In this document: one piece after another, positions 1 through 36,818 of the stretch
How positions within the stretch are numbered: position 1 is the first letter of the stretch
Layout of the letters: every line of letters begins with the position of its first letter
Assembly (NCBI GenBank): GCA_964371745.1
Contig: CAYJNS010000003.1
Coordinates: 1 to 36,818 of the forward strand
Direction of reading: 5' to 3'
Source: an uncultured Muribaculaceae bacterium
GTDB lineage: Bacteria; Bacillota_I; Bacilli_A; RF39; UBA660
DNA length: 36,818 nucleotides
The notes under the pieces: model-generated
What the model was told of the DNA's origin: nothing
What the model saw: the letters and a program-made list of their open reading frames with translations, nothing else
Database searches by the model: none
Program-made: the position numbers and the translations under genes

Positions 1-54
1 AAAATCCTGCGAAGGTTATACTTCGTGCCGGTTCAAGTCCGGCCGTGGGCACCA
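1..54 (+). tRNA. 3' part of a class II (long variable arm) tRNA, probably tRNA-Leu; the 5' part and anticodon lie outside the window
   Basis: T-arm gccgg/ttcaagt/ccggc (27-43). Acceptor 3' strand cgtgggc (44-50), discriminator A51 and encoded CCA (52-54). 5-bp variable-arm hairpin cgaag/cttcg (10-25). Discriminator A and the implied 5'-GCCCACG acceptor favour Leu over Ser or Tyr. Confidence 0.75.
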
Positions 55-66
55 TGAAAAAATAAG

Positions 67-99
67 GAAGTTGATTTTTTTCAACTTCTTTTAATTTTT
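67..99 (+). terminator. Rho-independent terminator after the tRNA
   Basis: 8-bp stem gaagttga (67-74) / tcaacttc (81-88) with a T6 loop, followed by ttttaattttt. Confidence 0.7.
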
Positions 100-118
100 A
101 AGAAAGGAATAAAGACGA

Positions 119-697
119 ATGTTAAAAGAAACAGGAGGCATTAAATATATAAAGAAAATGAGTAAAAATCATACTGGTGAAAAAAATAAATTATATGAAA
201 CATATTTAAAATTAATTTATTTATTATTTGATGAACAAAGTGACTCTATATTAGCTAATTTAAAAGTAAGGGGTTTTGAGCATATTACGCGTAAAGATTT
301 ATCAGAAAAATATCATATATCAAAGGCCTCTATATCAAAAAGAGTAGGTAAGCAATTTAAAATATTAAAAGAGTTTGTTAATTTTTATGATGACTCTACA
401 ATGAATTTTAATAATAGATATTTATTAAGACTATTATCGGAAAAAAGAATTATAAATTACAGTGATGAAAACATAACTTTAAGTGAATACTTTATGAGTG
501 TTGATATGATAGATTTAACTAACGCTATTGCTCAGTTATCTGAACAAGAAATTGATTTAATGTTGATAAGAAATATGAATTTATATCAAGATATGAATAT
601 AACTTTAGAAGAAGATACTTATTTTAATGAAATAATATTAAATAAATTAAAAACGAGTTTAACTGGTTTAAATAGAAAATTGACAAAAAGAAATTAA
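119..697 (+). CDS. Hypothetical protein with a helix-turn-helix-like segment
   Basis: 192-aa ORF with an AAGGA-like RBS about 10 nt upstream. HTH-like stretch ITRKDLSEKYHISKASISKRVGK. No family recognised. An alternative start at 159 is possible. Confidence 0.55.
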   Translation: MLKETGGIKYIKKMSKNHTGEKNKLYETYLKLIYLLFDEQSDSILANLKVRGFEHITRKDLSEKYHISKASISKRVGKQFKILKEFVNFYDDSTMNFNNRYLLRLLSEKRIINYSDENITLSEYFMSVDMIDLTNAIAQLSEQEIDLMLIRNMNLYQDMNITLEEDTYFNEIILNKLKTSLTGLNRKLTKRN

Positions 698-708
698 TAT
701 GGTAATAT
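680..708 (+). promoter_or_regulatory. Putative sigma-A promoter for the T-box leader and aspS
   Basis: TTGACA (680-685), 17-nt spacer, TAATAT (703-708). It lies just upstream of the start of the T-box Stem I. Confidence 0.45.
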
Positions 709-724
709 TTTATACACAAAGACA

Positions 725-941
725 AAGACTAGGTCAAGTAATATAATTTATTTTTAAAAAAGAGAGTTAGAAGTGGTGAAAGCTAACAAAAATAATTATA
801 TGAATAACAACCTATGAGTTGATTACTAAGTAATCCGGGTAACTCCGTTATAATGCAAAGAGATTATAGAAATATAATAATTTGGGTGGCACCGCGGATA
901 ACAGTATTCGTCCCATACGGGATGTATACTGTTTTTATTTT
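725..941 (+). promoter_or_regulatory. T-box riboswitch leader (tRNA-sensing transcription attenuator) controlling aspS
   Basis: Stem I elements: AGUA (737-740), AGAGAG bulge (761-766), distal loop aaGUGGUGAAAg (771-782) closed by guuag/cuaac. T-box sequence AAUUUGGGUGGCACCGCG (879-896). Terminator helix 900-933 (loop AUAC) followed by UUUUAUUUU. It sits immediately 5' of an aminoacyl-tRNA synthetase gene. Confidence 0.85.
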
Positions 942-961
942 GAAGAAAGAAGGAAAATAAT

Positions 962-2698
962 ATGGAAAATAAGTATCGTGATGTATACTGTGGTAAAGTA
1001 GATGAATCACATATTGGGAAAAAAATTAAAATAGCAGGTTGGATAGAAAATATAAGAGACCATGGAGGAATTATATTTTTAGATGCTAGAGATGAAACTG
1101 GTACAGTGCAAGTAGTTAGTAATGATGAGAATATGTTTACTGGACTTACTAGAGAAAGTACTATTACAGTAAGTGGGGAAGTAAGAAAAAGAGCTGAATC
1201 TGATTATAATGATAAGTTGGCAACGGGAAAACTAGAAGTTGTTGCTACATCTTTAGAAGTTTTAGGTAAAGCTAAAAATGTTTTGCCATTTGAAGTAATG
1301 ACTAGTAAAGATGTTAGTGAAGAAATAAGACTTAAATATAGATTTCTAGATTTAAGAAACCCTAAAGTACATGATAATATTTTACTAAGAAATAAACTAA
1401 TAAAATATTTAAGAGAAAAAATGGATTCACTTGGTCATACTGAAATTCAAACTCCAATACTTACGGCTTCTTCACCAGAAGGTGCTAGAGACTTTTTAGT
1501 TCCATCTAGAAAATTTCATGGTAAGTTTTATGCTCTACCTCAAGCTCCTCAAATATTTAAACAACTTCTTATGATTTCAGGTTTTGATAAATATTATCAA
1601 ATAGCACCATGTTTTAGGGATGAAGATGCAAGAAGTGATCGTATATATGGAGAGTTTTATCAGTTAGACTTAGAAATGGCTTTTGCAACAGAAAATGATG
1701 TACTTGAAGTTGGCGAAGAAATCTTTTATGATACATTTAAAAAGTTTAGTAATAAAGAAATAACTCCAAGACCTTTTAGAAGAATTGCTTATAAAGATGC
1801 AATAGATAAGTATGGTACAGATAAACCAGACTTACGTAACCCACTTGAAATAGTAGATGTAACAGATATATTTAAAAATACATCATTTGGTCCATTTAAA
1901 GGTGTTACTATAAAGTCTATTATAGTTGAAGGAATTGCTGATAAACCGAACTCTTGGTTTAACGAACTTGTTGATTATGCTAAAACTATTGGTATGCCAG
2001 GTATAGGATATTTTAAAATTATGGATGATATGTCGTTTGTTGGTCCTATTGATAAATTTTTAAGTGAAGAAGAAAGAGTATCCTTAATAGAAAATTGTAA
2101 ACTTCAAAAAAATTCAGTTATATTTTTTATAGCAAACCGTAAAAATGCACCAAAACTTGCTGGATTAATTAGAGATGAACTTGGAAAAAAATTAGATTTA
2201 ATAGATAATAACAAGTTCGAATTTTGTATAATAAATGATTATCCAATGTTTGAAAAAAATGAGGAAGGTAAATGGGATTTTTCACATAATCCATTTAGTA
2301 TGCCTCAAGGAGGATTTGATTCTTTAAAAGAAGATAATCTTGAAAATGTTTTAGCATATCAATATGATTTTGTATGTAATGGTATAGAACTTGCATCAGG
2401 TGCTGTAAGAAATCATGATAGAGAAATTATGAAAAAAGCATTTAATTTAGCGGGTTATAGTGAGGATACAATTAGAGAAAAATTTAACTCTTTATATACT
2501 GCATTTGAATATGGAGCACCACCTCATGCTGGTATGGCTCCTGGAATAGATCGTATGCTTATGCTTATAAATGAAGAAGAATCAATTCGTGAAACAATAG
2601 CATTTCCGCTTTTATCATCAGGTCAAGATGCACTTATGGGAGCACCTAACACTGTTGATGAAATGCAACTTAGAGAAGTTCATATAAAATTAAGATAA
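962..2698 (+). CDS. aspS: Aspartyl-tRNA synthetase, bacterial type (possibly non-discriminating)
   Basis: 578 aa with an N-terminal OB-fold region. Class II motifs include APCFRDEDARSDR and GMAPGIDRMLML. Bacterial-length insertion domain. RBS gaaggaaa lies upstream. Confidence 0.96.
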   Translation: MENKYRDVYCGKVDESHIGKKIKIAGWIENIRDHGGIIFLDARDETGTVQVVSNDENMFTGLTRESTITVSGEVRKRAESDYNDKLATGKLEVVATSLEVLGKAKNVLPFEVMTSKDVSEEIRLKYRFLDLRNPKVHDNILLRNKLIKYLREKMDSLGHTEIQTPILTASSPEGARDFLVPSRKFHGKFYALPQAPQIFKQLLMISGFDKYYQIAPCFRDEDARSDRIYGEFYQLDLEMAFATENDVLEVGEEIFYDTFKKFSNKEITPRPFRRIAYKDAIDKYGTDKPDLRNPLEIVDVTDIFKNTSFGPFKGVTIKSIIVEGIADKPNSWFNELVDYAKTIGMPGIGYFKIMDDMSFVGPIDKFLSEEERVSLIENCKLQKNSVIFFIANRKNAPKLAGLIRDELGKKLDLIDNNKFEFCIINDYPMFEKNEEGKWDFSHNPFSMPQGGFDSLKEDNLENVLAYQYDFVCNGIELASGAVRNHDREIMKKAFNLAGYSEDTIREKFNSLYTAFEYGAPPHAGMAPGIDRMLMLINEEESIRETIAFPLLSSGQDALMGAPNTVDEMQLREVHIKLR

Positions 2699-2794
2699 AG
2701 TAATATATTAATGAAAAATATGGTTGTTATAATCATATTTTTTATTGTTTTATAATTATTCTTATGATATTATAAAACATATTTGAGGTGTATT

Positions 2795-3400
2795 ATGAAA
2801 AAAGAATATTATTGTGATTTAGTGCTTGATACTGAAAATGCTACATGGATATTAACTTGGTATGATGAAAATAATAAAGTAATTACTTTTCAAAATAATT
2901 ACTTAAAAACCTTATATGGTAGTTTTTATTTAAAAGATAAATTCAAAAACGAAATTAAAGAATATATTAAATTAAATAAATGTTATACTAAAAAACTAAA
3001 AAGAATTACTTCTACTACAAGTGATACTCATTTTAATAAAAATGTAAATATATTACTAAATTATTTATCTGATGAATTTTCTTTAATGCATCTAGTAAAT
3101 AAAATATTAAAAGATAGAAAAATTTTAATTAAAGATGAGTATGATAGAATAGGTATGATAATCATAGTATTATTTGATATATTTACAAATGTTTTAGAAA
3201 CTTTTTTTGATAATCAATTCAGTAACACTCATGAAATGAGTATGTTTATTGAAAGTAGACTTAATAGTATAAATTATAATTTTATATTTATTAAAGAAGA
3301 ATTAAAAGATTTAATAAGTGATAATTATATAGATGAAAGAAATATTTTCTTAAATAGTTTAATGGATGAACATTTTGGTAATGAAAGGAAACTAAAATAA
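2795..3400 (+). CDS. Hypothetical protein, tandem paralogue 1 (201 aa)
   Basis: ATG at 2795 follows GAGGTG (2785-2790); the TTG at 2783 in the track is probably an over-extension. Shares the block EYDRIGMIIIVLFDIFTNVLETFFDN with the next ORF. Confidence 0.7.
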   Translation: MKKEYYCDLVLDTENATWILTWYDENNKVITFQNNYLKTLYGSFYLKDKFKNEIKEYIKLNKCYTKKLKRITSTTSDTHFNKNVNILLNYLSDEFSLMHLVNKILKDRKILIKDEYDRIGMIIIVLFDIFTNVLETFFDNQFSNTHEMSMFIESRLNSINYNFIFIKEELKDLISDNYIDERNIFLNSLMDEHFGNERKLK

Positions 3401-4005
3401 TGGATAGTAGGAATTTATTAGTTGAAATAGAAGAGTTAGATGATAATAATATTGATGTAAATATTATTAATGCAGAAACTGGTGAAAAAGATATAATAGA
3501 AAATGAATTTGATAGATTGTTATTTGTATATAATGATATAGATGATTTTTTCAACTCTCATATTAAATATCATTCTTATTCAAGAAGAGTTAATTTTAGA
3601 GCCAGTTTAACTACAAGATTTGAACTTTTAAATGAAATGTTATTTAATGATAACGATAATTATTATAAATTACTTAGAGTAGTGCTTAAAAGTTATATAA
3701 CTGACCAAGTAGTAGAAAAAGAGATTATTAAATGTATTAAAAAATATATAAAACGTAGTCAGTTATATTTAGAAGAAGAATATAAAATGATAGGTTATAT
3801 TTTAATAAGTTTAAATAATTTAATACCAAATGCTATAAATGCTATGATAGATAATCATGTGCAGTATCCTGGCGATATGAGATTTGCACATTTTGCTGAA
3901 GAAAAATTTTTAGAATATCAAAAAACTATAGACGATTTAGATGTTAAAACAAAAATTTTATTAGATGGAAAATATATAAGAGAAAAAGAACTTTTTAGAA
4001 TATAA
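3400..4005 (+). CDS. Hypothetical protein, tandem paralogue 2 (201 aa)
   Basis: Start overlaps the upstream stop (TAATG). Contains EYKMIGYILISLNNLIPNAINAMIDN, matching paralogue 1, and has the same length. Confidence 0.7.
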   Translation: MDSRNLLVEIEELDDNNIDVNIINAETGEKDIIENEFDRLLFVYNDIDDFFNSHIKYHSYSRRVNFRASLTTRFELLNEMLFNDNDNYYKLLRVVLKSYITDQVVEKEIIKCIKKYIKRSQLYLEEEYKMIGYILISLNNLIPNAINAMIDNHVQYPGDMRFAHFAEEKFLEYQKTIDDLDVKTKILLDGKYIREKELFRI

Positions 4006-4007
4006 AC

Positions 4008-4036
4008 TTGTTAAAATTTTGTTTTTTTTATATAAT
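4008..4036 (+). promoter_or_regulatory. Putative sigma-A promoter of the dnaB-dnaI operon
   Basis: TTGTTA (4008-4013), 17-nt spacer, TATAAT (4031-4036). Confidence 0.55.
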
Positions 4037-4060
4037 AAGATTACATGAAAGGACTTGATT

Positions 4061-5335
4061 ATGGAAAATGTAATATTACTTCCTGCAGATAGTTATAAAG
4101 TTGTCAATAAATCTATTTTAACTGACTTTGATAGAAAAATATTAATTGCATTATATGAACCAATTGTGGGTCCTCTTTCAATTAGTTTGTATTTAACGCT
4201 TTGGCATGATTTGGATTACTATGAACTTTTTAGTAGGAATCTAACACATCATCATTTAATGAGTATTTTAAAAAGTAACTTAGATACTTTAAAATCTACT
4301 AGAGAATCTTTAGAGTCTATTGGTTTATTAAAAACATATATCAAAGAAGGTAATGTTAATGAATATATATATGAACTATATTCTCCATTATCGCCTAATG
4401 AATTTTTTAATCATCCTGTTTTAAATATAGTACTTTATAATAATATTGGTAGAGATGAATATGAAAGGTTGAAAGTATATTATCAAAAAATAAAAGTTGA
4501 TACTAAAGAATATAAAGAAATTACTAAAACATTAGATGAAGTTTATGTAAGTGGTAACTTTACTGGAACAGATGACATAAGAGAAAGAAAAACTAATAAT
4601 TTAAAAGTTAATGGTACTATAGATTTTGATTTAATTTTATCATCAATTCCAAAAGGAAGTATAAATGAAAAAACATTTAATAAAAAAACAAATGAACTTA
4701 TAAATTTACTTGCATTTATTTATAATATAGATAGTCTTAAAATGGTTGAAATTATTAGAACTGTTATAAATGAATTTGGTATGATTGATAAAAAGGAGCT
4801 TAGACTAGCTACTCGTAAAAATTATCAATTTAATAATAATGCACTACCAACTTTAGTTTATAGATCTCAGCCTGAATATTTAAAAGACCCAGAAGGTGAT
4901 AACTCAATGAAAGGTAAAATTATTTCTCTTTTTGAAAATACTACACCTTATGACTTTTTAAAAAGTAAAAATAGAGGAACTAATCCAACGTCTAAAGAGC
5001 TAAAACTTTTAGAAACTTTAATTATTGATATGGAACTAACTCCAGCAGTTGTAAACGTTTTAATAGATTATGTACTTCGTAAAAATAATAATAGACTTAC
5101 TAATGCATATGTTGAAACAATTGCAGCACAGTGGAAAAGAGCAGGCCTTAAAACTGCTAAAGAGGCAATGAATTTTGCTGAAAAGGAACATAAAAAATTA
5201 AGTAAAAAAAGTAGTGGTACTACTTCTAAAAAGGAAGTTAAATTACCAGTATGGTATAACAAAAAAATAGAGAAAAGTGAAATTTCAAATGAGGAAGAAG
5301 AAGAACTAAAAGAATTATTAAAGGAGTTTAAATAA
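4061..5335 (+). CDS. dnaB: Replication initiation and membrane attachment protein (Bacillus-type DnaB / DnaD-domain protein, not the helicase)
   Basis: C-terminal DnaD/DnaB_2-like motif AYVETIAAQWKRAGLKTAKEAMNF. Directly followed by dnaI with a 1-nt overlap, as in Bacillus dnaB-dnaI. ATG at 4061 follows AAAGGA. Confidence 0.75.
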   Translation: MENVILLPADSYKVVNKSILTDFDRKILIALYEPIVGPLSISLYLTLWHDLDYYELFSRNLTHHHLMSILKSNLDTLKSTRESLESIGLLKTYIKEGNVNEYIYELYSPLSPNEFFNHPVLNIVLYNNIGRDEYERLKVYYQKIKVDTKEYKEITKTLDEVYVSGNFTGTDDIRERKTNNLKVNGTIDFDLILSSIPKGSINEKTFNKKTNELINLLAFIYNIDSLKMVEIIRTVINEFGMIDKKELRLATRKNYQFNNNALPTLVYRSQPEYLKDPEGDNSMKGKIISLFENTTPYDFLKSKNRGTNPTSKELKLLETLIIDMELTPAVVNVLIDYVLRKNNNRLTNAYVETIAAQWKRAGLKTAKEAMNFAEKEHKKLSKKSSGTTSKKEVKLPVWYNKKIEKSEISNEEEEELKELLKEFK

Positions 5336-6225
5336 TGGAAAAAATTAATTTATCAAAAATGAATGAAGTTAAAGAAAATATTGATAAAGAATATTTAAAG
5401 GCTTTAGAAAATGTTGATTTTAATAATATTGTTACTAACTTAAAACTTGATAATAATATACTTAAAAAAAATGTTACTAAAATAAATGATACAATTGAAG
5501 AACTTAAAAACTGTAAAAAATGTAAAGGTTTATACATGTGTAAAAATAAGTTTGAAGGACATATATTTTTTCCTGAAAATAATAATGAAAAATTAAGATT
5601 TGTTTATACTCCATGTAAATATCAAAAAAAGTTTGAAGTTGAAAAACAAAAAAAAGAAGCTAGTAGAAATATCCTAGATACAGTTAGAATGAAAGATATT
5701 GATATTACTGATAAAAATAGATTGCCATTAATTAAGTGGTTGAAAAATTTTTATGATGAATATGAACCAAATAAAATATTAAAGGGTTTATATTTACATG
5801 GAACATTTGGTTCAGGTAAAACTTTTTTAATATCTTGTTTACTTAATGAATTAAAAGAAAAAAAAGGAGCAAAAATAGCAAAAGTTTATTTACCAGATTT
5901 ATATAGGGGGCTAAGAGACAATTTTGATTTACTTGATAAAAAGGTAAGTTTCTATCAAAATATTGAGATACTTTTAATTGATGATATTGGATCTGAAAGT
6001 GTAACTGAGTGGAATCGTGATGAAATACTTAGTGCAATATTACAGTACAGAATGAATAAAGCATTAACTACTTTTTTTACATCAAATTTAAATTTAAAAG
6101 AACTTGAGAATCATTTGGCGTTAACAAAAGTTGGTGATGATTTTATAAAATCAAGTAGAATTATAGAAAGAGTTAAACAGTTATCTACTCCTTTAGAACT
6201 GCAAAGTGAAAATAAACGAAATTAA
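5335..6225 (+). CDS. dnaI: Primosomal helicase loader DnaI
   Basis: N-terminal Cys cluster (CKKCKG...C). AAA+ Walker A GTFGSGKT and Walker B LLIDDIGSE. Positioned after the dnaB-like gene. Confidence 0.85.
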   Translation: MEKINLSKMNEVKENIDKEYLKALENVDFNNIVTNLKLDNNILKKNVTKINDTIEELKNCKKCKGLYMCKNKFEGHIFFPENNNEKLRFVYTPCKYQKKFEVEKQKKEASRNILDTVRMKDIDITDKNRLPLIKWLKNFYDEYEPNKILKGLYLHGTFGSGKTFLISCLLNELKEKKGAKIAKVYLPDLYRGLRDNFDLLDKKVSFYQNIEILLIDDIGSESVTEWNRDEILSAILQYRMNKALTTFFTSNLNLKELENHLALTKVGDDFIKSSRIIERVKQLSTPLELQSENKRN

Positions 6226-6245
6226 ATATTATAACAGGAGGGTAT

Positions 6246-6866
6246 ATGAATAAAATAAATATTGATAATTTATTAAGTTATGAAATAGAATCATTTACAT
6301 ATAAAGATGAAAATATATTTATTAAAACTAGAATAGGAACTTTAAAATATAGTATAGATGAAAAAGAATTAAATGATATTAAACATTTAATTAAAGATTT
6401 AGAAAAAGAAAATAATATATTGGAAAACAAAAAAATATCAAAAAGAAAATTAAAAAAGAGAATAACTATTAAATATTTAATTAATATGTTATTATTTATT
6501 ACTTTATTGCCAGCAAGTTTAGCTTTTGCATATACATCTATATTTTTAAGTATATTATCATTAGCAATTATTTTTACTACTCCTTTTTTATTTATTAAAA
6601 GTATTAAAAAAAATGAAAGGCTATTAAAAGAATTAAATGATATAGATTATTATAAAAAGAAAATAAATTTAGAAGTAAATTATTTGAATAAAGTAGGATT
6701 TATTATTCAAGAATTTTTGAAAGTTATTTCTATAAATGAAAAAGAAAAAACGGTTGATGATAATGTAATAGAAAAAATAAATAATGAATTATATTTATAT
6801 CAAAATAATTTAGATGTTCCTCGACATATAAGAAAAAAAGTTAAAAAGCTTGACAAAAACATCTAA
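6246..6866 (+). CDS. Hypothetical membrane protein (coiled-coil regions flanking a TM hairpin)
   Basis: 206 aa with RBS caggaggg upstream. Two adjacent hydrophobic helices (LINMLLFITLLPASLAFAYTSIFLSILSLAIIFTTPFLFI). Confidence 0.6.
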   Translation: MNKINIDNLLSYEIESFTYKDENIFIKTRIGTLKYSIDEKELNDIKHLIKDLEKENNILENKKISKRKLKKRITIKYLINMLLFITLLPASLAFAYTSIFLSILSLAIIFTTPFLFIKSIKKNERLLKELNDIDYYKKKINLEVNYLNKVGFIIQEFLKVISINEKEKTVDDNVIEKINNELYLYQNNLDVPRHIRKKVKKLDKNI

Positions 6867-6921
6867 GTAATGTAGTATATTTGTTACAAAAAGATTTTTC
6901 TTTTTGTAAGGGGGAAATATT

Positions 6922-7413
6922 ATGGAAGAAAATAAAATTGAAGAACTTAAAAATAGAATTACAGAACTAGAACAAATGAATTTGCTTAATAGTATAGATA
7001 AGTTATATAAGAAAGAAAAATATAGTGATATTTTCATGTTTGTAGAAGGAGTGGCAACATCACTTATTATAGTAACCACATTAGTATTAATAGCGCCAGA
7101 GTCTATAAGTTCAATATCACCTGTAATTATAGGTTCTGCATCAGGAATTTTAGCAGGTATTAAATCTATTTGTATAGTAGGTCCAAAAAGGCGAAAAAAA
7201 CTTAAGGAATTTATAGTTTTAAATAGGGAAAAAAACTCATTAGAATATGAACTTCAAAATATACAAGAAAAAACCGTTGAGAGAAATAGCATACAGATTA
7301 ATGAAGAATCTAATACAGATACATATGAGGTACCGGAACATGAATATGATGAATCATATTATGCGAATCCTGAAGAGCAAATAAGAAGCGGTTATCCTAG
7401 AGTAAGAAAATAG
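6922..7413 (+). CDS. Hypothetical membrane protein
   Basis: 163 aa with RBS aaggggga upstream. N-terminal coiled coil, then two TM segments (VATSLIIVTTLVLIA, VIIGSASGILAGIKSICIV). A TTGACA (6850-6855) / TAGTAT (6873-6878) promoter-like pair lies upstream. Confidence 0.6.
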   Translation: MEENKIEELKNRITELEQMNLLNSIDKLYKKEKYSDIFMFVEGVATSLIIVTTLVLIAPESISSISPVIIGSASGILAGIKSICIVGPKRRKKLKEFIVLNREKNSLEYELQNIQEKTVERNSIQINEESNTDTYEVPEHEYDESYYANPEEQIRSGYPRVRK

Positions 7414-7418
7414 CCAAA

Positions 7419-7432
7419 GAAACAAATGTTCG
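7419..7432. promoter_or_regulatory. LexA (Cheo/SOS) box-like operator upstream of recA
   Basis: GAAACAAATGTTCG compared with the Gram-positive consensus CGAAC-N4-GTTCG. The right half-site is perfect and the left half is AAC. It lies 9 nt upstream of the recA -35. Confidence 0.55.
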
Positions 7433-7440
7433 ATTTTGTG

Positions 7441-7469
7441 TTGACATTTGTTTTTTTTTGTTATACAAT
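7441..7469 (+). promoter_or_regulatory. recA sigma-A promoter
   Basis: TTGACA (7441-7446), 17-nt spacer, TACAAT (7464-7469). Confidence 0.65.
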
Positions 7470-7501
7470 GTGATTGTATCAGAGTTAAATTAGGAGGAAA
7501 C

Positions 7502-8533
7502 ATGAAAGTAACAAAAGATGTAAAAAATAAAGATAAAGCTTTAGAAGAAGTTTTAAAAGATATAGAAAAACAATTTGGTGCAGGGGCTATTATGAAACTT
7601 GGCGCAGATGATCACATTGAAATTGATGTCGTTTCATCTGGATCTCTTGCTCTTGATGTAGCACTTGGAGTAGGTGGATTTCCTAAAGGAAGAATAATTG
7701 AAGTTTATGGACCTGAATCAAGTGGTAAAACAACTATTGCACTTGAAGCAATTTCAGCATGTCAAAAGGGTGGTGGAAGAGCTGCATTTATAGATGCTGA
7801 GCACGCACTTGATCCGGTATATGCTAAAGCATTAGGTGTAAATATAAATGAACTTTTATTATCTCAACCAGATACAGGAGAGCAAGCTCTTGAAATATGT
7901 GAGGCTTTAGTTAGATCTGAAGCAGTGGACTTAATCATAATAGATTCAGTAGCGGCTCTTGTTCCACAAGCAGAAATAGATGGAGAAATGGGTGATTCAC
8001 ATGTTGGATTACAAGCAAGACTTATGTCACAGGCTTTACGTAAGTTATCTGGAATTATGAATAAAACAAACACAACTGCAATATTTATTAATCAATTGCG
8101 CGAAAAAGTTGGTGTTATGTTTGGTAATCCAGAAACAACTCCTGGTGGAAGAGCATTAAAATTTTATTCTACTATAAGACTAGATATAAGACGCGGTGAA
8201 CAAATTAAAATGGGAGACCAAGTAATTGGAAATAAAACAAATATAAAAGTTGTTAAAAATAAAGTTGCTCCACCATTTAAACTTGCATGTGTTGATATCA
8301 TGTATGGAGAAGGAATTAGTAAAGAAGGTGAACTTATAGATTTAGCATCAGATATAGGGATTATTGAAAAAAGTGGAGCTTGGTATTCATATAATGAAAA
8401 CAAAATAGGTCAAGGTAAAGAAAATGTAAAGCAATATTTGAAGGATAATGTTGATACATTTGTTGAAATAGATGATAAAGTAAGGACTTATTATGAGTTT
8501 AATAAGAAAGAAAAATCTAAAAAGGAAGAATAG
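7502..8533 (+). CDS. recA: Recombinase RecA
   Basis: ATG at 7502 follows TAGGAGGAAA; the track start at 7448 (TTG) lies inside the promoter. Walker [10 protein letters not shown], plus [28 protein letters not shown]. 343 aa. Confidence 0.98.
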
Positions 8534-8570
8534 TTTTAAAATAATCATTAAAATCACTTGATAAATTAAC

Positions 8571-8612
8571 AAATAACTCTTATAATAAGCATATAGGAGT
8601 TATTTTTAATTT
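8571..8612 (+). terminator. Probable recA terminator
   Basis: 14-bp stem 8571-8584 / 8592-8605 with one G-U pair and a 7-nt loop, followed by a T-rich tract. It overlaps a TTGATA (8558-8563) - 17 nt - TATAAT (8581-8586) promoter-like pair for rny. Confidence 0.45.
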
Positions 8613-8634
8613 CTAATAAATACAAGGAGGAAAA

Positions 8635-10188
8635 ATGGATAAAGAGTATTTACCATTTTTAACCTTATTTCTTGGACTATTAATAGGAATGTTTATCTTA
8701 TGGATAGTTAATGTTTTAAAAAAGTCAAATATAGAAAAAAATGCTAATAAAATAATTGAAAGTGCTAAAAAGGAAGCGGACAAACATAAACGTGATACTC
8801 TTTTAGAATTAAAAGAGGAATCATATAAACTAAAAAAAGAAACTGATGCTGAAGTTAAAGAGAAAAAAAGTGAAATTTTAGCAAGTGAGGATAGACTTTT
8901 AACTAGAGAAAATAATTTAGATAAAAGAGAAGAAATGCTTCAAAAAAGAGATCTTTTAATTGAAGAAAAAGAAAAAAATATATTAGCAAAACAAAATACA
9001 TTACAAGAAAAAGAGGAAAAAATGGATAAGCTACTTAAAGATGAAGTAGCGCAGCTTGAAAAAATATCAGGCTTAAGTAAAGATAAAGCTAAAGAAAAAA
9101 TAATGGAAATTGTTGAAAAAAATATGGCTTTAGAAATTGCTGATTATATCAAAACAGAAGAGGCAAGTGCAAAATTAGTTGCTAATGAAAAAGCTAAGCA
9201 ATTAATAGTAAGTTCTATGGAACGTTATGCTGATGATGTAGTAGGTGAACAATCTGTTAGTACAATAGATTTACCTAGTGATGATATGAAAGGTAGATTA
9301 ATTGGTAGAGAAGGAAGAAATATTAGAACTATAGAATCTATTACTGGAGTTGATTTAATTATCGATGATACACCAGAGGCTATAGTAATTTCATCATTTG
9401 ATCCACTTAGAAGAGAAATAGCTAAAACGACTATTGAAACTTTAATAAAAGATGGAAGAATACATCCATCTAGAATTGAAGAATTATATGAAAAAGTGTG
9501 TAAAGATTTTAATAATAAAATAACTGAAATAGGTAATAAAACTGCTAATGATTTAGGTTTAACTAAAATAGATCCTGAAATAATAACATTAATAGGTAAA
9601 TTAAAATTTAGAACAAGTTATGGACAAAATGCATTAAAGCATTCAATTGAAGTTGCAAATCTTACTGGCTTAATGGCATCAGAATTAGGTGAAAATATCA
9701 CCTTAGCTAAAAGAGCTGGACTTTTACATGATATTGGTAAAGCAATAGACTTTGAAATAGAAGGATCTCATGTTGAAATTGGTAAAGATATAGCAAAACG
9801 TTATAAAGAACATGAAACTGTTATTAATGCAATTGCTTCACATCATGGCGATGAAGAAGCAAAAAGTGTTATTTCAGTATTAGTAGCTATAGCAGATACT
9901 TTATCAGCAGCTAGACCTGGTGCTAGAAATGATTCTTTAGAAAATTACATTAAACGTTTAGAAGAACTTGAAGAAATTGGTAATTCTTATGAGGGTGTAG
10001 AAAAAACATATGCTATGCAAGCTGGTAGAGAACTTAGAGTTATGGTTAAACCTGATGAGGTTGATGATACTAACAGTTATAAAATAGCTAGAGATATAAA
10101 AGAAAGAATAGAAAAAGAAATGCAATATCCTGGAACAGTAAAAATAACAGTAATTAGGGAAACAAGAGTACAAGAAGAAGCTAAGTAG
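8635..10188 (+). CDS. rny: Ribonuclease Y
   Basis: N-terminal TM helix and a long coiled coil. KH domain (GREGRNIRTIESITGVDLIIDD). HD domain (LLHDIGKA ... ASHHGDEE). 517 aa with RBS aaggagg. Confidence 0.95.
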   Translation: MDKEYLPFLTLFLGLLIGMFILWIVNVLKKSNIEKNANKIIESAKKEADKHKRDTLLELKEESYKLKKETDAEVKEKKSEILASEDRLLTRENNLDKREEMLQKRDLLIEEKEKNILAKQNTLQEKEEKMDKLLKDEVAQLEKISGLSKDKAKEKIMEIVEKNMALEIADYIKTEEASAKLVANEKAKQLIVSSMERYADDVVGEQSVSTIDLPSDDMKGRLIGREGRNIRTIESITGVDLIIDDTPEAIVISSFDPLRREIAKTTIETLIKDGRIHPSRIEELYEKVCKDFNNKITEIGNKTANDLGLTKIDPEIITLIGKLKFRTSYGQNALKHSIEVANLTGLMASELGENITLAKRAGLLHDIGKAIDFEIEGSHVEIGKDIAKRYKEHETVINAIASHHGDEEAKSVISVLVAIADTLSAARPGARNDSLENYIKRLEELEEIGNSYEGVEKTYAMQAGRELRVMVKPDEVDDTNSYKIARDIKERIEKEMQYPGTVKITVIRETRVQEEAK

Positions 10189-10195
10189 GTATTAT

Positions 10196-11074
10196 ATGAT
10201 AAAAATATTAACTAGAGCAACTCAATTAAATAAGTCTATTAAAGATTTATTTGAATCATATGGTATATCTTATGAAATATATATGCAAGAAATAAATAAT
10301 TTAATAAATACTAGTGATATTAGTAATATTCGTAAATCAATTGCTAATTTAGCTTTGAAGTTATCCTTAGAATTTGAAGATAGATTTGAAAAAAGATTGC
10401 CATATTTATATGGTGGTGGACATAAAAATGTATTTGAAACAAGTCAAGGTATTGTACAAAGTGAATTTGTTATAGATGGCATAAATCCTCTTTTAGGTTC
10501 TCAATTTACTGATGAACAAAAAGAAAAATATAAACATAAAGATGGTACAATTTATAATTGTTATAGTTATGATTGTAGTTCATTTTTAATGTTACTTTGG
10601 AAACTTGTTGGACTTGCTATTATTGATAAAACTGCATCTAATATGTTTCATGGATATGTAAGTGAAACGTATGATGAAATCATTTTACCAATGGGTAAAA
10701 TATACTTGTTAGGTGACTTTGATGAAAGTACACTAGTGAATAAAGAGTATTTTCCACAAATTTATGAAAAATATAATAGTGACAAACATAATATACAAAT
10801 TGGCGACATTTTATATACTACTAACCATGTTATACTAATTTCAGGCGTTAATGGAGATCAAAGTGTTTTTGAAACTGTTGAAGAAAAATCAGGTGGAATT
10901 GGTATGATTAGATCCATAATGGCTATGGATGACATAAATAATGGTAAATATGGTATTATATCAATAGATGAATTTATTAAAAATCCTGATTATATTGTTG
11001 ATAAATATAGTTTAGAATTTTATAAAAGTAACGAAGAGTATATTTCAAAGGGTGAATCCCAAAATATTAGATAA
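10196..11074 (+). CDS. NlpC/P60-like (C40 cysteine peptidase-like) protein, no signal peptide seen
   Basis: LPYLYGGGH..., YDCSSFLMLLWKLVGL and a later HVILISG resemble the NlpC/P60 Cys/His arrangement. The assignment is tentative. Confidence 0.4.
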   Translation: MIKILTRATQLNKSIKDLFESYGISYEIYMQEINNLINTSDISNIRKSIANLALKLSLEFEDRFEKRLPYLYGGGHKNVFETSQGIVQSEFVIDGINPLLGSQFTDEQKEKYKHKDGTIYNCYSYDCSSFLMLLWKLVGLAIIDKTASNMFHGYVSETYDEIILPMGKIYLLGDFDESTLVNKEYFPQIYEKYNSDKHNIQIGDILYTTNHVILISGVNGDQSVFETVEEKSGGIGMIRSIMAMDDINNGKYGIISIDEFIKNPDYIVDKYSLEFYKSNEEYISKGESQNIR

Positions 11075-11102
11075 AAAAATGTTGAAATTAATCAACATTT
11101 TT
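11075..11102. terminator. Bidirectional terminator between convergent genes
   Basis: 11-bp stem aaaaatgttga (11075-11085) / tcaacattttt (11092-11102) with loop aattaa. A-tract and T-tract flanks allow it to act on both strands. It overlaps the rnj stop. Confidence 0.55.
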
Positions 11103-12768
11103 ATTTTACTTCCATAATTACTGGTAATATTATTGGATGTCTTCCAGTTAAACCACTAATAAATGGCAATAACTCTAGTATAATTTGATTTTTAAGATCT
11201 AAATAACTATAAGGATTTTTATTTAAAAAGTCGTTTACAATAAAAGAAATTTTTTCTTCTATTTTTCTCATTAAATCTAAATTTTCATTTACAAGAACAA
11301 ACCCTCTAGCAGTTACATTAGGTTTAATTAATAATTTTCCAGCTTTAATATCAATATTAAGTATAGATATTAAAATTCCATCTTGACTCATAAGCTTACG
11401 ATCTTTAATAACAACTCCACCAATATCTCCAACTCGAGAACCATCAACATATATATCGCCAGCAGTTACTTTAGTTCCTCTTGTTACAGTTCCATTTAAA
11501 AGTTCTAATGAATCACCATTTTGACATATAAATATATTTTCTTTAGGGATATCAACTTCCTCAGCTAATTCTCCATGAGCTTTAAGCATTCTATATTCTC
11601 CATGAATTGGCATAAAGTATTTTGGTTTTGCAATTCTAAGCATAAGTTTAAGTTCATCAGCTTTACCATGACCTGAAGTATGAATATCAGAAAACTCTGT
11701 ATTAGTATAAGTTCTTACGCCTTTTAAATAAAGTTTGTTAATAGTTTTATTTATACTTGCTGAATTACCAGGTATAGGACTTGATGAAAATACAACTAAA
11801 TCATCAGGAATTAATGATATTTGTTTATGAGTACCATTTGCAATTCTAGTTAAGGCTGCAAGTGGTTCACCTTGAGATCCAGTACATAAAATACAAATTT
11901 CATTTTTTTTGATATTTTTAGCTTCAGCTGCAGTTATAAACATTGATTTATCTGTTAAAAGTCCATTATTAAGTGATAACTCAACATTGTTTTCCATAGA
12001 TCTACCAAATAAAATAATTTTACGATTATATTTTTTACATGTATCAATTATATGTTTAAGTCTATATATATTAGATGCAAATGTTGCTATAATAACTCTT
12101 CCTAAATGTTTTCCAATAATATCGTTAAGTGCTTCATCAACATTACTTTCACTTGTTGAAAAACCTGGATTTAAAGCATTAGTTGAATCACTTAATAAAA
12201 GAGTAACTCCCTCGTCTCCAACTTTAGCCATTTTATTAATATCAGCCATTGGTCCAATTGGAGTTAAATCAAACTTGAAATCTCCAGTTTCAAAAATTGT
12301 TCCGTTTGGTGTTTTAATTATTACTGCAAAAGAATCAGGTACTGAGTGAGTAGTGTTAATAAAATCAACTTCAAAGTATTTTGTTTTAATTATATATTCG
12401 CTATCAATTTGTTCAAAATTTTCATAGTTAATATTTCTTTCAACTATTTTTTTTCTCATTAAATCAATTGCAATTCTTGGCGCCCATATTTTTGGTATAT
12501 CTAAAGAAGCCAGTAAAAAAGGAACTCCACCAATATGATCTTCATGACCATGTGTAATTACTAATCCTTTTATTTTATCTGCATTTTTCTTTAAATAAGT
12601 TATATCTTGTATTACATAATCAATACCTAATAAATCATCTTCTGGAAACATAACCCCAGCATCAATAATTAACATTTCTTCATTATGAGTAACAACATAC
12701 ATGTTTTTACCAACTTCACCTAAACCACCTAAAGCTACAATAGACGTAGCAGTGCTATTATTTTTCAT
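11101..12768 (-). CDS. rnj: Ribonuclease J
   Basis: 555 aa. Metallo-beta-lactamase motif HGHEDHIGG, beta-CASP architecture and a C-terminal domain. RBS aagaggaaaag lies on the minus strand. Confidence 0.95.
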   Translation of the reverse strand: MKNNSTATSIVALGGLGEVGKNMYVVTHNEEMLIIDAGVMFPEDDLLGIDYVIQDITYLKKNADKIKGLVITHGHEDHIGGVPFLLASLDIPKIWAPRIAIDLMRKKIVERNINYENFEQIDSEYIIKTKYFEVDFINTTHSVPDSFAVIIKTPNGTIFETGDFKFDLTPIGPMADINKMAKVGDEGVTLLLSDSTNALNPGFSTSESNVDEALNDIIGKHLGRVIIATFASNIYRLKHIIDTCKKYNRKIILFGRSMENNVELSLNNGLLTDKSMFITAAEAKNIKKNEICILCTGSQGEPLAALTRIANGTHKQISLIPDDLVVFSSSPIPGNSASINKTINKLYLKGVRTYTNTEFSDIHTSGHGKADELKLMLRIAKPKYFMPIHGEYRMLKAHGELAEEVDIPKENIFICQNGDSLELLNGTVTRGTKVTAGDIYVDGSRVGDIGGVVIKDRKLMSQDGILISILNIDIKAGKLLIKPNVTARGFVLVNENLDLMRKIEEKISFIVNDFLNKNPYSYLDLKNQIILELLPFISGLTGRHPIILPVIMEVK

Positions 12769-12830
12769 TTCTTTTCCTCTTTTCTTATATAAGTTTTTTG
12801 GTAAAACTATTATAGCATAAAAATTAATAT

Positions 12831-12859
12831 TTGTCTATTCTTAAGATATTTGATATAAT
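12831..12859 (+). promoter_or_regulatory. Putative sigma-A promoter (extended -10) for the ASCH-ftsY-ylxM unit
   Basis: TTGTCT (12831-12836), 17-nt spacer ending in TGa, TATAAT (12854-12859). Confidence 0.55.
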
Positions 12860-12874
12860 TTACTGGGGATGTAT

Positions 12875-13279
12875 ATGAAAGTAATATCAATTAAAGAACC
12901 TTTTGCTACTTTGATAAAAGAAGGTATTAAAAAAATAGAAACTAGAAGTTTTAAAACTAAATATCGTGGTGAAATATATATTCATGCAAGTTTAACTAAA
13001 GAAGATACAACGAGAAAAGGAATTGAATTTAATGATCTAATAAAAGATTTAGAGTTTAATCCAGGATATATACTTTGTAAAGCTAACTTAGTGGATTGCA
13101 TAGAGTTTGATGAAAAATTTGTAAATGAACTTAAAGAAAATAATTATAATGAATATATATGTGGAGGATTCTCTCTTGGTAGATATGGCTGGATACTTGA
13201 TAATATAGAAGTTATAGAGCCTATAAAAGTAAAAGGTCAACTTGGTATATGGAATTATTATGATAAAGACAATACATAA
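12875..13279 (+). CDS. ASCH (PUA-like) domain protein
   Basis: MKVISIKEPFATLIKEGIKKIETRSFKTKYRGEIYIHAS is typical of ASCH-domain N-termini. ATG 12875 is better spaced from GGGGA than ATG 12869. Confidence 0.65.
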   Translation: MKVISIKEPFATLIKEGIKKIETRSFKTKYRGEIYIHASLTKEDTTRKGIEFNDLIKDLEFNPGYILCKANLVDCIEFDEKFVNELKENNYNEYICGGFSLGRYGWILDNIEVIEPIKVKGQLGIWNYYDKDNT

Positions 13280-13299
13280 TAAAGAAAGGAGGATAAGCT

Positions 13300-14283
13300 A
13301 TGGGATTATTTGATAAATTAAAAAGTTTTATTAGTAAAAAAGAAACAATTGAAGAAAAAGAGGATGTTATTGCTTATGAAGAAGGGCTTGAAAAAACACG
13401 TGAAGAGTTTTCATCAAAGTTAGTAACGCTTGGAAAGAAACATAAAAAAATAACTGAGGAATATTTTGAAGAACTTGAAAATATTTTAATTATGGCAGAT
13501 ATTGGTATAAATACAGTTATGGATTTTTTAGATGAGTTAAGGGATAGAGTAAAAAAAGAAAAAATAACAAGTGCAGAATATTTAAAAGAAATAATCGTTG
13601 ATGAACTGTTCATAATCTATGTTAATAATGAAAGTTTGACTGATAAAATGAATATAGAAAATGATGGACTTAATGTAATTTTAATGATAGGCGTTAATGG
13701 AGTAGGTAAAACTACTACTATTGCTAAACTTGCTCATAAATATAAATCTCTTGATAAAAAAGTTTTACTTATAGCAGGTGATACATTTAGAGCAGGTGCA
13801 ACAGAACAACTTAAAATATGGGCAGAGCGCACTGAAACTGACTTTTATGGTAAAGAAAATAGTGATCCAGCAAGTGTTATTTTTGATGGTCTTAAATACG
13901 GAAAAGAAATTGGTGCTGATATAGTATTAATTGATACAGCGGGAAGACTTCAAAACAAAGTTAATTTAATGAAAGAACTTGAAAAGATCAATAAAGTAAT
14001 TGAAAGAGAAGTAGAAGGTGCTCCTCATGAAACTCTTTTAGTAATTGATGCATCTACTGGTCAAAATGGTATTATGCAAGCAGAAAGTTTTAAAGAAATA
14101 ACTAATATTACCGGTATAGTATTAACTAAACTTGATGGAACAGCTAAAGGTGGTATAGTTCTTGCAATAAAAGAAAAAGTAAATATTCCAGTTAAATTTA
14201 TTGGTCTTGGTGAAAAAATGACAGATTTAAAAACATTTGATATAGAAAACTATATATATGGTTTATTTAAGGATATGATGTAA
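13300..14283 (+). CDS. ftsY: Signal recognition particle receptor FtsY
   Basis: SRP-GTPase motifs GVNGVGKTTTIAKLA, DTAGR and LTKLDGTAKGG. 327 aa. Confidence 0.95.
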   Translation: MGLFDKLKSFISKKETIEEKEDVIAYEEGLEKTREEFSSKLVTLGKKHKKITEEYFEELENILIMADIGINTVMDFLDELRDRVKKEKITSAEYLKEIIVDELFIIYVNNESLTDKMNIENDGLNVILMIGVNGVGKTTTIAKLAHKYKSLDKKVLLIAGDTFRAGATEQLKIWAERTETDFYGKENSDPASVIFDGLKYGKEIGADIVLIDTAGRLQNKVNLMKELEKINKVIEREVEGAPHETLLVIDASTGQNGIMQAESFKEITNITGIVLTKLDGTAKGGIVLAIKEKVNIPVKFIGLGEKMTDLKTFDIENYIYGLFKDMM

Positions 14284-14284
14284 T

Positions 14285-14575
14285 ATGGATAAGTTAATAT
14301 ATTATAATGAGTTATTTGATATATATGGAGAACTTTTTACTGAAAATCAAAAAGATATTTTTAAAGCTTACTATGAAGAAAATTTATCTCTTCAAGAAAT
14401 AGCTGATGAAAAAAAAGTATCAAGAGCATTTATCTCTAAATCAATTAATCAAACAGAAGAAAAATTAGAGGAATATGAAAATATTTTAAAATGTTTATAT
14501 AAAAAAGAACAAATTAATAAAATTATTAAATTAAATGATATAAATAAAATAAAAAAAGAATTAGAAAAGTTATAA
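14285..14575 (+). CDS. ylxM: YlxM/UPF0122-family putative HTH protein
   Basis: 96 aa, one nt after the ftsY stop. HTH LSLQEIADEKKVSRAFISKSINQ. This is the usual position downstream of ftsY. Confidence 0.8.
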   Translation: MDKLIYYNELFDIYGELFTENQKDIFKAYYEENLSLQEIADEKKVSRAFISKSINQTEEKLEEYENILKCLYKKEQINKIIKLNDINKIKKELEKL

Positions 14576-14610
14576 TTTTATAATTTAATCATATATCTTA
14601 CTAGAGGTGC

Positions 14611-14691
14611 ATGATGAAAAAGATTATAGAAAAGTTAAGAAGTATTTTTTCTGATAAAAAGGAAAAAGATGAAGAAAAAAATAGCGAGTAA
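14611..14691 (+). CDS. Candidate 26-aa micro-ORF (MMKKIIEKLRSIFSDKKEKDEEKNSE)
   Basis: Good RBS AGAGGTG 4 nt upstream of ATG 14611. Absent from the ORF track because of its length. No homology could be assessed. Confidence 0.3.
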   Translation: MMKKIIEKLRSIFSDKKEKDEEKNSE

Positions 14692-14692
14692 G

Positions 14693-15700
14693 CTATTTTT
14701 TTGATTTAGTATATTTTGATTTTTTCCTAGCTAAATATTTAATACTACTTATAGGCCCTGCTCCATATAATGAATTTATTGCAAGTCTTGTACTAGCTGA
14801 TAAGTTTTTAGCATATAAGTAATTTTCAACAATATCTTTTAATATAAAATTATTAACTTCGTCTATTGATATATTTTCATTTATAATTAAATGGTCTACT
14901 ATATTAAATGGTATATCTAATAATAATTCATTGTTATCAATGTTATCTTTAAAAGATATATTGTATTTTTTTTGTATTAATGATATATAATCAATAAATG
15001 AAATAGGTAAGTATAGTTTGAAAAAATCTTTAATAAATCTTTCTTTATCTATATAAATTAATCCTGCTATTTCTTTTATGTAATTTTTATATTCTAAAAT
15101 ATAATTACTATAAAAAAAATCCATATTTTGTTCAATATTTTTTTCTGCTTTTTTAGAGTCTTCAAACTTAAATAAAGTTCTTATATCACCTATAAAAGAA
15201 ATATTAAATAAAGTTTTTAAAAATTCATTAGTGGGAATAACATTTTTAGTTGTAAGCGCTATAGCAAAAATCATGGCAAAATCCTTATTTTGTTTTATTT
15301 TTATTAAATCATCAGCATTTAATCCATACGTATAAATAGGCTTTTGACATCTTCCACAAAAAGAAGTATCTTCCCAAGTATTTAAATTTTCCATAAATTT
15401 ATCTTTACTAGCAATGCCAAACTTGATTTTTTGATTATTAAATTCAGTATGTAAATAATTAACAATTAATTTATCACTTTCTTTTGTTAATAATTTATAA
15501 GTAAAACTTGATGAATATAAATCTTTATTTGATTTATAATTATCTTCATGCCATTTAACCCTGTCTTTTACTAAAAATATTCCATCCATTTGTTTAGCCT
15601 TATCATATTCTTTTTCAGTGAAATAAGAACCATAACCAATAACACTTTCAACGTTCGGTAATTTTTCTAAAAAATCTTTTAAAATTTTTATTTTATCCAT
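14693..15700 (-). CDS. Tam41/Mmp37-like nucleotidyltransferase (mitochondrial-type CDP-diacylglycerol synthase homologue)
   Basis: Blocks match my recollection of yeast Tam41: IGYGSYF (vs FGYGSGVF), WHEDNYKSNKDLYSS (vs FHSINMRQNPQHYSS), IKFGIASKDKFMENLNTWEDTSFCGRCQKPI (vs VKYGVVSMETLLKDIATWNTFYLAGRLQKPV), ISFIGDIR (vs LSYAGDIR), and C-terminal SSIKYLARKK (vs KSIKYAWAKK). Confidence 0.75.
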   Translation of the reverse strand: MDKIKILKDFLEKLPNVESVIGYGSYFTEKEYDKAKQMDGIFLVKDRVKWHEDNYKSNKDLYSSSFTYKLLTKESDKLIVNYLHTEFNNQKIKFGIASKDKFMENLNTWEDTSFCGRCQKPIYTYGLNADDLIKIKQNKDFAMIFAIALTTKNVIPTNEFLKTLFNISFIGDIRTLFKFEDSKKAEKNIEQNMDFFYSNYILEYKNYIKEIAGLIYIDKERFIKDFFKLYLPISFIDYISLIQKKYNISFKDNIDNNELLLDIPFNIVDHLIINENISIDEVNNFILKDIVENYLYAKNLSASTRLAINSLYGAGPISSIKYLARKKSKYTKSKK

Positions 15701-15798
15701 AAACCCTCCTGGTAAAAATATTATAAAATATAATTTACTTTATAGCAAGTAGTTATAATAATAAAATATATTCATATTCTTAATTAAGAGGTGTTTAT

Positions 15799-16935
15799 GT
15801 GAAAAAACTTTTAATAGGAATTATGGCTTTTTTTTGTTTAATAGGTACTATTAATGCAGAAGATTTAGCACCAAACTCAAAAAGTGCTATATTAATTGAT
15901 AAAGCTAGTGGTGAGATTTTATTTGAAAAAAATTCAAAAGAAAAATTATCTCCTGCATCAATGACTAAAATAGCAAGTTTGCTTTTAATAATGGAAGCAA
16001 TAGATGAGGGTAAAATTACTAAAGATGAAAATGTAACAATAAGTGAAACTGCAGCAAATATGGGAGGAAGTCAAATATTTTTAGAAGCAGGGGATGTATA
16101 TCCTGTTGAGGAACTTATTAAGGGAGTTGCAATTGCAAGTGGAAACGATGCGGTAGTTGCTCTTGCAGAAAAAGTAGCGGGCACTACATTAAATTTTGTT
16201 CAAATGATGAATGATAAATGTAAAGAACTAGGGTGTACATCGAGCAACTTTATGAATCCTCATGGATTAGATGAAGAAAACCATTATTCATCGGCTTATG
16301 ATATGTCCTTGCTTGCAAAAGAACTTTTAAAATATGAAGATATCTTAAATTATACAAGTATTTATGAAGAATATTTAACTAAAAGTGATGGATCTAAAAC
16401 TTGGCTTGTTAATACAAATCGTTTAGTAAGATTTTATCCAGGAGTTGATGGTTTAAAAACAGGTTTTACTGATACTGCAGGGTATTGCTTAACAGCAACT
16501 GCTTTAAAAAATGATTTGAGATTAATAAGCGTAGTTATGGGAAATGCTACAAGTGAAGCTAGAACTAATGATACTACTAATTTACTTAATTATGGATTTA
16601 ATAGTTATAAGTTATTTTTAATTAAAGAAAAAGAAAAATCTCTTGGAAAAGTTGATATTAAAAATGGGAAAATAAATGAAATAGATGTATATTTAGAAGA
16701 AGATGCAACAGATTTACAAAAAATAACTGATGGAAATAAAAGTTATGAATTTGATATAAAATTAGATGAAATAGAAGCACCAGTAAATAAAGGAGATATT
16801 GTAGGAAAAGCAGATATTATTGATAATGAGGGTGAAATTGTTGATACAGTTAATATAATTGTTAAAGAAAATATAGAAAAAGCAAGTTTATTTGATTACA
16901 TAATAAGAAATTTAAAATCACTTATATGTGGATAA
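15799..16935 (+). CDS. Serine-type D-Ala-D-Ala carboxypeptidase (PBP5/DacA/DacF-like)
   Basis: GTG start follows AGAGGTG. Signal peptide present. SxxK (SMTK), SxN (SGND) and KTG (KTGFT) motifs. C-terminal PBP5-type domain. Confidence 0.9.
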   Translation: MKKLLIGIMAFFCLIGTINAEDLAPNSKSAILIDKASGEILFEKNSKEKLSPASMTKIASLLLIMEAIDEGKITKDENVTISETAANMGGSQIFLEAGDVYPVEELIKGVAIASGNDAVVALAEKVAGTTLNFVQMMNDKCKELGCTSSNFMNPHGLDEENHYSSAYDMSLLAKELLKYEDILNYTSIYEEYLTKSDGSKTWLVNTNRLVRFYPGVDGLKTGFTDTAGYCLTATALKNDLRLISVVMGNATSEARTNDTTNLLNYGFNSYKLFLIKEKEKSLGKVDIKNGKINEIDVYLEEDATDLQKITDGNKSYEFDIKLDEIEAPVNKGDIVGKADIIDNEGEIVDTVNIIVKENIEKASLFDYIIRNLKSLICG

Positions 16936-16938
16936 ATT

Positions 16939-16965
16939 AAGGCTAATGCCTTTTTTATTTTCTTA
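16939..16965 (+). terminator. Rho-independent terminator after the carboxypeptidase gene
   Basis: aaggc (16939-16943) / gcctt (16948-16952) with loop taat, followed by ttttattttc. An extended -10 TGcTATAAT (16971-16979) for argS follows. Confidence 0.55.
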
Positions 16966-17004
16966 TTTTTTGCTATAATAAGCTAGTAAAACGGAGTGGT
17001 TATA

Positions 17005-18693
17005 ATGTATTTAAATGAATTAAATGAAATTTTAAACAAAGCTTTTGAAAAATTAGGTTATAAAGAAAAGGTTTCTTTTTCTTTTTCTGATAAAAAAGAA
17101 TTATGTGATTATCAATGTAATGATATATTTAAAATAGCAAAGTTATATAAAAAAAATCCAATTGAGATTGGAGAAAGTATAGAAAAAGAAATATTATCAT
17201 TAGAAAATTTCAAAGATTATTTTAACTCTATTAATTTTGTTAAACCGGGATTTTTAAATGTAAAATTAAGTGATAAATTTATAAATAAATATTTAAAGTT
17301 ATTTAATGAAGATATAACTTTATCAATTGATAAAGAAAAGGCTTTAAAAGTAGTATTAGACTATGGTGGCCCAAATGTTGCAAAACCACTTCATGTTGGA
17401 CATATGAGAACCGCTATAGTTGGAGAATCTATAAAAAGAATATTTAAATTTTTTGGTAATAGTACTATTTCAGATGTGCATCTAGGTGATTTTGGACTTC
17501 AAATAGGTCAAGTTATATACAAAATTTTAGAAGATAATAAAAGTATTGATGAAATAGATATTAAATATTTAGATGAAGTATACCCTAAAATGAGTGCTAT
17601 TTGTAAAGAAGATGAATCTATAAAAGAAAAATGTGCTGAAATAACACTTAAACTTCAAGAAGGTTTTAGTGATTATAGAAGTATATGGAAAAAAATATGC
17701 GAAGTTTCAATTTCGGATATAAAAAATATTTATAATTATTTAAATGTTTCTTTTGATTATTTTTATGGTGAAAGTGATGCTTATAATTATATAAAAGATA
17801 CAACAAAAGTATTAAGCCCCATAATTGAAGATAGTAAAGGTGCTAAAGTTATTTTTGTAAATGAAGAAAATGACAAAAAAGAATTACCTCCTCTTTTATA
17901 TCAAAAAAGTGATGGTGGTTATTTATATGCATCAACAGATTTAGCTACTATTTATCAAAGAAAAAAAGATTTTAATCCAGATAAAATAATATATATAACA
18001 GACGTTAGACAATCACTTCATTTTGAGCAGTTTTTTAGAGCATCTGATAAAGGCGGTTTATATGCTAAAGAAAATTTAGAACATTTAGTATATGGTACAG
18101 TAAATGGGGAAGATGGAAAACCTTATAAAACAAGGAGTGGTGATACACCTAAACTAGCAGACCTTTTTAAAAGTGCTAAAGAAATTTTTGTTTCCAAAAG
18201 AGAAGAAAATAAAACTTTAAGTGAAGACGATTTAGATATAATAGTAAATTCTATTTTGAAATTTGCTGATTTTCAAAATTCAAGAGAGAAAGATTATATA
18301 TTTGATTTAAATAAGTTTTCTGAGGTTAGTGGTAAAACAGGTCCATATATTTTATATACGTATTTAAGATTTAATAAAATATTAAATAATAATCATTATG
18401 ATAATAATCTTAGTGATAATATATATAATGAAGTAGATTTTAAATTAAGATTAAAATTACTTGAAGTAGGCGAAGCACTTAATAATGCATATATTGAAAG
18501 AAAACCTAATTATATTGCTGAATATTTATATTCGCTATGTAGTGATGCAAATATATTTTATCAAAATAATAATATAAGTGATGAAACAGATAGTCTTAAA
18601 AAAAATGATTATCTATATACTTTAAATTTAACTAATAAGATAATAAAACAATTATTAGAGTTACTAATAATTGATATTCCAAGTAAAATGTAA
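17005..18693 (+). CDS. argS: Arginyl-tRNA synthetase
   Basis: ATG 17005 lies 8 nt after GGAG. Class I HIGH-type motif HVGHMR. About 562 aa with the N-terminal additional domain and C-terminal anticodon-binding region typical of ArgRS. Confidence 0.93.
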   Translation: MYLNELNEILNKAFEKLGYKEKVSFSFSDKKELCDYQCNDIFKIAKLYKKNPIEIGESIEKEILSLENFKDYFNSINFVKPGFLNVKLSDKFINKYLKLFNEDITLSIDKEKALKVVLDYGGPNVAKPLHVGHMRTAIVGESIKRIFKFFGNSTISDVHLGDFGLQIGQVIYKILEDNKSIDEIDIKYLDEVYPKMSAICKEDESIKEKCAEITLKLQEGFSDYRSIWKKICEVSISDIKNIYNYLNVSFDYFYGESDAYNYIKDTTKVLSPIIEDSKGAKVIFVNEENDKKELPPLLYQKSDGGYLYASTDLATIYQRKKDFNPDKIIYITDVRQSLHFEQFFRASDKGGLYAKENLEHLVYGTVNGEDGKPYKTRSGDTPKLADLFKSAKEIFVSKREENKTLSEDDLDIIVNSILKFADFQNSREKDYIFDLNKFSEVSGKTGPYILYTYLRFNKILNNNHYDNNLSDNIYNEVDFKLRLKLLEVGEALNNAYIERKPNYIAEYLYSLCSDANIFYQNNNISDETDSLKKNDYLYTLNLTNKIIKQLLELLIIDIPSKM

Positions 18694-18776
18694 AAAGAAA
18701 CTTTTAGTTAAGTTTCTAGAACATTTAATGACAAATTTTTTATAATTTTAATAATACAATTATATTGGTGATAAAT

Positions 18777-18947
18777 ATGAAAGTTAAAATAATTGATGAA
18801 ACACATGAAAAAGATTTAGAAAATGCTATAAATTCTTTCTTAAGCGGTGTGGATGGAGAAATAATAGATATTAAGTATCAAGTAGCAATCGGTATTTCAG
18901 GGGAAGAACAAATATATTGTTTTAGCGCAATGATACTTTATAATTAA
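18777..18947 (+). CDS. cse60: Cse60-family small sporulation-associated protein
   Basis: MKVKIIDETHEKDLENAINSFL...IDIKYQVAI...YCFSAMILY resembles Bacillus Cse60 (YteV). The likely start is ATG 18777 rather than TTG 18765. Confidence 0.55.
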   Translation: MKVKIIDETHEKDLENAINSFLSGVDGEIIDIKYQVAIGISGEEQIYCFSAMILYN

Positions 18948-19336
18948 ACCATATACATATTATTAACATTTGATTCAAAATCTTCAGTAGATAAAGTATT
19001 GTTTGTTTCAAGTTTAGAAACTCTATGTTCTAATCTATTAATTTGTCTTTCCATTTTTGCTAATCTACTTTCAATATCAGAATAATTTATATTATTTTGA
19101 CCAAGTGCCATATTAGGCATAGGTGTATTAGCATTAGGTTGCATGCCCATATTAGGATTCATAGGCATTGCCATATTAGGCCCCATGCCTACAGAAAAAC
19201 TAGATTGGGCCTCCATTTGAGGTGGATAAGGGTTATTTGCACTCATCATGTTAGGTTGCTGCATCATTTGTGGGTTTATTCCCCCTTGCATATAATCTGT
19301 TTGTTCATGAAAATAAGATGATCTATTTTTTTTCAT
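18944..19336 (-). CDS. Low-complexity Met/Pro/Asn/Gln-rich protein with a C-terminal coiled coil
   Basis: Strong RBS AGGAGG on the minus strand. PNM-type repeats (MGPNMAMPMNPNMGMQPNANTPMPNMA), then the heptad-like SRLAKMERQINRLEHRVSKLE. Confidence 0.7.
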   Translation of the reverse strand: MKKNRSSYFHEQTDYMQGGINPQMMQQPNMMSANNPYPPQMEAQSSFSVGMGPNMAMPMNPNMGMQPNANTPMPNMALGQNNINYSDIESRLAKMERQINRLEHRVSKLETNNTLSTEDFESNVNNMYMV

Positions 19337-19385
19337 AATAAAAACCTCCTAAGACATTATATGATAAAAAGAAAGTTGTGATAAT

Positions 19386-19988
19386 ATGAGAATGAGAAAT
19401 CCTAAAGATACTAGGGAAGTAATTGATAAATGTGATTTTTATTTTACAAAAGAAAATAAATTTGAAAATAATAATGAAGTGCATTTAGAAATAGGTATGG
19501 GTAAGGGTAATTTTATAATAGGTATGGCTAAAGCTTTTCCAAATATAAATTTTATTGGTATGGAAAAATACGAAGCAGTAGCAAGTATAGCAATAAAAAA
19601 AATACGTGAAGAAAATTTATCTAATATAAAAGTTATGGTTATGGACGTAGTAAAAAGTGAAGAAATCTTAAAAGGTTTAATTAGCAAGATATATTTGAAT
19701 TTTTCTGATCCCTGGCCAAAAGATAGACACGCTAAAAGAAGGTTAACTCATGAAAATCAATTAAAAGTATATGATAAATTATTTGCAGGTATTTGTAATA
19801 TAGAAATGAAAACAGATAATGATGACTTATTTGAGTATAGTTTAATTTCATTAAAAAAATATGGATATATATTAAACAAGGTAATTTATGATTTGCATAA
19901 TGAAGACAGATTTAATGTAAAAACTGAATATGAAGAAAAATTTAGTAAAGAAGGAATAAAAATTAAATTTTTAAAAGCAGAAAAATGA
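19386..19988 (+). CDS. trmB: tRNA (guanine46-N7)-methyltransferase
   Basis: SAM-binding LEIGMGKGNF. Hallmark FSDPWPKDRHAKRRL. 200 aa. Confidence 0.9.
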   Translation: MRMRNPKDTREVIDKCDFYFTKENKFENNNEVHLEIGMGKGNFIIGMAKAFPNINFIGMEKYEAVASIAIKKIREENLSNIKVMVMDVVKSEEILKGLISKIYLNFSDPWPKDRHAKRRLTHENQLKVYDKLFAGICNIEMKTDNDDLFEYSLISLKKYGYILNKVIYDLHNEDRFNVKTEYEEKFSKEGIKIKFLKAEK

Positions 19989-20013
19989 CAATTATATTGT
20001 CGTTTTTTATTTA
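19986..20013 (+). terminator. Rho-independent terminator after trmB
   Basis: gacaat (19987-19992) / attgtc (19996-20001) with loop tat, followed by gttttttattt. Confidence 0.6.
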
Positions 20014-20042
20014 CATAAATTTAACTGTAAACTAACTTGTAA

Positions 20043-20072
20043 TTGTATTGTATTGCTATGTTATGTTAAAAT
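20043..20072 (+). promoter_or_regulatory. Putative extended -10 promoter of the first A/B module
   Basis: TTGTAT (20043-20048), 18-nt spacer ending in TGt, TAAAAT (20067-20072). Confidence 0.4.
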
Positions 20073-20094
20073 ATTATTAGAAGGTAAGGTAGAA

Positions 20095-20850
20095 ATGAAA
20101 AAATTATTATACATATTATTTATATTAATACCATTAGCGGTTAATGCAGAAGGAACATGCTCTTACGAAGAACAAGCAGAGCTTTCAAGAAACGCTAACC
20201 TTATTAGTGTTAATTTTGAAGAAATAGTACTTGAAAAAGTTTTGGATGAAAATAGTGTATTGCCAGACCCTGCAATAGACGAAGATGAAAATGGCAATCC
20301 TATTGAAATGAAATATAAAATAGATGCATTAAGAGTAAATGTTTTGAATTTATCGGAAGACTATTATATAGATTTTAAAAATGAAACAACCGGAGAATTT
20401 TGGTCGATAGATTATGAAGATACAGAAGCTGGATATTATTATTTTAATCATGAAGATGTATATGATGTTCACAGTTTAACATATACAATTTTATCTTCTG
20501 ATAAAACTAATTGTTCACATGAAAAAATAAGATTAGGATATTTAATATTACCTAGATTAAACGATAATTATTATTTGGATATCTGTAGTGAATTTTCAGA
20601 TAAAACTGTCTGTCAAAAATATGTTACAATAGGTGATATTTCTATTGATGAATTTTATAATCAAATTGATTCTTATAGGGAAGAAGAAATAACTAATGAA
20701 GAACAATTGGAAGAAGAAAAAGAAAATGAAAAAAGTATAGTAGATTATATAATGGATAATATATATTATATACTAGCAGGTTTAATAATAGTTGTGATAC
20801 TGATTTTTATTATCAACATAATAATAAAAAGAAGGAGAACTCGCTTATGA
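20095..20850 (+). CDS. Module protein A1: secreted domain with 4 conserved Cys, C-terminal TM anchor and basic tail (unknown family)
   Basis: ATG 20095 follows gaaggtaagg. Signal peptide MKKLLYILFILIPLAVNA. C-terminal LAGLIIVVILIFIINIIIKRRRTRL. Paralogue of 24932-25681, sharing CSYEEQ..L...ANLI..N.E and a conserved Cys pattern. Confidence 0.8.
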   Translation: MKKLLYILFILIPLAVNAEGTCSYEEQAELSRNANLISVNFEEIVLEKVLDENSVLPDPAIDEDENGNPIEMKYKIDALRVNVLNLSEDYYIDFKNETTGEFWSIDYEDTEAGYYYFNHEDVYDVHSLTYTILSSDKTNCSHEKIRLGYLILPRLNDNYYLDICSEFSDKTVCQKYVTIGDISIDEFYNQIDSYREEEITNEEQLEEEKENEKSIVDYIMDNIYYILAGLIIVVILIFIINIIIKRRRTRL

Positions 20851-23800
20851 GAAAAATAATTAAATATTTAACATTTGTACTTGTTATTTACTTTTTTATG
20901 TTTTCAAATGTTAATGCAAATTATACTATTGAATTATCTAATTTGCAAAGCAATTTAAGAGACATTAACGTTGTGCCGAATGGTGGGTATGGAAATAGAA
21001 TAATAGTTGATAATTTATATATAGTTAATCATAGTGGTCTTGATTTGGTTGAAACAACATCTCAGATATACTCATATAAATCTGGAGTAACAAAAAAATC
21101 TGGAATACCTACAAATATTTCATCTGACGAGGATATGGAAAATAAAAATGCATATAGTCATGATGTTTTTTGGGTTATGCCATATGCAGCAGATATCGCA
21201 GAAAATAATAATTCTAAATTTACTAATGCATATTGTTTAGATTTAAATTTGAATGGTATCAGTGGCCCAGTTAGTGCGGAATCTGAGCAACTAATTTTAT
21301 TCGATGTTGAAAACGAATCAGTGTTAAGATATCATTCTGGATTATATGCAATTTTAGAATATGATGATAATTTAGGATTATCAGATCAAAATTTATATTA
21401 TGCCAAAGTTCTTGCACTTAGAATATTTTTAGGATTATATGGAGCATCAAGTAATCAAGATATATTTGATACTAATTCGTATCCTTGGTATAAAGATGCC
21501 TTAATAAACACATTTAATTTATGGTATGATGAAGATACGGATATTACATCTTCTTTTAATATTTTGAAAACATTAGATGGTAATTTTTCAATAAGTAGAA
21601 CCTCTGAATATCCAAATTACCAATTATATTCATTTGATAATACTTCAAAAAATGTTTATACTGCGATGTATGATATGGTTTTAGAAGGAATAGATGCAGC
21701 AATTGAAGGTTCTGTTAGCAGTAAAAATGATAGCGATTCTGGTTTTTATGTTATTTTAAGCCCTTTAAATTCAATTATAGATAAAGAAGGAGATATAATT
21801 AATTATTCAGCTAATTTACAAGCTAGTGTTGATGTAAAAGGATTTGCTTCTCAAGATAGAATAACAAATATAACATTAAGTTTAAATGGGTCAAATATTT
21901 ATATTAATCCTAATGAAGATTTATTTAATATAAAGAAAAATGGTAGTATGCAAAAAACTTCTTTAAATAATTTGAAAAACGAAGATTTATCTAAAATATC
22001 ACAAATAACATTTATTCATGATGTTAATGAAAATATATCACTATCATCTTGTGGTAATTTGAATTTTAAATTTGATATAAATTATACTTCAAATACTACT
22101 AATAGCGGACTGACGGAATATATTTATGTAAAATCAGATAAATCCGGTGATCAAAGATTTTTAGTTGAAAGTTCAAATAATGTTTCTGGGCCATCTGGTT
22201 CTATAAAAAACTATAGTGAATCTATTTCTATTCCTATTGACTGTAATAATACTCCTGATTGTGATACAACAATAAATATAGCAGGATCTTGCGAAGCTAA
22301 TGGTAATTTTAATGGGGAAATAGTAGCTCCAACAGATATATTAAATTGTATTATAGATGGTAGTGACGAAGCAAATAATTCTTATGCAATATCAAAACCA
22401 GGGGGGAATATATGCAGTGTAAATGATTCGGATGAGGGTTTATCACATTTATTAAATGATAATGAGTATTGTGAAGTTTTTTGTAAAGAGGATTATACTA
22501 ATATTAATCTTCCAGATATAGCGCACGCTAATAGTGGTAGATATTTTAAGCTAGAAGCTTTAATAACTGGTAAAAAAACTTGTTATACAACCGAAATAAA
22601 TTATGATGAATTTAATAGTGATTTAAATGCAGCAACGGCAGAAATGAGTGCAGCCTATAGACGCTTTGAAATAGCGACTAACTCACTTCAAAGTTTAGAA
22701 AATACATTAATTAGTAAAAATAATGATATGGTTTCTGCAATTAAGGATAAAGAAAGTCCTGAAATTTCATATGATTTAGTTAAAATAGCTGATGCACGTC
22801 AAATTGCTGCAAGCGCAGCGTTAACATATGCCGAAAACAAGTTAGATGCATTAGAAACAATTGATTCAAATGTAGATACAATTAGTACAAATTCTACAAG
22901 CATAAGTTCAAAAGAAAAGTCCGTTACTAGTAAACAAAATTTAATCGATTCATATAACAATCAAATAGATGCTATTAATAAGGCTAACGCTGATAAACCC
23001 GAGGATGAACATCAATCAACATCATATCAAGAATCTCGAATAAGCGCATTAACAGAAGAAATAAGGAATTTAAATTCTAGTATTACTGAGTTAAAATCTG
23101 ATAACGATGATTTAACTAAAAAAAATACTGAATTAAAGGAAAAATATAACATTCAAACATGGGAAACTATAGCAAGTCAACAAATAGTTGTTAATAATGC
23201 AAAAACGGAAAAAACTAATGCTGAAAATAATTATTATAAAGTTTGTTATACAGAAAAACATTGTGATAATGATGATAATTATTTATCATTAAAAATTTCA
23301 TATGATAATGCTGAAGAAGCTTATGATACTGCTTTAAATAATTTGGAATCTACTCTAAAAAGTATAGATGCTGAAATTTCTAATATGAATTTAGCAAAAT
23401 CTAAACAAGATTCCATTTTAGATCATATAATTGCCTGCGGTGAATGGGATGTCAATTTTAAAATAAATCCAACAATGACATTTGATTATGGCAGTGGATA
23501 TATGAATTATTTTGAAGATAAAGGTGTAACTAATTTAGTGAATACTAATAGTTCAACATACGTTACAGATGTATGGGGATGCGATTTTAACAATAATTCA
23601 TCTGCATATATAAATAATGAATATAATAGATGTTATGGTGGTAGAGTATTAGATAGTGAAAACGAATTATACGAAGAAATTACAATAACATATTATAAAG
23701 GTAATAAGGGGACTATAACTCTGCAAAGCGGGGAAAGTAGAATAGAACCAGTTAGTTATACAGGGAATACTGTTGATTATGTTGAATATGATGGTGTCGA

Positions 23801-24851
23801 AGGTCATGATGGATCATATACTTTTTATGATTCAAATAATAAATCTGAAAAATATCCATTTGGTAATTATAATGATAAACTTAATTATAACGTTTATGGT
23901 TCTGTTATTCAGTATAATATTTTTATACCTAAAGCAGAATTTATAAGTAAATCAAGCGAAGGAACCGAAGAATATGAAACACCTAGCGCTTTATATACTA
24001 CTTTTCCTACTGGTGAAGTTACTAAGGAAGCTGTAAGTAATAGTTCGATAATAAATGGTTTGCCAGTTGGATCAGATGAAAATAGTGGTAAATATACATT
24101 GATTATTGATGATTTAGGTGAATATTATGACGATTGTAGTTTAGGAAGACTAATTGATGCTGATCAAACTAAAAATTCAGTTGACGATGTTCTTAATGTC
24201 GCTGGTACAACAGGTAGATATATATGTGATTATATAATAGATTGTCCAGATTGTGATTATGTAGGTGAATGTGATGATGGTTTATGCGGTGAAGATATTT
24301 GTGAAACGTGTTTGTTTGTTGGTGGTATTTCACAATTATATTATAGAATTATAAGTTTAAATAATTTTAACCCGAATAATAGAAATTTAGGATATAATTT
24401 TGATACTGCTGACTATGATTTTGGTTTTATTAGAGGTAAAGCTGAATCAACTCTTGACTTTATTTCAAGAGATTCCATAGTTTTTGGCAAAGGCGAAGCA
24501 ATCTATGGTGAAGAACCATTAGCTTCAGTTACAATGACACCTTCTTTCGCTAATGATGTAAGAACTTATAATCGAGAAGAAGAAAATAAAGGAGCATACA
24601 ATAATGAAACACTAGTGTGTTACGATTATGGAACATATGAAAACGTAATGTGCTATTCAACATTTTTAGATAATTATAGTAAAAGCGGAGATATAATATT
24701 TAGTTCTAGCGAAATTAGACCTAGCGTAGATGAAAGAGATGATTATGAAGACACAGATGGTAATGATTATTGGGATTTTTACACATATGGTATTAATACT
24801 GATTTTGGTTCCACATCGCCTAATACGATAGGTGGACCATCTTGGAAATAG
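20847..24851 (+). CDS. Module protein B1: giant (1334 aa) secreted Cys-rich protein with a central coiled coil, ending in IGGPSWK (unknown family)
   Basis: ATGA overlap with A1 and RBS GAAGGAGA. Signal peptide ...FMFSNVNA. Conserved blocks shared with B2: YC.V.CKEDY, SGRYFK, C.EWD/C.GWD, FPTG, DLGE(Y/F)Y..C..GRL, DCP.C, ISLNN.NPN.R..GYNF.T, TYENV.CYS and the terminal TIGGPSWK. Confidence 0.85.
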   Translation: MRKIIKYLTFVLVIYFFMFSNVNANYTIELSNLQSNLRDINVVPNGGYGNRIIVDNLYIVNHSGLDLVETTSQIYSYKSGVTKKSGIPTNISSDEDMENKNAYSHDVFWVMPYAADIAENNNSKFTNAYCLDLNLNGISGPVSAESEQLILFDVENESVLRYHSGLYAILEYDDNLGLSDQNLYYAKVLALRIFLGLYGASSNQDIFDTNSYPWYKDALINTFNLWYDEDTDITSSFNILKTLDGNFSISRTSEYPNYQLYSFDNTSKNVYTAMYDMVLEGIDAAIEGSVSSKNDSDSGFYVILSPLNSIIDKEGDIINYSANLQASVDVKGFASQDRITNITLSLNGSNIYINPNEDLFNIKKNGSMQKTSLNNLKNEDLSKISQITFIHDVNENISLSSCGNLNFKFDINYTSNTTNSGLTEYIYVKSDKSGDQRFLVESSNNVSGPSGSIKNYSESISIPIDCNNTPDCDTTINIAGSCEANGNFNGEIVAPTDILNCIIDGSDEANNSYAISKPGGNICSVNDSDEGLSHLLNDNEYCEVFCKEDYTNINLPDIAHANSGRYFKLEALITGKKTCYTTEINYDEFNSDLNAATAEMSAAYRRFEIATNSLQSLENTLISKNNDMVSAIKDKESPEISYDLVKIADARQIAASAALTYAENKLDALETIDSNVDTISTNSTSISSKEKSVTSKQNLIDSYNNQIDAINKANADKPEDEHQSTSYQESRISALTEEIRNLNSSITELKSDNDDLTKKNTELKEKYNIQTWETIASQQIVVNNAKTEKTNAENNYYKVCYTEKHCDNDDNYLSLKISYDNAEEAYDTALNNLESTLKSIDAEISNMNLAKSKQDSILDHIIACGEWDVNFKINPTMTFDYGSGYMNYFEDKGVTNLVNTNSSTYVTDVWGCDFNNNSSAYINNEYNRCYGGRVLDSENELYEEITITYYKGNKGTITLQSGESRIEPVSYTGNTVDYVEYDGVEGHDGSYTFYDSNNKSEKYPFGNYNDKLNYNVYGSVIQYNIFIPKAEFISKSSEGTEEYETPSALYTTFPTGEVTKEAVSNSSIINGLPVGSDENSGKYTLIIDDLGEYYDDCSLGRLIDADQTKNSVDDVLNVAGTTGRYICDYIIDCPDCDYVGECDDGLCGEDICETCLFVGGISQLYYRIISLNNFNPNNRNLGYNFDTADYDFGFIRGKAESTLDFISRDSIVFGKGEAIYGEEPLASVTMTPSFANDVRTYNREEENKGAYNNETLVCYDYGTYENVMCYSTFLDNYSKSGDIIFSSSEIRPSVDERDDYEDTDGNDYWDFYTYGINTDFGSTSPNTIGGPSWK

Positions 24852-24877
24852 AAAATAAAAAGAATAGAGATTATTTA

Positions 24878-24907
24878 TTGCAATTTATGATGATTTTGTG
24901 ATAAAAT
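24878..24907 (+). promoter_or_regulatory. Putative extended -10 promoter of the second A/B module
   Basis: TTGCAA (24878-24883), 18-nt spacer ending in TGa, TAAAAT (24902-24907). It lies inside the loop of a 10-bp inverted repeat (24867-24876 / 24904-24913). Confidence 0.4.
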
Positions 24908-24931
24908 AATCTCGAAAGGCAGGTTGAAAAA

Positions 24932-25681
24932 TTGAAAAAAATCTTGTTAACTTTGGTGGTATTGCTTACACCAATGTTGGTTAGTGCAGAAAGTGCTTGT
25001 TCTTATGAAGAACAAAGTGATTTAAATGCAAATGCTAATCTTATTAAAATAAATTATGAAGCGAAAGAAAGGTTAGTAGATCCAGATGAATATTTTTATC
25101 CAGAGGATGTAGAAACTGAAGAAGAACGTGCAGAATTTGAAATGTATGAATCTTATTTGGAAATAAATGTTTTAAATATGACAGATCAATATTACATTGA
25201 AATGACTAATAATTTAAATAATGAAGTTAATACAATAAATTATAATGATTTAGTTGATGGTGTTTATAAATATGAATTGACTGATTTAAGTGAAGTAATT
25301 ACATTTGATTTTTTAATTAAATCATCTTCGCTTACTTCTTGTCCGAATGAATCTATTAAATTAACGTATCTTACAACTCCTAGAGAAAACGAATATTATT
25401 ATTATGATGTATGTAGTGATTTAAGTGATGAAAATATTTGTAAACAATTTGTAACTGGTGAAGAAATAACCATAGATGAATTTCAAAAGCAAGTTGAAGA
25501 TTTAGCAATTGTAGATGATGGTACAACAAGTGGAGAAGATAAAAACAGTGAAGATTCTAATTCGTTTTTAGATTTTATTAACGACAATATTATTGTTATA
25601 GCTGTTGGTTTAATTGTAGTGGTAATAGGGGTAATAGTTGCTACAGATGTGATACGAGGGAAAAGGAGAAAATTAAAATGA
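24932..25681 (+). CDS. Module protein A2 (paralogue of A1)
   Basis: TTG start follows aaaggcagg. Signal peptide MKKILLTLVVLLTPMLVSA. C-terminal TM plus RGKRRKLK. Same 4-Cys pattern as A1. Confidence 0.8.
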   Translation: MKKILLTLVVLLTPMLVSAESACSYEEQSDLNANANLIKINYEAKERLVDPDEYFYPEDVETEEERAEFEMYESYLEINVLNMTDQYYIEMTNNLNNEVNTINYNDLVDGVYKYELTDLSEVITFDFLIKSSSLTSCPNESIKLTYLTTPRENEYYYYDVCSDLSDENICKQFVTGEEITIDEFQKQVEDLAIVDDGTTSGEDKNSEDSNSFLDFINDNIIVIAVGLIVVVIGVIVATDVIRGKRRKLK

Positions 25682-28533
25682 AAAAGATGAAATTATTTTT
25701 AACTTTTACTTTGTTTATTATGCTGAATTTTATAATTGTTAATGTTGATGCAAGTGAAAATGATTATAAAATGGGAAACACCAATAAAATGGATGATTTA
25801 AAAGTGTTCGAAAATTATAGTCCATACGAATACGATTTGGAGTATAATGGAAAGTGGTATCCAGCAATATGCATAGATCCTGCTGCAGTTCCTGGGAAGG
25901 ACTCTATTAAAAAAATCGAATTGTCAACAGAAGACTATGCAATTATAGAAAATATTCTAAGTGCAGATATAGAGGGTTTATCTGATGAATCTTATCCATT
26001 TGACACATTATATTATTATATGACTACTGAACAAAAAGAACATTTTTATACTAAATTAATAGCGGTTCGAGTGTATACAACAAATTTTTCTACTACTATT
26101 GATAGAAAAACATCAAAAATTGCTTCTGGTTATGTACATATAGGTAAAGAATGGTTTGAAAATGAAAGTTGGTATGCTGCAAGTTATATACAAAAAAATT
26201 ATAGTCAAGATACATTATCAAAATATAACTTTGTGGATGCTGATATTGAAAAAAATGCGAAAAAATTAGTTGAAGATGCTATGGAAAATTCATCTAATAA
26301 TAATACAACAGAAGTTGTTATGCCTAGTATAGAAGTTATTTCTGGGAATTCACGAATTTCTGTAGATGAAAATAATCAAAAAATCATTTCAAAAACAGTA
26401 ACATTGAATCCACAAAATTTTGGTGAAAATGGAATGCTTAATTCATTATCAATAACTTCAGCTGATTTAAGTTTGTTTTCAAGCATTAAAATTAATGGAG
26501 AAGAGCAAAGTTCATTAACGGATTATGCATTAAAAGATAATAAAACAATAACTATTGAATTGACTGGTTATGGATTAGATGATGATTGTGATGAAACTGA
26601 TTTTAGTTTAACATATACTTATTACGACGATGCATTAAAATCAGATGAAAATGTATCAAGAGAAGTAGTGGCTTTTCAAAAAGGTTCTGCTTATCAAAGA
26701 TATATTATTTATATAGAATCTGATGGGCAAGATGATGGTAAAAGAACTGAAACAAAACCATTAGGGATGGATTTATGTCCTTATTCATGTAATACAACTA
26801 TAACTATTCCTAATACATGTTTAAATGTTGATGGGACTTATAATGAAGATGATGTTGCTGGAGTTATAACTGGACCAACAAATATTGGTAAATGTATAAC
26901 TAATACAAATGCTGAAGATGAAGCTGGTAATAAATATCAAGCTGGAGGATGCTCTTATACAGTTTTAGAAAACGGTGAAACAAAAGAAATCCCTAATGGA
27001 TTAGCAACTGTTTCAACAAGTAAATATTGTAATGTTTCATGTAAAGAAGATTATAATCCAATAAAATTTTCTGGAGTTCAAAGAGCTACAAGCGGCAGAT
27101 ATTTTAAAGTAGCTGCAGAAATATCAGGAACTAAATCTTGTTATACAAATGAAATAAATGTAGATCAGTTTGAAATTGATATAGCTGATGCATCTTCAAG
27201 AATGAAGGAAGCACTTACCGCATCTGAAGAAGGCACAATAGATCAAGCATTTTACGATGCTGCTAAAGCTGATTTTGATAAAGCTGTTAAAGATATAGAA
27301 TCTTGTACAGGTTGGGATATGCAGTATGCTTTAACTCCAACTGTCGAGTATACTTATGAAGACAATTATTTTAAAGATTTAGAAATAGCTGATGAAGATA
27401 AAAATTTAAATATTGTTTCTGATACAAATACAGATAGAGAATATTATTATTGTACTGATGGTAATAAAAATTATACTGATTGTGAGAACGTTATTAAAGA
27501 TGAATTAAAAACTTCTAAAAATTATTCTTATGTAAATATAGATGGAAGTTCTACTGGTGTATCAGTAAATATTCCAAAAACAAGTTATATAAAACAAAGT
27601 ATTTCAAAAACAGTATTATATGATACTCCAGAAATATTTTATACTGAGTTTCCAACTGGAAATATAATTTACAATCCAACAGATGAACAAAAAGATCAAA
27701 GTCAAATAGTTGACGGTTTACCAATAGATGGTAACTTAGAAAATGGTTTATATAACTTTAAATTTACTATAAAAGATTTAGGTGAATTTTATAATAATTG
27801 TGAACCTGGTAGACTAGTAAATGATGACGATAGAAAATCTGTTGCCGAAGAATTAACAGATACTAATACAACTAAATTTGAAAATGAATATGTATGTAAA
27901 TATTTAGTAGATTGTCCTGAATGTGAATTTGAAGGAGATTGGGAAGAATTTGATCCTTATTGTCCTAATTGTATTTTCACAGGAAATATTGATAATTTGA
28001 GTTTTAGAACAATAAGCTTAAATAATGTTAATCCTAATGATAGAGATATGGGATACAATTTTAATACAGAAACTAATTTTGGATTTATTTCTGGAAAAGC
28101 AGAAAAAACATTAGGTAAAATCGAAGATAATGAAGGTATAATTGGATTGGGTGAAAGCATATATGAACAAACTCCAGTTTTATCAGTAGAAGTTACACCT
28201 GATTTAGCAAAAACAATAAGAGAAACAAACAATGATTTAGGATCGTATCAAAATGATACACTTACTTGTTATGATTATACAGAAAATGGTGTAACATATG
28301 AAAATGTATTCTGTTATAGTGATTATTTAGATATGTTTACTGATGGAGATTATGTAGAGTATAGTGAAAACTTTACATTTGCTAATAGACCTGAAGAAGA
28401 ACAAAGAACAAATAATACATCACCATATTGGCAAACTTATACAACGACTGATAATAAAGAATTATATGATGATATAAGTAAAGATTTTGGTATAGATGAT
28501 GATACAACTATTGGTGGACCATCATGGAAATAA
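25678..28533 (+). CDS. Module protein B2: 951-aa secreted Cys-rich paralogue of B1, ending in IGGPSWK
   Basis: ATGA overlap with A2 and RBS AAAGGAGA. Signal peptide ...FIIVNVDA. Same conserved blocks as B1 but without the long coiled-coil segment. Confidence 0.85.
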   Translation: MKKMKLFLTFTLFIMLNFIIVNVDASENDYKMGNTNKMDDLKVFENYSPYEYDLEYNGKWYPAICIDPAAVPGKDSIKKIELSTEDYAIIENILSADIEGLSDESYPFDTLYYYMTTEQKEHFYTKLIAVRVYTTNFSTTIDRKTSKIASGYVHIGKEWFENESWYAASYIQKNYSQDTLSKYNFVDADIEKNAKKLVEDAMENSSNNNTTEVVMPSIEVISGNSRISVDENNQKIISKTVTLNPQNFGENGMLNSLSITSADLSLFSSIKINGEEQSSLTDYALKDNKTITIELTGYGLDDDCDETDFSLTYTYYDDALKSDENVSREVVAFQKGSAYQRYIIYIESDGQDDGKRTETKPLGMDLCPYSCNTTITIPNTCLNVDGTYNEDDVAGVITGPTNIGKCITNTNAEDEAGNKYQAGGCSYTVLENGETKEIPNGLATVSTSKYCNVSCKEDYNPIKFSGVQRATSGRYFKVAAEISGTKSCYTNEINVDQFEIDIADASSRMKEALTASEEGTIDQAFYDAAKADFDKAVKDIESCTGWDMQYALTPTVEYTYEDNYFKDLEIADEDKNLNIVSDTNTDREYYYCTDGNKNYTDCENVIKDELKTSKNYSYVNIDGSSTGVSVNIPKTSYIKQSISKTVLYDTPEIFYTEFPTGNIIYNPTDEQKDQSQIVDGLPIDGNLENGLYNFKFTIKDLGEFYNNCEPGRLVNDDDRKSVAEELTDTNTTKFENEYVCKYLVDCPECEFEGDWEEFDPYCPNCIFTGNIDNLSFRTISLNNVNPNDRDMGYNFNTETNFGFISGKAEKTLGKIEDNEGIIGLGESIYEQTPVLSVEVTPDLAKTIRETNNDLGSYQNDTLTCYDYTENGVTYENVFCYSDYLDMFTDGDYVEYSENFTFANRPEEEQRTNNTSPYWQTYTTTDNKELYDDISKDFGIDDDTTIGGPSWK

Positions 28534-28546
28534 AGGATGTGAATAG

Positions 28547-28948
28547 ATGAAGGGTGCTTATTGGGGTTACTGGTTAGTAACACTTGGCGTATTTATAGTT
28601 ATAGTTATGCTACTTGTACAAAATGTAACTACTGGAAATACAATTAGTTATACAATGATTAAAGAAGTATCTGAGGCAGCAATGGTTGACTCAGTTGATT
28701 ATGGATATTATCGTATATATGGAGAAGTGAAAATTAATAAAGAAAAATTCATGGAAACTTTCATTCGTAGAATGGCTGAAACAGTAGATGGTTCAACAAC
28801 TTATACTATTGATTTTTATGATATTTACGAAGCCCCACCTAAGGTAAGTGTAAAAGTTTCTAGTGCATCTAATACATTTAACGTTGCAGGTGATTCTACT
28901 GCATTTGATATAGTAGAACGTATAGATGCAGTACTTGAAGGAAATTAA
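28547..28948 (+). CDS. N-terminally anchored small protein, pseudopilin/TadE-like by position and topology
   Basis: Starts 13 nt after the B2 stop, with RBS AAGGATG. Single N-terminal hydrophobic helix WLVTLGVFIVIVMLLV followed by a ~100-aa soluble domain. Family not recognised. Confidence 0.35.
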   Translation: MKGAYWGYWLVTLGVFIVIVMLLVQNVTTGNTISYTMIKEVSEAAMVDSVDYGYYRIYGEVKINKEKFMETFIRRMAETVDGSTTYTIDFYDIYEAPPKVSVKVSSASNTFNVAGDSTAFDIVERIDAVLEGN

Positions 28949-28974
28949 ATGATACATAAAATTGGAGGAATAAA

Positions 28975-29766
28975 ATGGGAAGTTTTTTAGGAATTATTAA
29001 AAGATTTTTATCAAATAAAAATACAGTTACTATTTTAGCGGTAATAATTGGGATTATAGTACTTTGGTTCTTTTATGATATGCGTGTTAATGAAGCTATA
29101 TCGCCACTGTCAATACCTTATGCTAAAGCTGAAATTGGTGCAACTAATGAAATAACTGAAGATGATATTGGATTTGTTGAAATTAATAGTGCATTTGTTA
29201 GTAGTGTAAATATAATAACAAATTCACAATTATTAATTGGTCAATATGTAACTACTGGAACATCAATACCAGAAGGAGGGCTTTTCTATCAATCACAAGT
29301 TGTAGAAAAAGGAGCTTTACCTAACGCGGTATTTGATGATATACCAGAAGGTTATACATTATTTTCATTACCGGTAAATAATAACTCAACATATGGTAAC
29401 TCAATATATCCTGGAGATAGAATTGATTTATATGTTAAGTTTACAGATGACTTAAATAAAATAAATTTTGGTAAATTTGTAGAGAGTATAGAAGTTTTAG
29501 CAGTTCGTGACTCATCACAAAATGATGTGTTTGAAAATACTGATACTGGTCAATCAGCAATATTATTATTTGCTGTACCTGATGATGTAAATGATCCAAA
29601 TAAAAATTTATTTAACTTACTAACTCAAGCAAGTTTTATTTCTGGACTTGAAATAATACCAGTTCCAAGAAATAAAGCTTACACTGATACATCAGCCGAG
29701 ACAACAGTTCAAAGTGATACAATCAGAGCGTATATAGAAGCTAAAACAACAACAGTAAATAACTAA
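28975..29766 (+). CDS. cpaB: CpaB/RcpC-like Flp pilus assembly protein (SAF domain)
   Basis: N-terminal TM helix. SAF-like segment YAKAEIGATNEITEDDIGFVEI. Then IPEGYTLFSLPV...IYPGDRIDLYV, typical of CpaB. Located directly upstream of the ATPase. Confidence 0.6.
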   Translation: MGSFLGIIKRFLSNKNTVTILAVIIGIIVLWFFYDMRVNEAISPLSIPYAKAEIGATNEITEDDIGFVEINSAFVSSVNIITNSQLLIGQYVTTGTSIPEGGLFYQSQVVEKGALPNAVFDDIPEGYTLFSLPVNNNSTYGNSIYPGDRIDLYVKFTDDLNKINFGKFVESIEVLAVRDSSQNDVFENTDTGQSAILLFAVPDDVNDPNKNLFNLLTQASFISGLEIIPVPRNKAYTDTSAETTVQSDTIRAYIEAKTTTVNN

Positions 29767-29782
29767 AAAAGAGGGTGATAGT

Positions 29783-30874
29783 GTGAATGATGCAATATTT
29801 TCACAATTAGATTTTGGTCCATTAAAAGAATTTCTTGACGATGAAAATGTTACAGACGTTTCATACGGTAATGGTGGCCAAATACATTTAAAAACACTTG
29901 ATAAAGGTGTTTATAGAATTGAAAGACCAGACATTAATAATGCATTAATGGAAAAGCTGGCCTTTCAGTGTTCTAATGTAATGGGTACTACATTTAATAT
30001 GGCGCACCCTTTTTTAGATGCTGAAAGTACAGAGCTTCGTTTAAACTTTGTACACGAATCAATAGCAACTAATGGAGTAGCTTGCGTTATACGTAAAACT
30101 CCAGCTAAAATAAGATTAAATAAAGAGAAATTATTGGATGAAAAATATATAACTGAAGAGTTGCATAACTTTTTAGTTACATGTGTACATGGACATTGTA
30201 ATATCATTGTAAGTGGAGAAACTGGTTCTGGTAAAACAGAGTTAGTAAAATATTTAGCAGCTCAAACAGGTGAAACAGAAAAAGTAATAACTATTGAAGA
30301 TACATTAGAGCTTCATTTAGACAAAATATTTCCACATAGAGATATAGTTGCTATGAAAACAAATAATATAGCATCATACTCTGATGTACTTGTTACTTGT
30401 ATGAGACAAAATCCTCGTTGGATTTTACTATCAGAAGTACGTTCTGCAGAAGCAGTTACAGCTGTTAGAAATTCAATATCATCTGGACATAATATTATAT
30501 CAACAATACACTCTGATAGAGCAAAAAATGTACCAATGCGTCTATATTCACTTCTTGAATCTAATCAAGATATAGATCAGTTTTTAAAATCTATTCATAG
30601 ATATGTACAGCTTGCTATTCATGTAAAAGGATATATGAGTAAAGAACTTGGTAGATTTCAAAGGGAAATTGTTGAAATATGTGAATTTTATGTAACCGAT
30701 GATAATGAAGCAAATTTAAATATAATATATAAAAAGAATTTAGATGGTAAAGTAGCTGTAAGTAATCCATCTAAATATTTAATAGATTATTTAGGTGCTC
30801 AAGGTGTTACTTTAGATGGGAATTTATTTAAAGAAGAAACAGTAAATAATGATAATTTAGTTGAATCATTATAG
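29783..30874 (+). CDS. tadA: CpaF/TadA-type secretion ATPase (T2SS-E / VirB11 superfamily)
   Basis: GTG start follows AGAGGGTGA. Walker A SGETGSGKTE. Walker B/Asp-box region MRQNPRWILLSEVRSAEA. His box SGHNIISTIHS. 363 aa. Confidence 0.85.
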   Translation: MNDAIFSQLDFGPLKEFLDDENVTDVSYGNGGQIHLKTLDKGVYRIERPDINNALMEKLAFQCSNVMGTTFNMAHPFLDAESTELRLNFVHESIATNGVACVIRKTPAKIRLNKEKLLDEKYITEELHNFLVTCVHGHCNIIVSGETGSGKTELVKYLAAQTGETEKVITIEDTLELHLDKIFPHRDIVAMKTNNIASYSDVLVTCMRQNPRWILLSEVRSAEAVTAVRNSISSGHNIISTIHSDRAKNVPMRLYSLLESNQDIDQFLKSIHRYVQLAIHVKGYMSKELGRFQREIVEICEFYVTDDNEANLNIIYKKNLDGKVAVSNPSKYLIDYLGAQGVTLDGNLFKEETVNNDNLVESL

Positions 30875-30885
30875 AAAGGTAGTTT

Positions 30886-31791
30886 ATGGGAACAGGTTTA
30901 GAACTTTTAATATTACTAGCACTCGTTATATTTATAATTGTTTATAGAATGAATCCTGGAGAAAAAACATATAAGTTTTTTGTAACTAAGGTTTCTGAAG
31001 CTTATGAAAAGTTTGCTCCGTATTCATTTAAAGAAGTAAGAAAAAAAACTAAAGCATTAGGCCAAGAATATACAGCAAAGCAGTATACTGCTCAAGTAAT
31101 AATTTTTGCAGCTGTTGCAGGTGGTATATCATATTTTTACTTTTATAGTATTATATGGGCAATTATTTATGCTGTTATAGCAGTGTTATTTATACCATAT
31201 TTAGCATATTTGCGTAGTATGAGACTTTATAGTGAATATATTTTTGAACAAATACAAATATATACTACCAACGTTATAATGGAATTTAATACAACACAAA
31301 GTTTTGTTAAATCACTTGAAGGAGTAAGAGACTCTGGAATACTGGAAGACCCTGTATTAACTGATTTAAAAAACATGATACAAATGTCATATGATAATGG
31401 TACAATAGATGAATCAATTATTTATTTTAATGAAAAATACCCATATTATATGGTTAAAAATATGAACCAATTATTTTTACAGATTACTAAAGAAGGAGCT
31501 AGAGATTCAGGTCAATCTTTAGAAAATATGTCACTAGATATAGACTCACTTGTTGAAGGCGTTTATAGAGATCAAATGGATAGAAAAGCATTCCATGGTA
31601 AATTTGTAAGATTTGGTATGATATTATTTTTACTAGTTTTAGCGCTTCAATATATGTTAGGTGTTGATAACTATTTAGAATTACTTGAAACATGGTATGT
31701 TCAAATAATATTACATATGATTATAATTGTTAATGCATTTTTCTTAATTAAAGGAGAAAAATATTATAACGAAGATATAGGTGGTGAATAA
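30886..31791 (+). CDS. tadB: TadB-like inner-membrane platform protein (T2SS-F family)
   Basis: 301 aa. Topology is an N-terminal TM, a TM pair, a cytoplasmic ~130-aa helical domain and a C-terminal TM pair. Located immediately after the ATPase. Called from topology and synteny, not motifs. Confidence 0.55.
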   Translation: MGTGLELLILLALVIFIIVYRMNPGEKTYKFFVTKVSEAYEKFAPYSFKEVRKKTKALGQEYTAKQYTAQVIIFAAVAGGISYFYFYSIIWAIIYAVIAVLFIPYLAYLRSMRLYSEYIFEQIQIYTTNVIMEFNTTQSFVKSLEGVRDSGILEDPVLTDLKNMIQMSYDNGTIDESIIYFNEKYPYYMVKNMNQLFLQITKEGARDSGQSLENMSLDIDSLVEGVYRDQMDRKAFHGKFVRFGMILFLLVLALQYMLGVDNYLELLETWYVQIILHMIIIVNAFFLIKGEKYYNEDIGGE

Positions 31792-31793
31792 TT

Positions 31794-32582
31794 ATGCCGT
31801 ATGAAGTTTTAATTATAGCAGCCTTAGCATTTATTGTAATGACAGTAAATGGTCATATAAGCGTTACTAAGCTTGTTAGTGATAATGAAGCATTATTTAG
31901 AAAATTAAAAGAAGAAGATTGGGACTTTTTAGTTAGAGCTAAATATGGTGAAAATGCTAATCCGAATTCTTTATTTAATAAAAGAATAAAAACAGGACTT
32001 ATTACATTTTTTGTAGCAATATTATTTTTCTTAAATAATTTTAGCGCTCTAAGTATATTAGTAGCACTTATAGCAGCATATTTTTTATTTAAATCTAGTT
32101 ATTCGCAGTTAAAAGGTTTTTATAAAAAAAATATTCACTTAATAGATGATATGCTTCCACATTATTTAAAAAATATAGAAATATTGATTCAACATTATAC
32201 AGTGCCTGTAGCTATTGGTAAATCAATGGCTGATGCACCAGATATATTTAAAAATGGATTGCAAGATTTAATTAATGAAATTAATAGTGGTGATAATACA
32301 ATTGATCCATATATGAATTTTGCTAAAAAATATCCAGTAAGAGATTCAATGAGAATGATGAGACTTTTATATCGTTTATCACTTGGTAGACAAGAAAGAA
32401 AACAAGAACAGTTATTAACATTTTCAAAATCAATTTCCAGTTTACAACAAAAAGCAAGAGATACAAGATATAAAAATAGACTTAATAAAATGGAAGGTAA
32501 GACTATGGGAATGCTTGTAGCTACTGGATTAGGTGTTATGGTACTTCTAATTTTAGCAGTTTTACAAATGATGAACATGTAG
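31794..32582 (+). CDS. tadC: TadC-like inner-membrane platform protein (T2SS-F family)
   Basis: 262 aa. Same topology class as the preceding gene and a 2-nt gap. The paired platform genes are characteristic of Tad loci. Confidence 0.55.
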   Translation: MPYEVLIIAALAFIVMTVNGHISVTKLVSDNEALFRKLKEEDWDFLVRAKYGENANPNSLFNKRIKTGLITFFVAILFFLNNFSALSILVALIAAYFLFKSSYSQLKGFYKKNIHLIDDMLPHYLKNIEILIQHYTVPVAIGKSMADAPDIFKNGLQDLINEINSGDNTIDPYMNFAKKYPVRDSMRMMRLLYRLSLGRQERKQEQLLTFSKSISSLQQKARDTRYKNRLNKMEGKTMGMLVATGLGVMVLLILAVLQMMNM

Positions 32583-32606
32583 TTTACACTTTTTTACCAA
32601 AAATAA

Positions 32607-32635
32607 TTGATATTTAAAAAAATATTAGGTATAAT
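32607..32635 (+). promoter_or_regulatory. Near-consensus sigma-A promoter in front of the pilin-like genes
   Basis: TTGATA (32607-32612), exactly 17 nt, TATAAT (32630-32635). RBS AGGAGG (32651-32656) precedes ATG 32666. Confidence 0.7.
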
Positions 32636-32665
32636 AAGTATATAAAATAAAGGAGGAATTTTAAA

Positions 32666-32938
32666 ATGAAAGAAGCAACGGGAGAATTAAATATGACAGT
32701 TATTACTGTTGTAGCAATAGCAGCAGTAGCAGCATTAGTATATGCGTTCGTTTGGCCAGCTATTGAAGATTCAATTAGAAAAAACACAATTTGCTCAGGT
32801 GGTAATGGTACAGTAGTAGATGGAGAAAAGGCAGTATGTACAAGTTTAGCTGATGGTCAAGTACAATGTAATCATCCTGATATTGATGCTAATGAACCAT
32901 TTACTTGTGATAATGTAGCTAATAGTTCAACTCCTTAA
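32666..32938 (+). CDS. Flp-like pilin candidate 1 (90 aa, 4 Cys in the C-terminal part)
   Basis: Short charged leader MKEATG, then the hydrophobic helix ELNMTVITVVAIAAVAALVYAFVW, then a small Cys-containing domain. Has a strong RBS and its own promoter. Confidence 0.5.
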   Translation: MKEATGELNMTVITVVAIAAVAALVYAFVWPAIEDSIRKNTICSGGNGTVVDGEKAVCTSLADGQVQCNHPDIDANEPFTCDNVANSSTP

Positions 32939-32947
32939 GGATAATAT

Positions 32948-33178
32948 ATGAAAGAGGCTGTAGGAGAATTAAATACTACTGTAATAATCGTAGTCATAGT
33001 GGGGACATTAGCGGCCTTTTTTTTCTTAGTAATTTGGCCGGCAATAAATAATGATTTTAATAGAAATTCAAATTGTTCTGATGCTATATGTCCGCCTTGT
33101 GAGTCACCACAAGGATGTACTGTAGTTATGTGTACATTAGATGGTGGCAGTACAATAGAATGTCCATATAAGGGGTGA
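32948..33178 (+). CDS. Flp-like pilin candidate 2 (76 aa, 6 Cys)
   Basis: The N-terminus MKEAVGELNTTVIIVVIVGTLAAFFFLVIW is nearly the same as in candidate 1. The C-terminal 40 aa contain 6 Cys. Confidence 0.5.
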   Translation: MKEAVGELNTTVIIVVIVGTLAAFFFLVIWPAINNDFNRNSNCSDAICPPCESPQGCTVVMCTLDGGSTIECPYKG

Positions 33179-33186
33179 TTTAGTTA

Positions 33187-33699
33187 ATGAAAGAATCAGT
33201 AAGTAGTGCGTTTTTATTTAATATAGTAGTGCTTTTTATATTACTATTTACAGGTATAATGAGTTTAACAATTAATAGAACAAGAGCATATACTGTTAAA
33301 GATAATATTATAAATGCAATAGAAAGAAGCGATGGGAATTTAGATTTAACTATTCCTTTAGGAAGTAACTCTGATATTGTAAATGCTATGGCAGATGATT
33401 CTTATAGGGCAACAGGTAATTGTGAAGAATTTAATAGTCAGGATAGTGATAATACATATAGTGAATTTGATAGAGATAATACATATAGTGGATTTGATAG
33501 AGATGGAAAAGGACCACTTACTTTTAATAATGAAAACTCTTCTATCTGTATTAAAAAAATAAATTCCGGTATTAACAATGGCTGTTATTATAATATTATT
33601 TTATTTTATAAATTAGACTTACCAATATTAAGAAATGTTTTTGAATTTTCAGTAACTGGAGAAACCAAAGTATTACCAGGGTGTGGTGATAATTCATGA
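33187..33699 (+). CDS. Pseudopilin/TadE-like N-terminally anchored protein (170 aa)
   Basis: N-terminal helix AFLFNIVVLFILLFTGIMSL. C-terminal block ILFYKLDLPILRNVFEFSVTGETK is shared with the next ORF. Contains an in-frame 27-bp tandem duplication. Confidence 0.4.
   Translation: MKESVSSAFLFNIVVLFILLFTGIMSLTINRTRAYTVKDNIINAIERSDGNLDLTIPLGSNSDIVNAMADDSYRATGNCEEFNSQDSDNTYSEFDRDNTYSGFDRDGKGPLTFNNENSSICIKKINSGINNGCYYNIILFYKLDLPILRNVFEFSVTGETKVLPGCGDNS
33448..33501 (+). repeat. 2 x 27-bp in-frame tandem repeat (DNTYSEFDR / DNTYSGFDR)
   Basis: gataatacatatagtgaatttgataga (33448-33474) is repeated at 33475-33501 with one A-to-G difference. Confidence 0.95.
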
Positions 33700-34154
33700 A
33701 TAATTCAATAGGTACCACTTGGGTAATGGGCTTAATGGTAACTTTTATATTTTTATTTTCTGCGTTTTTAATACTTGCAATTAATTATTCTGATGTTTTT
33801 AGACTGAGAAATGAAACTCTCACAATTTTAGAAAAATATGAAGGTTATACTGGTCAATCGAGATTAATTATAGATAATTTATTACAAACTAATGCTTATA
33901 AAACAAAAAGTGATTGTGAAGAAACTGAATATGGTGTAACTTTATTAGACGGAACTAGTGGTAGTATAGGTGCAGAAGATGCATTTTATTGTATAAGAAG
34001 AATAGATGATAATAAGGCACATGAATATTATGAAATTAAACTTTTTTATAAATTCAATTTACCGGTTATTGGAGAAATATTAACATTTCCAATTACTGGA
34101 GAAACCAAAGATATAACATTTTATGATTCTTTGGAAAATGATTATATAGAATAG
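33696..34154 (+). CDS. Pseudopilin/TadE-like protein, paralogue of 33187-33699 (152 aa)
   Basis: ATGA overlap with the upstream gene. N-terminal helix WVMGLMVTFIFLFSAFLILAI. C-terminal KLFYKFNLPVIGEILTFPITGETK. Confidence 0.4.
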   Translation: MNNSIGTTWVMGLMVTFIFLFSAFLILAINYSDVFRLRNETLTILEKYEGYTGQSRLIIDNLLQTNAYKTKSDCEETEYGVTLLDGTSGSIGAEDAFYCIRRIDDNKAHEYYEIKLFYKFNLPVIGEILTFPITGETKDITFYDSLENDYIE

Positions 34155-34165
34155 GAGGTAAAAAT

Positions 34166-35182
34166 ATGAACGTAATAATATCAAATAAATATCAAACACT
34201 TTTAGCAACTCTGGATATAGATGTTATAAAAGTAATTAATGGAGTGTTTACTTCAGAAGATATAATTAATCAATTTAGTAATTTTTTCTATAATAAAATG
34301 ATTATAGATATAACTGCAATTGGAGATTATCAAAATATTAATGTTATTAGAAATTTAACTATGAATTTAGATATGAGCAAGGTTATATTTTTACTAGATG
34401 ATTCAGTTGAAGTCAATGCACCTAAATATTTATCGCAATTAGTTTCAATGGGTATATATAACTTTACTAGTAAACCTGATATAGTAAAGTTTTTGATTGA
34501 TAATCCAAATCAATATAAGGATGTTGCAAATTATCAACAATTATCTACTGAAGGATCAACAGATGCTCCAGCTCCAGCTCCGAATAATATATTTAATTCA
34601 AATGCTGCACAACCACAACAAAAAATGGTACAGCAAAGAATTATAGGTCTTAAAAATGTAACAGATCATTCAGGATCTACAACTTTAGCCTATATTATGA
34701 GTAAACATTTAAGTAAATTATATAAAGTAAAAACAGTAGAAGTAGATTCATATGATTTTACTAATTTAAATGATAAAACGTTGGAAAGTATAGCTTCTAA
34801 TACGTTATCGAATTATATTACATCTAATATAGATAGTGAAATTATTATAGTTGATTTAAATAAATATGAAGGGGAAGGTATATGCTCTGAAATATTATAT
34901 TTAATTGAACCGGGTATGATTAAATTAAATAAATTAATTAAACAAGACGAAAAAATATTTGATAAATTAAAGGGTAAAAAAATTATTCTTAATAGAAGTG
35001 TATTAACCGCTAAAGATGTATCAGATTTTGAAAAAGAAAGTGGTAGTAAAATATACTTTAATCTACCAAATTTAGATGATAAACTTGAGCATGATAAAAC
35101 TGTAGTTGGATTTTTAATTGCACTAGGTTTTGCTAGATTTAGTGAAAATGATAATAAAGGCGGCTTATTTAACATGTTTTAA
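34166..35182 (+). CDS. TadZ/CpaE-like protein: receiver-like N-domain plus a ParA/MinD-like domain with a degenerate Walker A
   Basis: RBS AGGAGG. N-terminal ~110-aa alpha/beta-like domain, a low-complexity linker (DAPAPAPNN...QPQQK), then IGLKNVTDHSGSTTLAYIMSKHL where a MinD-type KGGxGK[ST] would sit, and later IIIVDL. Confidence 0.45.
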   Translation: MNVIISNKYQTLLATLDIDVIKVINGVFTSEDIINQFSNFFYNKMIIDITAIGDYQNINVIRNLTMNLDMSKVIFLLDDSVEVNAPKYLSQLVSMGIYNFTSKPDIVKFLIDNPNQYKDVANYQQLSTEGSTDAPAPAPNNIFNSNAAQPQQKMVQQRIIGLKNVTDHSGSTTLAYIMSKHLSKLYKVKTVEVDSYDFTNLNDKTLESIASNTLSNYITSNIDSEIIIVDLNKYEGEGICSEILYLIEPGMIKLNKLIKQDEKIFDKLKGKKIILNRSVLTAKDVSDFEKESGSKIYFNLPNLDDKLEHDKTVVGFLIALGFARFSENDNKGGLFNMF

Positions 35183-35203
35183 TGTAAAGTATTTACATTA
35201 TAG

Positions 35204-35232
35204 TTGACTAAAGTCTAAAAGTTAGATAGAAT
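35204..35232 (+). promoter_or_regulatory. Putative sigma-A promoter for the 119-aa membrane protein gene
   Basis: TTGACT (35204-35209), 17-nt spacer, TAGAAT (35227-35232). Preceded by the hairpin aatgtaaa/tttacatt (35181-35199). Confidence 0.5.
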
Positions 35233-35258
35233 ATATATAGAAAGAGGAGTGATTTTTA

Positions 35259-35618
35259 ATGATTGCAAATTTAGGTTTTTGTAGTTCTACAGTAGAAGTT
35301 TGGGATTTTATTGGAACATTTATTACAGTACTTAAAATTGTTATACCAATAATTATAATAATTATGGGGGCAATTGATTTAGGAAAGGCTGTAATAGCAA
35401 CTAAAGAAGATGAAATTAAAAAAGCATCAACGTCTTTATTTAAAAGACTTATTGCTGGATTAATAATATTCTTTATACCAACTATTGTTAATGCTGTATT
35501 TGGTCTTGTTAGTTCATTTTCAGAAGTAGAAAGTGATTACCAAGTATGTTTTGATTGTATAGCTGGTAATAGTGATGGTTGCGTGGCAACTGATGATGAG
35601 TCAGATGATGAAGAATAA
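35259..35618 (+). CDS. Small 2-TM membrane protein with an acidic Cys-containing tail (VirB2/TrbC-like topology; family not established)
   Basis: RBS AGAGGAG. TM1 FIGTFITVLKIVIPIIIIIMGAI, loop DLGKAVIATKEDEIKKASTSLFKR, TM2 LIAGLIIFFIPTIVNAVFGLV, tail YQVCFDCIAGNSDGCVATDDESDDEE. Confidence 0.6.
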   Translation: MIANLGFCSSTVEVWDFIGTFITVLKIVIPIIIIIMGAIDLGKAVIATKEDEIKKASTSLFKRLIAGLIIFFIPTIVNAVFGLVSSFSEVESDYQVCFDCIAGNSDGCVATDDESDDEE

Positions 35619-35640
35619 CTGTTTTTAACAGTTTTTTTTT
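35617..35640 (+). terminator. Rho-independent terminator closing the locus
   Basis: aactgtt (35617-35623) / aacagtt (35627-35633) with loop ttt, followed by T7. Confidence 0.75.
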
Positions 35641-35661
35641 ACAATAAAAAACAACAATTTC

Positions 35662-36075
35662 TTAATTAATTGTTGTTATTAAAAATTCATTGTTATTATT
35701 ACAATCTAATTGAACTCTTAAACTATAATCGTTATCATTTACTTTTGTTATTTTAGCATAACTATTATTTAAATTACAATTATCTTCATTGTAAGTAAAT
35801 TCTTTTAATATCTCTTTATTTAATATCTCGCTTAATGAAATAGTATCTTCTCCATTAAGAACGTTAGGTTTATCAACTTTATAATGTGTAATTACAGCTA
35901 ATTTAAAGTTATCTAGATTAGTGTTAAATTCTTTTTCTTCATCACTTATTGGTGCATTAGCTTTAGTGGTAAATGTAAATAATAAAACAGCAATTATAAT
36001 AGCAAAAATACAAATAGCAATCTTAATAATTGTTGTATTAACTGGTTTATTATCTTTAGGTACATCTTCATACAT
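35662..36075 (-). CDS. Hypothetical N-terminally anchored protein (137 aa)
   Basis: Strong minus-strand RBS AAGGAGG. A single TM helix (IIKIAICIFAIIIAVLLFTF) followed by a soluble domain with 2 Cys. Confidence 0.65.
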   Translation of the reverse strand: MYEDVPKDNKPVNTTIIKIAICIFAIIIAVLLFTFTTKANAPISDEEKEFNTNLDNFKLAVITHYKVDKPNVLNGEDTISLSEILNKEILKEFTYNEDNCNLNNSYAKITKVNDNDYSLRVQLDCNNNNEFLITTIN

Positions 36076-36216
36076 ATTAGCGCCTCCTTAATAATTTATG
36101 AATAATATTCTAACACAATTATTTATTAAAGTCAATATAAAGTGATAAGTTTGATACTAGAAAAAACAATTGATATTTTTCTATAATTATGATAAATTTA
36201 TATAAAGGAGATATAT

Positions 36217-36818
36217 ATGACATTAATAATAGATAACTTAAATAAAAGTTATGGTAATAAAAAAGTAGTAAAAGATTTAAATTTAGTTATAGATAAACCT
36301 TGTGTATATGGTTTACTTGGAACAAATGGAGCTGGTAAAACAACTACAATAAGAATGATTTTAGGAATATTAAAAAAAGAAAGTGGAAATGTTTTTTGGA
36401 AAGATAAAGAAGTAGACAGAAAAAAAGTGAACTTTGGTTATTTACCAGAAGAAAGAGGTTTATATCCCAAAACTAAGATTTATGATCAAATAGTTTATTT
36501 TGCTAAGTTAAAAGGCATGAAAATAGATGATATAAATAAAAAGTTAGATTACTGGTTAAAAAAATTAAAGATTGAAGAGTATAAATATATGAAACCGGAA
36601 GCTTTGTCTAAAGGTAATCAGCAAAAAGTTCAATTTTTAATATCTGTTCTTCATGATCCAGAGTTAATTGTACTTGATGAGCCATTTAGTGGACTTGATC
36701 CAGTTAATACAGAACTTCTTAAAAATATAATTGAAAAATTAGTAAAGAAAAAAAAATATATTATAATGTCTAGTCACCAAATGTCTACAATTGAAGAGTT
36801 TGCTAGTGAAGTATTAAT
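36217..36818 (+). CDS. ABC transporter ATP-binding protein, 3'-truncated by the window end
   Basis: ATG 36217 follows AAAGGAG. Walker A GTNGAGKTTT, signature LSKGNQQK, Walker B LIVLDEPFSGLD. Absent from the ORF track because no stop codon lies within the window. Confidence 0.9.
   Translation, partial: MTLIIDNLNKSYGNKKVVKDLNLVIDKPCVYGLLGTNGAGKTTTIRMILGILKKESGNVFWKDKEVDRKKVNFGYLPEERGLYPKTKIYDQIVYFAKLKGMKIDDINKKLDYWLKKLKIEEYKYMKPEALSKGNQQKVQFLISVLHDPELIVLDEPFSGLDPVNTELLKNIIEKLVKKKKYIIMSSHQMSTIEEFASEVL

Follow-up and report, generated by a model that had tools for sequence, protein, structure and literature searches.

Several described systems resemble the locus reported here. The canonical Tad/Flp pili (type IVc) are exemplified by the Aggregatibacter tad, Caulobacter cpa and Bifidobacterium breve tad loci. 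In Clostridia (Roseburia, Ruminococcus and Eubacterium) a "secretion-related" operon with CpaF, PilC/GspF, DUF5411 and internalin-like genes has been predicted (Miller et al. 2022, PMC9523054), and the clostridial TANB77 group, an uncultured gut Firmicutes lineage, has a divergent Tad-like cluster that was annotated mostly by structure (PMC11680825). The Priestia koreensis plasmid locus at 163.7–169.5 kb of NZ_CP061869 encodes an Ig-like 993-aa protein, followed by DUF5411, SAF/CpaB, ParA-like, CpaF, T2SSF and further proteins; like the Miller operon, it is a predicted system. Genes 34–45 of the pLS20-family operon encode the TIE adhesin, p36, VirB11-like p37, p38, p39, p40 (DUF4320), p41 and p45 (TrbC-VirB2), and plasmids of this family have TIE or an isopeptide adhesin at the adhesin position. 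Efficient mating in liquid depends on TIE, which is not sortase-anchored (PMC8092201).

The present locus occupies positions 20095–35618 of the window (the whole 36,818-nt stretch of DNA that was analyzed) and holds 15 tightly packed plus-strand ORFs, all in one direction, the first four of which are two gene pairs called A1-B1 and A2-B2. A sequence-only reading had described 15 same-strand genes separated by −4 to about +83 nt; the ORFs are found where it placed them, and the gaps calculated from the coordinates agree (in gene order −4, 80, −4, 13, 26, 16, 11, 2, 83, 9, 8, −4, 11 and 76 nt). The upstream boundary is a plus-strand hairpin at 19980–20008 (ΔG −10.7 kcal/mol, z −5.47) that is followed by UUUUUU and closes trmB, and an AT-rich plus-strand hairpin with a U-run at 35610–35640 (ΔG −8.2, z −2.55) is the probable operon terminator, which had previously been put at 35617–35640. 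The trmB hairpin is the stronger of the two, and the consensus terminator scan did not pick up the one at the 3′ end. The 80-nt spacer between B1 and A2 contains another plus-strand hairpin (24867–24913; ΔG −14.1, z −3.2) without a U-tract, possibly a processing or stabilizing element rather than a terminator. The earlier description of the operon lacked a strong promoter-like site, TTGATA-17-TATAAT (32607–32635, plus strand; 11 of 12 consensus matches), which lies ahead of the pilin block and is probably an internal promoter for it. The upstream flanking gene encodes TrmB (Pfam 6.7e-37), with aspS, dnaB/dnaI, recA, rny, rnj, ftsY, dacA and argS farther upstream, and the downstream flank is an ABC ATPase gene (motifs GTNGAGKTT, LSKGNQQK and LDEPFSGLD). 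No integrase or transposase was found in the window, and B was found neither in PLSDB plasmids nor in IMG/VR viral contigs, all of which bears out the earlier view of a chromosomal locus with housekeeping flanks.

Downstream of the A-B pairs the gene order is in several respects that of a canonical Tad locus. A CpaB/RcpC-like gene (28975–29766) immediately precedes the ATPase gene (29783–30874), genes for two polytopic proteins of ∼260–300 aa immediately follow it, small pilin-like and pseudopilin-like genes come next, and a ∼340-aa cytoplasmic protein is encoded in the TadZ position; a secretin is absent, as expected for a monoderm. The 363-aa ATPase belongs to the CpaF/TadA-VirB11 group (T2SSE 5.3e-28, above cutoff), and its translation contains every motif that had been read in it (GETGSGKT, RWILLSEVR and GHNIISTIHS). 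Its closest solved relative is CpaF (3.6e-19), followed by FlaI, archaeal GspE and VirB11, and its NCBIfam matches are all below cutoff. The CpaB-like protein has an N-terminal TM helix and matches RcpC (1e-5; 25.9 bits, cutoff 28.8) and TIGR03177 (6.5e-9; 35 bits, cutoff 71), both sub-threshold, and its family HMM matches the Priestia "SAF domain" protein, which itself passes Pfam SAF, at 1e-30. The protein in the TadB position (30886–31791), a platform candidate, has no Pfam or PDB match and a low-confidence AF2 model (pLDDT 63.6), and at least 8000 unannotated clusters of near-identical length exist. It is linked to a Priestia plasmid protein of the "T2SS F family" (E 2e-11), itself at 3.4e-5 to T2SSF (24.2 bits, cutoff 25.2), and the protein in the TadC position (31794–32582) is linked to a neighboring Priestia gene (E 4e-12); no paralogy was detected between the TadB-like and TadC-like proteins. 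The TadB and TadC calls made previously depend on a T2SSF link through the Priestia plasmid that is transitive only; there is no direct T2SSF Pfam match.

Unlike canonical Tad loci, the window has no component that reaches a curated Tad family cutoff (NCBIfam), no TadE_N, Flp, T2SSF or ParA Pfam match and, at the locus, no TadV; no prepilin peptidase was found in the window. The locus also adds a conserved DUF5411 gene, a VirB2-like gene and the A-B pair. The DUF5411 protein (28547–28948; PF17424, E 6.6e-54), a clear match that had not been named before, is pseudopilin-like, with a short charged leader and then a hydrophobic helix, and its N-terminus (MK..[YF]WGYWL) is conserved across loci. 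The two small pilin-like proteins begin MKEATGELNMTVI... (32666–32938; four Cys in the head, and an N-terminus that hardly varies between loci) and MKEAVGELNTTVI... (32948–33178; 6 Cys). They have MKEATG/ELN N-termini in place of G/XXXXEY, Cys-rich heads, and no Flp Pfam or pilin family match. Of the earlier label "Tad/Flp-type", only the ATPase upholds the Tad part, CpaB does so below threshold, and the pilins do not carry the Flp motif. Next are two pseudopilin-like paralogs (E 1e-16): pp1 (33187–33699), with an M[KR]ExxG N-terminus and hydrophobic helix, which has additional C-terminal modules in three related loci (L025, L061 and L065), and pp2 (33696–34154), weakly DUF4320-like. Altogether five operon proteins have a short charged leader, a hydrophobic helix and a conserved N-terminus. 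The 338-aa cytoplasmic protein (34166–35182; 57% median identity in 42 loci) occupies the TadZ position, yet it has no Pfam, NCBIfam or PDB match and reaches an hhalign probability of 0.5% with the Priestia ParA-like protein, leaving its designation as TadZ without sequence support. The last gene (35259–35618) encodes a small two-TM protein with a CxxC tail, whose VirB2/T4SS-pilin likeness had been missed (PF18895 matches 11 of the 26 members of its family, the best at E 7.6e-7; 0.0075 for the window copy); relatives without the pilin block keep it too.

The Miller operon and the Priestia locus are like this one in combining a CpaF-type ATPase, a PilC/GspF-like protein, DUF5411 and a large surface protein, and four Priestia proteins have homologs in the window: CpaB (1e-30), the ATPase (2e-58), TadB (2e-13) and TadC (1e-14). 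However, their large proteins (internalin-like and Ig-like, respectively) are unrelated to B and neither has an A-type anchor; the Priestia locus differs further in its SLH protein and in recognizable genes for ParA-like, TadZ-like and, probably, TadV-like proteins. The TANB77 cluster likewise includes CpaB, TadZ/CpaE, TadA, TadB/C and several unannotatable pilin-like proteins, but its gene set and order are different, its TadC-TadB is a 693-aa fusion and its ATPase has 640 aa, and DUF5411 or A/B-like proteins are unreported there (PMC11680825).

The nearest mobile relatives of the operon, overlooked in the earlier reading, are the pLS20-type conjugation modules. There too, an anchorless large adhesin comes first, followed by a small protein with an N-terminal TM helix, the CpaF/VirB11 ATPase and a pair of polytopic proteins; a pseudopilin-like protein of ∼120 aa, tiny pilin-like proteins (47 aa in the pLS20 family) and a VirB2-like protein complete the series. 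The ATPases are homologous (1e-48 to 1e-52), the TadC-like HMM matches a p39-like protein (1.3e-6), and the pp2 HMM matches DUF4320 or p40-like proteins on three plasmids (1.5e-4 to 1e-3). Like B, the adhesin there lacks LPXTG, and it is sortase-independent; the adhesins of the family also have a conserved C-terminus (W-x-K(K)-COOH). Unlike B, they contain thioester or isopeptide domains and have no A partner, and the module is without CpaB and without a Pfam match to DUF5411. The shared TadC-like, DUF4320-like and VirB2-like parts, the ATPase's best plasmid matches (Gram-positive conjugative or mobilizable plasmids) and the promotion of mating by TIE (PMC8092201) would fit a device for DNA transfer or uptake in which B mediates mating-pair or DNA contact, either a competence pilus or a chromosomal relative or remnant of a pLS20-type module. 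This is very improbable, as the pLS20 module sits within a conjugative T4SS (VirD4, VirB4, VirB6 and relaxase) that is absent here; no relaxase, VirD4, VirB4, VirB6 or VirB1 gene is present in the window or beside the operon in related loci, and ComEA/ComEC-type genes are lacking at the locus. The integrase-free housekeeping context and the lack of B in the plasmid and viral collections also speak against it. What the pLS20 (TIE) and Priestia plasmids do show is that different anchorless adhesins sit ahead of related modules.

A1 (20095–20850) is a type I membrane protein composed of a signal peptide, a ∼170-aa ectodomain with four conserved Cys, an acidic linker, a C-terminal TM helix and a KRRR stop-transfer sequence. 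Its paralog A2 (24932–25681; TTG start) is 36% identical over the full length (E 6e-40), and in the family alignment C23, C137 and C170 (A2 numbering) and the TM-KKRRR tail are invariant. Each A gene overlaps its B gene by 4 nt. B1 (20847–24851; 1334 aa, with a long coiled-coil insertion) and B2 (25678–28533; 951 aa) are secreted proteins that end in IGGPSWK; their C-terminal 340 aa share 39% identity (E 2e-64) and a central Cys-rich block shares 33%, so that the two pairs are paralogous as had been proposed. The N-terminal half of B2 (AF2 model, pLDDT 79.6, pTM 0.61) is variable and contains Ig-like sandwiches, its C-terminal half is conserved, and the protein also has a Cys-rich core, a coiled-coil hairpin and a tail that is flexible in the model. 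The previous description of B as Cys-rich fits the gathering of its Cys residues in conserved motifs, but their total is only 21–25 (∼2%). The conserved motifs include YCxVxCKEDY, SGRYF, CxYxxxCPxC and GP[SA]WK, and nearly all complete B proteins listed end in GP[SA][WY][KR]-COOH. Across the family, stalk insertions give B lengths between 795 and 1556 aa; its N-terminal half is variable, whereas Cys, Gly and aromatic positions in its C-terminal half stay invariant over 57 divergent sequences.

As the first reading had stated, neither protein can be assigned to a family: for A, Pfam and NCBIfam gave nothing significant and PDB and BFVD gave no match, B has no Pfam or NCBIfam match (B1 gave only weak coiled-coil Pfam noise), and the B2 structure has no significant neighbor in PDB or BFVD. 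The B family (734 clusters at 50% identity) is named in no source and is undescribed so far. B has an ordinary Sec signal peptide and lacks LPXTG, SLH and any other wall anchor, and the Ig-like sandwiches of B2 weakly resemble MSCRAMM adhesins and Gram-positive pilins. In a T2SS-like device, a short pseudopilus would push Sec-exported, folded, disulfide-bonded B through the thick wall and release it as a soluble toxin, enzyme or signaling protein, with A as the membrane receptor that passes B to the piston. Such a role would suit the signal peptide and missing anchor, the size of B (105–150 kDa, presumably too big for easy diffusion through peptidoglycan), a C-terminal motif conserved as a sorting signal would be, the minimal operon variant without small pilins, and the classing of DUF5411 operons as secretion-related (PMC9523054). 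We think it unlikely: Pfam, NCBIfam, PDB and BFVD searches found no enzymatic or toxin domain in B, its counterparts in related modules are adhesins (TIE, isopeptide fimbrial protein and Ig-like protein), and a binding protein would better account for its hypervariable N-terminal half and Ig-like sandwiches, for a stalk that varies and for alternative copies in tandem. B is most likely an adhesin displayed by the filament; since its fold has no informative neighbor, this assignment rests on architecture and evolutionary behavior.

The operon family is common in uncultured gut Bacilli, and 79 related loci from MAGs of these bacteria, with 85 B genes, were compared. In 80 of the 85, B directly precedes DUF5411, CpaB, the ATPase and the two polytopic protein genes, or precedes another A-B unit that leads into them. 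The A-B pair, described previously as a module joined to a Tad operon, is the constitutive 5′ part of a conserved operon and not a chance joining, and its retention across such divergent loci supports a functional linkage with the machine. Median identity to relatives is 82% for the ATPase, 70% for TadB, 63% for DUF5411, 49% for CpaB, 46–48% for the pilins, 38% for the pseudopilins, 29–30% for A and 28–31% for B, which aligns over a quarter to half of its length; A and B are thus the fastest-evolving proteins of the operon. The presence of A-B in essentially every operon of the family, always at the 5′ end, the invariant positions in the C-terminal half of B and the membrane anchor of A might suggest that the pair is a wall-spanning conduit or alignment complex for a filament crossing the Gram-positive wall, that is, the equivalent, in a monoderm, of the secretin/pilotin or RcpC ring rather than a displayed adhesin. 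We regard this as rather improbable, given the ∼30% identity of A and B compared with 49–82% for the machine, the one to three tandem A-B units per locus together with orphan copies, the twofold length variation of B, and the unrelated proteins that occupy its position in related modules.

A comes before B almost everywhere among the related loci, and the distance matrices of A and the C-terminal part of B are correlated with r 0.87 (partial r 0.68 given the ATPase, through which alone phylogeny was controlled), the highest of the pairs tested. This co-evolution, the translational coupling and the plausibility of A as an anchor could also mean that A holds B in a self-contained surface complex, physically independent of the filament, which shares a promoter with the machine since both serve attachment. 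Orphan pairs away from the machine in L015, L029 and L052 and the internal promoter that sets the pilin block apart would agree with this. It nonetheless seems a poor fit to the 13-nt junction between B2 and DUF5411, to an A-B-DUF5411 order that is invariant across very divergent genomes, to the co-duplication of DUF5411 with A-B as repeated units in L003, L054 and L067, and to the recurrence of an anchorless adhesin directly ahead of the machine with adhesins of unrelated kinds, none of which comes with an A-like partner, and we consider it unlikely.

The best reading remains the one first suggested, with B as adhesin, tip protein or cargo and A as its membrane partner, and we give about an even chance to the whole locus being a filament machine that displays B as an adhesin. 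The absence of the Flp motif and of a prepilin peptidase in the window, the weak TadZ and platform assignments, and the orphan A-B pairs count against it. PilY1/PilC tip adhesins of type IVa pili are large Sec-exported non-pilins, encoded beside minor-pilin genes, that dock through a conserved C-terminal part and bind through a variable N-terminal one. They offer a working analogy only, as the machine class differs, and B has no sequence or fold similarity to PilY1 and no β-propeller match (Pfam and PDB structure searches); PilY1 is not known to have a dedicated membrane anchor partner.

The display reading would make the locus a single operon for a Tad-like type IV filament machine that is highly divergent and belongs to a monoderm. 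The machine would be powered by the CpaF-type ATPase, with the two polytopic proteins as platform, the CpaB-like protein on the outer face of the membrane and the VirB2-like two-TM protein as a further conserved membrane part. The filament would be a polymer of the small Cys-containing pilins, and DUF5411, pp1 and pp2 its minor or priming pilins. The ordinary signal peptide suggests that B leaves via Sec, and it may then fold with disulfides outside the membrane, where A, translationally coupled to B and co-evolving with it, could be a membrane-anchored dock or chaperone before loading. B might be caught through its conserved C-terminal half and GP[SA]WK-COOH tail, most likely by way of the adjoining DUF5411 minor pilin, and shown on the filament or at its tip, with the hypervariable N-terminal half binding the target. 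The pilin block is displaced or missing in some related loci, and at least 12 relatives that keep A-B-DUF5411-CpaB-ATPase-TadB-TadC and the last gene lack it nearby; therefore, B is not strictly dependent on those pilins in cis. The second tandem A-B copy of the window is a lineage-specific duplication, and its two units may be alternative adhesins of differing specificity.

The operon appears to encode a filament machine of the Tad lineage, with a VirB2-like component and a constitutive, undescribed module made of an anchor and a putative adhesin; uncultured gut Bacilli carry it in abundance, and a module of pLS20-type plasmids is related to it. It consists of 15 co-directional ORFs (20095-35618) with intergenic gaps of -4 to +83 nt, as had been read from the sequence, and lies in AT-rich DNA (window G+C about 26%). 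A strong hairpin with a U-tract ends trmB upstream of it (19980-20008; dG -10.7, z -5.5), and a weaker, AT-rich hairpin with a U-run follows its last gene (35610-35640; dG -8.2, z -2.55); a generic terminator scan missed both because it demands at least three G-C pairs. The 80-nt B1/A2 spacer contains a 47-nt hairpin without a U-tract, and the 83-nt gap ahead of the first pilin gene contains a promoter-like site (32607-32635) with 11 of 12 consensus matches. No riboswitch or other RNA element was found at the operon in an Rfam search of the window. Ordinary Firmicute housekeeping genes flank it: aspS (behind a T-box), dnaB/dnaI, recA, rny, rnj, ftsY, ylxM, dacA, argS and trmB on the upstream side, and an ABC ATPase on the downstream side. 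Neither an integrase, a transposase nor a tRNA gene was detected in the window, and the sequence-only reading of a locus set among such genes is borne out on both sides.

The two A genes (A1, 20095-20850; A2, 24932-25681) encode proteins of about 250 aa with a signal peptide, an ectodomain with four conserved Cys, an acidic linker, a C-terminal TM helix and a KKRRR tail. Their partners B1 (20847-24851) and B2 (25678-28533), of 1334 and 951 aa, respectively, have an ordinary signal peptide and end in GP[SA]WK-COOH without a TM helix. B has no LPXTG motif with TM segment and basic tail, and no SLH, CWB or LysM wall-binding domain was matched in Pfam, so the anchors of LPXTG- or SLH/CWB-anchored Gram-positive adhesins are absent from it. 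Neither A nor B has a significant match in Pfam or NCBIfam. The AF2 model of B2 is usable (pLDDT 79.6, pTM 0.61) and displays Ig-like sandwiches, a coiled-coil hairpin, beta-rich domains and a floppy C-terminal tail; Foldseek found no significant neighbor for it in the PDB or BFVD (TM about 0.1), the only similarities being weak, Ig-like ones to MSCRAMM adhesins and Gram-positive pilins. The placement of A and B outside known families thus holds. The PilY1/PilC tip adhesins differ in that B has no beta-propeller by Pfam or by Foldseek of the B2 model, and the likeness is one of functional analogy only. B was not found in IMG/VR or PLSDB; the Foldseek searches of the PDB and BFVD did not support a phage receptor-binding-protein origin.

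An exhaustive HMMER profile search recovered 734 B clusters (50% identity), of which 404 have E<=1e-30; no source has a name for any of them. Word-indexed searches, in which B2 and a 4-sequence B profile were the queries, had given two relatives, and the idea that B is nearly unique was rejected as a sensitivity artefact of a cap at 8000 candidates. In an alignment of 57 B sequences the N-terminal third is hypervariable, a Cys-rich core carries the motifs YCxVxCKEDY, SGRYF and TKxCYT, and the C-terminal half is conserved (CxYxxxCPxC, NPNxRxxGxN, TPxxxxxIRxYN); a variable coiled-coil insertion is about 300 aa longer in B1. Nearly all complete B proteins listed end exactly in GP[SA][WY][KR]-COOH.

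A genome scan confirmed 169 B loci, of which 77 were fetched and all their ORFs searched with the 15 window proteins. The fetched loci are all from uncultured gut MAGs with Bacilli, Tenericutes, Mycoplasmatota or Erysipelotrichaceae labels; B loci also come from Clostridium sp. CAG:609 and Candidatus Onthocola (Bacilli incertae sedis), and some "Muribaculaceae" labels among the records look wrong. The first two B2 relatives both lie directly upstream of DUF5411-CpaB-ATPase, and for 80 of 85 B genes the next gene is DUF5411 or a further A-B unit, followed by CpaB-ATPase-TadB-like-TadC-like. The exceptions are orphan A-B pairs in three related loci (L015, L029, L052) and one rearranged locus (L020). 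The linkage of A-B to the machine proposed earlier therefore holds, and the notion that A and B occur mostly without Tad genes clearly fails; their adjacency to the machine is meaningful. A reading in which A-B is co-regulated with the machine but independent of it has the orphan pairs on its side and the conserved gene order against it, and we consider it unlikely.

Within this conserved order the number of A-B units per locus varies from one to three, the repeated unit includes DUF5411 in three loci (L003, L054, L067), and CpaB is often doubled. In L003 the two DUF5411 copies (5992-6405 and 10455-10868 of that locus) are 100% identical in DNA, their A partners being 36% and their B partners 40% identical; possible causes are cassette duplication, recombination at a conserved anchor and an artefact of MAG assembly. 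The block pil1-pil2-pp1-pp2-TadZ-last is gone, except for the last gene, in at least 12 loci and displaced in others, which fits an internal promoter at 32607-32635. A pilin-less sub-clade (L045, L050, L053, L059, L064, L067, L068, L070, L072, L075, L077, L079) has the order A-B-DUF5411-CpaB-ATPase-TadB-TadC-last and lacks nearby genes for pilins, pseudopilins or a TadZ-position protein; the L050 operon is directly followed by unrelated genes, and several pilin-less loci share the trmB-upstream neighborhood of the window. The DUF5411 ORFs of L027, L045, L062 and L079 and the pp1 ORFs of L025, L061 and L065 are two to four times longer (400-560 aa) and may be modular pilins with extra C-terminal domains.

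A gene for a CPBP/Rce1-like intramembrane protease (PF02517, 3e-17) lies divergently upstream of A in related loci, for example at 8502-9185 (-) in L009, 8504-9127 (-) in L014 and 7970-8695 (-) in L001. Of 65 related loci, 22 have it less than 160 nt from A and 28 have it within 1.1 kb; the B tail or the pilin leaders might be its substrate. A thioredoxin/PedC-like gene is also present there in L001, L037, L040 and L048. No CPBP, thioredoxin or prepilin-peptidase gene was found in the window. In L059 a sortase-like protein (TLSTC motif; 4967-6610, -) and a small protein whose sorting signal is SPKTG (6704-7369, +) lie directly upstream of A; they are a separate surface-display pair adjoining the operon.

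Among the machine genes, the ATPase (29783-30874) matches Pfam T2SSE (5.3e-28; 98 bits, cutoff 24.9), and its nearest solved structure in the PDB is CpaF (3.6e-19), then FlaI, archaeal GspE and VirB11; the NCBIfam TadA, VirB11 and TrbB models score it far under their cutoffs. It is a TadA/CpaF-family secretion ATPase, as a Tad/Flp system requires. The CpaB/RcpC-like protein (28975-29766) falls below threshold for RcpC (1e-5, 25.9 bits; cutoff 28.8) and for TIGR03177 (6.5e-9, 35 bits; cutoff 71), and the CpaB family HMM matches, at 1e-30, a protein that passes Pfam SAF. The product of 28547-28948 is unambiguously a DUF5411 protein (Pfam 6.6e-54). T2SSF was not matched in the two polytopic proteins, TadB-like (30886-31791) and TadC-like (31794-32582), by Pfam at E<=0.1 or by NCBIfam; their family profiles match no PDB sequence, hhalign detects no paralogy between them, and the AF2 model of the TadB-like protein is of low confidence (pLDDT 63.6), its fold search giving no meaningful match. 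They are homologous to a pair of Priestia koreensis plasmid proteins (2e-11 and 4e-12), the first annotated "T2SS F family" (T2SSF 3.4e-5; 24.2 bits, cutoff 25.2), and appear tied to T2SSF transitively, through this pair. At 90% identity the TadB-like family comprises at least 8000 clusters, none of them annotated.

The small proteins pil1 and pil2 (32666-32938 and 32948-33178; 90 and 76 aa), the paralogues pp1 and pp2 (33187-33699 and 33696-34154) and DUF5411 all begin with a charged leader of 5-7 residues (M-K/R-E-x-x-G or MKxxYWG) followed by a hydrophobic helix, and these pilin-like N-termini are nearly invariant among relatives. None of the five matches Flp, TadE or another pilin family: pil1 and pil2 give no Flp-family match in Pfam or NCBIfam, their conserved N-terminus MKEATGELN[MT]TV[IV] has no EY and hence no G/XXXXEY processing motif, and TadE_N (Pfam) is not matched in pp1 or pp2. 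The pp2 HMM weakly matches plasmid DUF4320 proteins (1.5e-4 to 1e-3). No A24-like ORF that could encode a TadV/CpaA prepilin peptidase is present in the operon or the rest of the 36.8-kb window. The protein in the TadZ position (34166-35182; 338 aa) has no Pfam, NCBIfam or PDB match and none outside its own family, and hhalign against a ParA-like Tad neighbor gives a probability of 0.5%. The last gene (35259-35618) encodes a two-TM protein; 11 of 26 members of its family match Pfam T4SS_pilin (VirB2-like; best E 7.6e-7), and it does not align with the Priestia DUF4320 protein. In some loci the last-gene family is fused into proteins of 350-460 aa.

From these homologies the locus is therefore a very divergent type IV filament-like machine of the Tad/CpaF lineage. 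The earlier label "Tad/Flp" stands as far as the ATPase, which is closest to CpaF, but not for the Flp motif or a prepilin peptidase in the window; judged by sequence searches, several hallmarks of Tad membership appear missing from the operon or left open by it. Its component calls likewise need qualification, CpaB being sub-threshold and the TadB/TadC-like pair linked to T2SSF transitively, and the TadZ-like call fits TadZ/CpaE in position and size only.

The best plasmid matches of the ATPase are on Firmicute plasmids. The Priestia plasmid has the order TadZ-like, probable small prepilin peptidase, SLH protein, Ig-like 993-aa protein, DUF5411, SAF/CpaB, ParA-like, CpaF, T2SSF, TadC-like, DUF4320; its Ig-like protein is not detectably homologous to B, a shared "TPxxxxxIRxYN" stretch being not significant. 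In the pLS20-family conjugative plasmids sampled (from Bacillus, Peribacillus, Paraclostridium and Virgibacillus) a large adhesin, either thioester TIE or isopeptide-forming, is followed by a small TM protein, CpaF/VirB11, two polytopic proteins, DUF4320, 47-aa pilin-like proteins and TrbC/VirB2. HMMs of the window families match the pLS20-family ATPase (1e-48 to 1e-52), the p39-like protein (1.3e-6) and DUF4320 (1.5e-4 to 1e-3). TIE is needed for efficient mating in liquid, lacks LPXTG and is sortase-independent (PMC8092201). TIE homologues share a C-terminal GW[ST]xxDxxW[LF]KK-COOH. In four plasmid loci (L080, which is pLS20-like, L082, L083 and L084) the Tad-like sub-module sits behind an anchorless TIE adhesin, and the 47-aa pilin-like proteins are duplicated and start MLDQN[AT]DR. 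Operons predicted in Clostridia combine CpaF, PilC/GspF, DUF5411 and an internalin-like protein (Miller et al. 2022; PMC9523054); the window has this gene set with B as its large surface protein, its membrane proteins matching the PilC/GspF-like part transitively, through T2SSF. Nothing on this operon's system was found in the literature on RF39 or Tenericutes pili.

Unrelated anchorless large surface proteins thus fill the same slot before homologous machines, and this recurrence is the strongest argument that the slot may hold a protein presented by the machine. The arrangement hints that pLS20-family plasmids build a filament for mating-pair formation. Their kinship could also suggest an apparatus for DNA transfer or uptake in the window; however, what the operon shares with the pLS20-type T4SS is limited to the ATPase and the TadC-like, DUF4320-like and VirB2-like parts, and no VirD4, VirB4, VirB6-like or relaxase gene is present in the window or among the matched ORFs beside the operon in related loci, so this reading is very improbable.

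We give about even credence to a mechanism in which the filament machine displays B as an adhesin. A, B, CpaB and the pilin-like proteins would be exported by Sec, the small pilins polymerized by the ATPase and the two polytopic proteins, and the filament primed or capped by DUF5411, pp1 and pp2. Folded, disulfide-bonded B would be held at the membrane by A and loaded on the filament via its conserved C-terminal half and tail, probably through DUF5411, leaving its variable N-terminal half exposed; the two A-B units could then provide alternative specificities. Gene content, homologies, synteny, rates, motifs and the missing anchors are shown directly, and filament formation, every protein contact, adhesion and what the tail does are inferred from them. 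T2SS-like release of B would agree with the missing anchors and with a nearly invariant, sorting-signal-like B tail, and less well with the hypervariable N-terminal part of B and the adhesins in the slot of related modules; it is improbable.

Median identities of the window proteins to their orthologues in related loci fall from 82% for the ATPase through 70% (TadB-like), 66% (TadC-like), 63% (DUF5411), 57% (TadZ-position protein), 49% (CpaB), 48% (last gene), 46-48% (pilins) and 38% (pp1/pp2) to 29-30% for A and 28-31% for B, of whose length no more than a quarter to a half can be aligned. This gradient is that expected from cytoplasm to cell surface, and A and B would stand at its exposed, diversifying end. 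The distance matrices of A and of the C-terminal part of B correlate (r 0.87; partial r 0.68 given the ATPase distance, the highest of the pairs tested), which is suggestive of co-evolution and not proof of it. A structural wall conduit formed by A-B would suit the presence of A-B in essentially every operon of the family and sits poorly with the fast divergence of both proteins; we rate it slightly below even the release of B.

A wider reading, which taken jointly is less likely than not, is that the machines of gut Bacilli and pLS20-type plasmids belong to an undescribed monoderm class of "adhesin-presenting" type IV filaments. Its bearers would be thousands of uncultured gut Bacilli, probably host- or partner-dependent. 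Anchorless giant adhesins would be recognized by an extreme C-terminal Trp-Lys motif (GP[SA]WK-COOH in B, W[LF]KK-COOH in TIE adhesins) and a minor pilin of the DUF5411 or p36 type would load them onto a Tad-like filament. The type I membrane protein A may assist as a dedicated loading dock, and the divergently linked CPBP protease may replace a classical prepilin peptidase by processing tails or pilin leaders. If so, B would be a new fold family of filament-borne adhesins through which cells attach to a host or a partner. In gut metagenomes the machine is very common, yet its specific parts are nameless in every source; the operon gives DUF5411 and the unannotated TadB/TadC-like families a concrete functional setting. 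The system bears on host or partner attachment by uncultured Bacilli, whose MAGs are labeled Bacilli, Tenericutes or Mycoplasmatota, and on how anchorless giant adhesins such as pLS20 TIE are held and presented on Gram-positive cells, to which an adhesin directly upstream of a CpaF machine, together with the invariant B tail, offers a directly testable answer.

Several genes near the operon deserve mention. Convergent with it at 35662-36075 (-) is a gene for a 137-aa N-terminally anchored protein that looks shortened relative to homologues in 21 related loci; these are mostly 400-500 aa, also convergent just downstream of the operon, and two long ones (in L009 and L007) have no Pfam domain. 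Between argS and trmB, 18944-19336 (-) encodes a small protein rich in Q, N, M and P that ends in an XhlA-like coiled coil (PF10779, 2e-4) and is also kept beside trmB in L053, L059 and L079. A weak IstB_IS21 match at 5335-6225 was rejected as an IS element since it reads as DnaI beside DnaB_2. The sole Rfam match in the window is a T-box leader (716-918, +; RF00230, 120.5 bits, E 2e-26) directly 5' of aspS (962-2698). Finally, 14693-15700 (-) encodes a full-length bacterial homologue of the mitochondrial Tam41/Mmp37 phosphatidate cytidylyltransferase (PF09139, 1e-30), a family that is an unusual sight in a Firmicute.

Follow-up and report, generated by a model that had tools for sequence, protein, structure and literature searches.

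B1 and B2 were found to be secreted, Cys-rich ancient paralogues that end in the same short tail, and each is encoded directly after its own membrane-anchored partner. The reading preferred here, tentatively and at a little under an even chance, is that B1 and B2 are PilC/PilY1-like tip adhesins (analogous, not homologous), whose tail would dock in trans on a conserved minor pilin. Together they look like interchangeable adhesin "heads" of one Tad-like filament machine.

The window (the whole stretch of DNA analyzed) comprises 36,818 nt, positions 1–36,818 of contig CAYJNS010000003.1 (GCA_964371745.1), from an uncultured Muribaculaceae bacterium assigned by GTDB to RF39; UBA660. The host is an uncultured low-GC gut Firmicute and a monoderm. 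The B family comprises 734 representative clusters. Locus counts refer to 84 complete B genes drawn from about 88 distinct related loci, and the C-terminal ends were surveyed in the top 152 family representatives (mutual identity <50%). Column conservation of B was scored on 71 sequences, and a second alignment held 44. The B2 protein was modelled with AF2, both at full length (mean pLDDT 80.5) and as residues 366–951 (pLDDT 84.5), and structures were searched with Foldseek against PDB and BFVD.

The B1 (20847–24851) and B2 (25678–28533) genes lie on the forward strand and encode proteins of 1334 and 951 aa, for which the word "giant" in the earlier note was generous. B1 consists of a signal peptide, a thioester-domain-like module, a Cys-rich core with a coiled coil and a C-terminal domain. 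BLASTP aligned B1 1015–1334 with B2 620–951 (39% identity, 344 columns, E 2e-64), as well as the Cys-rich middle regions, B1 472–675 and B2 371–574 (33% identity, E 7e-22). The DNA resemblance is confined to four short patches of 70–88% identity, and the duplication is therefore old, which bears out the earlier proposal of old paralogues. The shared motifs were also recovered where they had been placed: YC.V.CKEDY at 22467 and 27025, SGRYFK at 22533 and 27091, C(G/T).WD at 23436 and 27304, GGPSWK at 24831–24848 and 28513–28530, together with FPTG, DLGE(Y/F)Y, CP(D/E)C and ISLNN. A recount gave 25 Cys in B1 and 21 in B2, the approximate numbers given before. The C-terminal domain is indeed shared, but it had been put at about 290 aa, and the extents of the BLASTP blocks give about 320–330 aa; in B1 it occupies nt 23889–24848 and ends in GPSWK (nt 24834–24848). 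The N-terminal region was less conserved than the C-terminal region in all five loci with tandem B paralogues. The B family gave zero Pfam or NCBIfam matches, and its conserved C-terminal region corresponded to no described family, well known or otherwise, in Pfam, NCBIfam, PDB sequence or Foldseek searches. LPXTG and a C-terminal TM helix, already reported as missing from the pair, are absent from B1, B2 and the 152 representatives, apart from one chance LPXTG.

The N-terminal module of B is a probable thioester domain. In the B2 model, residues 28–366 (25759–26775) form a Class II thioester-domain-like module composed of a helical lobe, a sandwich of seven strands and a beta-hairpin, in the same order as in the Class II TIE adhesins (EfmTIE86, BaTIE, SaTIE and TIEpLS20). 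Foldseek placed residues ~30–365 closest to 6fwy, the thioester domain of EfmTIE86 (E 9e-7, prob 1.00), at a TM-score to the target of only 0.40. From structure and motifs, the putative bond-forming pair is Cys65 (nt 25870–25872, AICIDP) and Gln340 (nt 26695–26697, YQRYI) in B2, equivalent to Cys130 (nt 21234–21236, YCLD) and Gln436 (nt 22152–22154, QRF) in B1. The Cys was present in 71/71 and the Gln in 70/71 sequences of the larger alignment, each was present in 44/44 of the smaller one, and both were retained in 163 of the 167 HMM-matched sequences. According to the published Class II definitions (PMC6194298), the B Cys in [YF]C[LI]D fits [YFL]C-Phi-zeta and the B Gln in xQ(R/N/D)(F/L/I)(I/Y/V) fits Phi-Q-zeta-Phi-Phi. 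The third motif of thioester domains, TQxxPhiW, is lost in B and replaced by AxR, the Cys and Gln are separated by 275–306 residues as against 171–204 in the Class II TIE adhesins, and, unlike these, B is without LPXTG/sortase anchoring and shows no evident CnaB isopeptide stalk. The Pfam TED models matched none of 44 B members. This character of the N-terminal third was missed in the earlier note.

The remainder of B2 is a conserved body followed by several smaller segments. Residues 367–745 (26776–27912), modelled at pLDDT mostly >90, make up a Cys-rich beta core that includes a helical hairpin (residues 495–542) and holds the best-conserved blocks of the whole family (YCxVxCKEDY, SGRYFK, TKSCYT and DEAGNxY). 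In B1 the hairpin is expanded to a ~300-aa coiled coil at about residues 590–860, which occupies the place of the B2 hairpin in the alignment; coiled-coil-type Pfam noise was seen in B1 only at residues 670–780. The core is followed by a CPxC...CPxC Cys-rich spacer (residues 746–779, 27913–28014; pLDDT <50), the length of which differs across the family through large indels, e.g., Cys-rich repeats in L009, and by an alpha/beta subdomain (residues 780–926, 28015–28455; pLDDT 70–90) with the motifs ISLNNxNPNxR, GYNF, GExIY, CYDY and YENVxCYS. For the middle and C-terminal core, structural searches of PDB and BFVD returned nothing at E ≤ 1e-3. A gap-rich, non-conserved linker (residues 927–946, 28456–28515; pLDDT about 50) precedes the tail, and most of its columns showed an occupancy of 0.03–0.66 and an identity of at most 0.39 in the 71 sequences.

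The tail itself, G-P-S-W-K-COOH (B2 residues 947–951, 28516–28530), is the proposed docking plug. The final eight residues, TIGGPSWK, are the same in B1 and B2, and the earlier note regarded IGGPSWK as invariant; across the family G-P-[SA]-W-K is maintained, whereas the preceding T-I-G is not conserved. The conservation in the 71 sequences was 1.00 for G, 0.96 for P, 0.92 for W and 0.97 for K. The protein ended exactly in G-P-x-W-K-COOH in 120/152 representatives, with most of the others in G-P-[SA]-[WYF]-[KR], and GP[SA]WK endings were found in 11/11 loci checked first and in 78 of the 84 complete genes, so the end is kept in orthologues, as had been expected. A recognition or processing motif had been suggested; recognition is the better suggestion, and processing is unsupported because nothing cleavable lies beyond the motif.

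The A-B pairs stand at the head of a conserved operon of Tad-like pilus genes on the forward strand, which begins 14 nt past B2. Its first gene (28547–28948) encodes a DUF5411 protein of 133 aa (PF17424, 6.6e-54), which looks like a minor pilin, its small head coming after the leader MKxxYWG and a hydrophobic helix. Next come a CpaB/RcpC-like protein (28975–29766; PF16976 1e-5 and TIGR03177 6.5e-9, both under curated cut-offs) and a TadA/CpaF-type secretion ATPase (29783–30874; PF00437 5.3e-28), the closest solved relatives of which were CpaF (3.6e-19), then FlaI and VirB11, with all NCBIfam matches below cut-off. Two polytopic membrane proteins (30886–31791 and 31794–32582) are assigned to the TadB/TadC position from position, size and hydrophobic segments; they are 61–74% identical across loci and have no Pfam match. 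A promoter-like site was noticed at 32607–32635. In the products of two small pilin-like genes (32666–32938 and 32948–33178), the leader MKEA(T/V)GELN and a hydrophobic helix precede a Cys-rich head, and the second product has the terminus C-x-[YWF]-K-G-COOH. They are followed by two pseudopilin-like genes (33187–33699 and 33696–34154) with an M(K/R)E(A/S)IGG-type leader, an N-terminal hydrophobic helix and no Pfam match. A cytoplasmic 338-aa protein (34166–35182) is placed in the TadZ/CpaE position by position and conservation only, with no Pfam, NCBIfam or PDB match; a degenerate P-loop-like "SGSTT" can be read in it. The conserved end of the operon is a two-TM 119-aa protein (35259–35618; weak PF18895 T4SS_pilin match, 0.0075), present in 1–4 tandem copies in related loci. 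The five pilin-like genes, DUF5411 included, have a common short M-K-E-x-x-G leader without the Flp G/xxxxEY signature, and a prepilin peptidase is absent within the window. The ATPase, the CpaB-like protein and the common leader speak for a divergent Tad-like (type IVc-like) machine, an identity that, apart from the ATPase domain, rests on sub-threshold matches. The operon context and the A partners had been overlooked in the earlier note.

The linkage of this operon to B is conserved. The DUF5411 gene lies directly downstream of B, with a gap of 9–21 nt, in 77/84 loci, and the other operon genes come in unchanged order wherever the contig reaches far enough. In one subgroup of loci, A-B-DUF5411 occurs without Tad genes within 10 kb; DUF5411 remains with A-B even where the motor genes are not close by and is therefore part of the same module. 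In two loci (L015 and L028), both a GPAYR and a G[PN]AWK tail were found, and the DUF5411 gene is likewise present twice, each copy beside an A-B module. The cross-locus identity was about 28–32% for A and B, 38% for the two pseudopilins (pp1/pp2), 63% (median) for DUF5411 and 67–82% for the motor. A partner of the more conserved kind would suit the invariant tail.

Each B copy has its own A gene. A1 (20092–20850) and A2 (24932–25681), both on the forward strand, are the partners of B1 and B2, and the stop of each overlaps the start of its B gene (ATGA for A1/B1). A1 starts with a signal peptide and a ~170-aa ectodomain in which four Cys are invariant; an acidic linker then leads to the C-terminal TM helix, which is followed by a basic tail. 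A2 has an A1-like architecture (36% identical, E 5e-40). The invariant Cys are C23, C137, C161 and C170 in a 9-sequence alignment, and A1 has no Pfam or NCBIfam match. The A gene is upstream of B in 72/84 complete loci, 47 of these 72 with the 4-nt ATGA overlap. The attachment of B had been called unexplained; B does carry no known anchor, but a translationally coupled, membrane-anchored A stands beside each B, so that the attachment is no longer simply unexplained.

The tip-adhesin reading would proceed as follows. Each B would be exported by Sec and co-produced with its own A, which might hold or mature it at the membrane. The Cys-Gln bond of the Class II-type thioester module would capture a target covalently; the Cys-rich core would serve as the conserved body, with the hairpin of B1 lengthened into a coiled coil; and a flexible, variable linker would lead to the invariant G-P-[SA]-W-K-COOH. 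This pentapeptide would plug B in trans onto a minor-pilin-like protein, most probably the DUF5411 protein encoded just downstream, likely by beta-strand addition as in PilC/PilY1 and CpaL. The tail is identical on both paralogues, and therefore one machine would be usable to present different N-terminal heads. In favour of this reading are the gene linkage, the type of machine, the invariant tail behind a variable linker, the pattern of divergence, the more variable N-terminal regions of the tandem paralogues, the doubled tail types and DUF5411 genes of L015 and L028, and the thioester-domain match.

A itself would give a simpler attachment route, which counts against tip docking. So do the short plug starting with Gly-Pro, the lack of a fold in common with PilC/PilY1 or CpaL/TadG, the reversed gene order, the mostly sub-threshold matches of the machine, the missing prepilin peptidase and Flp signature, and the subgroup without nearby Tad genes; the TM-score, the unmatched Pfam TED models and the lost TQxxPhiW motif weaken the thioester assignment. 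B could be a cell-surface adhesin held by the A ectodomain and anchored through the A TM helix, with GPSWK fitting a conserved A pocket, possibly formed by the invariant A residues, and the filament genes merely co-regulated. Translational coupling, the dedicated A of every B and the subgroup in which the trio lacks adjacent Tad genes speak for this unlikely but credible arrangement. However, A has diverged as far as B (about 30% identity) while the tail is invariant, DUF5411 accompanies A-B even without nearby motor genes, and a membrane-tethered 250-aa A would have to keep hold of B across the wall.

Somewhat less likely still, B could be the cargo of a type II secretion-like pseudopilus, pushed through the wall and out into the medium, with the C-terminal motif as the signal read by the pseudopilus tip. 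A related DUF5411 operon in Clostridia (Roseburia, Ruminococcus and Eubacterium), which combines CpaF, PilC/GspF-like and DUF5411 proteins, was labelled a secretion system in an NLP gene-context study and is flagged in these gut Firmicutes as an uncharacterised system resembling secretion or pilus machinery (PMC9523054). It has DUF5411 and a CpaF-type ATPase in common with the operon studied here, is described with an internalin-like protein instead of the A-B pair, and has been assigned no function or structure (PMC9523054). The Sec signal of B, its lack of an anchor, and the small pilins and several pseudopilins among the filament genes also agree with a cargo role. A released thioester adhesin would nevertheless be of little use, the known precedents being on stalks or pilus tips, and a variable head with a constant tail suits a displayed adhesin. 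Type II secretion substrates are not known to carry a linear C-terminal signal, which also counts against a cargo role.

The pentapeptide might instead be purely structural, its Trp and terminal carboxylate packing onto the C-terminal subdomain with no partner, given that domains are often capped by conserved C-terminal aromatic residues. This is improbable: the tail was modelled at pLDDT about 50 in both AF2 models, despite its conservation, a deep alignment and a core >90, the linker before it varies by >20 residues across the family, and a few members tolerate 2–6 residues beyond the motif. It is very improbable that the terminal Lys acts as covalent acceptor for the thioester of another B or for a transpeptidase, yielding covalent polymers or covalent pilin attachment: thioester domains do acylate target Lys amines (PMC4450167), nearly all members finish in Lys or Arg and one subgroup has a sortase gene downstream of A-B-DUF5411, but the Arg of several members is incapable of the same chemistry, sortase is absent from the window and most loci, and an LPXTG donor is likewise missing.

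The favoured reading, docking of the B tail on a minor pilin, has precedents (PMC13533445; bioRxiv 10.64898/2026.09.18.752573). The last 10–12 residues of PilC/PilY1 add a beta-strand on PilK, and tip docking both requires the PilC tail, disordered when modelled alone, and needs nothing beyond it. Like B, PilC/PilY1 (Neisseria PilC1/PilC2, Pseudomonas PilY1) are large Sec-exported non-pilins encoded beside minor pilins, and PilC1/PilC2 are likewise a paralogue pair with an identical short C-terminal tail and a more variable N-terminal region. B is unrelated to them in sequence and fold, without the IPR008707 beta-propeller; its proposed plug is shorter (5 residues, starting with Gly-Pro), the order B-DUF5411 is the reverse of pilX-pilY1, it comes from a monoderm, whose machine is Tad-like instead of T4a, and only B has a dedicated A partner. 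MshQ of the Vibrio MSHA pilus is also a non-pilin (~1200 residues) adjoining minor pilin genes, and AlphaFold predicts that its C-terminus is given to a PilK homologue; however, it has no sequence relationship to B, is part of a diderm T4a-type system and lacks a thioester domain. Cpa of Streptococcus pyogenes resembles B in concept, with a covalent-binding thioester domain at the pilus end, although its pilus is sortase-polymerised by unrelated machinery and its tip is joined covalently to the shaft. CpaL/TadG, the minor-pilin-like tip protein of Tad (type IVc) pili, works with a Tad-type machine, as is proposed for B, and the last six residues of Caulobacter CpaL give a beta-strand in cis that is needed for pilus assembly. 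There is no common fold, and CpaL has its own N-terminal pilin-like domain, whereas B starts with a cleavable Sec signal and lacks a pilin-like helix. If the docking model is true, DUF5411 would be the pilin-like half and B the large half, encoded by separate genes, unlike in CpaL.

The B1 and B2 genes were found to be genuine open reading frames, located at 20847-24851 and 25678-28533 and encoding secreted proteins of 1334 and 951 amino acid residues, respectively. Their Cys contents of 25 and 21 agreed with the counts in the earlier note. The proposed paralogy was borne out by BLASTP, in which residues 1015-1334 of B1 and 620-951 of B2 were 39% identical (E 2e-64); the Cys-rich middle regions of the two proteins were 33% identical (E 7e-22). 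The DNA likeness of the two genes was limited to four short patches, and the duplication was accordingly judged to be old, as had been claimed. All of the sequence motifs that had been described as common to the pair were located at their positions, and the final eight residues, TIGGPSWK, are identical in both. The sole correction concerned the conserved C-terminal region, which exists as described but is nearer 320-330 aa than ∼290 aa in size.

Each B gene is coupled to a small upstream gene, A, whose stop codon overlaps the B start codon (ATGA). A1 (20092-20850) and A2 (24932-25681) encode proteins of ∼250 aa that are 36% identical and have the same architecture: a signal peptide is followed by an ectodomain in which four Cys residues are invariant, then by an acidic stretch, and the protein closes with a C-terminal TM helix and a basic tail. 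A same-strand gene run begins 14 bases past B2. In order, it comprises the pilin-like gene DUF5411 (28547-28948), a CpaB/RcpC-like gene, a T2SSE-type ATPase gene, the genes of two polytopic membrane proteins, two small pilin-like genes, two pseudopilin-like genes (pp1, 33187-33699; pp2, 33696-34154), and the genes of a cytoplasmic 338-aa protein and a two-TM 119-aa protein. The window has a G+C content of ∼26% and also contains typical chromosomal genes of Firmicutes (aspS, recA, rny, rnj, ftsY, ylxM, dacA, argS and trmB).

The B family was nearly invisible to a word-indexed homologue search (3 and 2 matches), and an exhaustive profile search was required. The word-indexed search returned two relatives only, P0002 and P0003, each of which ends in GP[SA]WK and is encoded directly upstream of DUF5411, CpaB and T2SSE genes. 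By the exhaustive search, 734 representative clusters (defined at 50% identity) were recovered at E ≤ 1e-3, 404 of them at E ≤ 1e-30, mainly from human and animal gut metagenomes. Seven loci were found by scanning reference genomes, in MAGs labelled uncultured Bacilli, Tenericutes, Mollicutes or Erysipelotrichaceae, and 80 further loci, largely from the human gut, were found by scanning metagenomes. All loci were annotated with phmmer, which yielded 84 complete B genes. Gene A is adjacent upstream in 72 of these, with a 4-nt overlap in 47 of the 72; the DUF5411 gene lies 9-21 nt downstream in 77, and a second A-B pair follows B in 4. Wherever the contig was long enough, the full operon was present in the same gene order. 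A, B and most genes of the operon gave coiled-coil noise only when scanned against Pfam and NCBIfam, and PDB sequence searches with single proteins or with a 71-sequence profile returned nothing. When the B2 core was compared with plasmid and phage collections by tblastn, no match was obtained, so there was no sign of an origin in mobile elements. The A-B family and its tail were absent from the literature searched. The family is large and unnamed, lacks a Pfam model, and over two thirds of the protein length has no structural relative.

The extreme C-terminus of B was strongly conserved. The combination of an LPXTG signal, a hydrophobic segment and a basic tail is absent from the C-termini of B1 and B2, and the earlier note had already stated the lack of LPXTG and of a C-terminal TM helix; among 152 family representatives, no C-terminal TM helix and one chance LPXTG were found. 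B1 and B2 are not sortase substrates. The invariant IGGPSWK end that the note had singled out held in orthologues in the looser form GP[SA]WK, which terminates 78 of the 84 complete B genes (GPSWK in 70 and GPAWK in 8); the other tails were GPAYR (2), GPSWR (2), GNAWK (1) and GPAWR (1). Among the best 152 representatives, an exact G-P-x-W-K end was seen in 120, and the remainder mostly ended in G-P-[SA]-[WYF]-[KR], with 2-6 extra residues in six. In the 71-sequence alignment, identity to B2 in the five terminal columns was 1.00, 0.96, 0.51, 0.92 and 0.97, and the twenty residues ahead of them were gap-rich and unconserved. In both AlphaFold models, the last 20-30 residues had a pLDDT of ∼50, compared with >90 for the core. 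The tail shows the pattern of a docking peptide, since it is universally conserved, sits on a variable tether and is not folded onto its own protein. A purely intramolecular role of the tail, or use of the terminal Lys as a covalent acceptor, would fit this conservation less well.

A similar arrangement has been described in two 2026 papers for PilC/PilY1, a large non-pilin adhesin that is exported by Sec and combines a variable N-terminus with a conserved C-terminus; its last 10-12 residues keep it at the pilus tip (PMC13533445; bioRxiv 10.64898/2026.09.18.752573). The PilC tail contributes an extra beta-strand to the minor pilin PilK, and models of PilC alone show this tail as disordered; PilC1 and PilC2 of N. 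meningitidis have identical tails, and CpaL of the Caulobacter Tad pilus uses its last six residues likewise, in cis (same sources). B is likewise a large Sec-dependent non-pilin encoded beside a minor-pilin-like gene, DUF5411, and the B family reproduces the PilC/PilY1 pattern without any homology. The C-terminal beta-propeller of that family (IPR008707 / Pfam Neisseria_PilC) gave no Pfam match in B1, B2 or 44 members, and no propeller was detected by Foldseek of B2 or of B2 366-951; B is therefore not a PilC/PilY1 member. Because of the shared pattern, we propose that GPSWK-COOH would dock B onto a conserved minor-pilin-like protein.

The best candidate for the docking partner is DUF5411, on three grounds. 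It is the near-constant downstream neighbor of B (77/84), and it also stays with A-B in a subgroup that has no Tad genes within 10 kb (L063, L066, L068, L070-L074, L076-L082 and L085-L089), where B is 1260-1680 aa in length. Its median identity is 63%, compared with 38% for pp1/pp2 and ∼30% for A and B. Finally, two loci, L015 (2052-12252) and L028 (2089-12240), contain two B copies with different tails, GPAYR and G[PN]AWK, and the two tail types come with two DUF5411 genes: a DUF5411'(269 aa)-A'-B'(GPAYR) module, in which DUF5411' carries a C-terminal extension, is followed by an A-B(GPAWK or GNAWK)-DUF5411(∼140 aa) module. Covariation between tail variants and DUF5411 residues was uninformative, there being too little tail variation. 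Comparison of the paralogues in each of the five tandem A-B loci showed the N-terminal region to be less conserved than the C-terminal one, which fits interchangeable heads on a common socket. The M-K-E-x-x-W-G leader and hydrophobic helix that DUF5411 has in common with the pilin-like genes make it look like a third minor pilin beside pp1 and pp2. In L068 (8263-21034), the subgroup member that was scanned, DUF5411 forms a fusion with a C39-like peptidase domain (∼395 aa), and the genes after it encode a sortase, a 900-aa VWA protein and an ABC/FtsX transporter.

The A protein is produced together with B and diverges in parallel with it, and is most readily explained as a membrane-bound handler specific to each head, although it could instead be the anchor itself. 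Anchoring of B through A alone agrees less well with the conservation pattern than docking through the tail does. In the P0003 locus, the region immediately upstream of A (L001 7970-9147, minus strand) encodes a thioredoxin/PedC-like protein and an Rce1-like CPBP protease, divergently from the A-B pair; these genes, which are absent from the window, could matter for the disulfides of the Cys-rich A-B proteins.

The genes downstream of B2 were read as a divergent Tad-like type IV filament operon, Tad-like rather than confirmed Tad, since the ATPase is nearest to CpaF and five proteins have a common pilin-like leader. DUF5411 matched PF17424 (6.6e-54). The ATPase is of TadA/CpaF type (PF00437, 5.3e-28), and its closest solved relative is CpaF, the Tad pilus motor (3.6e-19), followed by FlaI and VirB11; the NCBIfam equivalog cut-offs were not reached. 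CpaB matches of the CpaB/RcpC-like protein were below the cut-offs, and the TadB/C-like and TadZ-like genes were assigned by position, size and topology alone. The five pilin-like proteins, DUF5411 among them, all start with a short M-(K/R)-E-x-x-(x)-G leader, after which comes a hydrophobic helix. The pilin leaders read MKEATG/ELNMTV and lack the Flp G/xxxxEY processing motif; the pilins had no Pfam match, and no TadV prepilin peptidase was recognised among the window genes. The canonical Gram-positive tad operon (Bulleidia) differs in layout, has tadV and TadE/F/G, and lacks the A-B pair. In Clostridia, a related operon with CpaF and DUF5411 has been noted as an unknown system (PMC9523054). 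Export of B as cargo of a T2SS-like pseudopilus would account for the conservation pattern less well than a filament carrying B at its tip. Conjugative type IV secretion had been suggested by the VirB11-like ATPase scores, a weak T4SS_pilin match of the 119-aa protein and the part that TIEpLS20 plays in conjugation; it was rejected, given that no VirB4, VirD4 or relaxase domain match was seen among the window ORFs that were scanned, the closest ATPase is CpaF, and a CpaB-like gene is present.

At the opposite end of B, a thioester-domain-like module was probable from both the model and sequence motifs. The B2 AlphaFold model (mean pLDDT 80.5) gave as its best PDB match the Class II thioester domain (TED) of Enterococcus faecium TIE86 (6fwy; Foldseek E 9e-7, prob 1.00; TM-score to target 0.40 and rmsd 12.6 with the whole protein as query), and the weaker matches were MSCRAMM and pilin Ig folds. 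The order of secondary structure in B2 comprises strands to Cys65, five helices, seven sandwich strands and a hairpin. Gln340 opens the second strand of the hairpin, heading strand 340-347 past the seven sandwich strands. This order equals the Class II topology, with Cys in [YFL]C-Phi-zeta and Gln in Phi-Q-zeta-Phi-Phi (PMC6194298). The candidate bond-forming Cys was present in 71/71 sequences within [YF]C[LI]D (YCLD in B1, ICID in B2), preceded by Y/F in 67/71 and with D at +2 in 57/71, consistent with the Class II Cys motif. The candidate Gln was present in 70/71, with R/N/D/Q/S at the next position and hydrophobic residues at the two after it (xQ[RND][FLI][IYV]), consistent with the Class II Gln motif. 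Both residues were invariant in a second alignment (n=44) and both were kept in 163/167 sequences matched by an N-terminal HMM; the pair stands out amid a region of very low identity. The TQxxPhiW motif of helix alpha2 is not kept, and a near-invariant A129-x-R131 is found instead on helix 117-137; the conserved Gln and Trp of TQxxPhiW are not essential for bond formation (PMC6194298). No sequence-profile match was obtained with Pfam TED models (44 members) or PDB TED sequences (71-sequence profile). Given the lost motif and the missing profile link to known TEDs, the module is termed thioester-domain-like only and its Cys-Gln bond no more than probable; B is a thioester-domain protein only structurally, as judged from the model.

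The conserved core, B2 366-951, which includes the C-terminal domain of the earlier note, was modelled alone with a pLDDT of 84.5. The structural search that the note had recommended gave no relative of this modelled core in PDB or BFVD at E ≤ 1e-3, and B1, B2 and 44 diverse members had no match to any Pfam family. A toxin or pore-forming reading was rejected, as every Foldseek match in the two databases was at chance level (E ≥ 2e-3, prob ≤ 0.57), among them diphtheria-toxin homologues, pore-forming toxins and ssRNA-phage maturation proteins. In B1, a ∼300-residue coiled coil (22615-23426, residues ∼590-860) occupies exactly the position of the helical hairpin of B2 (495-542), which suggests that the insert is a length-adjustable stalk within the conserved core. 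A CPxC...CPxC spacer resembling a zinc ribbon (B2 746-779; 27913-28014) was modelled with a pLDDT <50; its length is very variable across the family, and Cys-rich repeats are found in L009 (∼11700-12000).

We tentatively propose, as a reading that is possible but still somewhat doubtful, that the locus encodes an undescribed class of Gram-positive type IV filament with exchangeable covalent "harpoon" heads. The Tad tip would be split in two, into a small conserved pilin-like adaptor (DUF5411) and a large Sec-exported adhesin. The adhesin would plug into the adaptor in trans via its universal five-residue C-terminal tag and present a thioester warhead at its far end, with a membrane-bound handler A specific to each head. 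The novelty was rated as a new combination of a C-terminal-plug tip adhesin with a thioester adhesin, in a new fold and in a large unannotated gut-bacterial family. If true, a thioester adhesin would be seen for the first time on a type IV filament, and a trans-plug for the first time in a Tad-type system; this would extend the C-terminal plug principle of PilC/PilY1 to monoderm Tad-like filaments and join covalent thioester capture to a dynamic type IV filament, a pairing not yet seen. It would also account for the attachment of uncultured gut Bacilli with reduced genomes to hosts or partners, and swapping of A-B cassettes would be predicted to give antigenic and receptor variation. The pentapeptide would serve as a portable tag with which foreign proteins might be loaded onto the tips of such pili. 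These consequences are directly testable with peptides and recombinant domains.

Several further features of the locus were observed. The small pilin-like gene pil2 (32948-33178) encodes a C-x-[YWF]-K-G-COOH end in every locus examined (the window, L001, L006, L007, L009, L012, L015, L028, L042, L046, L052 and L069), seen as CPYKG, CVWKG, CAYKG, CPFKG or CVYKG. This aromatic-Lys end resembles the [WY]-[KR]-COOH of B, and by this sequence likeness the same kind of binding site might serve both. The two-TM 119-aa protein (35259-35618), with its Cys-rich acidic tail and weak T4SS_pilin (PF18895) match, is kept at the operon end, in 1-4 tandem copies in related loci (L006 10526-12303). At 26% GC, a promoter and terminator scan of 18 kb was uninformative, with no terminators and many promoter-like sites. 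One near-consensus sigma-70-like site, TTGATA-17-TATAAT (32607-32635), immediately precedes the first small pilin gene and was among the two top-scoring in that scan; it could act as an internal promoter that drives pilin genes to high expression. ORFs without a family match were two adjacent ones of ∼200 aa after aspS (2783-4005), two after a DnaI-like gene (6246-7413), one of 130 aa with a weak XhlA match (18944-19336, minus strand), and one encoding a 137-aa N-terminally anchored protein (35662-36075, minus strand), convergent with the operon end.
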